NCBI RefSeq assembly: GCF_004010195.1 | Contig: NC_057755.1 | Span: forward strand, 149,042 to 213,041 | Length of the DNA stretch: 64,000 nucleotides | Direction of reading: 5' to 3' | DNA from: Chiloscyllium plagiosum | Taxonomy: Eukaryota | Shown here: positions 1 through 64,000 of the stretch, piece after piece | Layout of the letters: every line of letters begins with the position of its first letter | Position numbering within the stretch: the first letter of the stretch is position 1 | Translations under genes and position numbers: made by a program | The notes under the pieces: generated by a model | What the model saw: only the letters and a program-made list of their open reading frames with translations | What the model was told of the DNA's origin: nothing | The model's database searches: none

Positions 1-102
1 CATCAGAGTCGAGAGTAATGAGTTGGACAAGCACAACAGATTAGGGAGCATTCGAGGAGCATGAGGATCGACGTTTCTGGTATAAGCCATTCTTCAGGAA
101 TG
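1..102 (-). mobile_element. Penelope-like element terminal-repeat fragment with degenerate hammerhead motif
   Basis: The reverse complement reads CATTCCTGAAGAATGGCTTATACCAGAAACGTCGATC. It is homologous to copies at 250-368, 9332-9425, 54830-54920, 55225-55350 and 57625-57750. Confidence 0.7.
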
Positions 103-239
103 GTCTTCAAGACTGCAGGTGATTAGATGTATATAGAGGGCTGAGGGAGTTTACAGAGATGGGAAGAATTGTAGTGTCTGGTGGAGGTTTCAAATACAGG
201 GATGTTTTTTGGAGCTTCTGGACATAGGGGTAATGATGG

Positions 240-885
240 TAAAAATAAGGACTGCAGATGCTGGACACCAGAGTTTAGATTAGAGTGGTGCTGGAAAAGC
301 ACAGCAAGTCAGGCAGCATCCGAGGAGCAGGAAAATCGACGTTGCGGGCAAAAGCCCTTCGTCAGGAGTAAAGGCAGAGTGCCTGCAGAATGGAAAGTGA
401 AATGAGAGGAGGTTGGGTTGGGGAGAAAGTAGCATAGAGTACAATAGGTGAATGGGAGTGGGGATGAAGTTGCTAAGTCAGAGAGGAGGGAAGAGTGGAT
501 AGGTGGAAAGGAAGATAAGCAGCTAGGACAGGTCATGAAGGCGGTGCTGAGCTGGATGTTTGGAGATGGGGTGAAGTGGGGGAAAGGGAAAATGAGGAAA
601 CTAGTGAAATGCACGTTGATGTCATGTGGTTGAATTGTTCCGAGGTGGAAGATAAGGCATTTTTCCTCAAGGCGTCGGGTGGTGAGGGAGCGGCGTTGGA
701 GGAGGCCCAGGATCTGCATGTCCTCGGGAGAGTGCGAGGGGTAGTTCAAATGTTGAACCACAGGGCGGTCGGGTTGATTGGTGCGGGCACCCTAAAGCCT
801 TCCGCTAGGATGCGTCCAGTCTCCACAATGTAGAGGAGACCGCATTGGGAGCAACGGATACAACGAAAGATATTGGTGGAAGTGC
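240..885 (-). mobile_element. Penelope-like retroelement 3' fragment (GIY-YIG endonuclease C-terminus plus terminal repeat)
   Basis: ORF 309-761 contains HLNYPSHSPEDMQILGLL...RRLEEKCLIFHLGTIQPHDIN, a PLE endonuclease C-terminal motif. It is followed by a pyrimidine-rich 3' tract and the hammerhead-type repeat, whose core GAAA is mutated to GCAA. Confidence 0.85.
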
Positions 886-1140
886 ATCATGTGGGATTGT
901 GAGGTTAGAAAACTGCCTATCAGCCTAGACCAGGAGAAGGACTTTGTCAGGGAATTGTGCACCAACACATGCGACGTAGTCTCCAAAATTGGAATTGGGG
1001 ATGACAGCTCCAATTGGATCGGCCTGCTGGGCACCAACAGCATTAGTGCAAGCTCCGTAAATGGGTGGGAATCAGAAAACTTCCCGAACAGTCCCATTGT
1101 CAATTTTCCTGTTTGAGTATTGCCTAGGGGTGACTGAATT
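886..1140 (+). mobile_element. Tx1/L1-clade LINE reverse transcriptase fragment
   Basis: ISLDQEK and NGWESENFP motifs in ORF 889-1116. It is an inverted paralog of 19350-19600. Confidence 0.75.
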
Positions 1141-1231
1141 CAGGTTGTGATTCATTCAGCTGTTTCTTACTCTTAAGTCATTGTATACCCTCTGAAAACT
1201 CAATCCATTTTTGCCAATTTCTGCATCAATT

Positions 1232-2214
1232 AGACCATGAGGCATAGGAGCGGAAGTAAGGCCATTCCGCCATTCAATCATGGCTGATGGGCATTTCAAC
1301 TTCACTTACTCGCATTCTCCCCGTAGCCCTTAATTCCTAGCGACATCAAGTATTTATCAATTTCTGCCTTGAAGACATTTAGCGTCCCAGCCTCCACTGC
1401 ACTCTGTGGCAATGAATTCCACAGGCCCACCACTCTCTGGCTGAAGAAATGTCTCCGTATTTCTGTTCTGAATTTACCCCCTCTGATTCTAAGGCTGTGT
1501 CCATGGGTCGTAGTGTCCTCGCCTAATGGAAAGAATTTCCTAGCGTCCACCCTTTCCAAGCCATGTATTATCTTGTAAGTTTCTATTAGATCTCCCCTTA
1601 ATCTTCTAAACTTCAATGAATACAATCCCAGGATCCTCAGCCCTTCCTCGTATGTTAGACCTACCATTCCAGGGATCATCCGTGTGAATCTCCGCTGGAC
1701 ACTCTTCAGTGCCAGTATGTCCTTCCTGAGGTGTGGGGACCAAAACTGGACACAGTACTCCAAATGGGGCCTAACCAGAGCTTTATAAAGTCTCAGTAGC
1801 ACAACAATGCTTTTATATTCCAACCCCTTTGAGATAATTGACAACATTGCATTCGCTTTATTAATCACGGACTCAAACTGCATGTTTACCTTTAGAGAAT
1901 CCTCAACTAGCATTCCCAGATCCCTCTGTAATTTGGCTTTATGAATTTTCTCACCGTTTAGAAAGTAATCCATGCTTCTATTATTTTTCCTAAAGTGCAA
2001 GACCTCGCATTTTCTCAGACTGAATTCCATCAACCATTTCCTGGACCACTCCTCCAAACTGTCTAGATCCTTCTGCAGCGTCCCCACTTCCTCAGTACTA
2101 CCTGCCTGTCCACCTAACTTTGTATCGTCGGCAAACTTCGCTAGAATGCCCCCAGTCCCTTCATCCAGATCATTGATATATAATGTGAACAGCTATAATG
2201 TGATATATAATGTA
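1232..2214 (-). mobile_element. 5'-truncated CR1/HER1-like LINE, relatively young
   Basis: 261-aa open ORF 1302-2087 contains LYKALVRPHLEYCVQFWSP and RRLRGDLIETYKI. It is flanked by AATT at 1228-1231 and 2215-2218, and an empty paralogous site lies near 19255-19265. Confidence 0.95.
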
Positions 2215-3520
2215 AATTCCTTGATGTTCTCTTTATTTAGATTTCGGGCTCTGGTTTCAAATTCAATTTCGTCATTTTCCATCTGAATGAACAAATTGAG
2301 CATTTTACAATCATTCTTCCCAAATACAATAATAGTGTGACGTAAATTTATCTCATTGTGCCCGCAACGCTTGATGAAAATAAAACCAATTACTTCATGC
2401 ATGCATCGGTGCTCTTTTGTCAATCCAATTCTGCAAGATACAATAAATTAGTCCTTTTAAAGTGCATCGTGACGTGTGGATATTTGGCGGCTGTGAACAG
2501 TTCAAGATATTGATATATTCTTTCAGCCTGTTTCTGAACAAATATCTCGCACACCTTAATGAAGAAAATCTTTTTTAAAAGTTCGATTTCAAACTGAAGT
2601 GCCTCACTTTACGCATGTTTTATTGAGAAACTCTCGAACCTCAAAAAGTAATGCGATGTTGAGAACTCTGTCACTAAATCTGTGAGGCACGGGATGAAAT
2701 TGTTTGAAGCCGAACGCTAGGATTCAGTAGCACAACATCTTAAGAGATCCAGAATGTGATTTTGTTGTTTTACACTTTCACTCCCAGATTGTCTACTTCC
2801 CGTTGCCAGAGTCATTTCCATCCGAACTCAGTTTGATCCCACAGACCAAACGCTCTGACTGGTCTGATTAATTATTCCCCAACGACATGTTTCCCCAGCT
2901 CGGTAGCAATCCCCATCCAATTAAACAAAACAAACACAACGTATTCAGGCAGCCCCAGCCTAAGAAACATTTCCAATAATTGAGACGTCCCAAACCCTTC
3001 ATTCTGGAACCAATGTTAGTAGCCACATGAGCACTCAGAATCACCCATGCCCGATTTGCTAATTTCTACTTTCATAAACTCTTTTTTTTACTCCTGCAAA
3101 TGATTGTCATAGCTGGACCTTATCGGATATGCAATCCCAGATTGGGGCTGTTAGTCTGTGCCATTCAGGGAGACCTGGCGGATTCTAAACTTTGAATGTC
3201 AATGATATTGAGACACTGAATACCTGACTCAGTGAGAGCCTACTGTCGAAAGCCATGCATATGTAATAAGTGGTTATTAATGATAGGATGCCGGACTCTG
3301 AATGGTTGTTGCCAGTGTGGACCAGGACATCCGGCTCTTCCTTTTCCACAGTTTCCTGCTCCCACCCCTGTTCCACCCGCCGTGAAAATGTGTTGATTTT
3401 TTTCTGTGACGTTCTGGACCGTCGTCACTGCTGCGGCAAGACACCATCCTGGTCCCTGTTAAGTCAGGACTGATGATTCTGAAAGATTCAGTCATTTTAG
3501 CTTTGTCCATTGCTGCTAAT
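2215..3520 (-). mobile_element. Ancient CR1 remnant (ORF1 esterase to ORF2 start), inverted copy of the GPCR-unit upstream block
   Basis: Peptide remnants EEPDVLVHTGNN and MENDEIEFETRARNLNK. Reverse-complement homology to 16885-19350 and 44670-45960. Confidence 0.65.
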
Positions 3521-3659
3521 TGATGTTAAACCAGAAACAAACTGTCGTTATAATTAGGGGAAATAAAATTTTAAAAAATTGTTGTGTTGGGAGGCCATGT
3601 CCATTCGAGTGTAGCATCGATTGATCAGAATGATAGATAGACACCAAGGGCTGAATGAC

Positions 3660-4110
3660 GATGAAGTAAAATCATCCATCCCCACCAAGTACAATCAGAA
3701 AGGGGATAGAGACGACTGATGACCGATATCATTGCTGAGTATAGAATAAAAATCCTGTCTAAGGTCATCGCCAACCAGATAATGCCTGATTTGTAATCAG
3801 TGATTTACCCGAATAAACCTTATCTGTACCTGTCAGGATGATCCTGAGTGCCTCACACACCTTTGCGATACGATAGCCTATGTGCAGCACAGGGGAAGAT
3901 GGAAGCCTGCCTCACCAGCCAGGACCAGGATGCCGTCTATCACTCACCTACGGTGTGCGATGTGTTCTCTAAAATTGGCTTTGGAAAGGGAAAACGCGAA
4001 TCAGCACAATTGCTCTACAGTAACGTCATTGGTGCAGCCTCAATCAAACGTTGAGAATCAGAAAGCTTCCTGATCAAATTCGGAGTCCAATTCTCACCTT
4101 TCTTGTTCTG
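3660..4110 (+). mobile_element. Tx1/L1-clade LINE reverse transcriptase fragment, degraded
   Basis: Translates across frameshifts to KILSKVIANQ...LRDTIAYVQHRG...ACLTSQDQD. Confidence 0.75.
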
Positions 4111-5012
4111 CTGTTGACCAGGAGGCACCTGAATAATGGTTGTCATTCATTCAGGCGTTTCTTCCTCTTTAGCCAATATTTTTTCACTGAGAACATCTTT
4201 ACTTAGGTTCATCAATAATCATTGTACAATTACACATCAATTCATTATTTCATATTCAAGACACGAGTTTTTGACTCAATTTCTTCAATCTTCACCTTTG
4301 TAAACAATTTATGAGCACCCATCCCCAATACAGATTGTTAAATCTTGATATTGAATTGTGTCATTAAGTTTTTCCATAGATAATCGAATGTCGGATAACA
4401 TATTTCAGCCAAGCACTGGGGCGTTGTGATCTTGCCAGATAATCCAATATTTGGATAATCTGTGAAGACCCATTGGTCCAGATAAACCCATCACTCGCAG
4501 CCAATCCGTCACTTCTAATCACGCTTAGCCTCGTTCCATCTGACCCTACCCCTGGCAGTCAACTCTTCCCCCTTTATCTGCTGTCCCTTTTTCACCTCTT
4601 TCAATGTTTCTGAAGGTGGAGGTGGATAGATTCCTATTCAGCTTGGCGGGAGGTAATCATTATCAAGGACAAGCAGGAATGTGGAAAATACTTTCGAATT
4701 GGACGACCCATGATTTTCTGGAATAGCAGGCTGTCCAAACACGAAGGTGTGGATGGCCTCCTGCTGTTCATTGTCTGTGCGTCCCCGCGTGTGTCAATCC
4801 GTCAGCCAACCAAGGATAGCAGCGTGTGCCTGAGAGTGGTGAATGGTGACCCATTCTGTTTCCCTATTTCCCATCCACCGTTGGATGTTATACCCAGATC
4901 CATGTGATTGTGTTGATGAAATCCTGGCCATACATATGCAAGCCCTGCACTGGAACACTGCAGCTGCCTTTGGACTTCACTCAGTTGTCTTGTTGAGTCA
5001 TTAAACGAAGAT

Positions 5013-5963
5013 TTACGTGAACAGTTTGTGCACCGCATTCCCGAACATCTGTCTGAACCTAGGCAGAGTCGCTGCACAGATTACTGTATTCGTTCTGCAG
5101 TTGAAATCCTTGCGCATTTCTTCAGTGTATGTTAAAATGATGAGAGGACTCTACTTCCAACAATCTGTTCGTTTAAAGTTATTGTAGAAGATATTAGCAG
5201 CGTGCACTACTCCACATAAATAAGAAGCAGATGGATATGCTGTAGATTGAAATCACCAACTTTCTCCGGCTCTCCATCTCGGCGTCTTTTTGGCTAACTC
5301 CTTTCTTTGACCTCCTCAGGTTCTTGCGGGCTAGACACAGCACAAAAATATACCTGACGGTCAGAATGTTCATCAACTGAATTAACACGAATGGCATCAA
5401 AGGGATGTCGACGGCACCACAGAACGTTGTCTATTATCCTCCTTGGTTTAAACCAAACATAGAAGGGATTTTTTTTTAAACAGAGCAGGATGCCATTTGC
5501 AACCAGAGCCACAGCAAGACTTTCTCTGTCCAATGACTTTCTCTTCATTTTCAGGCAATAAATAACTATAAAATGATCAAAGCAGAAAAGGACAGTGAAC
5601 CACATGGAACAGTCCAAAACTGCAAAAGCCAAGATAAAGATAGCACTGTACACAGGAGTGATGTCCAGGAAACAGCCTGGTAGGTAAACTTAGGCAAAAG
5701 TGAGAACTGAAGATGCTTGAAGCCAGAGTGTAGATCAGAGTGGTGCTGGAAAAGCATAGCAGGTCTTTGCCCAAAAGATCGATTTTCCTGCTCCTGAGAT
5801 GCTGTCTGACCTGCTGTGCTAAGTATTTATCTGAGTTGCCACAGTATTATCTTAGTGAGAATGAACATCAGATCCGACGTTGTCATAGCCAACAAGCAGT
5901 GCGTTGTGCAGTTAGAGATGCCACAATTACCAAATGCAAAGACCAAAATCACCAGCAAATTAA
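5013..5963 (-). pseudogene. GPR139/GPR142-like GPCR pseudogene, exon 2
   Basis: Acceptor tctttcag|TTAAT at 5963. Fragments NLLVIL...CLLAMTTSDL, DCSMWFTVLFCFDHF and MESRRKLVISIYSIS. Has an in-frame stop after WQLR, frameshifts, an ECL2-TM5 deletion and a Penelope insertion. The terminal stop at 5013-5015 aligns with the intact paralog. Confidence 0.92.
5688..5820. mobile_element. Penelope terminal-repeat insertion with internal inversion inside the GPCR pseudo-exon
   Basis: The first half matches the repeat in minus orientation (GTGGTGCTGGAAAAGCATAGCAGGTC) and the second half in plus orientation (GATTTTCCTGCTCC...GACCTGCTGTGCT). It is absent from the paralog at about 26790. Confidence 0.8.
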
Positions 5964-6129
5964 CTGAAAGAGACAGGGGGCAACATTCAAAGTGAGAATT
6001 AATGAGCAATGTTTATCCACGTCGGTACAGCGAGCAATGGAAGATCTTAGAACTGAATTGTGTCAGCTGGAAGGGTTCAGTGTCGAGTTTGAACAGGACA
6101 GCTCCAATGACCTGACCCGTTTTGAAGCT

Positions 6130-6450
6130 TCTCCCTCCTGGCTTTAACTACGTGTGGGCAGGCAACCAACATATGGGAGACGGGCCATAAATTTTAAGTT
6201 GAGAGGGAAGAGGTTTACAGTGGATCTAAGGAAAAGGTTTTCGCCGAGAGAGCGTTGGGCCCTGGTAATGCAGTGCCTGGAAGGGTCGTGGAAGCAGGAA
6301 ACCTCACAAATTTTAAAAACTACCTGAATGAACATTTGAAGCGTCATAACATTGGACAATATGAGACTACTGCAGGAGGCTGGGAGGAGTAGACATTTCG
6401 TATCGTTTTGATAGCGCAAACTGGATGCAATTAAGGATCATTTTCTGTAC
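6130..6450 (+). mobile_element. Degraded CR1 3' fragment
   Basis: GGCCATAAATTTTAAGTTGAGAGG and TTTTCGCCGAGAGAGCG resemble the CR1 GH..K...F.QRV C-terminal region. Confidence 0.6.
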
Positions 6451-6457
6451 AGTCTGA

Positions 6458-6600
6458 AAAAGAATCAGAAATAACGGGCAAAGCCCAACAGTTAGCAGCA
6501 TCTGTGGGAAGAGAAACAGATTTAGTGGAATCACTGTTCATTAGAACTTCTTCATCTGAATATATGTCACTGAACTCAAAATATCATCTCAGGTTTTTCC
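6458..6600. mobile_element. Degenerate Penelope-type repeat in inverted pair; paralogous copies at 27350-27510 and 60110-60260
   Basis: GCAGCATCTGTGGGAAGAGAAACAGA...TTCATTAGAAC followed by an opposite-orientation remnant. It sits at the same intronic position in three units. Confidence 0.55.
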
Positions 6601-6729
6601 TGTAAAAGGCCCTTTAATTGCAACCAAAACACAGGGATTCATTTCCAACAGGGAACTGATATTTAACGTTTTGATATTCACCAACGATGGAACAGTTGTT
6701 TAACTGGTCTTCATGTACTGGGCATAGTT

Positions 6730-9330
6730 AGAATCATAGAGATGCACAACACAGAAACAGCCCTTAAGCTCAAATTGTCCATGCTGTCCACATATCCGAA
6801 ATTAATGTAATCCATTTGCCTCCATATTCCTCTAAACCTATTCTGTTAATTTACTCATCCAGATACTTATTAAATGTTGTAATTGCACCAGCCACCATCG
6901 CTTCCTCTGACAGTTCATTCCACATACACACCAATCTTTGCATGAAAAGGTTGCCCCTTATTACCCTTTTAAAGTTTCCTCCTCTCAGCCTAAACCTATC
7001 TGCTCTAGTTTTGGTCTCCCACAAACCTGGGGGAAAACTTGTCTACTTACCCTGCCCATGTCCTTTATGATCTGATAATCTTTCACAAGGTCACCGCTCC
7101 ACCTCCGACACTCCAAGGAGATAGGCCCCAGCCTATTCAGCCTCGTCCTGTAGCTCAAGTACTCCAACACTGGCAAAGTCCTTGTATTTACTTTCTGAAA
7201 CCTTTCAAGTTTCAAGATATTCTTCGTTTTGAAGGGAGACCAGAATTGGACATGGTATACCAAAAGCGGCCGAACCAATGTCCTGCACAGACATAACGTA
7301 GTCGCCCAATTCCAGTACTCAAGGCTCTGACTAATAAACAGACGTATATCAAACGTCTTCTTCACCATCCAACCTACCTGAGACTTATTTTCAAGGAACT
7401 ATGAACCTGCACTCCAATGTCGCTTTGTTCACCAACGCTGCCCAGAACCTTAACATTAGCTGTATATGTCCTGCTGCGATTTGCCTTTCCAAAATGCAGC
7501 ACTTCATGATCACCTTAATTAAACTCTATCTGACGCTGCTTGGCCAATTGGCCCATTAGATGGAGATCTCGTTGTACACTAAGGGAACCTTCTTCGCTAC
7601 CTTCTCCAACTCTAATTTTCTTGTCATCTACAAACTTGCTAACTTTGTCTCCCATGTTCATATTCAAATCATGAAAATGAATGAGGGGAAACTGTATATC
7701 CAGCACCGATCCTTGTGGCACATCACTGGTCTCAGGCCTTCAGTCTGAAAAAAAAACAACCCTCCACCACTACCCCCTGTCTTCTACCTTCGAGCCATTC
7801 CTTCCCAAAGGCTTGTACTCCCTGATTTCAATGTGATGTAACCTTGTTCGCTACTCTTCGGCGAGGAATCTGGTTGACGACCTTCCTGAATTTCATAAAG
7901 ATCATGTCCACCGTTCTGCCTTCATAACGTCTTCACAAAACAAAATCAAGCTTGTGAGACACGATTTCCCACGCACAAGGCCAAGTTGATTATCCTTAAT
8001 CAGTCCTTGCCAATCCAAATGCATGCAAATTCTGTCCCTGAGGATTCCCTGCAACAGCTTCCCAACCACGACGTCAGACTCAGCAATCCATAGTTCTCTG
8101 ACTTTTCCTTACCAACTTTCTCAAATCGTGGCACCACCAGAAACAACCACCAGGCTTCCAGCATCTCAGTTGTGACCAAGGATGATACAAATGTCTCAAG
8201 AAGAGGCCCAGCAATCACTTGACTTACTTCCAAAAGAGATCTCGGTACGTCTGATCATATTCTGGGGATTTATCCAACTTCATACATTTTAAGACATGCA
8301 GAACTGCAACTTCTGTAATATGGACATTTTTAACATGTCTCTATTTATTTCCCCAAAATCTGCATCTCCATATCTTTCTACGCAGTAAATAATGATGCAA
8401 AAAATACTCAATTAATACTTACCCTTCCTGTGCAGTTCCATTAATAGGCTGCCTTGCTGGTCTTTGAGGGGTCCCTTTTTCTCCTTAGTTATGATATTGT
8501 CCTTAATGTATTTATGAAACCTCATTGGTTTCGACTTAACTCTATTTGCCAAAGTAATCTCATGTCTCCTTATTTCCTTCTTAAGTATACTCCATTATAC
8601 TCCGAAGTATTCACTCTCTCTCTCTGCTGTCTATCTCTATCATTTGCCTCCTTTTTCTTAGCAAAACCTAATTTTTTTTCGGGATCCAACGTTCCTTATA
8701 CCTATCATCCTTGCCTTTCACCTGAACAGGAACGTATTGTCTCTGAACTCTAATTGACTCACTTTTCAAGGCTTCCCATTCTGTACCTGTCGCTTTACCT
8801 GTGAATATCTGCCCACTACCACCACTATCCCACCCACCCACCCCGCACTTTTGATAGTTCTTTGCATTTACTATCAAAATTGGCTTTCCTGTAATTTAGA
8901 ACTTCAACTTTTAGATCTGGTATATCCTTTTTCATCAGTGTATTAAAACTAATACAATTATTGTCGCTGGATCCAAAAGTGCTTCCGCACTCAGACCTCA
9001 GTCACTTGCCCTGCCTTATTTCCTAAGAGTTTGTCAAGGTTTGTGCCTTCTCCAGTAAGTACATCCAATTCTTGCTCACACTCAACAAGTGCCTCTCCAT
9101 CTAGACCCTCACCACGATGGACGTCTATGTCTCTGTTTGGAAAGAAAAAATTCCCTACCATTACCACCTTATCATCATTTCAGATCAGTGAGACCGCCTT
9201 ACAATTTTTTTTCCCTTAAAGGTCCCACTGTCTATTGGGGAGTCAGCACTACAATCGCAATTACGGGCTCAGCCCTTTCTTATTTCTCAGTTCAGCCCAC
9301 GTAACTTTCCTAAATGTATTCCGAGGAATA
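6730..9330 (-). mobile_element. CR1 LINE, ancestral intronic copy of the GPCR unit (ORF2 part; 5' end resumes at about 10050)
   Basis: TLVRPLLVYHVQFWSP and MPQGSVL...KFVDD motifs. Same flank (ACAGGGATT...CATAGTTAGA) as 27540-27630 and 60285-60390. Confidence 0.9.
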
Positions 9331-9331
9331 A

Positions 9332-10025
9332 AGTCGAGAGAGTAGTGCCCATAAAGCACAATAGTCAGGCAGCATCAGAGGAGCAGGAGAATGGAAGCTT
9401 GGGGAAAAATACCTTCATCAAGAATGAGGCTGGGAGCCTCAGGGTGTGACAGAGATATATGGAGGGGGTGGGTCCCGGAGTAAGGTAGCTGAGAGTGCGA
9501 TACGTGGATGAAAGTGGGGGTTAAAGTGACAGGTCAGAGAGGACGGTGGGGAGAATAGGTGCGAAGGAAGATGGACAGGTAGGTCAGGTCATGAGGGTAG
9601 TGCTGAGCTGGAAGGTTGGAACTGAGGTAAGATGGGACTGGGGAAAATGTGTAAACTGGTGAAATTCACATTGATGCCCTGGGGTTGGATAGTCACAAGG
9701 CAGAAGACGAATCGTTCTTCCTCCAGGCGTCGGGTGGTAAGGGAGTTGGGATGGAGGAGTCCCAGGACCTGCATGTCCTCGGCAGAGTGGGAGGAGTAGT
9801 TGAAGCATTCGAACGCGGGATGTGGTGATGATGCAGGTGTCCCAAAGATATTCTCTGAAGCGCTGTGGCGAATCGTCATCCAGTCTGACCAATGCAGTGG
9901 AGATCGCATCAGGAACAATGGATACAGTTAATGCCATGTGTGGAAGGGCAGCTGAAACTTTGATGGATGTGGAAGGTTCCTTTGGGGTCTTGGACAGAGA
10001 TGGGGAAGGAGGTGTGAACACAGAT
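9332..10025 (-). mobile_element. Penelope-like retroelement 3' fragment with GIY-YIG region
   Basis: TFHIHQSFSCPSTHGINCIHC...CIGQTG...RFREYL and FNYSSHSAEDMQVLGLL...RRLEEERFVFCLVTIQPQGIN. Confidence 0.85.
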
Positions 10026-11320
10026 CTTGCAATTGAGGTTAGCGCAAAAGAGGAGCAACCTTTCTAAACACAATCTCCACCGCCCCCACCCTCCACATAG
10101 AATTACCGAGAACCTTCTGGTCAGCATAAGACAAAAATGCTGAGTTGTAGCACTTGAAAAGATTTTATTATTATACAGATAATTTTAACAGAGTTGAGAA
10201 AGGTTTGTTTCATCACTGAAGGCACAAACTGGGGTTCTGTTTACTCACTGAATCCCTCATAGTTTGTTTTGAAAAGTGAACAATTCCTTTTCAAATTTGG
10301 CAAATGTTCTAATTTTGCTTGAACATTCCATTAGCAAATAAGGCAAAATGCAAATAGGGAAATGCGACTTTTTTATTGCAATCTCTGCATTATCTAACTC
10401 AAATAGTCTTGGAATGGCTTTGTAAATATTTTATGAATAAAGTACATAGTGCAAAACAAAACAGTCCTGCAATTACTGAATGTGACAGATCCAATCCATT
10501 GTATAATAAAATATAGTATGATAAAAATCCGGCCTCTCTGACTGTGTGTGGTTTTCTGGTTATGTCAGGGGCAATTGACATTTAAAATAGTAGTACGAAT
10601 ACTCAGCAGTTCCTAGACAGTACATGATTTCACAATACTTCTTTTAAAAAAAATAATCTTTATGTTGTAATGAGAATAATTTAACAAGGTTAGCAATATT
10701 ATTCCACGACATGAAAAATTGATTTATGCATTGTAAAAATGATGAAGCTACAAGCAATTCTTCATTAAACAACTGGAAAGTAGACGCAGCCCATACTGTT
10801 GCAGTGGTCAAAACGAATAACACAGAAAAAAGTCTATTTTACCACCAAGTAAATTCACTTTAACAGTCCTCACTCTTTCTATAATCCCACAGAAATGCAC
10901 AGAGGTTAAAAAAGAGTCTTCATCAACTGATTAAATTAGCTACCTGCTCTGATCCCACTTTCCAGCACCTGGTCCACCGCATTGAGAGTTTCTACACTTC
11001 ACTTGCAGATTCCTTTTAAATGAATTAAGGTTGTTCACCTCAAGCCATCATCAAAACTTGGCAGTAAATTCCAGTCGCACCATCATATTCTGAATGAAAA
11101 AGTAGGCCTCAGTGCCTCAATAATCCTCCCATCAGTTTTTTTCACGCTGAGCTTCCTGGTAAATCGTCCTACATTCGGGAAGACAAGTCTCCATCCAAGA
11201 TCCTGCTTATTTTCTACATCCCAATCATGTCAAATCTCATTCACCTATGTTTATTGAAAAAGACTCTACCCTATCCATCTTTCCTCAATGTTGCACTAAT
11301 TTCCTCACAATGCCAACATT

Positions 11321-12251
11321 NNNNNNNNNNNNNNNNNNNNNNNNNNNNNNNNNNNNNNNNNNNNNNNNNNNNNNNNNNNNNNNNNNNNNNNNNNNNNNNN
11401 NNNNNNNNNNNNNNNNNNNNNNNNNNNNNNNNNNNNNNNNNNNNNNNNNNNNNNNNNNNNNNNNNNNNNNNNNNNNNNNNNNNNNNNNNNNNNNNNNNNN
11501 NNNNNNNNNNNNNNNNNNNNNNNNNNNNNNNNNNNNNNNNNNNNNNNNNNNNNNNNNNNNNNNNNNNNNNNNNNNNNNNNNNNNNNNNNNNNNNNNNNNN
11601 NNNNNNNNNNNNNNNNNNNNNNNNNNNNNNNNNNNNNNNNNNNNNNNNNNNNNNNNNNNNNNNNNNNNNNNNNNNNNNNNNNNNNNNNNNNNNNNNNNNN
11701 NNNNNNNNNNNNNNNNNNNNNNNNNNNNNNNNNNNNNNNNNNNNNNNNNNNNNNNNNNNNNNNNNNNNNNNNNNNNNNNNNNNNNNNNNNNNNNNNNNNN
11801 NNNNNNNNNNNNNNNNNNNNNNNNNNNNNNNNNNNNNNNNNNNNNNNNNNNNNNNNNNNNNNNNNNNNNNNNNNNNNNNNNNNNNNNNNNNNNNNNNNNN
11901 NNNNNNNNNNNNNNNNNNNNNNNNNNNNNNNNNNNNNNNNNNNNNNNNNNNNNNNNNNNNNNNNNNNNNNNNNNNNNNNNNNNNNNNNNNNNNNNNNNNN
12001 NNNNNNNNNNNNNNNNNNNNNNNNNNNNNNNNNNNNNNNNNNNNNNNNNNNNNNNNNNNNNNNNNNNNNNNNNNNNNNNNNNNNNNNNNNNNNNNNNNNN
12101 NNNNNNNNNNNNNNNNNNNNNNNNNNNNNNNNNNNNNNNNNNNNNNNNNNNNNNNNNNNNNNNNNNNNNNNNNNNNNNNNNNNNNNNNNNNNNNNNNNNN
12201 NNNNNNNNNNNNNNNNNNNNNNNNNNNNNNNNNNNNNNNNNNNNNNNNNNN
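11321..12251. other. Assembly gap (931 N)
   Basis: Run of N. Confidence 1.
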
Positions 12252-15200
12252 CGTTCCAAACGCCCACCACCCTCTGTGTGACGTACTTGTCGCGTGTATC
12301 TCCCGTAAACTTTCCAACTCTCACCTTGAAAGCGTGACCTCTCGTTATTGAATCCTTCACGCTGGGAAAAAGTTTATCTCTATCCACCTTGTCTATATCC
12401 TTCATGATTTTGTAAACCTCAATCAGGTCCCCCTCTGAATCTCCTTTCTTCTAATGAAAATAAACCTAACCTACCCAACCTCTCTTCATAGTTAGCAGCT
12501 TCCATACCGGGCAACATCCTCGTAAATCTTCTCTGCAGATTCTCCAAAACGTCCACATCCTTAATGTGGCGACCTGAACTGTACACAGTATTCTAAACGC
12601 GGCAGAACGAATGCCTTGTAAATTTGAGCATGACTTGCCAGCTCTTATACTCAATACCCCATCCAATGAAGGCAAGCATACTAACTGCCTTCTTGACCAC
12701 TCTGTCCATCTGTGTGGCAAACTTCAGGGGACAATGGACCTGCACTTCCAGATCTCTCTGCCCATCAACTTTTCCCAAGGCTCGTCCGTTCATTGCATTA
12801 TTTTCTCTAGAAACAGTATTGCCTAAATGCATCAACTCACATTTGTTTGGATTGAAATCCATCTGCCACTTTTCCGCCAACTCTCCAGTCGATCGATATC
12901 CTCCTGTATTCTCTGTCAGTCACTAATGCTTTCTGCTACTCCACCAATCTTCGTGTCATCTGCAAACATGCTGATCATGCCAACAGTGACCTCTTCCAGA
13001 TCATTTATGAATATTACAAACAGAAGTGGCCCCAACACTGACGTCTGTGGAACCCGATTGGTCAAGTTTCTCCATTTCGAGAAACATCCTTCAACTACTG
13101 CTCTCTATCTCCTGTTGCTCAAACAGTTCTTTATCCAACTAGTAGAACACCTTGCACACCATGTGACTTCACTTTCCCCATTAGTCTACCATGTGGAACC
13201 TTATTAAATACCCACTAAATCCCATGTATATGATATAAACAGCTCTTCGTTTATCGATCAATTTGGTCACTTACTCGAAGAACTCTATTAAGTTGGTAAG
13301 GCACGATCTCCCCCGCAGATAACCATGTTGCCTATCACTGATAAGCCAATTATTTTTCTAAATATAAATAATCCTATCCCTCAGTACCTCCTCCATAAAC
13401 TTTCCCATCACCGACGTCAGGCTCACAGGTCTGTCGTTACCAGGAATATCCCTACTACCCTTCTTGTACAGCGGTACAACATGAGCAATCCTCCACTCCT
13501 CCTGCACCTCACCCTTATTTAAGGGTGCCACAAAGATATTTGTCAGGTCCCCAGCTATTTCCTCTCTCGCCTCCCTTTGCGCCTTGGGATATGTTCTATC
13601 CGGTCCTGCGGATTTGTCCACCTTAATAACCTCTAGCATTCCCAGCACATCTTCCCCACTTACGTCAACGTGATCCGGACTAATCAAACTTCTATCCCTA
13701 ATCTCAACATTCATCATGTTCCTCTCCTCAGTGAACCCTGATGCAAAGTAAACATTCAGAATCTCACCCATTCGCTCAGTGTCGACACACAGCCTTCCTT
13801 CCTTACACGTTCTCTAGTTAACCGCTTGTATCTTATATAAGAATAAGATGCTTTGGGATTCTCGTTAATTCTGCTCGCTCTCTAACATTATTTCATGACC
13901 CCTTTTAGCCCACTTGATTCCTCATTTAAGACTTGTCCTACTCTTCCGATATTCCCCATGGCCCGTTCTGTTCTTAGCTGCTTCGACCTTATGTACGCTT
14001 CCCTTTTCCTCTTGGCTAGTCATACAATTTCTCCTGTCATCCACAGTTCAGGAATCTTGCCCTTCCTATCCTTTGCTTTCAACGGGACATGCCTATCTTG
14101 CACGATCTCAAATGTGGACATCCCTTCAAATACTGTGTCCAATCCACATTTCTGATCTCCTGCCTAATTTTGATATAATTGGCCTTGGTCCAGTTTAGTA
14201 CTCTTCCCTTTGGTTCACTCTCTGCTTTACCTGTGAGTATTCTAAAACTTACAGAATTGTGGTCACTGTTCCCAAAGAAATCCCCCACCGCAACCTTTAC
14301 CTCCAGTCCTGGCTCGTTCCCCAGTACCAGGTCTAATATGGCCCTTTCCCTCGTCGGACTATTGACATATTGCACAAAAAACTCTCCTGGACGATCCTTG
14401 CAAATTCTACCCATAATGCCTCACTATCCAAGACCTCCATAGTGTGCTCCTTTCGCACAACCGTGATATCATCCCTGACCAGCAATGTAGCTCCACCCTG
14501 CCTTTTAATTCCCACCCTGTCCTGTCTGAAGCGTCTATATCCTGGAACATTTCGTTGTCAATCATCATGCCCTTCCGTCAACCATGTCTTTGTAATTGAA
14601 ATAACCTCATATTCCCAGGCACCTGTCCAAGCCGTAAGTTCATCTGCCTTACACACTATACTCCTTGCATTAAAGTAGATGCATTTCAAGCCACAAGTTT
14701 TTTTTGTGCTCATTTGCTCTATGCTTACTCTTCCCTTCTTAATTCTTGCAGTCTCCAGTCTCCACCTCGCTGACTACATGTTTTCTCTTCTGGTCCCCCC
14801 CCCCCCCCGCCACATTAGATTAAAATCTCTACAATAGCAGGAGCAAAAACTCTCCCAAGGCCATTGGTCCCAGTCTGGTACAGATGTATACCGTCCATTT
14901 TGTAATAGGCCCACCTTCCCCAATGGTCCCAATGTCCAACAAATCTGCACCCCTCCCTCCTACACCATCTGTCAAACCACGTGTTCTTCCTGCCTGTTTT
15001 TCATTTCTACTCTGGCTGCACGTGGCGCACGGAGTAATCCCCAGATCACTACCTTTGAGCTCCTCCTCTTTAAATTGTCTCCTCGCTCCCTGAATTCTTC
15101 TTTCGGGAACTCATCTCGATTTCTACTTATATCGTTTGTGCCAAATGCACCAAGTCAACTGGCTGTTCACACTCCCCTTTTTGAATTTTCTTCAGCCGAT

Positions 15201-16077
15201 CTGTCACATCCCTGACCAGAGCACCAGGGAGGCAACATACCATCCGGCAGTCCAGTTTTCGGCGACAGAAATGCCTATCTACTCCACTCACAATAGAATC
15301 CCCTATGATTATGGCCCTGCGAGTCTTGTTCCTGCCCTTCTGATCCAGGCAACTGCTGCCCTGCCCTGATGAGCCATCTCCCCCAACAGTATCCAAAATG
15401 GAATACCTGTTTTGAATGGAGATGACCGCAGGGGACACCTGCACTGCCTTCCTTCTCTTTTTCTGTCTTTTGGTCACCGGTTCACTGTCCCCATCAGCAA
15501 TTCTAACCTGTGGTGTGACCCACTTCACTCAACTTGCCCTCCACGACCTCCTCAACATTGCAGATGCTACACAGTCGGTGTATCCGCAGATCCAAAGCCG
15601 TCATGCGTCAAAGAAGAGCTGCATATGGAAACACGTCTTGCAATTGTAAAAATCAGGAACGTTAGACACGTTTAAAGGTCCCACATCAAGCAAGAGGCAC
15701 AGTCCACGGGCCTGAGGTCCCCTGCCATTGTAAGGTTAGCTTTATATGAACGAACTAAAACCAAACAATACACTTAAATATATGAAGAAGAAAGGTAAAG
15801 AAAAATTAAAGCCTTACCTAACTGAGTCTTTTTCTTCCGGTTAGAGGAGGGGGCGGGAGGGGGCACGTGCAATCTCTCGGGTTTAGCCACTGCCCAAATA
15901 TAAAGTAAGCCCTTGCCTTTCCAGCAGCCCTCGCTTCACCTTACCTTCTCTCCTCGCCGCTCTGTCAAAATGGAGGTCCGATCCCGAGGTAAGTGCCATT
16001 TTAAATGGGAAAGCTTACCATTCCCGGCAGCCCTCGCTTCAGTCCACCATGTCTCCTCGCCGCGGTGTCAAAATGGA
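12252..16077 (-). mobile_element. Near-full-length CR1 LINE (5' UTR, ORF1 esterase, ORF2 endonuclease-RT), inactivated
   Basis: ORF1 RAIIIGDSIVSGVD (SGNH esterase), endonuclease PTRERAILDLVL...SDHNSV, and RT WRIAHVVPLYKKG...RPVSLTS. Multiple stops and deletions. The 3' end runs into the gap. Confidence 0.93.
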
Positions 16078-16884
16078 CAGACGTTTATTGCAAATTAAAT
16101 GTTGATAAAATAGAATAAAGCAAACTAAGTACTTATAACGCAGTTTCAAAGGCAATGAACATTGAGTAAATGTTTAATTCTCATTAATCTCAAAAAATGC
16201 ATCAATGAAACAAAAGGACCCGACTGTTATATATTATATGAAACAGGACTCCGAGTGGTGTTCCAAACAAAACAACCCTTAAACAATATTCAGAATACAA
16301 TCCCTGTATCTAGCATTTGATTGAATAACTTGTGACTGCCACTTCTCAACTGGAACAACAGTAAATTTCTTCTTGGAGCTACCACACACCTGATTGACAA
16401 TAACACTACTTCCTGAGAACACACAGCATTCCAAGGCAATGTAATTTATTAAAACGCTCAATTCTTTCGGATGAGCATAGATCTATACATCCACTCAGTT
16501 CCAGGGTCTTACAGGAACTAACTGAAATGACAAAATTGATTGAAATGAAAGTAATTCTTCCTCATTTCAGGGTTTCGTCCTTAATCGCAAATTCCAGAAT
16601 TCTTCAAGAAATCTTTCATGTCCATTAATACCATGCTGTTGCAAACATCAAAATTAAACAAAGGTTCATCGTGCTAAAATCCAATCAGCCTGCAGCCAAA
16701 TCTCAAATCTCAATTTTAAAACAAATTGTTGCGATTACTGAAATAGCTTCATGTTAACCATTAACTTCAGATGCACAGAGAAGCCCGCTGCTTATTCACG
16801 AAAAAAAGAACCAAACTCAACCTAAATGATTACAAAACTTATATTTTTCCACTGATTCCTGGACTTAATTCCACCAACATTCTC

Positions 16885-19350
16885 CTCAGTCTTGAAATTA
16901 GCAAATCGGGCAGCAAATTAAAAAGCTGATCCATGGGTGTTCCCGAGTGCTCATTAGGCCGAAGAACGCGTTTCTGGAAACATTGGTTCCAGGAGGAAGG
17001 GCTTTGGACATCTTACTTATTGGAAATACTTATCAGGCTGGGGCGATCTGGATACAGTGCATCTGTTTTTTTTTACTTGAATGGGGACTGCTACCGAGCT
17101 GGGTAGACATGCTCCTATTCTTGGGGAATACTTAATCAGACCTGTCAGAGGGTTGGGAATATGGGATTAAACTCAGTTTAATTGAAGATGGCCACGGGAA
17201 GTAGAAAACCTGTAAGTGAAAGAGAACAGCATCAAAATCGCCTTTCTGGATTTCTTAAGATATCGAACTTCTGAATCCTAGTCTTCAGAACCTATCATTT
17301 TCCTTTCATGCCTCATAGACTTAGGGGCACGGGTATTTCCAGCCAGCGCATTTTTTTTTTTGGATTTTCGGGAGACCCACAATGACATGTGTGTAAAATG
17401 ATACAGTTACTGTTGAAACATAACATTATTCTTATTTTGTCTTTTTGATGAGGTGTCGAGGTATTTGTTCAGAAACAAAATGACACTCGCATAGATGTCT
17501 GTTTCCTCACTCTCCATGGGAGTCGTACCAGAGGATTGGAAGAATGCGAATGCTGTTCCCTTTACAAGCAATGTAATAGGAAAATCACGGCCAATTGTAG
17601 ACCAGTCAGTCTGACATCTGTGGTCAGCAAGGTTTTTAAAAGAATTCTGAGGGATAGGATTTATGACGATTTGGAAAAACATTGTGTGATTAAAGGCAGT
17701 CCAGCATGGATTTGAGAGGGATAGGTCTTGCCTCACTAATCTCATTGATTTCTTTGAGGAGGTGACAAGACAGGTCGATGACAGTCGCGCAGTGGATGTG
17801 GTGTATTTGGACTTCAGCAAGGCATTTGATAAGGTTCCCCGTGGTAGGCTCATTCATAAGGTCACGAGGTGTGGGATATAAGGAGATTTGGTTATCTGGA
17901 TTCAGAATTTGTTGGCTGTTAGTGGCTGTAGATGGAAATTATTCTGCTTGGAGGTTACTGTTGAGTGGTGTCCCGCAGGACTCTGTTCTTGGGCCTCTGC
18001 ACTTTATAGTTTTTATAAATGACTTCGATGAGAAGGTTGAGGGGTGAGTTAGTAAATTTGCAGATGACACAAAAGTTGCTGGTGCCGTTGATAGTATTAA
18101 GCACTATTGCAGCCTGCAGCGCGACATACACAGGATGCAGAGCTCGGCTGAGAAATGGCAGATGGAGTTCATCCCAGATAAGTTCATTTTGGAAGGTCCA
18201 ACTTGAATGCTGAATATAGGATTAAAGACAATATTCTTGACATTGTGGAGGAACAGAGGGAGCTTGATCTTCAACTGCACAGATCACCCAAAGTTGCCAT
18301 CCGAGTGGATAGGTTTGTTAAGAAAGCATATGGTGTTTTGGCTTTCATTAACAGGGTGATCGCAATTAAGAGCCGCGAGGTTTTGTCACATCTCTGCAAG
18401 TCCCCGGTGAGACCACGCTTGGACTGTTGTGTCCAGTTCAGGTCGCCCTAAAATAGGAAAGACACAGAGGCTTTGGAGAGGCTGCAAAGAGGGTTTGCCA
18501 GTATGCTACCCAGCACGAGGGCTTATCTTATGAAGAGGGGTTATCTAAGCTCGGCCGTTTCTCCTTGAAACGAAGGGGGAAAGCGGTGGCCTGATCGAGG
18601 TATACGAGGTCATGAGAGTTATGGTTAGTGTCAATAGCCAGAGACCTTCCCCCCAGAGCAGGATTGATTGAGACGTGTAGGTCATGTTTTTAAGATATTA
18701 GGAGGAACGTATAGAGGAGACATCAGAGGCAGGTTCTTCACACACAGACTTGTGAATACATGGAATGCGTTGCCAGCAGAGGTGGTGGCAACAGAGTCAA
18801 TAGGGACAATTAAGCAACATCTGGACATGCACCTGGACAGCAGTGAATTGAGAGGTAAGTAGGCTAGGTCATTTTATTTAAGACTGGAATAATTATTGGC
18901 ATAAAATCATGGGCCGAAGTGCCTCTTCTTTACTTTACTTTTCTATGTTCTGTGTCCTAAGTTCCATGGCATCAATATCGTGAACTGTTCACAATCGTCG
19001 AAAAACTAAAGCCACAATGCACAATGAAGGGACTAATTTATTACATATGGCAGCATTGAATTGATGCAAGAGCACAGATGTGAGCATGCAGCACTTTTTT
19101 TTCAAAAATTGAGAACACGATGTGAATAGCAGTATGCAACAATATTACTGCATTTGTGAAGAATGACCTTAAAGTGCTCAAATGTTTGTTAAGGTGGAGA
19201 ATGAAGAAATGAATTTGGAACTCAGAACCCTGAATCTAAATAAAGAGAACAAAAAGGAATGGATGCAAAAATGGTCAAAATGGATTGAGTTCCCAGTGGA
19301 TAGGCTATGGCTGAAGAGTTATGAACATCTCAATGAATCTCAACCATAAT
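16885..19350 (+). repeat. GPCR-unit upstream block (ancient CR1 remnant), interrupted by a younger CR1
   Basis: CATTGGTTCCAGGAGGAAGGGCTTTGG and GTGGAGAATGAAGAA...CTGAATCTAAATAA match 45150-45950 directly and 1140-3060 inverted. Confidence 0.75.
17485..18965 (+). mobile_element. 5'-truncated CR1 LINE
   Basis: VPEDWKNANAVP, VYLDFSKAFDKVP, SGVPQDSVLGPL and KFADD motifs, with a (TTCTATG)-like tail. Absent from the paralog at about 2515. Confidence 0.93.
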
Positions 19351-20150
19351 TCAGTCCCCTCTAAGACAATAATCAAACAGGAAAGGTAACAATGAAAAGT
19401 GCTGCCGGATTCCAGGACTGTTCAGGAAGCTTTCTGATTCCCACCCATTTACTGAGAATGCACGAACGCTGTTGCTGCCGATCAGGCTAATCCAATTGCA
19501 CCTCTCGTTCCAAACCCATCGCACATGTGTTGGTGTGCGACTTCCTATCAAACACCTTCTCTGGTCTAGGCTGATAATGCAGGTTTCCAATCCAACCTTA
19601 GCACCCACAGACGATTATATCATTCAGGAACACGTGACTCTCAGAGATCACCCTGTCCAGTACAGCACAGGTTTGGTCGGAGTGAACCACTAATCCCACA
19701 GCAGACCTAACTGAGTTGGTGATGAACTCAGGCAGGATTCTGTAAACTGCATTAAGCAGTGAAACCAATACCAACTCCTCCATCTATCCCTTATAATTGA
19801 AGATGAGAAGAATGGTAATTTTCCTGTTGGATTCACACAGCCTACCTGTTCGAAAGCATACTGTTGTCCACTTTCAGCAGGTCCAGGCCAATCAAGTGCC
19901 ACAGAAGTGAAAATAACTCAGGTGGTAAGCCATCACTTCTGGAAGTTTATCTCTTTTCCAAGGGCTTGAAAGCCTTGGGCAGCTCCTCCAGCGATAACTG
20001 CTGGTGCAGATTCTCCCGTCTGCTGTCGTCAAAGAGAATAGAGGACAGGAACAAGTGGGGGTCTGCGCTGTCTTTGTGCTTCGTGTCCAAAAGACCGGCA
20101 CAAAAGGATTTGCTGATCCTCAAGACGTTCTTCCGCTGGTCACTCTATCA
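19350..20150 (-). mobile_element. Tx1/L1-clade LINE ORF2 fragment
   Basis: CIISLDQ and NGWESESF motifs. Paralogous to 46060-46830. Confidence 0.8.
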
Positions 20151-20494
20151 TTAGAAAACCTTTTAATTGAGACTAATTCGGCAATTAGCCTAATGCCTGG
20201 CTTAACAAACAAACAACTATTGCTTGGTTTGTTCCTTTTACTACATGCTGTCTCAAAAGTCACAAGTTATTCTTAGCAAACAATTCCCAGTTCGCATCTT
20301 GAAACACATTTTATTAAAAAGAATACAAATGAGAAAAAGTCAGTAAAGGTTTCTATTATCTCTGCGCCCCTTCATTTCTTAATTATTGATCACTTTCTCC
20401 TTTGGGAATTCGCTATGGTTTATGAATAGGAAGGGATTAGACATATGGGCTAAATGAGACAATTTAGGATATGTGATCAGCATGGATGAGTTTG

Positions 20495-20820
20495 ATTTGA
20501 TTCGATTTGATTGATTTATTGTCACATGTACAGATGTGCAGCGAAAAGCTTTATTTTTGAGTAGTATGGGCAGATCATTCTAAGCAAGGATATACAGAGC
20601 AAGATGGTGAAACAGAAGCATACGGGTTACATTGCAAAGGGTTTACAATAGAGAACAATGTTGGAAAGGTCAACTTTTCTTGAGTCAAGAGAGTCCATTT
20701 AATAGAACTAATAACGGCTTGGCAGAAGCTGCTGTTGTGTGTCCTCGGGCTTTAGTACTTTCTGCCTGAAGGAAGAAGTTGTAGGGGTTCATTACAGGGT
20801 GGGAGAGGTATAACGGAGTA
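20495..20820 (-). mobile_element. Probable Rex/Babar-type LINE 3' end
   Basis: (TTTGA)n tail and TTTATTGTCACATGTAC...CTTTCTGCCTGAAGGAAGAAG resemble the reverse of Rex-Babar 3' ends. Confidence 0.5.
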
Positions 20821-21004
20821 CATATTAGCAATTAGCTCACGCAATGGCCTGGGTTATCAGCATGTCAGACTGCGATGAGGTGGTATATTGATGTAGATAA
20901 TGAATTGGTTGAATGAACAAATTTGCAAACAAACGTGAACAGTTCCTACACACAACAATATTTAGATAAAAACTCGAACATCTCCAATACAAACAATATT
21001 TAGG

Positions 21005-21812
21005 TTCCAATGCACGATCTTGATCAGATGGGCCAATGGGGTGAGAAGTGGCAAATAGAATTTAATCCACGTAAATGCTGCATTTTGGTAAGATCCTTGA
21101 GAGTGTTGCTGAACAAAGGGAACTTTGAGTGAAGTATCATAGCTCCTTGAAAGTGGAGTCGTAGGTAAATTTGTTAATGAAGAAGGCGTTTGGCATGCAT
21201 TTCTCTATCAATTAGAGTATTGAGTACAGGAGTTGTCAAATCATGTTGCAGCTGTACAGGACATTTGTTTGACCACTGTTGGAATAGTGCGTGCATTTCT
21301 GGCCTCCTTCCTATCGGAAAGATTTTGTTAAACTTGAAAGGGTTCAGAAAAGATTTACGTTCATGTTGCCAGGTTGGAGGATTTGAACTATAGGGAGAGG
21401 CTGAACCGACTGGGGCTGTTTTTCCTTCAGCGTCGGAGGCTGAGGGGTGATCTTATAGAGGTTTACAAAATTATGAGAGACATGGATAAGATAAATACAC
21501 AAAGTGTTTTTCCTGGCGTGGTGGAGTCCAGAACGAGAGGGCATAGGTTTAGGGTGAAGGGAAAAGATATAAACGAGACCTCAGGGGCAATTTGTACGTG
21601 TATGGAATAAGCTGGCAGAGGAAGTGATGGAGGCGAGTACAATTGCAACATTTAAGAGGTATTTGGATGGGTATATGAATAGGAATGGTTTAGAAAGATA
21701 TGGGTCAACTGCTGGCAGGTGGGACGAGATTGGGTTGGGATATCTGGTCTTCTGGACGGGTTGGACCGAAGGGTCTGTTTATATGCTGTACATCTCTACA
21801 ACTCTATGACTG
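21005..21812 (+). mobile_element. CR1 LINE 3' fragment
   Basis: YRERLNRLGLF...RRLRGDLIEVYKIM...TRGHRF, and 3' UTR GTTGGACCGAAGGGTCTGTTT...ACTCTATGACT. Confidence 0.93.
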
Positions 21813-22009
21813 TAATAGTGCTACGTGTAAACATAATCAGCTCTAATATAAGTCAATATTTGTACAGGCACAAACGGTTCCAACAAAATAAAAAATACAT
21901 AATGTATATTATACACATAAAACTTGAAAGAAATTGGAAATGAAGGATTTGTAGCCAAATTTGCAGATGACACAAAGATAGATGAGAAGGCAAGTTAGCA
22001 CATTGCATG

Positions 22010-22780
22010 TGCTTTCTTAGGTACGGGGATGGTGGTAGTCTTTTTGTAGAAGATGGGGACTTCAGCTTGTTGGAGGGACAATTTGAATATGTCGGTGAAC
22101 ACCTGCGCTTGTTGGTCCACATGGTCTAACAGCACCGGCAGGGACTCCAGCCAGGCGCGTCCCTTTCCTTGGATTGCCCTGACATGTGCAATGGTGAACG
22201 AGGGAACATGTGTGTCTGGGACTGTTGGGGCAGATGTCTCTGCACCTCTGATATTTTCCTTAAACCAAGCAGATAAAGCGTTGAGCGCCTCAGGGAGCGA
22301 TGTTTGCGAGCTTGATCTGCTTCCTTTGTATCCTGTAATGTTTTTTAGGCCTTGTCATCGGCAACGGGTGCCTGCTTGGTAGGTATGGGCCTCTCATGTC
22401 GTCTGTACTCCCTCTTGGCATCCCCGATGGCCTTGCGGAGGTCACATCTGGGTTCCCGGTATAGATCTGGCTCTTCCCGCTATAATGTTACCTGTCTGGT
22501 CTTCAGTAGGTCGTGAATGTTTGATCAACTCAAGAATTTTACTTGGGGAACATTCGGGTTTACTTGGGGAACATTCGCAGAACTCCATCCATTTGCTAAT
22601 GATGCCCATAACGATGGTGATGTTCTCATCCAGGTTTTCTGCTGAGTACTTGAACATGCTCTTTTCCACCAATTCCAAGCAGTCCCGTGATTGTCATTCA
22701 TAGCCTCAGATCAGCATTACACCTCCTTTTGGAAGTGTCCTCCCACTTCAGCTTCTGCTTTAAATGACTTTCCACATGTA
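22010..22780 (-). mobile_element. Rex/Babar-type LINE pre-RT fragment
   Basis: The reverse strand translates to GVPA...DQQAQVFTDIF...LQQAEVP.FYKKTTTIPVPKK. Confidence 0.75.
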
Positions 22781-23109
22781 GGAGAGACTAAAGGCACAGC
22801 CTCAGAGTGAAGGAAGCACCTTTGGAAATGAGACAGGAATGAATTTTTTCAGCCAGAGGGTGGTTAACCTGTGGAAATCATTGCCGAAGAGTGCTGTGGA
22901 GTCCAGGACATTGAGCGTGTGATGATGCTGCTCCTTTATCAAATGTGTGTTGTCCTTGTTTTTTTTCTTACAGTGTTTGTAAATGCACCGGTTCCTGGGT
23001 GTCAAGTTTGGATGGGTTGTCGAGCCAATTTTATCACAGACAACAGACACTGGTATGGGAAAGGTTTTCTAGTAAATAGAAACACAGTGCAGTCGACAAT
23101 TCTTCCAGC

Positions 23110-23553
23110 CCAGCTTCCCCCCCATCTGGTTTAGTTTGGTGTGATGTTAGCACACAGTCCGATTTTTAGACTGTTGGTGAGAGGAACACCAACATGGATT
23201 ATGTTGTTCCATGCCGAATCTCTCCCTGACAGCTATTCCGTCAGACCCTGGGTTTGAATTGACCTGCTCTGCATGGGCTCTTTACGGGAATTGTTGTACG
23301 AATTTGGAGCAAGACTAAAGTTGGGATAGTCTGTTGGGTTATCAGATAGTTTAATTTTTCTGTATTCTGTTCTCTTTTGTTGTGTTTCATTTGATAATCT
23401 GCAAACAAATTGTTTTAATAAAAATCGAGTAATGTTGACCAGCGGCACCACGCTGGCAATATCCACTCTACACCTACTCGAAAGAAGTAGAAAAAGATGG
23501 GGTCTGGATGACAATTTTACACGTTATGAGAGGGTCTGGTCTGGCGCATAACA
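23110..23553 (+). mobile_element. Probable LTR remnant (3' part); paralog at 32700-32915
   Basis: AATAAA near 23417 and a terminus GGGTCTGGTCTGGCGCATAACA. The 5' boundary is unclear. Confidence 0.4.
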
Positions 23554-24019
23554 AACGTATTATAAATAGAGATAGATGGGTTCCTGATTGGAAAGGCAAT
23601 CAGAACATATGGGGAGAAGGCAGGAGAATATAATTGAAAAACAGTTCCTTCTTGATCAAACGGAACAGCTGAATCATTGGGCTGAATGATCCAATTGCGG
23701 TCCTTCACTGTCGAGCCTAATGATCCAATATATAGCAGAACTTATACATGGAAATTAACAGCTCCAATATTTCATCCTTGGCTCAAACATGGACGGAAGA
23801 ACTGGAATCCTGCCTTTCATTGAATATTCCCCTGTCAAGTTTCATTCAATAGACTGAGGTCATTGAACTGAAGTAACAGTTCAACTATCAGGGTGCAGGG
23901 TGCACAGATACCCATATTTAGATACTTCCAAGTTTGCCACAAAAACGGCATTAAGATTAATCTTGGCACCGTGACCTGCTGGAGGGATCACTTGCCCTTT
24001 TACAGGAAAGGGAGCCTTA

Positions 24020-25720
24020 TGACCAGACAGAGACCGACCCAAATCCAGAGGGACACAGAAACACACTCACACCCTCACGCACACATACGCACAGAAACAC
24101 AACCTCATCCTCACGCACCGATACATATACACGCAGAAACACACGCACACACAGGAATACAGTCAAACGGCGATATATGAACATACTGACAAACAAAAAC
24201 ACACATAAACACACACACATGCAATCCACAAACATGCGCACACACGCAATAACACAGTGAAATGGAAATGTGGCAACACATATACACAATGACTTCAGAA
24301 ACATTCCAACACCCTCACGACACAGACATGAATAAAATTAGAGAGCAGAAGGGTGCACACCTCCTCACACATGCCCGTGCGCACACACGCACATGCACAC
24401 GTGTAGAAAAACCGATATACTGAGACATGTTGGAACACATGTATGTCCGGACAGAACGCACACATATCCACAAACAAAGGCATACAATGGTACTGAGATA
24501 TTGGAAAAAATCACACACACATCAAACAAAGTTCCTGAACCATAACCATAATGAGATACACACAGGGAGCGACACTCGAAAACAAACAGAGATGCGACCA
24601 CAGAGAACCACAGAGAGATCCTGCTGGGTGCACCGAAAGATATTGACACATGGACAGACAGCAACAGTCTGAAAAAAAGAATCTCATCTGCTTAAACAAG
24701 AACATAGCCAGACAGAGACACACCCAACACTCCCACAATAATAAACTGACACTCAGAAACACACACGGATGGTAGTAACACCCAGACCCGCAAACACTCA
24801 CACGCACACAGTTCAAGGACTGTAACCTCACAAAGAGCATACACACATGCACAAGCACAACAGATGCACAAATTGCAAAATTCGCACAGATGCACAAACA
24901 CGCAGATACAGTAACACACATCCACATAACAACACTCACTTCATGGATACACTTTAATACAGAATGAGTAACATTCCTGAATACATAAACACATGACTGT
25001 GAAGTCACTGATGTACTTTCCAATACACACAAAGGGAAACACACACAGGTGCATAAACACTCTCACAATGTCTCACACTCAGGGACATATCCAACGACAA
25101 AAACCGAGGAATACTCACACTCCGAGCGAGATCACGACAATGGCAACGAAGCCAACCCACACTCAGATACATAGAGAACCTCACGCACTGAAAGAAAAAC
25201 ATATGAGCACACCTCGCGCCCAGCCACAAGGAGATGATCAATGTTCAGCAGACTTATTACAGTATTGTGTCAAAGGATTCCTGGCTATATCTGAACACTT
25301 TGTACTTTGTAAAATCACTGCCTCTGGAATGATTAGTGAATGAAGGAATCAGGTAGGGATTTAAGTCAATGCAAGTGATAATGTGCTAAACTGAGACAAC
25401 AAGTGTCTGACATGGTAAGTGTGAAAAAAATAAGACACAGAGAGTGCAAGGCAGGGAAAATAACAGAGAAAGAGAGATAAAGAAGGAGAGACATAGAAGG
25501 AGACAGAGAGAGAGACAAAAACAAAAAGAGAGAAAGAGGGTGAGAGAGAATAAAATGAGACAGAGAGGGAGGTACACATACAGCGAAATAAACAGAGAGA
25601 GAGGAAAGCTGAGCAAGAAGCTGAGAGGTTGGGGACAGCATGAGAAAGGAAGAGAGGAACAAAGACAGACAGAAAGAAGCAGAAGAGAGAGAGAAAACAA
25701 TTCTCTTGTGACAAACATAG
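24020..25720. repeat. CA-rich then GA-rich low-complexity 3' flank of the GPCR unit
   Basis: Degenerate (CA)n at 24020-25230 and (GA)n at 25430-25700. Unique anchors such as GAGATCCTGCTGGG...AGATATTGACAC recur at about 34370, 54555 and 57085. Confidence 0.85.
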
Positions 25721-26054
25721 ACAGGAGGTGGACTGAATAAACTCTCTGAAATACAAATGTGCATCTCCAATAGCCGATTCAGATGAGAGGATCGCCATCA
25801 CCCGGAGCCTTTTTCATGTTGTAATATAGTATTTAACTTGAGCTCAAGAGAGAGAGTCTGACAATCTTCTCGGTGCAGGAGATCTCCCCCTCCTTCCCTG
25901 CAGGGAATACGCAGACATTTTTCCTGCTGGTCTTCAACAGGTTACTCTGTGAAGACCCAATGTTCAAGCTGAACCCATCACTCACAGCCAGTCCGACATT
26001 TCGAATATCTCTTCCCACCTCTTTCCGTCCTCTGTCCATCATTAAGTTAAGAAT

Positions 26055-26929
26055 TTATGTGACCAGTTGTTGCACCACATTCCTGAACTTCGCTCTGAAC
26101 TTGGGCAGAGTTGCTGCATAAACGAGTGTGTTCGTGCTGCAGCTTAAATCCTTTAGCATTTCTCCCGCCCAGGTAAACTGCAGTAGACGCCAGTTCCTCC
26201 AACGACGTCCTACTTTAACATTAAAGTATAAGATGTTTGCACCGTACACGACCCACAGGAGTATGAAACTGATGGATATTGTGAATAGGCAAATCACCGA
26301 CTTCCTCCGGGTCTCCATCGTTGCATCGTTGTGACTCTGTCCCTTCCTCTGACCCCTCAGGTTTTTGCGGACTTGATTGGCCACTAAAATGTACCTGACC
26401 GTCAGAGTGTTCATCAACAGAATTAACATGAATGGGATTAAAGGTGTTAAAATGATATCAAACCAGTTAAACCCCAGCCACCTGGGATCAGTAAAATACC
26501 TTGACTTTATATGGCAATACCACTGAACATCGTTAATTATCCGCCCAGGTTCATACCGAAAATAGAAGGGAATGTTTTTTGAACAGAGTAGAATACCAGT
26601 TGCAGCCAAAACCACAGCCAAAGCTTTCTCTGTCCAATATTTGGTCTTCACTTTCAAGCAGCAAATGGCCACAAAACGATCAAAGGAGAAAAGGACAGTG
26701 AACCAGACGGAACAGTCTGTGGCTGCACGGATCAGGACAAAAATAACACTGCACACAGGCACGACATTGAGGGAACACTTTGGGTAGTAAATGTCTCTTA
26801 ATCGCCACAGCATGATCTCAGTGAGAATGAACAGTAGATCCGAAGTTGCCATCGCTAACAGACAGCGCGTTGTGCACTTAGAGAGGCCGCACTTCCCCCG
26901 TGAGAGAATGAAAATCAGCAGGAGATTAA
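26055..26929 (-). CDS. GPR139/GPR142-like class A GPCR, coding exon 2 (end of TM1 to C-terminus), intact
   Basis: Acceptor ctttctttttcag|TT AAT (phase 1). The frame is open for 25 codons before ORF 26055-26852. Motifs: MATSDLL (TM2), PVC and SFDRFVAIC (TM3), WYC (ECL2), TPLIPFMLILLMN (TM5), SFILLW (TM6), TNTLVY (TM7) and a KFR helix 8. Confidence 0.92.
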
Positions 26930-27624
26930 CTGAAAAAGAAAGATGATAAAATGCACATCAGAAATTACTTGTCAAACGTTCTCTGCATCTGCCCAGAGAG
27001 CAATGGGCGATCTTCATATCTAACTGGGCAGGGAACTGACAGACGGGGAAGGAGCATAACTTATAAGGTGAAGGATAAGATGCTTGGGGTATTGGGCGAA
27101 AATGCTTTCTCCTGGAGAGTGGTGTCATTTCTGGTAATTCAGTTCTTGGGAGGGTTGTTAAGATTGGAAACCTCATAATCTTTAACAAGTATCTGGGATG
27201 AGACCAGATTTCATCCCGCCTGTATTGCCCAAGTTTGTTGGACTGATGGATCTCTTCTGAATATTCGGGTTCCACAATTTTAAAAATTATTTCTGGGAGG
27301 TAGGTTGGGAAGTGAAATATTTTCATATAATAATTAAAAGAGCTATGAATACTGAAGATATGAAACAGAAACAGAAAGACTGGTGAAACTTAACCGTTAT
27401 GGTAGCATCTGTGGAGAGAGAAACAATGTTAATGCACTCATTCTTCATCAGAACACCTTTTTCTTTACACTTATCACGGAATTGAGAACATAATCTCGGT
27501 TTTTCCTCGCACAAGGTACTATCATTGCAAACAAAGCACAGGGATTGTTTTCCAAACGGGAATTGAGATCATTGTGTTTCTACTATGGAACATTTATTCA
27601 ACTGCTCATAGCATACTGGGCATG

Positions 27625-30600
27625 GTTAGAGTAATCGAGATGTCGAGCATGGAAAGAGACCCATTGGTCCAAATAGTCCATACTGACCCGATATTTTATA
27701 ATATCTAATCCAGTTCGCCCCCATACCCCTCTAAACCCTTTTCCCTTATTTTATCAATCTTCAGCTTTTTAAATACTGTAATTGTACCAGTCTTCACCAT
27801 TTCGTGTATCTTTATATTCTATACATGCACCACAAATTGCATGAAAATTATTTTCCGTTAGGTACCTTTTTAATCTTTCTCCTCTCAACACAAACCTATG
27901 CGCTGTATCCAATGCACTGTACCCTATTCACTACCCCACACCAGGGAAAACACCTTGTCTATATACCCTATCTATGCCACTCATGATTATATAATCCTCT
28001 ATAAGTTCTCCCCTCAGCCTCCGATGCTCCAGTGAAAACAACCCCAGCCTATGCAATCTCTCACTATAATTCAAACTCTCCAACCCTGGCAACGTTCTCG
28101 TAAATCTTTTGTGAAACCTTTCATGTTTCACACGACATTCCTTTCAAAGTGAGACCAGAATTGCACATACTTCTTCCAAAAGTGGCCTAACAAATGTCCT
28201 GTACATCCGCAAAATGACCTGAAAACTCCTATAATCCATGATCTGACCAATAAAGGATCATATACCAAACACCTTCTTTACAATCCTAAGCCTCCACATT
28301 CAAGCAACTATGGAAGTGCACTCCAAGGTCTCTTTGTTTAGTAACAATCTCCAGCATCTTACTATTAATTGAACAGTTACTGCCCTCATTTGTCATTGGA
28401 AAATGCAGCACCTCACATTTAACTTAAGTACATCTCCACCTTCCACTCTTCAGTGCATTAGCTCATCTGATCTGCAGTAACCTTCTATACTGGTTACAAC
28501 ACTTCCAGTTTTGGTGACACTTGCAAACTTACTGATCATGCCTCCCATATTCACATCGCAATCATTTGAATAAATGAGGAAAAACTGTGTATCCAGCACC
28601 GATCCTTGTGGCACACCACTGGTCTGAGGCTTCCGGTCTGAAAAGCAACCCTCCACCACCACCATCTGCCTTTCTACATTCGCGGCAGTTCTGTGTAGAA
28701 ATAGCTAGCTCCCTCTATTACATGTGGTCTAACCTTGCAAACCAGTCTACCATGAGAAACCTTGTCAAACGCCTTACTGAAGTCCACAGAGATCACGTGC
28801 ACCATTCTGCCCTCCAGTTCATTGTTTCTTCAAAAATCTCATTCAAGTTCGTGAAGCGTGATTTCCTAAGAACAAAGCCATCTCGAAAATCTCTAATCAC
28901 TCCTTGCCTATTTAAACTGAGGATTCATATCAATCCTGTCCTTTAGGTATCCCGCCAACAACTTGCCCACCATCAATATCAGTCCCAGCGGTTTATAGTT
29001 CCTTGGCTGTTCCTTACCATCTTTCTTAATTAGTAGCACCACTTCAGCTAACCTCCAGTTTTCCAACACCTCACCTGTGACTATTGATTATCCAAGTATC
29101 TCAACAAGGGGCCAGAAATCACTTCCCTAGCTTCCCACAGAGTTGTCGGTTCACCAGACCAGGTCATGGGAATTTATCCACCTTTATGTGTTCTTTAATT
29201 TCCAGCACACCCTGCACTGGAATATGAACATTCTTCGATATGTTACCATCTATTTCCCCACATTCTATATCTTCCACGTCGTTCACCACAGTAAACACTG
29301 ATATAAAATACGCGTTTATTATCATCCCTATCTTCTGAATTGCCAGAAATAAGCTGCCTTTCTGATCTTTGAGAGGTCCTATTCTCTGCCTAGTTACACG
29401 TTTGTCCTTCGAATATTAATAAAATTTCCTTTGATTCTTCTTAACGCTATTTGGCAAAGCTATCTCATGCCCCCTTTCTGCCATCCTGGTTTTCTTCCTA
29501 CTCCTACTGCCTTTTTATTCTTCTGAGTATTCACTCGATATCTGCTGTCTACACCTGACGAATACTTCCTTCTTTTTCTTAAACAAACCAGAAAACTATC
29601 ACTCTTTATGCTGTTTCTGGACTCCCGTTATCTCATTTCTCAAGACTTCCCATTTTACAGCTGACCCTTTACCTAGGATCATCTGCCTCCAATAATCTTT
29701 TGAAAGGTCTTGCCATATAGCTATTCTCCAATTTACAATTTTAACTTTTCGAATCGGTCTTTCATTTTCTATTTCTATTTTAAATTAACCAAATTCAAGT
29801 CTCTGCCCCAAACTTCTCCCCCAACTACAGTCACTTGCCCTGCATTAATCCCAAGAGGAGGTCACGTTTTGCACATTCTGTAGTAGGTATTACCACATAC
29901 CAAATCAGACAATTTTGGGATACGCTCTAACAAATTCATCTCCGTTCTAAACCATTAATAATTTGGCAGTCCCAATCTATGTTTCGAAAACTAAAACCCC
30001 CTACCATTATCACACTATTAAACTTACAAATAACTGAGATCCCCTTACAAATTTGTTTCTCAATTTCCCACTGACTATTGAGGAGTCTGTACTACAATGC
30101 CAATAAGGTAATTAGCACTTTTGTAATTCTCAGTTCCTCCCCAATAGCTTCCCTGAATGTATTCCCCTCTCTAAGTACAGCTGTAATGTTAACCTTTATC
30201 AAAAAGCAACTCTCCCACTTCTCTGGGGCCCCGTTTCTTTCCTTTCGACATAATTTCTATCCTGCAAATTTAAGCTGCCAGTTATGTCCATTCCTGAGCC
30301 ACAATTGTTGTGCTATCCCAGCTCTATGTTCCTAACCACGCTCTCAGTTCATTTGCCTTCCCTGTCAGGCATCAAGGAAAGAAATCAATGCAATTTAATT
30401 TGTCAGTCCTGCATCATTCTCTGCTTTGTTTCTACCTCCCCTGACGATTGGGCTTGCTCCTTTTCTGAGCTGTACCAGTCTCAGACTGATCTCTTTCCAG
30501 TCTCAGACTGATCTCTTTCCTCACTATCTCCCTGGACACACACCCCCAATTCCGTGGCAACCCCCACTCCATCCTTACTAGTATAAATATTCCTAGGCGA

Positions 30601-32185
30601 TTGTCACAAATTTCCTTAATAGTAAATTATTTCTCTTCCAACTGAGGCGCAATCTGTGTGCCTCTTACAGGTCACGTCTACCACAGAAAAAGTTCCAATA
30701 ATGCAAAATGAGAGCCCTTGCCTCCTGCACCAGCCCCTCAGCCACGCTTTCATCTGCTCTATTCTCCGATTCCTGCACTCTCTGGATGATGACACTGAGA
30801 GTAGTCCTGATATTACTACCCTCAACGATCTCTTTTTACAATTCCTGCCTATCCTGTCATATTCTCACTGCAGAATTCATCCGTTTTCCTTTCTATGTCG
30901 TTAGTTCCAATGTACACAATGATATCCTGTTGGTCCCACTTCCCTTTGAAAATATTCTGTACCCACGTCAAGATTTGTTGATTCTGGCACCCGGAAGGCA
31001 ACAGGCGCTCTTGGCCGCAGAAAAGTCTGTCTGTGCTTCTGACAAGAGAGCCCCCTTAACAATTGATGGCTTTGAACCTTATGTAACCCTCATTACATTA
31101 GAGCCAGTCTTGGGACCAGAAACATGACTGCTTGTGCTACATTCTCCGAAGAGTCCACCCCACACTGCATTTTACAAAACATCATGCCTATTATAGATGG
31201 AGCCAGCCACAGGAGAATCCTGCACTACTTGTCTCCCTCTTCTACCTTTCCTGGAAGTACTCCGTCCTCTTGACTGTATCAGTTGGTTTTGTCTCTTCCT
31301 GTAGCTACTAGCCAGCAAACCCGTACCTCCTGGAAATTCCTCATTGCCTCGAACTGCTGCTCCACCCGGTTCATGCAATTGATAGGATTCGCAGTCAAAC
31401 ACATTTACTGTCGCCATAAACATCAGTAACATGGAAGCACTCCCTAATCTCCCCCATCCGACAGGAAGAGTACATTACTCTATTAAATGCCATCTTCGAA
31501 TCTTATTAATCGACAGGCTCAGAAAATACCACAGTCTTACTGCTCTAAAAGACACAGCTCCATGTTAACTTAGTCCATGAAGTATATATATATGTGTGTG
31601 TGTGTATTTAATAAAGAGATAGATCTCAATAAAACGTTTCATTAAAAAGAACTGACGCTACTGACAACGAAAAAAGTCAGCAATATTACACTGAAATTAA
31701 AAACATACTCTTGCCTGCTCCTGTGCTGTGAACTCTCCCACGCAGGTTCTTCTAAGGTCAGCTATGATTTTCGTTGTTTGTTAATTTTTCTTGGATGCAC
31801 TTCGATGCCTAGAAATGCATGAACTCAAACAGTAAAGGCAGTAGTTGTGCAGCTTCACTGATGTGTCAGACAGGAATATAGGGAGTGCTTCCATGTTACT
31901 GATGTTTATGGCTTTTTCTCTCTCGCTCACTCTTTCTCGAAACCTATCTCTCACTGGCCAAGTGGACTGCTATTTTGTCTCTGTTTCTCCTTTTCTAAAA
32001 TTGTGTTGCTTTGTACTTTCTTTTTTGCAAATTTCCAAAACAGTGCAACTGTTTATTAAACAATAATTACACTTGCAAGATTTTCTGGATGTCAGCTCTG
32101 ACACATAAAATACTGCAAAGAAAAAAGGAGCAGCTCTCACAGCCAGAACGTTTTCATGTCCTCCAATTCGGATTGCCTGAAAGAT
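27625..32185 (-). mobile_element. Near-full-length degraded CR1 LINE (ancestral intronic copy)
   Basis: RLGLFSLEHRRLRGELIE, SGVPQGSVL and ORF1 RVVISGLL...WLRGWCRRQG. The 5' end (GGAGCAGCTCTCACAGCCA) is shared with 37755 and 10050. Confidence 0.9.
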
Positions 32186-32699
32186 AACCGACCCCACTGA
32201 AATTCAATTTAACACCCAGGAATGTTCCAACGGTGGAAACGGAGAATACAGAAATAGGGCATGTAACCCATCAAGTGAACTCACTTTAACACTCCTCAGT
32301 CTTTCCATGATCCCATCAAAATTGAATGAAAGTTACGATACTGAAAGGGATCATTATTTCTGCATCAATTGGATAAACTAGCAACCTGCTCTGATCCCAC
32401 TTTCCAGCAACTGGAACACAGAGTTGAAGGTTTCTTCACGTCACTTGCTGACCGAATGCCCTTTAAACGAGTTATGGTTGGCCACCTCCAGCCACCATCA
32501 AAATTGGGCAGTGAATTCCAGTTGCACCATCACCTTCTGAATGAAATAGTCGACATCATTTCCTCGATAATCCTCACATCATTACCTAACACCATTCTTA
32601 TAAATCTATTACATAGTCTTCTCAGTGCAATTCTGTCCTCACTACTTACTGATGACCAGCACTGTGCATTGAACCGCATCCGTAATCCACCCAGTGTCT

Positions 32700-34595
32700 T
32701 CGGGTAAGTTAAAGTATTCTGTATCCGGTTCTCTTTTGTTTGTGTTTCATTCGGTAATCTGCAAATAAATTCTGTTTTAATTAAAACCGAGGAATAATGA
32801 CCAGTTCATTCACTTGTGGAATATCCACAGTGCACCTGCTCAAAATAAGTCGAAAGATAAGGGTCTTCGCGACCACCTTGACATGTTTTGAAAGGCTCTT
32901 GCCTGGCCCATAATAATTGTATGTTGGTTCCCGATTGGAAAGGAAATCAAAGATATGGGGAAAAGGCAGGAGAATGGAATTAAAAAAATAAATCCATCAC
33001 GATCAAATGTCAGAGCTCATTCGATAGGTTGAACGGTTTAATTCTGCTCCAACATTCTATTGAGGTATGATGCAAAATGTAACAATATTTAAATATGGAT
33101 GCAAACATCTTCAGCAGGGAAATAATGCATCCGTGGTTCAAACATGGACGGAAGAATTGGAATTCTGCACTTCTTTCAATATTCCCTGTTTTGTTTCTTC
33201 ATTAGACGTAGGACTTGGAACTGAAGTAACAGTTCAGTTATCAGGATGCTAGAGGTACAGTTACTGATAGTTTGATATTTCCCAGGTTGCTGAAATACGC
33301 AATTGCGAGCAATCTGTGTGCTATAGAGTTCATCTGTCCGTTTTCATCAGGAGAGTGAGTTTCATGATCAGACATAGACAGAACCACACACAGAGGGATA
33401 TAGAAACACACCCACACCCTAACACGTAAATACATATACACACAGAAACACATCCAATCACAGAAATAGAGTCAAAGTAAGATTTAGGAACACACTGACA
33501 AAATAAAAACACATACACACACACACATATACGCAGAAACAAATCCACACACTCTCACACACAAATACACAAACATGCAGAAGCACACTCTCACATAGAA
33601 ATAAAGTGAGATACTGGAACATCCTGATAAACAAAAACACACTCCACGCACACAAGCAACTGACACTCATGCACACACGCATAATAATACAGTCAAATTG
33701 AAATGTGGGAACACACATACACAAAGACAGCAGAAGGAATTTTCACACACTCACAACACACAGGAGCACAATCAGAGCGCAGAAGGGGTCAAACTTACGT
33801 ACACACGTGCGTGTGCTCACAGGCAGCCCCCCAAAAAAACAGACTTATTGAGACATAAAGGAAAACACCTATGCACGAACATACGTCCACAAACGCAGAA
33901 ATGCAGTCATACTGAGAGAGAGGAACAAATCTACACACACACACATACACACCCGCACACATACGTGCATGCACACACAAAACACACACAACCACACAGA
34001 TACAGACACAGACAGACACCTACCCCCACACAAACACCTCCCCCATACACATAAATACAGACATACTGATAGAGAAAGGAACACACCCATATATACCGAA
34101 TGCACACATATCCATGCACAAAGAAATGCAGTCATACTGAGATGTAGGACCACGCCTCCACACAGACATATAATCATAACCAGACCTCCACACACATATA
34201 TAAACCAACTCAAATTAAGAGACAGTGCACACCCACCTGCAAGAACTGACATAAACCTCTTGCACACACACACACATTCAAACACAGTTACTGAGCCGCA
34301 ACCTCAATGATATATAGACAGAGAGTGACACTCAGAAACAAACAGACACACACCGACAGAGAGGCCTAGAGAGATCCTACTGGGAGCACAGAAAGATCTT
34401 GACAAATGGACAGACAACCAACATAGTCTGAACAACACATTCACCTGCTTAAAGAGCACTGCCAGGTACAACCACATCACGCACTCCCACAATAATAAAA
34501 TGAAACTCAGAAACACACATACATGGAGCCACAGAATGTTCATGATATGCTGACAGTAACACCCACATACAACACACGTCCCCACCATCACATAG
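32700..34595. repeat. Second copy of the GPCR 3' flank (LTR end, CR1 tail, CA-rich tract) without an exon
   Basis: Colinear similarity to 23345-24800. Confidence 0.85.
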
Positions 34596-34604
34596 TCAGT
34601 GATT

Positions 34605-37600
34605 TTCTGTTCCAAATGCAGCACCTCGCATTTATCTAAATTAAACTCCATCTGCAACTCCTCGCCCATTGGCCTGTCTGATAAAGATCCGATTTTACAC
34701 TGAGGCAACTTTCTTCTCTCTCTCCTGCACTTCAAATTTTGGTGGTATTTGGAAACTTACTAACTATACCTTCCATATTCACCTCGAAATCATTCATATA
34801 ATTGATTAAAAAAAAACTGTAATGCAGCACCAATCCTTGTGGTACATCATTGGTCATGGGCCTTCGGTTTGAAAAACAACCATCCACTACCACTCCCTGT
34901 CTTCGACTTTTGAGTCAGTTCTGTATCCAATTAGCTAGTTCGCCTCTATTCCAGTTGGTCTAACTTTGCTAACTAGTCTACCGTGGGGAACCTTGTCAAA
35001 CTCCTCACTAAACTCCATTTAGATCACGTCCATTACTCTGCCCTCATCAACCCTGTTAATTACTACTTCAAAAATCTCAATCTTTAGACATGATTTCCCA
35101 CGTGCAAAGCCATATTGACAATTACTAACGAGCCCTCACCTATCTAAATACAGGGTACATATAAATCCTGTCGCTCAGGATCTCCCTCCAACAACGTACC
35201 TACCAACAATGCCAGGATCACTTGCGTAAAGTTTGCTGGGGTTTCGTTACCACCTTTCTTAAATAGTGGCTCATATGAAGCATCCCCCAGTCTTCTGACC
35301 CCTCTCCCGTGATGATCGTTTTTTTCAAGTATTTCAACAAGAGTCCAGCAACAACTTCCCCAGCTTCCCAAAGATCAGATCCTGGGGATATATCTAACTT
35401 TATGCATTATTTGACTTCCAACACATCCTGCTCTGTAACATGGACATTTTTCAAGATGTCACCATGTATTTCCCCACATTACATATTTTCCAGGTCTTTC
35501 TCCACAGTAAACAATGATACACAATACTCGTTTAGTGTCTCGTCGCCTCCACCCACACTTTAAGCAGTTGCACACATCGGCTGCCATGCTGACCTTTCAG
35601 GAGTCTTCTTCTATCCTTAGATACCCTTTCGTCCTCAATGTATTTATGATTTCCCTCTGGATTCTGCATAACCATATTTGCCAAAGCTATCTTATGACCT
35701 CTTTTTGTACTCCTGATTTCCCTCTGAAGTACCGTCCGATTGTTTTTATATTATGCTCAGGATTCACGCAATCTCTGCGTCTGTACTTGATATCTGCTTC
35801 CTTCTTTTTCTGAACCAAGTTCTGTATCAATCAGCCTTGCTTTACGCCTGAACAGGAGCATAAACATTCTAGAGTCTCATTATCCCATTTCTGAACGCTT
35901 CGAATTTTCCAGCTGCACATTTACCTGAAAACATCCACCCCGAATCAACCTTTGAAAAATCTTGCCTCGTCGCCATCCTCCAATTTAGAACTTTGACTTT
36001 TAAATATGATCTGTCTTTTTCCATTTCTATTTTAAACTAACGGGTATTGAAGTCTCTGCCCCAAAATGCTCCCCTAACGGGCCCTCAATCACCTGCCTTG
36101 CCTTATTTCCTAAAAGTAGTTCAGGTATTTCAGGTTCTCTCGTGGTAAATTCACATACTGAAATAGAAATGTTTGATATGCACACTTAACAAATTCAACT
36201 ACATCCCAACGCTTAATAATGGGGCAGTCCCAGTCTATATTTGGAAAATTAACACCCCCTACCATTACCACACTACCATTTTTCCAAACAACTGAGATCA
36301 CCTTACAAATTTGTTTCCCAATTTCCCACTGATGAGTGTGGAATCTTTTGGACCATCCCAATACGGTAATCAGTCCTTTTTTCATTCTCAGTACCACCCC
36401 AAATACCTTCCCCGCATATTTTCCCAAAAATACCCACCCCGAAGTATAGCTGTAATGTTAATCCTTATGAACAAGACTACTCCCACTCTTATCTTGGCCC
36501 CTTTCCTTCCTTCCTCCAGCATTTCTATCCTTCGACTTTTCGCTGCCAGTCCTGTCCATCCCTGAACTACATCTGTGCAATTGCTGTGATATCCCAGTCC
36601 GATGCTCCTAACCATATCCCCAGATCACCTGCCTTCCTTGTTAGGCGTCTTGTATAGAAATAAATGCAACTTAATTTGTCAGTCCTGCCTCATTCTCTGC
36701 TTTGAACTTGCCTGTCCAGACCATTGGACTTACTCCTTTTTTCCCAACTGTATCAGTCTCAGACTGATTTCTTTCCTCACTATCACTTTAGCTACACCAC
36801 CCAACCGTCTTCGCCCACCGTATCCGTACCCCCCAGTCCAACCTCATTCGCTTCAATATTCCTGAAAATCTCGAGCTATTCTCCCTGGCAGTCAATTAGT
36901 TTTCTTCCAGTTCATGTGCAAATTTGTTCTCGTTATACAGGCCACTTCTACTCGAAGAAATATTGCAGTGATCCAAAAAAAGTGAACCCTTCAGCCCCGC
37001 ACCAGCTGCTCAGCCACGCATTCATCTGCTCTGTCTTCCTATTCCGACATTCACTAGCTCGTGGCCCTGAGAGTGATCCAGAGTTTACAACACGCAAGGG
37101 CGTTATTTCTAATTCCTGTCCAATCTCTCGCATTCGCCCTTAAGAATTTCATCCTTTTTCCTTCCAATGTCGTTAGTTCCAACATACACAATGTCCTCCT
37201 GCTGCTCCTACTCCCCTTGGACAATATTCTGTACCCTGTCTGAGATATCCTTGATCCTGGCACTAGCGAGGCAACAGACGCTCTTAGCTTCAGAAAAAAT
37301 CTGTCCATGCCTGTCATGAGTGACTCCCCTATCACAACTGATCGTTGATACGTGACGTGACCCGCGTTACATTGGAACCAGTCTTGGTATCAGAAACGTG
37401 GCTGTTCCTGCTCTCTTCCTCTAAAGGTCCATCACCAGCTACATTTTCCAAATCAACATGCCTGTTTCAAATGGAGATAGCTTCAGGAGACTTCTGCACT
37501 ACTATCGACCTCGCCTGCCTTTCCTGAAGATAACACCACCTACCTGGTTGTGTCTGTTTTTGTTCTCTCTTCCTATAGCTGCCATCCATAACTCCCACAG

Positions 37601-37810
37601 CTCCTGAGAATTCCTCATTGTGTATAAATGCTGCTCCAACCGATCCAGGTGATCTGATATGATTTTCAAAACAATACAACAGCTCATAAAACAAGAATTA
37701 TTCTTCCAGGGTTTTGTGGAAGTCAGCACTGACACCAACAATATCTCAAAAAAGGAACAGCTCTCACAGCCACAATCTTTTCCCGCCCTCCATTTCGGAT
37801 TACCAAGAAT
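34605..37810 (-). mobile_element. CR1 LINE, paralog of the intronic copy at 28400-32185
   Basis: MEFNLDKCEVLH, GVNFPNIDW and esterase IGESL motifs, with the same 5' end. Confidence 0.88.
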
Positions 37811-40800
37811 CGTCAGGTCACTACATTACAAAGCACATGATTTATTGCATTTGCGAAGATGTAATTGGTTGACGAATAATGCTAACAGAGATGAGAAATG
37901 TTCATGTCATTATTAAAGGTGCAAATCGCGATCAGAGTCCTCTCTGTGCCGATAAACTGAGGATATGATAACTCACTGAATCCCTCATAGTGTGTTTTGG
38001 AAAGAGAACAATTCCTTGTCAAGTTTAGCAATGCTCTAATGTGGCGGACATTCAGTCAGCAAATAATGCAAAGTGCAAGTAGGGAGATGTGACTTTTTTT
38101 TTGCATTCTCTGCATTATCTGACTCAAAGAGTTTTGGAATATGCCTGTTGATATTCTATGAATGCAATACACAATACAGAAGAAAACAGTGAATTCACTA
38201 CTGCAACTACGGAATGTGGCAGCTCCAATCCAATGCATAATAAAATATGACATGATTAAAAAAAATCAGGTCTCTCTGACTCTCTATTGTTTTATAATCA
38301 TGTCATGGACAATTAGCATTTAAATTGATAATCCGAATATTCTGCAGTCCATAGGTAATATACGATTTCAAAATGCTTCTTTTCAAAAATCTTTACATTA
38401 TAATAAGATAACTAAACAAAGTTAGCAATTTCACCCTAATGAATTGGCAAATTATTATGCTCTAACCTTAGTTAACATTATTCCTCCCCACGTAAAATTG
38501 CTTTATGCATTATGCAAATTTTGAAGTGACAAAAACTTTTTCAGTGAAAAACTGGAAGGTAGCGCTCTTCCATTCAATTTTCCGCTCTCCAAATTTCCAG
38601 TGTTGGAAATGGACAACACTGAAAAAGGCCATTTAACCTACCAAGTGAATACATTTCAACTCTCCTCAGTCTTTCTGCAAAACCAGAGGAATGCACGAAA
38701 TTTGTGGCACTGAAAGAAGTCATTCATATCTGCATCAACTAAATCAACCTGCTCAGATCCCATTTTTCAGCATCTGGTCGACAGCACTGAGGTTTTCTGC
38801 ACTTCATGTGCAGATCTAAGTTTCCCTTATATGAGTTAAGGTTAGTCACCTCAAGCCACCATCAAAACTGGGCAGTGAATTCCAGTCAAACTATCATCTT
38901 CCGAATGAAATGGTAGACATTATGTCCTTAATAATCCTCCCACCAATGTTTCTCACTCTCTGTCTCCTTGTTAATTGGTTCTCCGTTGAGGGAGTCATGT
39001 ATTCAATCAACACCCTGATTAATTTGTAATCCCAGTCTTTTTCCCAACTGTATCAGTCTCAGACTGATTTCTTTCCTCACTATCACTTTAGCTACACCAC
39101 CCAACCGTCTTCGCCCACCGTATCCGTACCCCCCAGTCCAACCTCATTCGCTTCAATATTCCTGAAAATCTCGAGCTATTCTCCCTGGCAGTCAATTAGT
39201 TTTCTTCCAGTTCATGTGCAAATTTGTTCTCGTTATACAGGCCACTTCTACTCCAAGAAATATTGCAGTGATCCAAAAAAAGTGAACCCTTCAGCCCCGC
39301 ACCAGCTGCTCAGCCACGCATTCATCTGCTCTATCCTCCTATTCCGACATTTACTAGCTCGTGGCGCTGAGAGTGATCCAGAGTTTACGACACGCAAGGG
39401 CGTTATTTCTAATTCCTGTCAAATCTCTCGCATTCGCCCTTAAGAATTTCATCCTTTTTCCCTCCAATGTCGTTAGTTCCAACATACACAATGTCCTCCT
39501 GCTGATCCTACTCCCCTTGGACAATATTCTGCACCCTGTCTGAGATATCCTTGATCCTGGCACTAGCGAGGCAACAGACGCTCTTAGCTTCAGAAAAAAA
39601 TCTATCCATGCCTGTAATGAGTGAATCCCCGATCACAACTGATCGTTGATACGTGACTTGACCCGCGTTACATTGGAGCCAGTCTTGGTACCAGAAACGT
39701 GGCTGTTCCTGCTCTCTTCCTCTAAAGGTCCATCACCAGCTACATTTTCCAAATCAACATGCCTTTTTCAAATGGAGATAGCTTCAGGAGACTTCTGCAC
39801 TACTATCGACCTCGCCTGCCTTTCCTGAAGGTAAAATCACCTACCTGGTTGTGTCTGTTTTTGTTCTCTCTTCCTATAGCTGCTATCCATAACACCCACA
39901 GCTCCTGAGAATTCCTCATTGTGTATAAATGCTGCCCCAACCGATCCAGGTGATCTGATATGATTTTCAAAACAATACAGCAGCTCATAAAACAAGAATT
40001 ATTCTTCCAGGGTTTTGTGGAAGTCAGCACTGACACCAACAATATCTCAAAAAAGGAACAGCTCTCACAGCCACAATCTTTTCCCGCCCTCCATTTCGGA
40101 TTACCAAGAATCGTCAGGTCACTACATTATAAAGCACATGATTTGTTGCACTTGAGAAGATGTACTTGGTTGACGAATAATGCTAACAGAGATGAGAAAT
40201 GTTCATGTCATTATTAAAGGTGCAAATCGCGATCAGAGTCCTCTCTGTGACGATAAACCGAGGATATGTTAACTCACTGAATCCCTCATAGTGTGTTTTG
40301 GAAAGAGGACAATTCCTTGTCAAGTTTAGCAATGCTCTAATGTGGCTGACATTCAGTCAGCAAATAATGCAATGTGCAAGTAGGGAGATGTGACTTTTTT
40401 TTTGCATTCTCTGCATTATCTGACTCAAAGAGTTTTGGAATTTGCCTGTTGATATTCTATGAATGCAATACACAATACAGAAGAAAACAGTGAATTCACT
40501 ACTGCAACTACGGAATGTGGCAGCTCCAATCCAATGCATAATAAAATATGACATGATTAAAAAAAATCAGGTCTCTCTGACTCTCTATTGTTTTATAATC
40601 ATGTCATGGACAATTAGCATTTAAATTGATAATCCGAATATTCTGCAGTCCATAGGTAATATACGATTTCAAAATGCTTCTTTTCAAAAATCTTTACATT
40701 ATAATAAGATAACTAAACAAAGTTAGCAATTTCACCCTAATGAATTGGCAAATTATTATGCTCTAACCTTAGTTAACATTATTCCTCCCCACGTAAAATT

Positions 40801-41338
40801 GCTTTATGCATTATGCAAATTTTGAAGTGACAAAAACTTTTTCAGTGAAAAACTGGAAGGTAGCGCTCTTCCATTCAATTTTCCGCTCTCCAAATTTCCA
40901 GTGTTGGAAATGGACAACACTGAAAAAGGCCATTTAACCTACCAAGTGAATACATTTCAACTCTCCTCAGTCTTTCTGCAAAACCAGAGGAATGCACGAA
41001 ATTTGTGGCACTGAAAGAAGTCATTCATATCTGCATCAACTAAATCAACCTGCTCAGATCCCATTTTTCAGCATCTGGTCGACAGCACTGAGGTTTTCTG
41101 CACTTCATGTGCAGATCTAAGTTTCCCTTATATGAGTTAAGGTTAGTCACCTCAAGCCACCATCAAAACTGGGCAGTGAATTCCAGTCAAACTATCATCT
41201 TCCGAATGAAATGGTAGACATTATGTCCTTAATAATCCTCCCACCAATGTTTCTCACTCTCTGTCTCCTTGTTAATTGGTTCTCCGTTGAGGGAGTCATG
41301 TATTCAATCAACACCCTGATTAATTTGTAATCCCAGTC
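36738..41338. repeat. Recent direct tandem duplication, period about 2300 bp
   Basis: TTTTTCCCAACTGTATCAG at 36738 and 39038, and GTAATCCCAGTC ending at 39037 and 41338. Duplicated ORF pairs appear in the ORF track. Confidence 0.97.
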
Positions 41339-43082
41339 ACGTCAAATCTCATGCGCCCCTGTATAGGGAAGATGACACGACCCTATGCATCTTTCCTCAA
41401 TACTGCAGTAATTTCCCCACACTAACACCATTCTGGTAAATCTCTGTTGCACTCTCCACAGAACAATTCTGTCCTCACTGCTCGGTGATGACCAGTACTG
41501 TGCACAAAACTGCATGTATGTGAGCCACCCTGTGTCTTGTATCATTTCAGTGTTGCAGGTTTGGCAGGGAGTGAGGGATTTTGTATTGTATTGGCTGTGC
41601 TGTAGAGTATAAGAGTAGTAACTTTGGGATGGGTAATATGGAATTACAACTCATTGCGGATGTCTGATATCAGGATCTGCGATATGTAATTAATCTGCAT
41701 GGATGTAGTTCGGCCCAATTTGTTTGAAGTGTGGCTCCGTTTGTCTGTTCCTCAGGAGTCAGTCGAAGCCTTTAATCGCCTCAATTCTATTCTGATGCCA
41801 GCTGATTAATTACAGAACAAGCCAGACCCGAGACAGAAATCCAGATTGATGAGTGATAACCTTATTTACATTAATTAGCAAACTGATCTCTTGCTGAATC
41901 ACAAACACATAATGCTGAAAACATTCTTTTTCACACCAAAACAGACGTTTATTGCAAAAGAAATTACAATAATTTAGAATAAATCAAATTACTTACTTAT
42001 AACGTAGACTCAAACAGAACGAATACAAAGTAAATGTATAATTCTTATTAACTTCAAAACAATGCATCAATGAAACAAAATGACACGACTTTTATATATT
42101 CAACAAAACAGACTCCTAATGCAGTTCAAAACAAAACAACCCTCATATAATAATCATATTAAAATCCCTGTTTCTATCATTTGGTTAAATGACTTGTGAC
42201 TACGACTTCTAGACTGGGACTGCATTTGGTTTCTTCCTGGAGCTACCACATATATGAGTGTCAATGTACGTGGAATTAAACATTATCTTCAGAGCTTATG
42301 TCTCGTCACAACACTTCTGTCTGGGACCAATACAGCACTTTCATTCCAAGACAATGTATTTTAATCAGACTCTCATCTCATTCACGTGAGCACAGAGCTA
42401 TGCATCCACTCATTTCCAGGTTCTTACAGGATTGAAAATAAATTACAAAAAAAAAATGATTGAAGTGAAAGTAAAGATTTCTCATTTATGGGTTTCTTCC
42501 TTAATCACAAATACCGGAACTAGCCAACAAATCATTCAGACTCCATTAATGCCATGCTGGATTGCAAGCATGAAAACTATAAAAAGGTTCACTGGTTGAC
42601 CAAGCCATTCAGCCCGTGGACAAATCTCAAACGTAACTATTAAAACGAATTGCTGTGAAAACAGAAATGCACTCACGTTGACGATTTGTTTCAAATGCAG
42701 TCAAGCCCACTGCTTATTCACTCAAAAAGCAGAACCAAACGAAAATTAAATATTATTGCAGTCTCTACATAAAAATACCACCGCTTATATTTTAACAAAG
42801 AAACTCCTTTTGTTAATTCCACCGAAATTCCCCGTCGTCCCGATTGAAATGGAGATTTCTGAAAGGTTCCCAGAAGTGGTGAATAATCCCCCAGGCAGTT
42901 CCTGTGGAATCTGCGGTGGTGGGGATTCCACGAGGTGTCTGTAACCTGAGATTAAATTTTTGATCGTCTGCCACTGTGTGATTTACAGGCAAAACATGTT
43001 CATGTACCATTGTTAGTGGCAGAGTGAACGCGCAGATAAGTCTCACGCAGATTCACACAAACTCAATGCTGCAGGCTCTTAC

Positions 43083-43149
43083 CAGGAATTGTTGCAAATG
43101 GAAGAATCGTGTAAAATATCGTCCACACATGATAAAATGAAAACGTCAT
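43083..43149 (-). CDS. GPCR coding exon 1 (MTFSFYHVWTIFYTILPFATIP-G)
   Basis: ATG in AAAATG context, 22 codons plus 1 nt, then donor CCTG|GTAAG. Phase 1 matches the exon-2 acceptor and restores TM1 ...TIP-V-NLL. Confidence 0.82.
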
Positions 43150-43223
43150 TTTCTGCCCGAATCTCTTTGCGCAGGCAATCTGTCTGCACTCAATACCGAG
43201 GTGATGCAATCACAAGGCCTTTC

Positions 43224-43230
43224 ATTTATA
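43224..43230 (-). promoter_or_regulatory. Candidate TATA box of the GPCR gene
   Basis: TATAAAT on the minus strand about 75 bp upstream of the ATG at 43149. Confidence 0.6.
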
Positions 43231-43419
43231 CCTGCTGGCATCGCCTGGAGGATTCTTGCATTACAATGTGGTTCGATGCATTTATTTAAGAATTTTAACA
43301 AGCAATTCACAGTGGTGAGTTAACTCCCACTTGTGTTGGAGTATTTTTAGAATTGAGGATTACTGGATGATACAAATCTTAATCGGTCAATAGCAAACTT
43401 TGGAAAATGCATGTGGAAT

Positions 43420-43550
43420 AAAATCATAGAATGCATACAATGTGGAAGAGGGTCAATGGGCCCTTCGAAACCAAAACGACCCTGAAAAGAGTATCGCACC
43501 CAAGTCCACGCGCGGGCAGCCGGGATAATCACTGAACCACCATGCCACCC
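43420..43550 (-). mobile_element. Internally deleted HE1-like SINE
   Basis: Tail ATCATAGAATGCATACAATGTGGAA...GGCCCTTCG and head CACTGAACCACCATGCCACCC resemble 51340-51690. Confidence 0.55.
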
Positions 43551-44669
43551 TATATATCAGCATTGATGCTCCAACACTATCTATCACACTTTGCAATCTT
43601 ATTTTATTTCAATGTCATCATTTCCTTGCCTTTGACCATTTAGAAAATTTATTCTAGTTGTTGAGTGTCTCTCAAAGAAATGTGCTCCTCAACACTGAGC
43701 TGTAGTTTCCCTGGTTATTAGCGGCTATTCTGTGAAGTGATGATAGTTGGTGAATGGAAACTACACATTTTTTTTTTTTAGTAAATCCAACATCCCAACA
43801 GAATTCCTCACTTTGCATGGGTACAGTTTCTGAATCGAATATAACTTCTCCAATTAAGACAATAATTGAATTACGTAAACCAACTGAGTGAAAAATACAC
43901 TTTACGGTTACATAAGCTCCAATCAGTACAGATTATCCTACCAGGATAAGACTGTTCTGGACATGTTTCAGACCTGACTCTGAGGCACGGACAATCTGAA
44001 CAGCAGCGCATGGGGATGTACAGAAAAGAAACCTGAAACATCTGACTGATGATGAGCTGCAACTGCTCCAAGTGAGATGGTGGAGTGAGGGCAGGGAGGG
44101 ATTTGTGCACATAAGGGTGCAGTAATGTCAAATTCTGGAAATGTTTGAGTGTGTCACTGTTGTCCATGACGTCTGTAGTGATGGGGAAATGTGACTTATT
44201 GTGAAAAATGATAAAGGACAGAGAGAAGGAATAAATGTGCCATTTTCATGTTGTCAGGCTGGTATTAGTGAGTCCCACAAGGATGATTACTCCACAAACA
44301 ATCATTTATAATCTCTAGCAATGACTGTGATGATAGGAGCATGTGCAACGTCTGTTGATAGCACAATGGTAGGTGGAACAGTTAAAGACAAGGAGGACAC
44401 AGGAGCGCTGATAAAGGGAAGGACAGGTTCATTGAGTGAATAAGCATAGAACTCCGAGGTGTTCTTCATTCATTTCAGTCTTAGACAGACTTCAAGCCAT
44501 CTATAAACTATTAGATGCTTATCCTAGTCTTACATTAAGAGATATCAGATAGCCTTTCCGTCAATTCATTGCCAGCAGTTTCCATTATTCTCTTGAAAAC
44601 TGTACTCATCTCAGAACCTCCTAAATTTGAAGAATTCAGACATGTGTGTGCATCATTTCAGTCCCTCAT

Positions 44670-45960
44670 TAGTGAACGCTTGCTGACTGAGCGAATCTAC
44701 CAGAACCATCAGTCCTGACTAAGCAGAATGCAGGGTGGTGTATTGTCTCAACAGTGCCTCGGGTCGAGAACGTGACAGAACAACATCAGGTAATATTGGG
44801 GTGTGGGGTTTTCTGGGGTGGGACAGCAGCAGGAGCGGGAACGTGTGGAAAGTGAAGAACCCATGGTCCGAGTGCATATTTACACCGACAAATTCTGGGA
44901 TCGAAATCACTCTCCAGAGGACAGCATCATGTAATTAATCATTCGCTATTTGCAAATGCATCGCTTTTCACAGGAGTCTTCTTCAGTGTCAGCTATTTGG
45001 CATCTCACTATCCCTGAAATTCATCTTTCTTTTAAATTTCAGACAGGGCTACCTGATTGGATCAGGTTCGCAGCCCTAATTTGGGAACTCATACCCTATG
45101 ATATCCAGCTGGCTAATCCCAGGGCAATAACAGGCAGCTATGAATCTTCATCAGTAAAATGCAGAATATCGGGCAAGAAATTGAAAAGCTGATCCCCCAT
45201 TACGCTGAGTACACATTAGGTCCATGAACATGTGGCTGAAAGCATTGGTTCCAGGAAGAAGGGTTTTAGATGTCTCGATGTTTGGCGAGGTTTCTCGGCC
45301 TGGTGTGATCTGAATACATTGGAAACATGGGTTTTGATTTAATTGGATGGCGAATGATACTCTTTTGGGGAAACATACTCTCGCTATTGTGAAATATTTG
45401 TTCAATCTTGTCAGAGTTTTGGGAACTTGAAAAAAAAGCACAGTTAGCAGGGAAATGGCCACTTGAAGGAGGAAATCTGTGAGTGAAAGAGAAAGGCCAC
45501 AAAAAGACATTCTGGATCGATGAAGACGTTCTCTTTCAGAATTCCAATCTACAGGTCAAACCCTCCTCTTACATGCCTCACAAATTCAGGGACAGAGTTC
45601 TTTCTGATGTCTTACTTTCTCATTTTTAGGATATCCCAAGATTGTATCCAATAGGTCATACACATCCTGTCAACGTCCCACATTTTTTTGTTATTTGTGA
45701 CTATGCTTGCTTCACGTGGACAGAAATAGATCATTTTAAGGACTAACCTATTCCATCTCACAAGTTTGAATTGATGTGCAACAAGTTAATTTACTTTCTC
45801 TAAAACGTACAGACACAATGCAGTAGTATGAATTTACAATATTAATACAGAGGGAAGATTGATTTTAAAATGCTTGAATTGTATATTAAAGTGGAGAATG
45901 AAGAATTGGACTCTAAAATTCGGATGCTGAATCTAAATAATGAAGTAATGGATTGAGGAA
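44670..45960 (+). mobile_element. Ancient CR1 remnant (ORF1 esterase region to ORF2 start); GPCR-unit upstream block
   Basis: TGGTTCCAGGAAGAAGGGTTTTAGA (WCR.EGFRF-like) and MLELYIKVENEELDSKIRMLNLN. Paralogous to 2215-3520 and 16885-19350. Confidence 0.65.
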
Positions 45961-46019
45961 CCTTAGAGAAGAGGTTCTCGTTATATTGATATCTGCTAAA
46001 AAGGAAGCAATTCCTGAAT

Positions 46020-47640
46020 GGTTTGCAGCACTGATTCAGCTGCCTCCAGGTCAACAATGTTACAGGAAAGGCGATGGGAGCAGCCCTGCCTGACTATCGA
46101 TTAATGAAGAAGCTTTCTGTTTCCCACCCATTGATTGAGGCTGCACGAATAATGCTGGTGGACAGCAGTCGGATTCATTGGTGGAATCCCTCCACAAAGC
46201 CTAACTTTGAGAGAATATCCTTCAAGAATGTGTGAGAGATCCTGTCAAGGACATCCTTATGCAGGCTGATGAGGCGGGTTTCTGACTCCCCTGTCCTGCA
46301 TGGAGGCGATTCTGTCCTTAAGAATTGTGAGGCTGCCCGTACAGATCAGATCTGTTCGGGGTGAATCACTGACCCCAAAGCAGAACTGAGCCGGTTGGTG
46401 ATGACCTTATTCAAGAAATTTTAATTTACATTGAGCAATGAAGTGGGTCGTCAGTCGTCCTCTCCCCCTTCTGATTGTAGGTGAGGGGGATGACACCTGT
46501 CCTCATGGGTTCACACTGACTACCTGTCAGAAGCCTACTGTTGTCCACTTCAAGCAGGTCCTGGCCAAGCAGGTCTGACACAGTTTAAACAACTAAGTTG
46601 GTAAGCTGTCACTTCCTGGTGTCTTACTCGTTTTTAAGGACTCGAGGGTCTTGGTCAGCACATCCAGAAATAACGGTTGCAGCAACCTCCCCCATGTGCT
46701 TTCGTCTAAGACCTACATGACAGGGAGCAATGACTGGGAGGTTGCACTCTCTGTGGGCTTCGTGCCATGCAGTCTGACATAAAAGGATTTGCTGATCCTC
46801 AGGATTCAGGCTCAGATAACGCTACAGATCCATCTTCTCCCTTCAGGCTCTGAGCACATAGCTCTCTCTGTGCAACCATTCAAAGACCAAACGTGACCAC
46901 GCCTCCTCCTGCTCCACAATGTGAACCCTGGACTTAGAAAGCATCTTGGAGGCGTCTGAGATAAAGGGTGCGGGTTCCTGGCTGTCCACTTCCTGAATAC
47001 CTTCCATGACATCAACCTCTATCGTCTACATGATATGAAGATTCTGCAAACGTTTCTGGAGTTTTTACATTCTCCCCGTTTCTCTCTCACCTTCAGAAGA
47101 CTTTCGACAGAAAGGTCCTCCAGATGTTCCGCTTGACGGTTTCCCATAAGTCAAAGGGTGACTCAAACTGGGGCTTCACGTTTCTCCAGCCGATGGTAAC
47201 CCTGTTGAATCCTCCATATTTTCTGGGATCAGCAGTTTCACATTCAGTTTCCACGTTCCATTGTAGAGCAGTGGTCAGTGAAGAACACCAGCTTGGCATT
47301 GTTGAATTTGTCCGAAACCAATCCCAGCCTCTCTAGTCTCACTTGACGTGTGAATCACTCTAGTCCTGGTGAACCTCGCTCGTAAAATTCTTCCTGAATT
47401 TTGTTTTAAGAAGGCTGCATTGGCAAGCTCCTGAGTCCATTTGATTCGAATCACCAGGCCGGGCACATCCTTCTTTTCCCTTGGCTAATCTTCATCATCA
47501 ACTTCTGCTCCTGTGGCGGCGAACTTGGAGGAATATGGCATCAATAGTATCTGCAGCAGCAGCATTGCGGACCTGGAACAGGAATCTCGGCATCGGTAGT
47601 CACTATGGTAGACCTTGGTTCATTATCCAAAATTTTCTTG
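46020..47640 (-). mobile_element. Tx1/L1-clade LINE ORF2 fragment (endonuclease end to RT)
   Basis: WRNVKPQFESPFDLWETVKRNI and downstream RT-like segments. A longer paralog of 19350-20150. Confidence 0.8.
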
Positions 47641-47864
47641 ATTGATTACATTGAACTGGTCTTAATGAAACCATGGAACTGAGATATAAACCGAGGAAGC
47701 ACTGCCAAATTCAATCAGGCCAGACAGATGCACACGCCTTCAACTTGATTGAACGTGGAATAGGTTGTTGATGAGACATTGCTCCAATATTTTAAGTATC
47801 CAATACAGTTTTACATTATATTCTTCCTGCGATAGAAACTAAATTTAACTTAAGCTAATTACAT

Positions 47865-49106
47865 TGTTATGTCAAACAGCTGCTACGCCACTGCTATCAG
47901 AAATTACCTGGATAACTGACGAGAAGAAGGTCAGAAATCAAACAAAAGTTTCTGATTTCAAGTAAACTGATTGGACGACAACCTGGTGTTGTGTGACTTG
48001 GGACTTAGCCATCCAGGTTCAACGCCAGCACCTCCACATCAAAGATAAATAAGCCACTTAAGTCAGACAGATCTCACACAATCTCCAGACAATATCAGGA
48101 CAAAGAAGCAGGAAGCTTGGGAGTATAAGGAAAAGCCACAAGTCCAGTTTGATGAGTTATAATTGGGAATTTTAAATAAGGGTGTGGGCATAGACATTTC
48201 AGCCTGGCATGTTGCTGGGAATAGTGGAGGAAAAGACTGATTTTTAAAGGTTTTGTGTGTGTGTGTATATGTATATATAAAATATATATATATATTATAT
48301 ATATATAAAACCACGTCTCACTCTTAGTGTAAAATAAGGTCCACCAAGCAAGTAGATCAGTCCATTCTGATATGGAGGTGTAGGTACATACTCTTCCTTT
48401 AAGGGAGACTGTAACTTTAAGAGACACTGGAAGCTGGCATGGACTTAGAGTGGCACTGGTTGTGCTAATAATTTAAAATGTAACATTTGACTGTGAAACC
48501 AATAATTCTGTTCAGTTGCCATGGTATGCAACAAATATTAATTTGGTCAATCAGTTTACATTATGCCCCAAGATACCAAACTTAAATCCAAATTGAATTT
48601 AGTGTTTTTATGGCATCAAACCAATGAAATGATCTGATGCTTTGGAGTATAAAACCGGGTTTTTGAATATTTGGGAGAGAACAGAACAGAAAAGAACAGG
48701 CGCAAGCACCAAAAGACTGCGAGCTGAATAACTCTCTGAAAGGTACCTGTTCATAAGAAATTTGTGCAGCAAAACACCAAAGCTGATCTAGAGAATTCGA
48801 CAAATAAATTTCGACATCCAAAGAAGTCAACTGCAATTAAAAGTGATTTGCCATAAAGTTATAATACATTTATTAGACCATTACAGAGGAGTGGGAGGTA
48901 AAATGTAGGTTTAAGAGAATGGAGTTCTAAATAGTCTTTTTAATGTTTTGTGTCAGACTTAAAGAATAAAATTGTTAATTTTTACTTGGAGTAGTGAAAT
49001 CTGGGATAGATGTTTGCCTCTCGAACTTGAACACATTATGGTGCGAGGTGAGCTTCTCTGTGTGTCGGCTTTACATTAGCACAAGGGTTTAGCTCATGTC
49101 GTAACA
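47865..49106 (+). mobile_element. Probable solo LTR with nested Penelope-type fragment (about 47915-48040) and (TG)n(TA)n microsatellite (48255-48305)
   Basis: TGTTATG...CGTAACA termini, CCAAT at 48621, TATAAAA at 48648 and AATAAA at about 48965. Similar to 52478-53210. No clean TSD, so the 5' end is uncertain. Confidence 0.6.
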
Positions 49107-49329
49107 ATACAGAAATGAAACGTAAAATGGATATTGTCAATGGTTACAGACAAATGTCCAACATATTGATTAATCATTTTGCCTTAGCATTTTCGAGGAA
49201 AATAAAATCAACAAAATTTTCAGTCATGTTCTTTTGGGAAGTAAATTGTCATCCTTATCTAGTCTAGCCTATGTGTAACTCTGGACCGACAGCAATGTGG
49301 TTGACTCTTGACTGCTGTCAGGGTTGGGC

Positions 49330-49870
49330 AAAAATCGTCTGAGACAGACGTTACACTGCAGTTGTACAAAGGGTCGGTTTTCACTTGGAGAACTGTGAGC
49401 AGATTCAGGCACAACACCTTAAAAAGGACATATTGGCCTTTGATAGGGTATGATGTCCATTTACAAGAATTATACCTATAGTTTAGGAGCTCAGTTATAG
49501 ACTGATACTGGACAATTTAGTGTCTTGTTTCTTAACAATTGAGCAGAGAGTGTGTTTAGAGGTAAACTATTTCCACTGTTTGGGGTTTCGAACACAACGG
49601 ACATACTCTGAGAAATAGGGCCATTGTGTTGCGGAGAGATGTTTGGTAGCACTTCCACACAAAAAAGGTGGGGGATGTTGAGTCCTTTCTTCCACGAAAG
49701 ACAGTAGGTGCTGGATTCATTATTTATTTTCACTCTGCGACAGATTTGTTTTTTCGTTAAACATAGATAATAAGGGATAAGGTTCAAATACAGGTGAATG
49801 GAGTTAGACTACAGAACAGCCATTGAATGTCAGAACAAGCTCACGGGGGTTGAATGGCCTGCTGTTATTT
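49330..49870 (+). mobile_element. Degraded CR1 3' fragment, preceded by a SacSINE1-like piece at 49230-49325
   Basis: CTGCAGTTGTACAAAGGG...AAAAAGGACATATTGGCCTT and tail GGGTTGAATGGCCT. Confidence 0.7.
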
Positions 49871-50729
49871 TCCTATTCATCTCCTCCTACAGCCTACCCA
49901 AGGCATTGATATCCTTCCTAAAGTGTGGTGTTCAGGAGTGCGCAGACCTCAATTTTAACGCAATACGAGCCATTCGCTTTTCAAGAGTACAATTCCTATC
50001 TGTTTCTCCCAACTGTGACTAAAACGGTGAATTATAAAGGTGTGATAGCATTTCCCTTCCCTTTATATTCTAATTCGGTTTTGTAAAGATTATTTTAGAC
50101 AAACCTGCTCAACCAATCAATTTCCGAAAAGAAATGTTCACCTCCAAGTCTTGATGTTATCATCTCCCCTCCAGAATTGAGTCAGTTAACTTGTATTGCC
50201 TTCCTTTATCAAAAAGAATAAAGCTTTCACACTCCCTTCATTATCTGCCATTTGCCTGCCCGTTTTACAGTTTAGTGATATAAAGTTTATCTAGAAATAT
50301 CCAACGAATGGACAGTGAATAGTTGCAATATCTGGAATACTGCACGGTGCCTTCATTTAAAATATTGCTCAGCGGGGAGGACAGAAAGGCAGAGACGTAA
50401 TAAATTTCACTGACATTTTATTATTATTTTTATTTCAAAGGACGAAGCATTGCTTAGTTTTCAATGATGGAATGAGTGTGCTATTGGCATAGGTATACCC
50501 AGCAACGCTGGAAAAGGAGAACGGTGGAACAGGTGGCTATTCAACTCTGATTTCTCTCTACAAATGCTGTTAGGAATGCTGAGGTTTTCCAGGAATTTCT
50601 GCTTTGTTTCTGGTTGAGAGCATCCGTAGTTCTTCCAGTTTTTATTCAGTTCCTTCTCCAGCCTTCCACACAGCAGGAGATCATTGAGCAGTTGGAGGTG
50701 ATGGCCGAGTGGGATTCTCACTGTACTAC

Positions 50730-51005
50730 TCATCCAACCAACCAAGCCATCTTCTTGGGGCATGGTTTCAAATCGCACTGTCGTAGATGATGGAATTTGA
50801 ATTCAATGAATGTCCGCAATTTAAGAGTCCAATGGTGAACTCAAGTCGCTTGTCTGTTCGGTAAAGCCTTTTCAAGAGGGAAACGACCATCCTTACCTGG
50901 TCAGGAATGCATCTGACTCCAGAACTTCAACCATGTGGTTGACACTTAACAGCTTCGAGGCAATTATGGATAGGCAATAATAAATACTGGCAGCAAACAT
51001 CCCAA
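50730..51005 (+). mobile_element. SacSINE1/DeuSINE-like SINE; another copy at 59360-59615
   Basis: GGAATTTGAATTCAAT...CCATCCTTACCTGGTC...TGACTCCAGA...ATGTGGTTGAC...GGCAATTATGGATAGGCAATAA. Confidence 0.65.
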
Positions 51006-51339
51006 TATCACCTCTCACCGAAATTGAGTAAAGCTGGAAATAGTCTCCATTACCCTGTATTTATTCATTTCTAACGTCTTCTATTTGTTCCACTCCATTT
51101 CCCTGAATTTAAGCGTTTATGTTTCCCTGTATGCAAATCTTTCCCTGTTCATCGTACTCTGATAACTTTTATGTAACCATACTCCTCATTCTCTCCACAT
51201 TTCTGTGTCTTTCAACTTCTTTCTCTCTGTATTTAAGCCTCTCCCTGTTAGCCTGTATTTAAGCCATTGTCATAAATCATTCCTCTCTAATCGCTGCCCT
51301 GTCTTTAACCCTCTTCCTATTACTCTGTAATTAGTAAAT

Positions 51340-51690
51340 AATAGAATGCCTACATTGTGAAAACACGCCCTTCAGCCCAACAAATTCTCACCAACCCTCT
51401 GAAGAGCATCAAACCCAAATCCATTTCACTGCCCTTTTACACAACATTTACCCTGATTAATGTACCTCACGAACACATCCCTGAATACCATGTGTAAATT
51501 AGCATGGCCCATTTATCTAAGCTGCACAGCTTTGTATTATGGGCGGAAACTGGAACATCTGGAGGGAACCCACTCAGACAGGGGGAGAATGTGAAAATTC
51601 CACATAGGCAGTCGCCCGAGTCTGGGTTCGCATCCGGCTTCCGGGAGCTATGAAGGCAACACTGGAAAACTCTGAGCCACCCTGCATCCT
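51340..51690 (-). mobile_element. HE1-like tRNA-derived V-SINE
   Basis: GGAAACTGGAACATCTGGAGGGAACCCACTCAGACAGGGGGAGAATGTGAAAATTCCACA (V-domain), with a CR1-like tail and tRNA-like head. Confidence 0.85.
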
Positions 51691-52477
51691 ATCCTATTCC
51701 TCTTTAATAATCCTGTCATTATCCGCTCTTGCTCCTAGCCTGTATTTAACCACCTCTCTCTCACCCTGTTTTCCATCCTCTTCCTGTTAATATCTATTTA
51801 ATCAGCCCATATTATTCTACACAACTACACTCCACTGAGCCTGCTCCATTTAAACCCCACCCATCACAATATTTAACCATCTCTGTATTCAGCTTTCTCC
51901 CCATTGTTCTCTGATTAGCCCACTCACTATTACTTTCTACTTAATGCCCTCAATTATCCGATTCAAACCTCGTCTCATTAGTCTGTTCATATTATTGTCT
52001 GCTACTCTGTATTAACTCCCTTCCCTTTCCCCTGCACTTAGCTGTCACCCTGCTCGACGATATTCAACACCCTCCCTATTATTTTCTATTTTCTCCTCTC
52101 CCTTTTACTCTGTTAAACTCTCTTCCCTTCCACGTAAGCGAACTCACCCTGCAGTTACTCATACATAGTATGTCACCCTGACCTAGCTGGTTACTGGAGT
52201 GTGCTGAAACCCTCACATTCCTCTGTATATCTCTCAGCCAGGACTCCTCAGTGGGCTTGGTTAACAGTCCTAATCAAGGAACTCATATTCAATGAGATCT
52301 ACCTCACTGCAATTCCCACAGCTTCCACTGTATTTGCTCTCTCTCCGTGCCCCTGCAATCAACACACTTCCTTCACCTGTATGTTCTTCTCCTCCATTAC
52401 TTTGTATTAAATCCTTTCCCTTTTCTGTCTTCAACTCTCTCCCAGTTACCCTGTTTTCAATGTTCGCGTATTACCCT

Positions 52478-53210
52478 TATGGGATTTGAAGGCATGCATT
52501 ATACCTTGGAGAGAAAGAAAAAGCTTTTGAGGTGGCAAGACTTTACAGACACCTGTTAAGTGAATATTTCGCATTATCAGAGTATACTGGAAAATTAGAG
52601 GTATGTTACATCTGGCTGCTATGTTAAAATTTAACCAAGAAGTGTTCATGATGCCCAAGAATTACAAACCCCAATCGATTTTGAATGTTACGGTTTTGAC
52701 AACATTGAACCAATGACAAGATGGATGCCTGGGGTATAAACAAGCCGGAATTTTGGACAGTTAGCCAGAGAGAGCGACCATCCGCCATCATCAGAGTATC
52801 TGGTTGCAAAATACTCTCTATCAAAAGTTCCTTTTCATATGAAGCAGCTTTGCCTCAAAAGACCGAAGAAGATGCATGGAATTTTTCAGCTGAAAGAAGA
52901 TAGACACAGACGGCTGCTGTCTGACTTCGAAGATTAGGTTGACACAATTTAAAGAGGGACTTTTATTTGATCAAAATATTGTCACAGATTTGAAGGTAAT
53001 TCACAGGCTTTTAACAGAAAGGAGGCTTAGACTTGTATATAGTTGTGTAGAATTCACTTTTAGAGGTAAATGATAAAATTGATATTTTTCTTTAATTCGT
53101 GGAATTTGGGACATTCTCTGTCACTCATACATTAACTGCTTATGAGGCGAGGTGACCTTTTTCTCTGTGTTGGCTTAATTAGCAGAAGGGTTCACCACTG
53201 TATCATAAAA
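52478..53210 (+). mobile_element. Probable solo LTR related to 47865-49106
   Basis: CCAATGA...GATGCCTGGGGTATAAA and the terminal GCGAGGTGA...TTAGCAGAAGGGTT...TCATAA are shared with the other copy. Confidence 0.6.
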
Positions 53211-54829
53211 CTCTCCATTCCATCGTCTCTATTCCCTTGTATTGAACTCTCTTCAAGTTACTCTCTGGTTAATACTCTCCGTGCTTTTGGTATTAAATCG
53301 TTTCCGTTTCCCCATAGTTAACACTTTCCTCACTCAATTACAAACCATCTTGTTCCAATAAAACTCAATTTAAGCATTTCTCTGTGAGTTTGCATTCAAT
53401 CCCATCCCGTTATGCTTTATTTTACCCTCTCGCTATTACTTTCTCTTTAAACTTTCTATTATTATTGCCTATTTAATCCGATGACTATCATTCTGCATTG
53501 AATTCTCTCCCTGTCACAATCTTTAGTCCCTTCTATAACTCTCTCTATCTTCCCGTGATGCTTTTCAATTTTTGTTTTCCTTTCCAGAATGTGTGTTCCC
53601 CACACAATAACCAGAGATCGAGTGTCCCTGCTAAATCATTTATCATAACTGCTAACACGTGATCGCCGCTGCTGTGTGTTACCGCCTCTCTGGCTGGCGC
53701 TGGAATTGAAAATGTTCCCAAAGCACCGGAGGGGCTCAGCAGCAAACCACACGTCAGACAACATGTTGCTGATCGGGATGAGGCAGGCATGACTTCAACA
53801 TATACTATTATTTACATAATAAAAGCAACTGCTCTGATATACAACAAAAATTATGTGCAAAGTGGAACAGTCACAATACAAAGTAATATTCATGGAAATA
53901 AACTGAAACAGTTCCAATTCACAACTTCTATATACAAAATGAAACAGCTCCAGTACATTTCAATATTTACATCTCGATATGAACCGGTCCACTCTGCAAT
54001 ATTAAAATATGAACACGAACAGTTCGAATGCACAGCTGTTATACACAATATGAACCATTTTATAACAGCTTCAAGACTGATGTATAAACGTAAATGCTTC
54101 AGAAACACAAAATTATTTAAATATAAACATGTGCAACTGCAACACACATCAATGATTATATATAATAGAAAATACAAAATTGTTTGTTCAGAGATAAACC
54201 AATACGTATATACAAGCATGAACAGCTCAGAAACCAAATAGGAATTGAATACGAAGATGAATGCTTTTCAGACACAACTACATTTATCTTTACAAATGAG
54301 TAAATATCTTAAATATATTTACATATAAATTGGAACAGCTCAAATCATACAAAAAGTAGTCGATCAGCACAGAAAAAGTTACACTGCACAGAGTAAGAGA
54401 TATTACACACCAACCTGCAAGAACTGGCAGACACCTTTTATACATATACACAAAACCCCTTAAAAACAGTTACTGAACCATAACCACAATGAGGTATAGA
54501 CAGGGAACAACACTCAGAAACAAACAGAGACAAAACCATAGAGGAACACAGAGAAATCTGCTGGGGGTAGGAAGATATTGACACACGGACAAACAGCCAA
54601 GCACAGTCTGAACAACACACTCACCTGCTTAAACAAGAGCACAGACAGACAGAGCCACACCTTCCATTCCTCAATAATACACCAACAGTCAGAGATTCTC
54701 CCACATACAGTCAAGGAACCACCGTGTCATGCTGACGTCAACACACACACACAATTCGAGACACAGACAGAGAGTGACGTCGCCACAAAAAGCAATAAAA
54801 CATGCCTGAAGAACATGCCTGAATAAAAC

Positions 54830-54865
54830 ATTCCTGAAGAAGGGCCTGTGCCCGAAACGTCGAAT
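54830..54865 (+). ncRNA. Minimal type I hammerhead ribozyme motif (Penelope-associated)
   Basis: ATTC-CTGAAGA-A-GGGC(CTGT)GCCC-GAAA-C-GTC-GAAT. Stem I is ATTC/GAAT, the core CUGANGA and GAAA is intact, stem II is 4 bp, ACGT is palindromic in place of stem III, and the cleavage triplet is GUC. Confidence 0.8.
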
Positions 54866-55472
54866 CTCCTGTTCCCTGGATGCTGCCTGACCTGCTGTGC
54901 TGTTCCAGCAATAAAGTTTCAGAATAAAACATGCCCACATATATTGACCCTCACACACCAGAAGTGAAACACAAAAACACGAACTCCCAATCAGTATCAA
55001 GTAGAGAGAGAGGGAGATAATAAAAGTGCATGACATGGAGGGGATGTTCATTCACTGAAAGGTAATTAGTATTACGTCAAGGTATTGCTGGTTGTGTTTG
55101 TGAATTTTGTGTTTTGCAAGAATCACCTCATCGGGTAATATCAGTGAATGAAGAAATGTGGAAGTGATTTCAGTCAATTCATTTGAGAAAGTGTTAAACT
55201 GAAACTCTACTTATCTGATGTGGAGGAAGTGAGGACTGCAGATTCTGGAGATCAGAATTGACAGTGTGGTATTTGAAAAGCATAGCAAGTCAGGCATCAT
55301 CCGAGGAACAGGAGAATCGACGGTTCCGACATAAACCCTTCATCAGGAAAAGGGCCTGATGTAGTCAATTTGAGAAAACGAAACAGAGGGTGAGGAATAG
55401 ATAGGAAGATAAAGCACGAGATAGAGACAAAGGCAGATAGAGAGACAAAGCTAGAGGGAGACAGAAACAGAG

Positions 55473-55600
55473 TGTAGATTCGTTGTATCAGTTAAGATTC
55501 TGTGAATAAACTGCTGTCTGCGTCTAATCATAGTTGCCAGTGTGAGTCTCTCCTTCCGAAAGAACACGCAAAGACGGGACCCCGCGGGTCCGTCTTAACA
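55473..55600 (+). mobile_element. 128-bp TG...CA segment resembling an LTR R-U5 end
   Basis: Starts TGTAGA, has AATAAA at 55505, a GC-rich hairpin at 55571-55596, and ends TTAACA. Confidence 0.5.
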
Positions 55601-58600
55601 AGGTAAATAATAAAATTGATATTTTTCTTTAATTAGTGGAATTCGGGACATTCTCTGTCACTCATACATTAACTGCTTATGAGGCGAGGTGACCTTTTTC
55701 TCAGTGTTTGGCTTAATTAGCAGAAGGGTTCACCACTGTATCATAAAACTCTCCATTCCATCGTCTCTATTCCCCTGTATTGAACTCTCTTCAAGTTACT
55801 CTCTGGTTAGTACTCTCCGTGCTACTTGATATTAAATCGTTTCCGTTTCCCCATAGTTAACACTTTCCTCACTCAATTACAAACCATCTTGTTCCAATAA
55901 AACTCCATTTAAACATTTCGCTGTGAGTTTGCATTCAATCCCATCCCGTTATGCTTTATTTTACCCTCTCGCTACTACTCTCTCTTTAAACTTTCCATTA
56001 TTATTGCCTATTTAATCCGATGACTATTATTCTGCATTGAATTCTCTCCCTGTCACAATCTTTAGTCCCTTCTATAACTCTCTCTATCTTCCCGTGATGC
56101 TTTTCAATTTTTGTTTTCCCTTCCAGAATGTGTGTTCCCCACTCAATAATCAGAGATCGAGATTCCCTGCAAAATCATTTATCACAATTGCTAACACGTG
56201 ATCGCCGCTGCTGTGTGTTACCGCCTCTCTGGCTGGCGCTGCAATTGCAAATGTTCCCAAAGCACCGGAGGGGCTCAGCAGCAGAACCACACGTCAGACA
56301 ATATGTTGCTGATCGGGATGAGGCAGGCATAACTTCAACATATACTATTATTTACATAATAAAAACAACTGCTCCGATATACAACAAAATTTATGTGCAA
56401 AGTGGATCAGTCACAATACAAAGTAATATTCATGGAAATAAACTGGAACTGTTCCAATTCACAACTACTATACACAAAATGAAACAGCTCCAGTACATTT
56501 CAATATTTACATCTCGATATGAACCGGTCCACTATGCAATATTTAAATATGAACACGAACAGTTCGAATGCACAACTGTTATACACAATATGAACCATTT
56601 CCTTACAGCTTCAAGACTGATGTATAAACGTAAATACTTCAGAAACACAAAATTATTTAAATATAAACATGTGCAGCTGCAACACACAGCAATGATTATA
56701 TATAATAGAAAACAGTTCAGAGATAAAACAATACTTATATACAAGCATGAACAGCTCAGAAACTAAACAGGAATTGAATACGAAGATGAACACTTTTCAG
56801 ACACAACTACATTTATCTTTACAAATTAGTAAATATCTTAAATATATTTACATATAAATTGGAACAGCTCAAATCATACAAAAAGTATTCGATCAGCACA
56901 GAAAAAGTTACACTGCACAGAGTAAGAGATATTACACACCAACCTGCAAGAACTGGCTGACACCTTTTATACATATACACACAACCCCTTAAAAACATTT
57001 ATTGAACCATAACCACAATGAGATATAGACAGGGAACAACACTCAGAGACAAACAGAGACAAAACCAAAGAGGGACACAGAGAAATCCTGCTGGGGGTAG
57101 GAAGATATTGACACACGGACAACCAGCCAAGCACAGTCTGAACAACACACTCACCTGCTTAAACAAGAGCACAGACTGACAGAGCTACACCTTCCATTCC
57201 ACAATAATACACCAACAGTCAGAGACTCTCCCACATACAGTCAAGGAACCACCGTGTCATGCTGACGTTAACACACACACACAACCCGAGACACAGACAG
57301 AGAGTGACGTTGCCACAAAAGGCAATAAAACATTCCCACATATATTGATCCTCACACACCAGAAGTGAAACACAAAAACACAAACTCCCAATCAGTATCA
57401 AGTAGAGAGAGAGGGAGATAATAAAAGTGCATGACATGGAGGGGATGTTCATTCACTGAAAGGTAATTAATATTACGTCAAGGTATTGCTGGTTGTGTTT
57501 GTGAATTTTGTGTTTTGCAAGAATCACCTCATCGGGTAATATCAGTGAATGAAGAAATGTGGAAGTGATTTCAGTCAATTCATTTGAGAAAGTGTTAAAC
57601 TGAAACTCTACTTATCTGATGTGGAGAAAGTGAGGACTGCAGATGCTAGAGATCAGAATCGACAGTGTGGTATTTGAAAAGCATAGCAAGTCAGGCATCA
57701 TCCGAGGAACAGGAGAATAGACGGTTCTGACATAAACCCTTCATCAGGAAAAGGGCCTGATGTGGTCAATTTGAGAAAACGAAACAGAGGGTGAGGAATA
57801 GATAGAAAGATAAAGCACGAGATAGAGACAAAGGCAGATAGAGAGACAAAGCTAGAGGGAGACAGAAACAGAGGTACTGACAACAAGGACCTTAGAGATA
57901 GGGAGAGATAGTGACATTGCGAAAATAGGGAGAGACGGAGGAAGGGCGGACAGAGACAGCAACATGGAGAAAGAGGCAGAGAGACAGAAGGCAATGCCCT
58001 TGTAATGGAAATGTACAGGATGAAAACTCAAGAAACAAGGTCAAAACTGAAAACAAAAACGTGCATTAAACAATAACCATATTAGATGAGGGGATCATCA
58101 AAACTTTGAGACTTTCTCTTTTGGTAATAAACTGTTTATTGAGAGCTGAACAGAAAGATTCTGGCAGTGATCAGATTGTATCTGTTTTTGTCCCTCACCC
58201 TCCTCCTGTGCAGGGTCAATGCAGAGACCCCTCTTAGCGGTCTTCAATACTCATCCATAGGACAGTCCAAGATCCCAACGTTCCAGCTGAACCCATCACT
58301 CACAGCCAGTCTGTCATTTCCAATCACTGCTGCAGCTTCTTTCCATCCTACCCTGCCCCTGACCGTCACCTCTTCCCCATTTCATGCTGTCCCTTTGTCA
58401 CGTCCTTCAATGTTTCTAAAGGTGGAGGTGGATAGGATATTGTTAAGCTTGTTAGGTGGTGATCTTTATCAGGGCACAGACAAAAAATGCGGATAAACTT
58501 TAGAACTGGATGAGCCACGATCTTCTGGAATGGTCGGCGGACCAAACTCGAAGGGTTGAATGGCTTCCTGCTGCTCATTGTCTGTGTGTCCCATGTTTCA

Positions 58601-58818
58601 CAATCCGTCAGTCAATCAGGGCTAGCAGCGTGTTCCTGTGATGGCGAATGGTGACCCATCCTGTTTCCCCCGCTCCATCCACCGTTGAGTGCTATACTCA
58701 GATCCATGTCATTGTGCTGATAGAATCCTGGCTGTACATTTGCAATTCCAGCAGTGGGAACACTGAGGCTGCCTCTGCAGCTCTCTCAGTTATTTTGCTG
58801 ATTTATTAAGTGAAGAAT

Positions 58819-59160
58819 TTACGTGACCATTTGGTGCACCGCATTCCTGAAATTCGCTCTGAACTTGAGTATAGTTGCTGCATAAAATGTTTGTGCTGCA
58901 GCTGAAACCCTTCAGCATTTCTACACTGAACACAAACTTATTTGTAGAACGACTGTACTTTCCAGCAGTTGTGCAGTTAATACTGTAATATAAGAAATTT
59001 GCACCGTCCACTAACAACAGAATTATGAAGCTGATGGATAGGGCGAAGAGAGAAATCACTGACTTCCTCCAGCTCCACATCCCTGTGCCTTTGTGACTCT
59101 CTCCCTTCCTCTGTCCTCTCAGGCTCTTGCGGACTAGACTGGCCACTGAAATGTACCTGA
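58819..59160 (-). pseudogene. GPR139/GPR142-like GPCR pseudogene, 3' remnant of exon 2 (end of TM5 to stop)
   Basis: RYISVASLVRKSLRGQRKGESH...RKSVISLFALSISFIIL...EMLKGFSCSTN, with a frameshift in TM7 and the TM6 Trp lost. The 5' part is replaced by CR1 sequence (59161-59355). Confidence 0.9.
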
Positions 59161-60379
59161 GGATTTCCTCAAACACCTTGCCCACCAACGACATAAACTC
59201 ACCAGCCCATAGTTCTCTGGCTCTTCCTTAGCTTCTTTCTTATATAGTCGCAACACTTGAGCCAACCTCCAGCTTTCTGGCAGCTCACCTGTGACCAGCA
59301 ATGATAAAAGTATCTCAGCGAGTTTCCCAGCAATTACTTCCCTCGCTTCCAAAGGAGTTCACCACAGCAAACTGTAGAATTTGAACTATGAATAAGTCCG
59401 AAATTAAAGATGTGAATGATGACCACAAATCCAATGTTGATCGTCAGTTCATTTCTGTAGTTTAGAGAGGGAAAACTCCATCCTTAAGTGGGCAAGAGAT
59501 GCGTGATTCCAGACCTACGGATATGTGATAGTGAATTGCCCTCTACGCAATTAGGGATGGGCAATAAATATTGGTGCCAGCCTGTGATACCATCTTCCCG
59601 TGATTGAATAAAAAGAATCCATTTCTGAGACCGATGCAAAGGAAGTGGAAGAGGCAATTTAACTAAAGTTTAGATTGTAAAGAGGAATAGCTGAAGGCCA
59701 ATCATCCCCTCCCATGTGTATACAGAAACATCAGATGGGCAATACGTCAGAAGGGAAAGGGAAGTTCTCGTGAGTTGGGCATGTGTGAAGTTCAATGTCA
59801 ATTGGATTGGGAATGAGGCAGTAGTCGGTGAGGTGGACACAGGTGATCTTGGGATGCAAAGAACGCCAGAGTCAACTAATGTTGGCAATGACGAAAGGAG
59901 AGCCAAGTCTCAATATTGAGGGTTTGAAAATTGAAGGGATGACACCTTATTGTGGTTGCTCATCAGAAAACGATGCCTGCTCCCCCCACCAATTCTCACT
60001 AAAGTCTGAAATCATTTATGTTGCCATATATGTAATCCTTCCACAATTCTAAAAATTAATTCTGAGAGGGAGTTTGTGAAGTGATACATTTTCACGAAAT
60101 AAATCAAAGGCTGTGGATACTGAAAATATGAAACAGAAACAGTAATAACTGACGAAACTCAATAGGTATGGTATCGCCTGTGGAGAGAGAAACAGGTTTG
60201 ATGCAATCATTCTTCTTCAGAGCACCTTCCTCTCAAAACATCATCTCGGTGTTGTCCTCTCACAAGGCGCTTACTGCAAATAAAGAACAGGGATTGATTT
60301 CCAAAATGAAATTAAGATTCAGAGTGTTCATATTAATCTACTATGAAACATTTGTTTGACAGATCTTAGCAGACTGAGC

Positions 60380-61250
60380 TTGGTTGGAGTCATTGAGATA
60401 TAGAGCATGGAAACAGTCCCTTTGGTCCAAATCGTCCATGCCGATCAGATATTCGAACATCATCTATCACTATTTGCCCCCAGAACCCCATAAATCTTTC
60501 CACTTTCATTTACTCATCCAGTTGCTTTTTAAATGTTGTAATTATACCATCTTTCTTAATTTCCTGTGGCAGTTCAATTCCATACATGCACTAGTCTTAG
60601 CTTTTAACTCTTTCCACTCTCACCCTCAACCTATGCTCTCTCTCTCTGGTCTCTCATAGACCAGGGAATGTACTCTGTCTGTGTACCTTATCTATGACCC
60701 TCATGATTTTTTCAATCTCTATAATATCACCCCTAGCTCCAACGTCCCATTAAAAACTGAACTATTCAGTCTCTCACTGAAGCTCAAACCCTCCAATCCT
60801 GGTAATATCCTTGTGAATCGTTTCTGAACATTTTCATGTTTCATACCATCCTTGCTTTCAGAGTGAGACTAGAATGTTACACGTTTTTTCCCAAAAGAGG
60901 ACTAAGCGATGTCTTGTACAGCTGCAACATGACCTCACAACTCCGCTAATCAATGGTCTGACCAATCAAGGACCACATACCAAGCGTCTTCTTCACTGTC
61001 CTACCTACCGGAGACTCCACTTCTAAGGAACAATGAAACTGCACTCCAAGGTCTCTTTGTTCAGTAACACTCCCCAGGATCTTATGATTAAGTGTACCGG
61101 TCTAGCCCTGATTTGCCATTCCAACCTGCAGCACCTCAAATTTATCTAATTTGAATTCCGTCCACTTTTCCTCGGCCATTGGTCCATTTGATAAAGGTCC
61201 CATTGTACTCTGAGGTAGCCTTCTTCGCTGACTACTACAGTTTCAAATTT
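60380..61250 (-). mobile_element. CR1 3' part, ancestral intronic copy of a further unit
   Basis: Same flank and tail as at 6730 and 27625. An internal deletion joins it to the CTCACTGAAT.CTCATAG intron block. Confidence 0.85.
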
Positions 61251-63288
61251 ATCGAACCCTTCTCTGTTATGATAAACTAGGGACTTGTTAGCTCACTGAA
61301 TCTCTCATAGTTTGTTTTGAAAAGTGAATAATTCCTTGTCGTGATTAGCAAATGTTCTAATTTTAACTGTACATTCGGTGAGAAAATAATGCAAAATGCA
61401 AATGAGGAAATAGGACTTTTTTGCATTACCTAGCTGAAGTAGTTTTGAAATGTGCTTGTTGATACTTTATGAACAAGCTACACAATGCAGAACAAAATAG
61501 AGAGTTCACTACTGCAATTACTGAATGTGGTAGCTCCAATCTATTGCATAATAACAAAAGTCCGGTCTCCCTGACTCCCGACTGCGTTCTAATCATTTCA
61601 GGGGAAATTAACATTTAACGTGAGAATCTGAATACACAGCAGTTCATAGACAGTACAAGATTTCACAATACTTACTTTTTAAAAAAAAATGTTTTATTTT
61701 GTAATGATAATAATTAAACAAGGTAAGCAATATTAACCTAATTAATTGATAAATCTTAGCTAATATTAATCCTCGCCATGTAAAGTTGCTTTATACATTG
61801 TAAAATTATGAACTACAAACACTTCTTCAGGGAATATCTGGAATTTAGCTGAACTCTCTGGAATTCATTTTAACAATCCACAGTGTTCCAATAGCCGAAA
61901 TGGGCAAAACAGCAGCAGCTCATTTAACCCACAAAGCGAATTCACTTTAACACTCCTTAGTGTTTCTACAATCCCACAGAAATGCATGGAAGTACTAGCA
62001 CTGCAAGAGGTCATTCATGTCTGCAACAAATGAACAAACTATCTACCTGTTCTAATCCTCCTTTCCAGCACCTGGTGCACAGCGTTGAGATTTTCTATAT
62101 ATCAGGTGCAGGTCCAAGTTCCCTTTAAATGACTTAAGGTTAGTCACCTCAAGTCATAATCAAAACAGTGAATTCCAGTCGCACCATCATCTTCTAAATG
62201 TAACGCTGGGCCTCGTGTCCTCGATTATCCTCCCATCAACACCTAACACCATAATGTAAATATCCTCTTTTCTCTCTGTGCAATTCTGTCTGCACTACTC
62301 AGCATTGAGCAGTAGTGTGCACTAAACCACAGCTGTGAGCGATACAGTTTCTCATGTAGTCCCACTGTGACCAATCTGGCAGGAGGTGAAAGAATTTGTC
62401 TTGCGTTGGTCGTGGTACAGAGTAAGAGAAGAATAACATTATGGGGTAATATGGAATTGCATATTTGTGGATATCTGATCAGGGTCTGTGGCATATAATG
62501 GACGTAAACAGATAGAGTTGGATTCTAATCTTTTTGAAATGTGGGGTTAGTTTTTCAGCTCCTCAGCAGTTCGTATAAGTGTTTAATAGCCTCACTTCTC
62601 TTCTGACACCAGCTTTTAAATTACAGAACAAGCCAGATCCTCAATAGAAATACAACTTGATGGATCATAACCTTATTTATTTTGATTTAACAAAGTGGTC
62701 TCTTGCTGAATCGCACACGATGCTGCAAATATTGCTTCACAAAAAAAGAAGATTATTCCAAAAGTAATAACGATAAAATGGAATAAACGAATCCATGAAG
62801 GTATAACACAGATTCAAAGCTAATCAACATGCAGCCAATGTACTACTCTCATTAACTCAGAACAACGCATAAATAAAACAAAAGGACAGGACTTTTATAT
62901 ATCATACAAAACATGACTCTCAGTGCCATTCCAAAGAAAACAACCTCATATAATAGTCACACCAGATTCCTTGTGTCTGCCAATTCTAAACTGGAACTGC
63001 TGTAAATTTCTTCCCAGAGATACCTCATCCCTGAGATTCAGTGTACTCAGCTTAAAACAATTTGTTCAGAGCTTTACCTTGTCCCAACACTTCTGTCTGG
63101 GTCTAATATAGCAATGTAATTTACTAAGACTCTCAGTTCCTACGCATGAGCATAAATTTATACATTCACTCAGTTCCAAGCTATTACTGGAACTAAAAGA
63201 AATGACAAGAATGATGGAAGGTAAACTACTGCTTTGTCAGTTGAGGGTTTCTTCTTTAATTGCAAATTCTAGAACTCTTCAACCAATC

Positions 63289-63971
63289 AATGAAGGTAAG
63301 CATGCAGGTACAGCTGGTAGTGAAGAAGACCAATAGCATGCTTGCCTTCATCACAAGAGGGACTGAGTATAGAAGCAAAGAGGTTCCTCTGCAGCTGTAC
63401 AGGACCCTGGTGAGACCACACCTGGAATGTTGTGTGCAGTTCTGGTCTCCAAATTTGAGGAAAGACATTCTGGCTATTGCAGAAGTGCAGCGTAGGTTCA
63501 CGAGGTCAATTCTTGGAATGGCGGGACTACCTTACGCTGAAAGACTGGAGCAACTGGGCTTGTAAACGCTTGAGTTTAGAAGACTGAGAGGGAATCTGAT
63601 TGAGACATATAAGATTATTCAAGGATTGGACAGTCTGGAGGAAGGAAACATGTTTCCGCTGATGGGTGAGCGCCGAACCAGGGGACACAACTTAAAAATA
63701 CGGGCAGACCATTTAGGACAGAGATGAGGAGAAACGTCTTCACCCAGAGAGTGGTGGCTGTGTGGAATGCTCTGCCACAGAGGGCAGTGGAGACCCAGTC
63801 TCTGGATTCATTTAAGAAAGAGTTGGATAGAGCTCTCAAGGACAGTGGAATCAAGGGTAATGGAGATAAGGCAGGAACAGGATACTGATTAAGGATTATC
63901 AGCCATGATCATAATGAATGGTGGTGCAGGCGTTAAGGGCAGAATGGCCTACTCCTGCACCTATCGTCTAT
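63289..63971 (+). mobile_element. 5'-truncated young CR1 LINE
   Basis: LYRTLVRPHLECCVQFWSP and 3' UTR GAATGGCCTACTCCTGCACCTAT. Flanked by AATC at 63285 and 63972, with an empty site at about 16610. Confidence 0.93.
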
Positions 63972-64000
63972 AATCTTTCAGTCTCCCTTTTAACCACGCT

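Follow-up and report, generated by a model that had tools for sequence, protein, structure and literature searches.

A shark-expanded family of GPR210-like class A receptors with a diversifying ligand-facing surface and a possible chemosensory role

Introduction

Vertebrate chemoreception relies on several receptor repertoires, namely OR, TAAR, V1R/ORA, V2R/OlfC, T1R and T2R (PMC10869828), which are defined by expression in sensory neurons and by external ligands. By the same source, cartilaginous fish have many sensory neurons but no more than 20-62 known olfactory receptor genes. A "relative paucity" of GPCRs has been claimed for these fishes (PMC8455134), and low receptor counts have given rise to the argument that sharks trade discrimination for sensitivity (PMC10116579). 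A second set of described receptors concerns GPR139 and its relatives. GPR139 and GPR142 respond to L-Trp and L-Phe, and dynorphin is a further ligand of GPR139. The residues of GPR139 that bind Trp and Phe are F3.33, H5.43, W6.48 and N7.38 (PMC5430874), and GPR210A, GPR210B and a third subtype are GPR139/142-related orphans reported from coelacanth, gar and some fishes (Rinne et al. 2019, PMC6504862).

Here, a 64,000-nt stretch of the Chiloscyllium plagiosum genome (hereafter, the window) is analysed. A preliminary description of its sequence had proposed a tandem array of GPR139/142-like receptors, possibly chemosensory. No published description of such a shark expansion was found in a full-text literature search, a search that leaves subscription journals mostly outside its coverage. 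It was likewise not found by term in the main texts of PMC8455134, PMC10620051, PMC7677710 and PMC11979771; the supplement of PMC11979771 and 12 of the 24 supplements of PMC8455134 may list the genes.

The receptor genes of the window

As first described, the window contains one intact and two dead exon-2 paralogs. All lie on the minus strand; gene B is open, and pseudogenes A and C are broken. Exon 1 of gene B (43083-43149, minus strand), to which a profile of the N-termini of 38 annotated homologs gave its best match, consists of 22 codons plus 1 nt, encodes a short N-terminus and the first half of TM1, and ends at a GTAAGA donor. Its homologs with the same promoter lie at G000:C46:58664, 213640 and 234990. 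Exon 2 (26055-26929, minus strand) is open from the second half of TM1 to the stop, carries the C3.25-ECL2 cysteine pair and an ECL2 beta-hairpin, and matches Pfam 7tm_1 with E=2e-13. Joined, the exons give 313 aa with one terminal stop only, for which the AlphaFold2 model has a mean pLDDT of 81. The core promoter (43225-43252, minus strand) contains a degenerate O/E(EBF)-like site, with 5 of 8 informative bases matched, 12 nt upstream of TATAAA at 43230, in agreement with the earlier picture of a compact two-exon, TATA-driven gene. The DRF and NTxxY motifs, the missing TM6 proline and the short N-terminus noted at that stage are all present as well. Nevertheless, loss of P7.50 and the short N-terminus are not new traits of the family, because the former is also seen in true GPR139/142 (NFxxY) and the latter in a single-copy sister gene and an amphioxus relative.

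The phase-1 intron of gene B (26930-43082, minus strand; 16,153 bp) is composite. When its modules are mapped onto the simpler neighbour gene at G000:C46:58664-66632, it resolves, in order, into the intron of an upstream unit, the old 3′ flank of that unit and the intron of a downstream unit. Judged by this map, gene B appears to be exon 1 of one decayed unit joined to exon 2 of the next. For instance, an exon-less remnant within the intron (32708-34562, minus strand) is the 3′ flank left behind by a unit after deletion of its exon 2, and it matches both the flank of the neighbour gene and part (23348-24765) of gene B's own 3′ flank, which spans 21830-26054 on the minus strand and belongs to the duplicated unit. 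An inverted copy of gene B, 95% identical, has the same intron layout. The intron also contains a 2.3-kb tandem duplication (36738-41338; 98.3% identical) that is single-copy in the inverted duplicate and is either a recent event or an assembly artefact.

Pseudogene A retains an exon 2 (~5012-5989, minus strand) with an insertion after TM2, a deletion in ECL2/TM5, frameshifts and stops. Its intron (5990-16832, minus strand) contains LINE remnants and an assembly gap (11321-12251), and its exon 1 and promoter have been lost. Pseudogene C keeps only the 3′ part of exon 2 (58805-59160, minus strand), from the end of TM5 to the stop, which is frameshifted and corresponds to residues ~187-300 of a 300-aa frame. 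Its intron (59161-64000, minus strand) reaches the window end, and its exon 1 lies 599 bp beyond, at G000:C46:213640. Its 3′ flank is duplicated in tandem (53064-57873; 95-98% identical) and has no coding exon.

A 19-mer anchor had been taken to mark four exon-less units. It occurs exactly at 10244, 37972 and 40273 and with one mismatch at 61292, that is, in the introns of pseudogenes A and C (10244 and 61292) and in both copies of the duplication within the intron of gene B (37972 and 40273). Exon-less pieces do exist, at 32708-34562 and 53064-57873, but the anchors do not mark four such units. Of the 40 scored genome matches of the anchor, several have an exon-2 copy of the same subfamily within a few kb. 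The anchor is thus a real intron module of the window's subfamily, and its interpretation as a genome-wide transposon was rejected.

Family size, range and turnover

The expansion is far larger than the local array. All 134 scored genome matches, drawn from 7,700 candidates, reach at least 53% identity. Two 23-nt codon patterns have 897 and 327 exact matches in the genome, against 0 and 1 for reversed controls, and the first pattern catches only 13 of the 69 members found by protein similarity. Rather than a few copies genome-wide, which would have counted against the initial proposal, the family, by these sequence counts, comprises more than 1,000 loci, which form clusters spread over many chromosomes. 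Homologs extend to other sharks: among the 120 listed of 869, 10 shark species are named, and nearly all entries are automatically labelled GPR139.

Heavy pseudogenisation, also proposed at the outset, is evident beyond the window. In the surrounding 264 kb, 3 of 12 exon-2 copies are open, and among 55 sampled copies of a second subfamily, C8, 17 are open, 30 are broken and 8 are left undecided by gaps. Duplication of family units proceeds in blocks of at least 8 kb, and the units contain LINE remnants and minisatellites. Exon 1, its donor site and the promoter layout are kept across subfamilies that are only ~40-50% identical. For C8, exon 1 was not found in five regions of 8 kb and three further regions of 10 kb (within 8-18 kb). 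The loose end at the C8 exon-2 acceptor was considered as a spliced exon 1 and rejected, as it matched none of the loci compared and only one small contig without family sequence.

Relationship to GPR139, GPR142 and GPR210-like orphans

The family has the hallmarks of class A GPCRs, as motif counts in 62 members include N1.50, D2.50, a D/ERY-type motif, P5.50, N7.49 and Y7.53. W6.48 is found in 60/62 members and the C3.25-ECL2 cysteine pair in 62/62. Pfam models of OR, V1R, V2R and taste receptors did not match at E<=0.01; only 7tm_1 did. By sequence, the family is therefore placed outside OR, TAAR, V1R, V2R, T1R and T2R, and GPR139-group proteins are its nearest relatives.

Several features seem to favour the original assignment to GPR139/142, under which the members would be paralogs that sense aromatic amino acids as in mammals. 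Among solved structures, GPR139 alone is matched by sequence (E=6e-4), although a fold search with the model does not discriminate, since motilin, neurotensin and chemokine receptors score level with it. GPR139 and GPR142 (PDB 7vug, 9m42) belong to the same wider group and share with the family W6.48, NxxxY without P7.50 and a phase-1 intron one codon before the TM1 Asn, and they are the source of the automatic name. Intron position and P7.50 loss are not diagnostic, because they are common to the whole wider group. True GPR139 and GPR142 are, moreover, present in the shark genome as separate single genes that are 56% identical to each other, while each is only 24-33% identical to family members. 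Unlike the family, they form a clade of single orthologs that keeps the ligand residues and has no C3.25-ECL2 pair. F3.33, H5.43, W6.48 and N7.38 occur together in 9/10 GPR139/142 rows and in 0/62 family members, so that amino-acid sensing by the GPR139 mechanism finds no backing. The corresponding residues of gene B are R, D, W and E, and 23 different residue sets occupy four pocket positions among the 62 members. In addition, R6.51 and P6.50, invariant in GPR139/142, are lost in the family. An origin within GPR139/142 with retained aromatic amino-acid sensing is, on this evidence, very improbable.

Phylogeny agrees with this conclusion. A first FastTree left the sister group of the family unresolved. 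In the more careful tree (IQ-TREE, 61 rows), the family nests among GPR210-like orphans with 99/95 support, with its long stem branch (0.99) as a caveat, and is sister to the single-copy gene L098 (98/90). A union of the family with GPR139/142 is rejected (AU p=0.013), contrary to the placement suggested at first. The orphans comprise genes of lamprey, bichir, bowfin, teleost, lungfish, coelacanth and chimaera as well as the shark single genes L096-L098. They have in common with the family an ICL1 cysteine, the TM3-ECL2 cysteine pair, the intron position and a short N-terminus. By contrast, they are single or few in copy number and keep P6.50 and R6.51, whereas the family has more than 1,000 loci, W6.48, D3.49, no P6.50 and a variable pocket. 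They agree with GPR210A/B in taxon spread and in having three subtypes, but no match to the Ensembl IDs of that study was obtained, and "GPR210" is our own, provisional assignment. In summary, the phylogenetic evidence identifies the family as an offshoot of the GPR210-like lineage, which neighbours GPR139/142, and as distinct from what the database label GPR139 implies. One family cluster is situated only 0.5 Mb from true GPR139 (C21:58.73 Mb); this proximity was rejected as a sign of origin because the members of that cluster fall in the derived branch of the window.

Some family members and shark GPR142 exceed the PF10324 (Srw) cut-off, and language-model neighbours of the family include Srw-bearing clusters. 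Chemosensory expansion from an Srw-like group has a precedent in the nematode srw chemoreceptors. Rows of the Srw/FMRFamide/MIP-sex-peptide-receptor-like group fall outside the chordate clade, and therefore a sensory role in sharks, if there is one, would have arisen by independent expansion.

Selection on the ligand-facing side

Site-wise dN/dS, which had been suggested as a check, points to diversifying selection in both subfamilies. These tests used our own codon-model code, and gene conversion between paralogs, which is outside the model, can inflate the likelihood statistics. In the window subfamily (25 sequences), M2a against M1a gives 2dL=89.4, with omega 3.1 at 11 sites; in C8 (15 sequences), the values are 242.6, 7.2 and 16, respectively. 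M8 against M8a gives 88.6 and 240.3, while 2dL was at most 1.05 in eight null simulations. The selected sites (11/11 and 16/16) all fall in the extracellular regions, which make up 41-42% of the columns (Fisher p=6e-5 and 3e-7), while purifying selection (omega ~0.2) acts on 45-69% of sites. An omega near 7 in C8 is as compatible with a pathogen arms race as with odour tuning.

Promoters and transcription

The promoters were scanned for O/E and homeodomain consensus motifs, with a mixed outcome. An O/E-like site lies 8-19 nt before a TATA-like box in 17/28 promoters, compared with a null mean of 3.2 (maximum 6) and 6/77 intron controls; family promoters are homologous, and hence these are not independent samples. 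The strict O/E site, CCCNNGGG, is found in 0/28, and the homeodomain TAATKA site (12/28 against 39/155 controls) is barely above control. The strongest motif is forkhead-like (18/28 against 24/155). ETS and octamer motifs, which are typical of myeloid and B-cell promoters, are not enriched (3/28 against 31/155 and 1/28 against 5/155, respectively). O/E-like sites are present in mouse OR and V1R promoters (PMC3247230).

In terms of transcription, a poly-A single-cell run that carries no tissue label includes transcripts of the C8 type. For gene B, a search for RNA runs containing it listed none, and no read of at least 95% identity was found in two raw RNA runs without tissue label. Four runs aligned on its exon 2 were uninformative: X6 yielded a few paralog reads of low identity, and X7 yielded none.

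Possible functions

The reading that we prefer is that these are shark-expanded class A GPCRs, derived from GPR210-like orphans and diversifying at their ligand-facing surface, that would serve as a repertoire for external chemicals (probability about 0.5). The family would be made up of overlooked chemical sensors because it is distinct from GPR139 and evolves fast where a ligand would bind. It multiplies and decays through tandem and segmental duplication while selection diversifies the ligand-facing surface, and the receptors would act in olfactory or other chemosensory cells, with each paralog binding a different water-borne ligand. Such ligands would probably be larger than a free amino acid and peptide-like, since the family has retained a TM3-ECL2 disulfide and beta-hairpin as in peptide receptors, features that GPR139/142 lack. 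Signalling may run from Gq or Go through PLC to a TRP channel, and expression in each cell may be sparse. In evolutionary terms, the likeness to the vertebrate chemoreceptor repertoires covered in PMC10869828 extends to clusters, birth-and-death, pseudogenes, a compact gene, pocket selection and a partial O/E-like promoter, although these are not family-level homologs. A bolder version, with the odds somewhat against it, is that of a "seventh vertebrate chemoreceptor family", in which one GPR210-like orphan would have given rise to hundreds of working receptors, several-fold more than the known shark ORs, as the main chemosensory repertoire of nose or skin. The top 50 genes specific to catshark "brain and olfactory epithelium" contain no GPCR (PMC11979771), which counts against a chemosensory role, although sparse receptors would be missed in such a list. 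In favour of such a role, neurons marked by the V2R co-receptor of the catshark occur at only "moderate frequency" (PMC10116579).

Alternatively, the receptors might be innate-immune or barrier sensors on leukocytes or mucosal cells that detect microbial or parasite peptides, as formyl-peptide, MRGPR and chemokine-type receptors do. This is rather unlikely, and yet the very strong extracellular selection in the young C8 subfamily, the high turnover and the C8-type transcripts in the unlabelled single-cell run are consistent with it. So is the modelled peptide/chemokine-receptor-like fold with its ECL2 hairpin, although such fold matches do not discriminate within class A. EBF and FoxO also drive B-cell genes, and the forkhead-like and EBF-like promoter would thus fit B-lineage control, whereas the lack of ETS and octamer enrichment argues against an immune role. 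The scale, with over 1,000 clustered loci, is also that of OR and V1R families rather than of known immune GPCR families. Expression of OR-kappa provides a precedent for immune use of a chemoreceptor-family gene (PMC13113109). A further alternative to smell or defence is a role in internal or reproductive recognition, such as gut chemosensing, gamete or oviducal signalling, or the binding of endogenous peptide ligands. Strong positive selection is frequent in reproductive proteins, and such a role would accord with the response of the relative GPR139 to dynorphin (PMC12287315) and Trp/Phe (PMC5430874), as well as with expression of shark V2Rs in testis and rectal gland (PMC11979771). It is improbable, as hundreds of open paralogs with divergent pockets would exceed any plausible set of endogenous ligands.

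Finally, the expansion could be largely neutral, a GPCR cassette that rides on duplication-prone, repeat-rich DNA while most copies stay idle. Two-thirds to three-quarters of sampled copies are indeed broken, the units carry LINE remnants and minisatellites and move as large blocks, C8 exon 1 was not found in the regions checked, and the 20 nonsynonymous against 10 synonymous codon differences between gene B and its inverted twin are compatible with one of the two decaying. Against this stand the purifying selection, the strictly extracellular position of the selected sites, the exon 1, donor and promoter layout conserved between distant subfamilies, and the retention of the family in the 10 shark species named among the matches listed. 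At the level of the family, neutral expansion is thus already largely refuted, and we consider it highly improbable.

Significance

More than 1,000 loci with positive selection directed at the pocket, hidden under the name "probable GPR139", undercut the premise of receptor paucity in cartilaginous fishes in whichever tissue they act. If the receptors are immune, the oldest jawed lineage would have a previously unrecognised repertoire of germline-encoded sensors. If they are olfactory, the account of shark smell would change, and one more vertebrate chemoreceptor family would prove to have arisen independently.

Structure of the gene units

The preliminary description counted one intact and two dead copies of exon 2, and this count holds: gene B is open, pseudogenes A and C are broken, and all three units lie on the minus strand. 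Exon 2 of gene B (26055-26929) matches Pfam 7tm_1 (E=2e-13), while exon 1 (43083-43149, minus strand) is the top match of a profile made from 38 annotated N-termini and has a TATAAA at 43230 on the same strand. Their predicted joining gives 313 amino acids and a single terminal stop. In pseudogene A, exon 2 (approximately 5012-5989, minus) carries an insertion, a deletion, frameshifts and stops, exon 1 is lost, and the intron contains a 931-base assembly gap (11321-12251). Pseudogene C (58805-59160, minus) has exon 2 reduced to its last third, with exon 1 lying 599 bp past the window end. Elsewhere, a 296-codon open frame (1302-2192, minus), which matches reverse transcriptase weakly (E=8e-4, under the Pfam cut-off), is typical of the LINE remnants that fill introns and spacers.

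A module map of the window (G000:C46:149042-213041), made against a simpler neighbour gene (G000:C46:58664-66632), indicates that the 16.1-kb intron of gene B is composite. Intron sequence is followed by a 2.3-kb tandem duplication (98.3% identity, two anchors, the anchor being an intron module shared by the units), a LINE, a former 3′ flank (32708-34562), intron once more and exon 2. Both copies of the intron share about 70% identity, a divergence equal to that of paralogs A and B. In the simplest reading, gene B would consist of the remainders of two old neighbours, each minus one exon. A one-off assembly error does not account for this layout, because an inverted copy at 231-257 kb of the same contig, 93-96% identical, shares it; exon 2 of that copy is open, with 93% amino-acid identity. 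In the inverted segmental duplicate (G000:C46:231054-257641; L065-L068), exon 1 has Pro replaced by Arg at its end and exon 2 carries several radical substitutions, and thus one of the two twins may be decaying.

Exon-less units had also been proposed. Exon-less pieces do exist, at 32708-34562 and at 53064-57873, the latter a tandem duplication of the 3′ flank of pseudogene C. However, of the anchors, which are exact at 10244, 37972 and 40273 and have one mismatch at 61292, those at 37972 and 40273 belong to gene B's own intron. Two low-complexity open frames in the duplicated flank (53663-54241 and 56098-56766, plus strand; 192 and 222 codons) are probably due to chance.

Size, turnover and range of the family

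Rather than the few copies genome-wide that would have spoken against an expansion, 23-nt codon patterns for TM3 and TM7 have 897 and 327 matches in the genome, with 0 and 1 for reversed controls. Pattern 2 occurs in none of the 55 C8 loci carrying pattern 1, and pattern 1 recovers just 13 of the 69 members known from protein similarity. Since the patterns barely overlap and the first catches so few known members, well over 1,000 loci, pseudogenes counted, is a conservative reading. All 134 scored matches to exon 2 of gene B, out of 7,700 candidates, are at least 53% identical; about 46 sit on small, high-numbered contigs (manual count), and, among the matches listed, about 35 large contigs carry members. 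Duplicated haplotypes explain little of the copy number, as just one of 26 close sequences had to be removed for being >98% identical to another.

In the 264 kb around the window, 3 of 12 exon-2 copies are open. Of 55 copies on C8, drawn from the first 100 listed pattern matches, 17 are open, 30 are broken and 8 are left unresolved by gaps, although one of the 17 breaks near its end and one belongs to a different subfamily. These open fractions suggest several hundred open genes. The C8 subfamily is young (in a sample of 20, the median DNA identity is 90%) and spread along most of its contig (G000:C8:0.6-89 Mb; L121-L180) rather than tightly clustered. Its unit duplicates as a block of at least 8 kb with minisatellites, and the 8-18 kb upstream of the copies checked contained no recognised exon 1. 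On another contig (G000:C21:58.73-60.4 Mb; L085, L003, L004), roughly 0.5 Mb separate true GPR139 from a family cluster near the contig end, and several further clusters are also near contig ends.

Family genes are already in databases under an automatic name. There are 869 homologs; the 120 listed are named from 10 shark species, with no rays or chimaeras among them, and nearly all are labelled 'probable' or 'putative GPR139'.

Relation to GPR139, GPR142 and GPR210-like orphans

The genome has a single GPR139 (L085) and a single GPR142 (L058/L084, whose closest homologs are named GPR142). These two are 56% identical to each other, whereas either is 24-33% identical to family members. A GPR142 query retrieved bichir/reedfish and lamprey orphans sharing the family's ICL1 cysteine motif, and this lineage was found in sturgeon, bowfin, teleosts, lungfish, coelacanth, chimaera, sharks and rays. 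Three single genes of C. plagiosum (L096-L098), auto-named GPR139 where annotated, fall within it. In taxon spread and number of subtypes, this lineage agrees with the three GPR139-related subtypes ('GPR210') described in PMC6504862, and it probably corresponds to them; the name GPR210-like is our own assignment.

The family had been placed within GPR139/142, which the phylogeny contradicts. In a tree of 61 rows and 277 columns, including 22 diverse family members and 12 selected rows from invertebrate outgroups, the family forms a single clade (100/100) with L098 as its sister and closest single-copy relative (98/90). It lies inside the GPR210-like clade (99/95), adjoining amphioxus genes, and GPR139/142 stand apart (100/100). 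A topology uniting the family with GPR139/142 is rejected (AU p=0.013), with the long family stem (0.99) as a caveat. A phase-1 intron one codon ahead of the TM1 Asn is common to all three groups.

Ligand pocket and selection

Nine of 10 GPR139/142 rows carry the F3.33/H5.43/W6.48/N7.38 set. None of the 62 family members with an open frame does, and among them 23 residue combinations occur at these four positions. P6.50 is kept in 4 of the 62 and R6.51 is lost. In contrast to GPR139/142, which lack the TM3 and ECL2 cysteines, all 62 members keep both. An AlphaFold2 model of gene B exon 2 (pLDDT 81, pTM 0.80) has seven helices and an ECL2 beta-hairpin, and in a fold search with it, peptide and chemokine receptors and GPR139 score alike. 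Separately, a Srw search found an open frame (L062:211-2010), presumably somatostatin-receptor-like from its motifs, whose ECL2 contains an inserted long tandem repeat of 12 residues.

Site-wise dN/dS was estimated with our own GY94 site-model code (IQ-TREE trees, scaled branch lengths, naive empirical Bayes). For the window subfamily, 25 of 30 loci were used, after dropping four that were not full-length or not open and one near-duplicate; for C8, 15 of the 17 open copies. Positive selection is detected in both: M2a versus M1a gives 2dL=89.4 (omega 3.1 at 9% of sites) for the window subfamily and 242.6 (omega 7.2 at 7%) for C8, where selection is strongest, and M8 versus M8a gives 88.6 and 240.3. 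In eight null simulations, 2dL was at most 1.05. All sites with a posterior >0.95 (11 of 11 and 16 of 16, respectively) lie in ECL1, ECL2 or the TM6-ECL3-TM7 top, an extracellular clustering (Fisher p=6e-5 and 3e-7) for which boundaries were taken from the structure model. Gene conversion, which is outside these models, would not favour one membrane face.

Promoters and expression

Exon 1 was located in 29 of 40 upstream regions (28 family genes and L098). Twenty-eight promoters (those of the 27 family genes for which the promoter was complete, and of gene B) were scanned with consensus motifs. An O/E-like site (at least 6 of 8 bases) lies 8-19 nt upstream of a TATA-like box in 17 of them, compared with a null mean of 3.2 and with 6 of 77 introns; no strict O/E site occurs in the 28. 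A forkhead-like motif is found in 18 (24 of 155 controls) and a homeodomain site in 12 (39 of 155). O/E-like sites occur in OR and V1R promoters (PMC3247230). A cell-type programme common to the family promoters is likely, judging by these motifs. Nevertheless, they do not discriminate between olfactory neurons and other cell types such as B cells.

For gene B, no RNA holder is listed, and the raw runs contained no read at ≥95% identity. About 2% of a poly-A single-cell run (X6) yielded 226 reads at ≥85% identity to a C8 gene; as these are mostly 85-99% alike, several paralogs are their source. They include an approximately 40-fold pile over the stop codon and 3′ UTR, oriented as for sense RNA. 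Reads of opposite orientation with a poly-T end near the exon-2 acceptor (L143:7735-8163) point either to an antisense transcript with a poly-A tail or to internal priming. Run X7, from the same sample, had no reads on this C8 gene. Because X6 has no tissue label, these reads demonstrate transcription only.

Possible roles of the family

The family consists of large numbers of clustered, fast-turnover class A GPCRs in which the signalling core is conserved and the outer face diversifies. It would thus be a ligand-diversifying sensor repertoire, with ligands that are probably peptide-sized. We give external chemosensation a probability of about one half, because of the family scale, the promoter layout and a mismatch in sharks, whose olfactory neuron numbers are out of step with receptor gene counts (PMC10869828; PMC10116579). 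An immune sensing repertoire, with which the promoter motifs are also compatible, is possible but clearly less probable, and an internal or reproductive role is improbable. Neutral spread of copies is very hard to credit beside selected sites confined to the extracellular face. Sensing of aromatic amino acids in the manner of GPR139, as was first envisaged, is just as implausible: the response of this receptor to Trp, Phe and surrogate agonists depends on F3.33, H5.43, W6.48 and N7.38 (PMC5430874), and no open family member has that set.

Cartilaginous fishes are said in PMC8455134 to have a paucity of GPCRs. The expansion is not described in the literature searched, which included PMC8455134, PMC10620051, PMC7677710 and PMC11979771, while supplements and subscription papers may mention it. 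The feature is real: a birth-and-death, sensor-type GPCR repertoire, from a lineage in which no such repertoire is known.

What the first reader, a model, noticed from the sequence alone, without database searches (positions are those of the whole stretch)
26055..43230. The only complete receptor appears to be a chimera of two complementarily deleted units
Seen: the unit carrying intact exon 2 follows the normal intron order only to about 32700 (equivalent to 41540). It then jumps into a new 3' flank (equivalent to 23345), so its own exon 1 is gone. The next unit jumps at about 34600 from CA-rich flank into the intronic CR1 (equivalent to 28400), so its exon 2 is gone, but it keeps exon 1 and the TATA box. 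The donor at 43082 and acceptor at 26930 are both phase 1 and join into an open 313-aa 7TM protein across a roughly 16-kb composite intron. Inference: promoter/exon-1 swapping between paralogs could rescue or rewire receptors.
Basis: partly seen in the sequence, partly recalled or inferred. Interest (0 to 1): 0.75.

Follow-up and report, generated by a model that had tools for sequence, protein, structure and literature searches.

The report
Shark receptor gene stitched from two
In a shark receptor cluster full of broken copies, the front end of one gene whose own second exon is dead now sits directly upstream of the intact second exon of a different gene, so the two would likely splice into one complete receptor, although no transcript was found and the copies have drifted as if unselected.

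Summary
The layout is real. Exon 1 (43149-43083) and exon 2 (26929-26055) join in phase into an open 313-aa 7TM protein, and no other exon 1 lies between them. Trees reject the two halves being sisters (AU p=1.6e-77), so they come from two paralogous lineages, C and B.

The two breaks differ in age. The join at about 32700 is shared by two sister copies about 95% identical, so it is not a misassembly. The break at 34599 is private to this copy: the sisters keep 2,479 more bases there, holding C's own exon 2, long dead (two frameshifts, truncated). The order is therefore: C's exon 2 dies, B loses its 5' end, the block is duplicated, and this copy loses the dead exon. The relative order of the first two steps is unknown.

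Function is unproven. No RNA read lay on exon 2, exon 2 diverged between copies at the intron rate (9 synonymous, 21 nonsynonymous), and one sister version carries a stop. Half-genes are common here (8 of 46 exon 2s open in 1.13 Mb). This is a Lepore- or SIGLEC14/5-like fusion. The scan noted this receptor family before, but no note returned described this chimera.

The parts
43225..43230 (-). TATAAA box of unit C, at the family-conserved position
43083..43149 (-). Exon 1 coding part (ATG, 22 codons plus 1 nt; N-terminus and first half of TM1), followed by the GT donor at 43082
34600..43082 (-). Intron of unit C (C lineage; kin at C46:5.32-5.34 Mb, C46:1.05-1.10 Mb, C9:86.10 Mb), ending inside an old shared LINE remnant
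36738..41338 (.). 2.3-kb tandem repeat, 98.3% identical; junction found only in this copy; recent duplication or a haplotype join in the assembly
34598..34600 (-). Junction J2: 2,479-bp deletion relative to sister copy C99513, removing C's lower intron, acceptor and dead exon 2; one unmatched base, no microhomology
32700..34598 (-). 3' flank of unit C (CA-rich), now inside the composite intron
32696..32707 (-). Junction J1: C's 3' flank joined to B's intron at a non-homologous point about 1.5 kb below the donor-equivalent; a few bases fit either side; shared by the two sister copies
26930..32699 (-). Intron of unit B (B lineage; kin at C46:0.76 Mb, C21:59.5 Mb), ending in a pyrimidine tract and AG
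26055..26929 (-). Intact exon 2 of unit B (290 codons plus stop), class A GPCR of the shark 'GPR139-like' expansion

Best explanation
Two different members of a tandem shark receptor family are joined at 32700, likely by a deletion that removed the downstream gene's promoter and exon 1, so the upstream gene's intact promoter and exon 1 would splice across the 16-kb composite intron to the downstream gene's intact exon 2 and are predicted to give one 313-aa receptor. Shown: the layout; that B and C are separate lineages; that C's own exon 2 died long ago; that J1 predates the roughly 95% segmental duplication; that J2 is confined to this copy. Inferred: that J1 was a deletion, by end joining at a few matching bases; that the truncated dead exon was skipped; that J2 removed the competing acceptor in this copy; that the product is made. 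The effect would be a promoter swap plus a 22-residue N-terminus on B's receptor body. The confidence given is for the whole statement including expression; the history alone I put at about 0.85.
For: In-phase open join, 7 hydrophobic segments, no nearer exon 1. J1 is continuous in C46:246 kb and C99513 at 94%. B+C monophyly is rejected, p-AU 1.6e-77. The far-upstream region rejects B's kin (p=2.6e-10; identity 0.76-0.78 to C's kin against 0.64-0.66 to B's kin). C's pseudo-exon departs from conserved columns at 30 of 225 sites against 84 of 1369 in six open paralogs (p=0.0004), the same as C's intron (p=0.80); B's exon 2 departs at 11 of 229, below B's intron (p=0.004). So B's exon 2 was constrained over most of its stem while C's was dead. 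A dead orphan exon 2 would last about 0.012 substitutions/site, a chance near 0.09-0.10 if J1 fell uniformly on the 0.13 stem; an unselected exon 1 would keep ATG, frame, GT and TATA with chance 0.08-0.17 over 0.14-0.10 substitutions/site (rough models). TATA, ATG, 67-nt length and GT are intact in 3 of 3 copies. Other orphan exon 2s in the cluster are broken: 0 of 17 open, after leaving out the B copy and one distant-subfamily gene whose exon 1 my queries may have missed.
Against: No RNA read lay on exon 2 in run X21 (about 2% of the run read) and run X22 laid nothing; exon 1 was not in the laid stretch. Between this copy and the C46 sister, exon 2 differs at 30 of 873 sites and the intron at 202 of 5728 (p=1.0); 9 S and 21 N against a neutral expectation of 7.1 and 21.2. 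Polarised, this copy's own branch has 3 S and 7 N; P(N>=21) is 0.016-0.078 under the family's omega of 0.55-0.66. A fourth version, C53601, has a stop codon in exon 2; 1 lesion among 41 variable sites has P=0.08-0.13 under neutrality. The orphan versus paired contrast is not significant (0 of 17 against 5 of 26, p=0.14), and 8 of those 17 have an assembly gap within 12 kb upstream. C's exon 1 departs at 5 of 54 conserved sites, which does not separate selection from drift. 16 of 32 exon 1s in the cluster pass my intactness filter although only 8 of 46 exon 2s are open. The sisters keep the dead exon's proximal AG acceptor. J1 could not be dated.
Confidence: 0.5

Rival explanations
1. Same history, no function. 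C was already a pseudogene, J1 orphaned B's exon 2 shortly before the block was duplicated, and the exon is open only because too little time has passed. The in-phase join is automatic, since exon 1 is 67 nt with a phase-1 donor across the family.
For: Neutral-rate divergence of exon 2 in every copy lineage (12 S, 29 N in all). A stop in C53601 and several changes to or from Trp at conserved sites in the C46 sister. 18 of 18 exon 1s examined are 67 nt, phase 1, so phase agreement carries no information. 38 of 46 exon 2s in the cluster are broken. No RNA.
Against: Needs J1 to fall in about the last tenth of B's stem and an unselected exon 1 and TATA to survive C's long dead period. Needs three versions to stay open where seen.
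Confidence: 0.37
2. No promoter swap. Exon 1 is B's own, and a C-derived block (intron, exon 2, 3' flank) was copied into B's intron by a one-ended recombination event, homologous near 41540 and non-homologous at 32700.
For: The promoter, exon 1 and first 1.5 kb of intron (43900-41600) cannot be assigned: grouping with B's kin is not rejected, p-AU 0.19 and 0.11. The backbone there is star-like.
Against: Far upstream (46800-44690) B's kin are rejected, p=2.6e-10, and the sequence is collinear with a C relative up to 50178. The best aligned tree of the proximal part also puts it with C's kin, weakly (SH-aLRT 80). A second exchange would be required.
Confidence: 0.07
3. One gene with an ancient internal tandem duplication of its 3' part; B never had an exon 1 of its own.
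For: It would give the same junction and layout.
Against: It predicts B and C as sisters; rejected at p-AU 1.6e-77, each grouping with different paralogs at 100/100.
Confidence: 0.03
4. Assembly artefact at one or both junctions.
For: The region shows overlap-type false joins in the sister copy and a private 98% repeat. No listed contig from other individuals bridges J2. The best record at J1 (run X6, 1 mismatch) reaches 32728, under the tool's 31-letter rule.
Against: J1 is in three copies that differ by 4-6%. J2 has no homology at its ends. A false J2 would only restore the sisters' layout, which is still chimeric.
Confidence: 0.03

Closest known systems
SIGLEC14-SIGLEC5 deletion fusion (PMC11018521, passages read; PMC4042635, search listing only)
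   Same: A deletion between neighbouring paralogs puts one gene's body under the other's promoter.
   Different: It is an expressed polymorphic allele with a reciprocal duplication. Here the breakpoint is non-homologous, a 3' flank (and in the sisters a dead exon) stays inside a composite intron, and expression is untested.
Lepore and anti-Lepore globin fusions (PMC4041002, abstract and outline; PMC6526914, passages)
   Same: 5'/3' hybrids of tandem paralogs; a coding region is revived by acquiring a paralog's promoter; some fusions are pseudogenes (sirenian Hba-T2/Hbq-ps).
   Different: Those arise by unequal crossing-over or conversion at aligned positions and keep normal gene length. J1 joins flank to intron, and the donor gene's own exon 2 was already dead.
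Shark 'probable G-protein coupled receptor 139' models in NCBI/UniRef
   Same: Same class A family: 1249 hits among 3244 candidates, the 120 listed all from cartilaginous fishes, best 74-75% identity.
   Different: No listed protein is above 75%, so no annotated model of this gene or its sisters was returned. Three Chiloscyllium models read (P0001, P0002, P0004) start in intron-like sequence rather than with a family exon 1; B has no in-frame ATG there.

Membership tests
Chimeric gene from two tandem paralogs (Lepore or SIGLEC14/5 type) | 5' and 3' parts descend from different paralogs | tested here: met
   the proximal promoter and exon 1 alone are unresolved
Chimeric gene from two tandem paralogs (Lepore or SIGLEC14/5 type) | Open reading frame and intact splice signals across the join | tested here: met
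Chimeric gene from two tandem paralogs (Lepore or SIGLEC14/5 type) | A hybrid transcript is made | tested here: inconclusive
Chimeric gene from two tandem paralogs (Lepore or SIGLEC14/5 type) | Purifying selection after the fusion | tested here: inconclusive
   constraint on B's stem but neutral-like since the duplication; J1 undated
Lepore-type fusion in the strict sense (homologous unequal crossover) | Breakpoint at aligned, homologous positions of the two genes | tested here: not met
   J1 joins 3' flank to upper intron
Class A GPCR | 7tm_1 match above cut-off and seven hydrophobic segments | tested here: met
Shark GPR139-like expanded family | Similarity to family members and the 67-nt, phase-1 two-exon plan | tested here: met
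GPR139 orthologue | Orthology to vertebrate GPR139 | not tested
   no tree with true GPR139 was built; exon 2 had no hit among solved structures at E<=0.01

The most novel reading that the evidence does not exclude
A staged exon-1 rescue. After its own exon 2 died, C's promoter and exon 1 adopted a neighbour's exon 2 across a composite intron, skipping a dead exon, and kept that receptor under selection for most of its history; this copy then lost the competing acceptor. Because every family member has the same 67-nt phase-1 exon 1, promoters and receptor bodies would be interchangeable modules across a very large shark receptor family, reshuffled by ordinary deletions.
Probability: 0.25. Interest if true: 0.55.

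Novelty: new member of a known kind. Interest (0 to 1): 0.3.

Why it matters
If expressed, it is a clean case of a receptor body changing promoter through a non-homologous deletion, with earlier states preserved in sister copies (with and without the dead exon). That makes competition between the two acceptors directly testable. It also shows that gene counts in this family cannot be taken from exon-2 ORFs alone. If not expressed, it is ordinary debris of a birth-and-death cluster.

Tried and rejected
RNA: no RNA holder was listed for exon 2. X21 put no reads on exon 2 and X22 laid nothing, so this is no test. The laid stretch stopped at 36700, so the splice junction itself could not appear.

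In organism B two contigs align to 34598 and run on for about 375-409 unlike letters, which fits the undeleted J2 state, but those letters were not shown.

PolyA hexamers were uninformative: 4 of 11 open paralogs have none within 3.2 kb of the stop. Promoter conservation gave no contrast with intron (9% against 10-11%).

Two-row clade tests and the B-kin tests were mis-specified (near-copies were left outside the clade) and are not used; they were redone. One constrained test found a better tree than the quick free search, so its p=0.82 only means 'not rejected'. A grouping with P46_3650 was not supported after realignment.

Rows dropped: one search kept 22 of 32 units (at least 45% filled) and one search kept 14 of those 22 for speed. 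The first script versions of the join were off by one base and gave false stops; corrected. The intactness filter missed one open exon 2 and was replaced.

No hit among solved structures. Earlier-findings look-ups by place and by sequence returned nothing.

Nine paper searches listed nothing on this family's expansion or on chimeras in it, judged from titles and abstract starts. PMC11979771 has 0 mentions of GPR139 in its main text. No supplements were read, and the library lacks most subscription papers.

Full report
Setting. The window is G000:C46:149042-213041 of a 3.56-Gb genome. Exon 2 belongs to a class A GPCR family whose 120 listed relatives are all from cartilaginous fishes, mostly named 'probable G-protein coupled receptor 139'. 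The genome search scored 135 matches of 7681 candidates, a lower bound. I call the upstream unit C (exon 1 at 43149) and the downstream unit B (exon 2 at 26929).

Observation. The self-alignment reproduces the jumps. Exon 1 has 67 coding bases and a GT donor at 43082; the acceptor AG ends at 26930; the join reads 313 aa without a stop, with seven hydrophobic peaks, the first crossing the splice. No other exon 1 lies between. Against an intact paralog the span reads C intron, 3' flank, B intron, exon 2. Phase agreement is uninformative, because 18 of 18 exon 1s examined are 67 nt and phase 1.

Sister copies. The block of about 80 kb recurs at about 95% identity: inverted at C46:229.5-290 kb and direct at 297-350 kb, the latter with a gap where the C-B part should be. 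Contig C99513 begins at the window position where that copy resumes, so it likely fills the gap. Small contigs C53601, C9385, C70337 and C12747 hold further pieces. J1 (about 32700) is continuous in both sisters, so it is real and older than the duplication. At J2 (34599) C99513 carries 2,479 more bases and the C46 sister carries the matching sequence. These hold C's lower intron, an intact AG and a pseudo-exon 2 with 1- and 5-base deletions and a truncation of about 1 kb, all shared by the sisters. Contigs of organism B also leave the window at 34598. J2 is therefore the latest event, and it removed an exon that was already dead.

Are B and C different genes? On 5,005 shared columns B groups with two C21 paralogs and C with two C46 paralogs, each at 100/100; holding B and C together costs 93.5 log units, p-AU 1.6e-77 (14 of 22 rows). 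This excludes an internal duplication. Whether exon 1 is C's needed more work. The proximal 2.3 kb is star-like and does not reject B's kin (p=0.19), but the region 46800-44690 does (p=2.6e-10) and is collinear with a C relative up to 50178. A deletion between C and B is the simplest reading. Transposition of a 5'-truncated B behind C cannot be told from it.

Timing and selection. C's pseudo-exon has lost conserved bases at the intron rate (30 of 225; open paralogs 84 of 1369), so it was neutral over most of C's branch. B's exon 2 kept them (11 of 229 against 38 of 314 in its intron). B's exon 2 was thus selected over most of its stem, either with its own exon 1 (late J1) or with C's (early J1). 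Rough survival models favour the second: about 0.1 for an orphan to reach the duplication intact, and 0.08-0.17 for an unselected exon 1 with TATA. Against this, after the duplication exon 2 diverged as fast as the intron (30 of 873 against 202 of 5728), with 9 S and 21 N; this copy's own branch has 3 S and 7 N; and C53601 has a stop. The family's omega is high anyway (0.51-0.66 among 11 open paralogs; 0.70-0.87 for one young ordinary pair), which limits power.

Base rate. In 1.13 Mb of C46, 8 of 46 exon-2 features are open and there are 32 exon-1 features. Leaving out B's two copies, 5 of 26 with an upstream exon 1 are open and 1 of 18 without; that one is a distant-subfamily gene, and without it the count is 0 of 17, p=0.14. 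Other non-homologous joins occur: two units near 1.01 and 1.11 Mb jump from mid-intron to an exon-1 remnant, and the window's own unit near 5-17 kb lacks exon 1. Such breaks are routine here. What is unusual is that this one leaves a complete frame.

Expression. No RNA holder was listed, and the one RNA run that laid reads put none on exon 2. This is no test.

Comparison. It works like the SIGLEC14-SIGLEC5 deletion fusion (PMC11018521, passages) and the globin fusions in which a coding region is revived by a paralog's promoter (PMC4041002, abstract; PMC6526914, passages), but it fails the strict Lepore test of a homologous breakpoint. My nine paper searches listed nothing on chimeras in this family. 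Earlier notes of this scan describe the family's size and a possible sensory role; I did not test these claims.

Verdict. The structure and the two-lineage origin are established (about 0.85-0.9). A working chimeric receptor is about even odds, by my judgement from the figures above. New member of a known kind; interest 0.3.

Noticed in passing
window 44690-46800 and its paralogous upstream regions: Two deeply diverged upstream types (about 65% against 76%). The unit at C46:5.55 Mb shares the type of B's kin (support 100) although its intron rejects that grouping (p=2.4e-7): a likely older exchange of upstream regions between paralogs.
   Followed up: partly
G000:C46:229535-267393: The sister copy shows abutting overlaps and a piece (245406-245702) 100% identical to C99513, which suggests false duplications or mixed copies in the assembly.
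   Followed up: partly
G000:C46:1006586-1028214 and 1107346-1128504: Two broken units with an exon 1, part of an intron, then a second exon-1 remnant and intron: another non-homologous join between units.
   Followed up: no
window 4998-16832 and 58790-64000: Two further broken units: one lacks exon 1 by an internal deletion; the other keeps only the 3' part of exon 2 and has an intact exon 1 just beyond the window (C46:213640).
   Followed up: partly
window 53064-57873: A second recent tandem repeat of about 2.5 kb, 95-98% identical.
   Followed up: no
proteins P0001, P0002, P0004: Database models of this family appear to start at an in-frame ATG in intron-like sequence rather than at a family exon 1, so N-termini in public annotation may be wrong.
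   Followed up: no
window 1302-2192: A 296-codon open stretch of a LINE reverse-transcriptase remnant (weak RVT_1 hit, E=0.0012, below cut-off); related remnants lie in the family's shared intron.
   Followed up: no

What the first reader, a model, noticed from the sequence alone, without database searches (positions are those of the whole stretch)
54794..54935. Hammerhead-ribozyme mini-insertion with 13-bp TSD and an empty paralogous site
Seen: copy 1 of the tandem duplication carries about 130 extra bp, flanked by AATAAAACATGCC (54794-54806 and 54923-54935). Copy 2 (about 57324-57340) is empty. The insert is only the Penelope-type repeat, with an intact minimal hammerhead (predicted cut after GUC at 54861) and no coding sequence. 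Established: Penelope-like elements carry minimal hammerheads whose palindromic stem III loop permits dimeric cleavage. Inference: this is a recent, post-duplication retrotransposition of a tiny ribozyme-bearing RNA, either retrozyme-like or an extreme 5' truncation.
Basis: partly seen in the sequence, partly recalled or inferred. Interest (0 to 1): 0.7.

Follow-up and report, generated by a model that had tools for sequence, protein, structure and literature searches.

The report
Solo Penelope end with minimal hammerhead
This small insertion is real and recent, but it is one of many thousands of short end-pieces of a known kind of jumping gene (a Penelope-like element) carrying a known minimal hammerhead motif; such pieces stop unusually often at the motif's first bases, which likely marks where the copied, uncut RNA begins.

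Summary
In detail: 129 extra bp between two identical 13-bp repeats; copy 2 is empty, and a third paralog 120 kb away is empty with exactly the duplicated sequence, so the insertion is younger than the duplications. A 20-mer of it occurs 23,656 times in the genome. In 99 position-ordered arms, 3' ends fall at two sites about 36 nt apart (the published PLE 'tail'), and 54 of 99 5' ends fall in 9 nt at the hammerhead's 5' edge; none starts at the predicted cut. The template was therefore uncleaved; neither a retrozyme circle nor random truncation fits. Most likely the RT primed internally near the RNA's 5' end and ran off its start (inferred; no RNA-end data). Cleavage is untested and the lone motif has no partner. 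The scan already noted this kind of thing on other DNA: 37 notes in at least 15 genomes, this one included. Ordinary as a locus.

The parts
54794..54806 (+). left target-site duplication (13 bp)
   Evidence: identical to the empty site of the third paralog L148
54807..54829 (+). 5' junction filler: element bases, target bases, element bases, target bases (two aborted priming rounds, inferred)
   Evidence: decomposition; contigs of runs X5 and X6 cross the left joint and the filler
54830..54921 (+). solo pLTR (92 nt) of a young EN+ Penelope-like element, ending at 3' site A, without the tail
   Evidence: 0 mismatches to pLTRs of ORF-linked copies L054, L177, L180
54830..54865 (+). minimal type I hammerhead motif; predicted cut after 54861; helix III only possible in a dimer
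   Evidence: sequence; pair table; description in PMC4209133
54828..54834 (+). position equivalent to the family's 5'-end cliff; in long copies it reads as an initiator-like TCATTCC, A+1 = 54830 (the initiator consensus is recalled)
54910..54915 (+). AATAAA hexamer of the pLTR (possible polyadenylation signal)
   Evidence: poly(A) loose ends just downstream of the same place in RNA run X21 laid on sister L131
54922..54922 (+). single G at the 3' junction, in neither this subfamily nor the duplicated target
   Evidence: sisters read A here
54923..54935 (+). right target-site duplication (13 bp)
57324..57336 (+). empty paralogous site in copy 2 (private G>T at 57334)
53064..55472 (+). copy 1 of the tandem duplication (holds the insert)
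55601..57873 (+). copy 2 of the tandem duplication (95-98% identical)
55275..55349 (-). older, decayed pLTR of the same family with a broken core; shared with copy 2 (57676-57750), so older than the duplication

Best explanation
The insert is a solo pLTR of a young, very abundant endonuclease-positive Penelope-like element, likely made when the element's reverse transcriptase primed inside an uncleaved transcript about 92 nt from its start and ran off the RNA's 5' end. Steps: (shown) the 92 nt are identical to the pLTR that follows the RT/GIY-YIG ORF; the insertion came after the duplications and made a 13-bp TSD; family 3' ends sit at two sites and 5' ends at one cliff on the hammerhead's 5' arm, upstream of the cut site. 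(From published work on Poseidon PAc) the protein nicks target DNA and starts RT at two internal sites, using uncleaved RNA. (Inferred) transcription starts at the initiator-like site in the pLTR, so an RNA from that promoter can only give a ~92-nt (site A) or ~128-nt (site B) copy; the target's free 3' end then annealed to the cDNA end by a 4-of-5 microhomology, slipped twice (the filler) and finished the second strand. The hammerhead is a passenger here: it needs a partner copy for helix III, has none nearby on this strand, and is predicted to be silent at this locus. The copy lacks the tail and ORF start, so it is likely a dead end.
For: Post-duplication: third paralog empty with the exact TSD sequence, four 72%-identical homologs ungapped across the site; the paralogous 20-kb segment has a single unit; X6 contig with the paralog-type empty site. 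Parent: exact pLTR preceded by the endonuclease C-terminus in L054, ORF start-gap-pLTR in L174-L177 and L180, pLTR-ORF-pLTR in older L186; Pfam RVT_1 (E 1e-6, 5e-6, both just under the curated cut-off) and GIY-YIG (E 1e-4, above cut-off in L066). Abundance and youth: 23,656 exact 20-mer matches, control 0; the 40 best places 99-100% identical. Ends: of 99 arms, 39 end at site A, 53 at site B, 7 between; all 25 inverted pairs with both arms sampled have one A-type and one B-type arm, as the two-start model of PMC11167929 predicts. 5' stops per base at risk: 54/412 in the 9-nt window, 31/5429 inside it, 4/751 beyond it, 3/428 around the cut site; Fisher p 3e-43; solos alone 22/223, p 3e-17. Promoter and start site lie in the pLTR of D. 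virilis Penelope (PMC2377424, passages).
Against: No direct RNA 5'-end evidence: RNA run X21 gave no place where many molecules begin or end, and 87% of its laid reads run on into unrelated sequence, so they are mostly passengers in host transcripts. No extra-G (cap) signature: base before the 5' end in 37 arms was C 11, A 10, G 9, T 7. The 9-nt window was chosen after seeing the data and arms of one inverted pair are not independent, so the p values are optimistic. The sample is the first 14 Mb of one contig. Age alone is weak: zero changes in 92 nt has probability 0.15 even at the paralogs' divergence. No gap-free full-length young copy was recovered (assembly gaps).
Confidence: 0.62

Rival explanations
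1. Same parent and same solo pLTR, but the fixed 5' end is made at DNA level: the element's GIY-YIG endonuclease cuts the new cDNA or duplex at the ATT of CATTCC, or the RT is stopped there by bound protein.
For: [quoted passage not shown]
Against: Stops tail off on the inner side of the cliff over about 6 nt and end sharply outside it, as expected for a template end trimmed by microhomology joining; the site is also initiator-like and PLE start sites are known to lie in the pLTR.
Confidence: 0.17
2. The insert is a monomer offspring of a non-autonomous, retrozyme-like mini-element: tandem 200-320-nt units with a hammerhead in each are cut, circularised and reverse-transcribed in trans.
For: Such tandem, internally deleted units with the identical pLTR exist (L032, L040, L042-L044, L128, L135-L146); animal retrozymes derive from PLE pLTRs and leave dispersed monomers (10.64898/2026.07.22.740005).
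Against: The insert holds none of the unit-specific sequence; a circle has no end at the cliff; 0 of 99 arms start at the cut site and the stop rate around it equals background; tandem junctions differ from locus to locus and look like template jumps; the dimer-active fold costs 8.8 and 10.4 kcal/mol in the two natural tandems tested (nearest-neighbour model without tertiary contacts). A linear transcript of a mini-element as template cannot be excluded, but that is the best explanation with another donor.
Confidence: 0.1
3. Ordinary random 5' truncation of a long PLE cDNA that happened to stop just past the hammerhead.
For: PLE insertions are known to be heavily 5'-truncated (PMC8557442, passages); 31 of 99 arms stop at scattered places inside the pLTR and 14 go beyond the cliff.
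Against: About 23-fold excess of stops in 9 nt; this insert begins exactly at that cliff.
Confidence: 0.07
4. The insert is ancestral and was lost from the paralogs.
For: The three paralogs form a star (45, 34 and 37 private differences in 2219 columns), so copy 1 could be the earliest branch.
Against: Two close paralogs and four distant homologs are empty; precise loss would be needed; both TSD copies and all 92 nt are unmutated while flanks differ by about 2% per lineage; an older pLTR shared by both copies is only 80-81% identical to the insert.
Confidence: 0.02

Closest known systems
Solo or 5'-truncated pLTR insertions of EN+ Penelope-like elements, with optional 30-40 bp tail and inverted partner (PMC8557442, PMC3846280; passages read)
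   Same: pLTR sequence, TSD, optional tail of about 36 nt, head-to-head inverted pairs, partial tandems, microhomology at the 5' junction.
   Different: The passages read treat 5' truncation as variable and explain solos by recombination or deletion; here solos carry their own TSDs and over half of the arms share one 5' boundary.
[quoted passage not shown]
   Same: 4-bp helix I, CUGANGA, unpaired base before helix II, G10.1-C11.1 pair, palindromic helix III positions, mostly found as single motifs in truncated PLEs; monomers showed no cleavage there.
   Different: Helix II is 4 bp here, against 7-8 bp in the S. mansoni families; activity of this sequence is untested.
Poseidon PAc of Anolis carolinensis (Frangieh et al. 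2024, PMC11167929; parts 1-2 of 4 read, supplementary figures not seen)
   Same: Two internal RT start sites that define the tail, priming on both strands, uncleaved RNA as template, protein-dependent hammerhead.
   Different: Parent here has a CX4CX2C linker before the GIY-YIG domain (Neptune/Nematis type); its ORF start lies downstream of the tail, not inside the hammerhead.
Animal non-LTR retrozymes (10.64898/2026.07.22.740005; part 1 of 5 and passages read)
   Same: ORF-less, type I hammerhead, derived from PLE pLTR; tandem mini-units of this family in the genome would meet that paper's definition.
   Different: This locus is a monomer, not a tandem; its ends are not the cleavage site.

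Membership tests
EN+ Penelope-like element (solo pLTR of one) | pLTR contiguous with a single ORF encoding RT then C-terminal GIY-YIG | tested here: met
   L131, L113, L054: RT end, GIY-YIG, stop, 3' UTR, pLTR; L186 pLTR-ORF-gap-RT-pLTR. No gap-free young full-length copy.
EN+ Penelope-like element (solo pLTR of one) | optional 30-40 bp tail at one end | tested here: met
   3' ends bimodal, 39 A, 53 B, 7 between, of 99; this insert is A-type
EN+ Penelope-like element (solo pLTR of one) | inverted and partial-tandem insertions; TSDs | tested here: met
   55 of 99 arms have an inverted partner; TSD of 8 nt or more in 22 of 44 solos, mostly 10-16 bp, control 1.2%
Neptune/Nematis clade | Zn-finger-like CX2-5CxxC linker between RT and EN | tested here: met
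   CX4CX2C upstream of the GIY-YIG motif in L131, L066, L113; motif described in PMC8557442
Neptune/Nematis clade | RT phylogeny with named clade members | not tested
   no reference PLE proteins were fetched; no tree built
Minimal type I hammerhead | core CUGANGA / GAAA / UH with helices I and II and palindromic helix III positions | tested here: met
   insert intact; core intact in 135 of 141 young and 35 of 56 older places; loop II varies while stem II holds; no compensatory changes seen
Minimal type I hammerhead | self-cleavage (dimer or protein-assisted) | not testable with these tools
   no read pile-up at the cut site in X21, a weak test; folding z-scores near 0
Non-LTR retrozyme | tandem units, each with a hammerhead | tested here: not met
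   single motif; next intact core in the window is 54 kb away on the other strand
Non-LTR retrozyme | unit ends set by self-cleavage; circular RNA intermediate | tested here: not met
   0 of 99 arms start at the cut site; circular RNA itself not testable with the runs at hand

The most novel reading that the evidence does not exclude
Solo hammerhead-headed pLTRs are the main product of PLE retrotransposition: internal priming 92 or 128 nt from a pLTR start site makes the enzyme run off the RNA's 5' end, so thousands of these stubs map the start site, place the hammerhead in the first 36 nt of the mRNA (where a protein-assisted or dimer cut would remove the cap), and imply that full-length copies need a tandem read-through or a template jump.
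Probability: 0.55. Interest if true: 0.5.

Novelty: new member of a known kind. Interest (0 to 1): 0.22.

Why it matters
As a locus it matters little: one of over ten thousand stubs. It is a clean dated example (two empty paralogs) of how a PLE insertion is finished, with a readable two-step stutter at the 5' junction. The family-wide pattern is of more use: if the shared 5' boundary is the RNA start, genomic stubs give a free map of PLE promoters and a testable role for the still unexplained pLTR hammerhead (cap removal from the element's own mRNA rather than release of circles). The scan has already reached this reading on other DNA.

Tried and rejected
Rfam: no hit at gathering score in the window; seven chance hits at E<=10, none a hammerhead. 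A 60-nt DNA search of the genome returned nothing because the words are too common; replaced by an exact motif count. The first genome search was biased to copies that resemble this 5' junction and was not used for end statistics. Long 'open frames' of 900-2100 aa were assembly gaps; 15 further loci gave no gap-free full-length element. Thermodynamic folding gives no support for a special structure (z -0.09 to -0.22). Cap-derived extra G: not seen in 37 arms. Presence/absence polymorphism: no joint for an empty copy-1 allele among the 15 of 82 joints shown, and 32 of over 15,000 pieces listed, so inconclusive. No RNA holder was listed for the locus; RNA runs X22 and X23 laid nothing, which is no test. 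Earlier-findings look-ups by place and by sequence were empty. Paper searches found no paper stating a fixed 5' boundary of solo pLTRs; only open-licence papers are searched and supplements were not read. No protein homolog search, fold or tree was run: not needed for the verdict.

Full report
Observation. The window reads, on the + strand: a 13-bp repeat (54794-54806), 116 nt, and the same 13 bp again (54923-54935). A self-comparison shows the tandem duplication 53064-55472 / 55601-57873 at 95-98% identity, with the extra 129 bp only in copy 1. Copy 2 is empty at 57324-57336 and differs from the TSD by one base. A search of the genome with the empty site found a third close paralog (L148, 96%); it is empty and carries the TSD sequence exactly, so the difference is private to copy 2. 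Four homologs at about 72% identity align without a gap across the site. The third paralog belongs to a segmental duplicate of at least 20 kb with a single unit. The three copies form a star (45, 34, 37 private differences in 2219 columns), so branching order does not date the insert, but loss would have to be precise and the insert is unmutated. Contigs of two of four runs laid (X5, X6; one study; one may be the assembly's source) cross the left joint and the filler, reaching 25-26 bases into the element, so the junction is not an assembly slip. Polymorphism could not be told.

Anatomy. The element part is 54830-54921 (92 nt). It opens with a minimal type I hammerhead: helix I 54830-54833 with 54862-54865, CUGAAGA, a bulged A, a 4-bp helix II, GAA, the palindrome ACGU and C17 at 54861. 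This fits the min-HHR of metazoan PLEs described in PMC4209133, where single motifs did not cleave and dimers cleaved weakly (parts 1-2 of 4 read). Rfam does not detect it and folding gives no signal. The target's end matches the element's first bases at 4 of 5 positions. I read this as two aborted rounds of second-strand priming (inference). Fillers of 4 nt or more occur in 9 of the 22 TSD-bearing solo sisters, so it is common. One G at 54922 is unexplained.

Family. The 40 best of 735 candidates were 99-100% identical. An internal 20-mer has 23,656 exact matches, control 0; inverted pairs count twice and older subfamilies not at all. Copies that continue upstream show a fixed 3' UTR preceded by a GIY-YIG domain, and copies that continue downstream show an ORF start about 65 nt past the tail. 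Pfam gives RVT_1 for L137 and L186 (just under the curated cut-off) and GIY-YIG for L066, L131 and L196 (above the cut-off only in L066). pLTRs with 0 mismatches to the insert follow the endonuclease C-terminus in L054 and close ORF-gap-pLTR loci L177 and L180. The CX4CX2C linker points to the Neptune/Nematis type (PMC8557442, passages); no tree was built. Young full-length copies are collapsed into gaps.

Ends. I fetched all of the first 100 listed places (first 14 Mb of contig C1), which gave 99 distinct arms. 3' ends: 39 at site A, 53 at site B about 36 nt further, 7 between. All 25 inverted pairs with both arms sampled have one A-type and one B-type arm. This is the tail signature that PMC11167929 traced to two internal RT start sites, with extension from both target strands and uncleaved RNA as the main template (parts 1-2 of 4 read). 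The insert is A-type. 5' ends: 54 of 99 fall in the 9 nt equivalent to 54828-54836, 31 inside, 14 beyond; none at the cut product's first base and 3 within 2 nt of it. Stops per base at risk are 0.131 in the window against 0.0057 and 0.0053 on either side and 0.007 at the cut (p 3e-43; solos only 22 of 44, p 3e-17; window chosen after inspection). In long copies that place reads TCATTCC, an initiator-like sequence (consensus recalled). D. virilis Penelope has its promoter and start site in the pLTR (PMC2377424, passages).

Mechanism. The simplest account is that the RNA starts at the hammerhead's 5' arm, the RT starts 92 or 128 nt downstream, and the cDNA ends because the template does. This explains the size, the retained uncut hammerhead and the inverted pairs whose two arms meet at the same place. 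It is not proven: RNA run X21 (about 2% of the run read, 823 reads laid on sister L131 at 90% likeness) shows both orientations, 87% of reads running on into unrelated sequence and no pile of starts or ends; X22 and X23 laid nothing; no extra G was seen in 37 arms. A cut by the element's own endonuclease at the ATT is the main rival, since PAc prefers ATT near the ORF-pLTR junction. Tandem mini-units that would meet the retrozyme definition of 10.64898/2026.07.22.740005 (part 1 of 5 and passages) do exist in this genome, but a circle gives no stop at the cliff, and the dimer-active fold is 8.8 and 10.4 kcal/mol above the ensemble in the two tandems tested. At this locus the motif has no partner.

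Novelty. Solo pLTRs, tails, inverted pairs and min-HHRs are published (PMC8557442, PMC3846280 passages; PMC4209133; PMC6155905 passages). Five paper searches did not find the fixed 5' boundary in print; subscription papers and supplements were not seen. My reading was noted before the look-up; the scan then showed 37 similar notes in at least 15 genomes, two of the eight listed from this genome. These are unchecked AI notes and add no support. One of them suggested the extra G, which I tested and did not see. Verdict: a real, recent, ordinary insertion; new member of a known kind; interest 0.22, or 0.5 if the run-off reading is shown by RNA-end mapping.

Noticed in passing
window 55473-55600: 128-bp spacer between the two tandem copies; starts TGTA, ends AACA, holds AATAAA, very deep in all four runs and with poly(A) loose ends after 55527 in run X3. 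Looks like a piece of a high-copy LTR at the duplication junction.
   Followed up: partly
G000:C46:316000-335999 (L197, L198): A segmental paralog of at least 20 kb, 94-98% identical to window 10314-22340 and 52925-64000, with a single copy of the unit that is tandem in the window.
   Followed up: partly
window 26058-26957 (-), 4465-5357, 58269-59160: Single-exon rhodopsin-family GPCR ORF (7tm_1, E 2e-13) and related, partly broken copies; the duplicated unit lies downstream of one of them.
   Followed up: partly
L032, L040, L042-L044, L128, L135-L146; G000:C8:24157646-24158520: Internally deleted tandem mini-elements (units of 194-320 nt) with a hammerhead in each unit; one junction type recurs in about ten loci, so it may be an amplifying non-autonomous family.
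   Followed up: partly
L131:1401: 57 RNA reads of X21 carry a poly(A)-like loose end just after 3' site A, about 12 nt past the pLTR's AATAAA (agreement 0.57; may be one host locus or internal priming): solo pLTRs of the young subfamily may donate poly(A) sites.
   Followed up: no
L047, L050, L061, L071, L124: Inverted pairs often show one or more extra C just 5' of ATTCC at the central junction; either a start at -1 or bases added to the cDNA end.
   Followed up: no
window 54832-54865 vs older copies: The young subfamily closes stem I position 3 (U-A) where 50 of 56 older places have U-U: a single change that completes the 4-bp helix.
   Followed up: partly
L046:67-1083 (-): A solo sister sits beside a 339-aa open frame that looks like a retroviral-type pol piece (by eye).
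   Followed up: no
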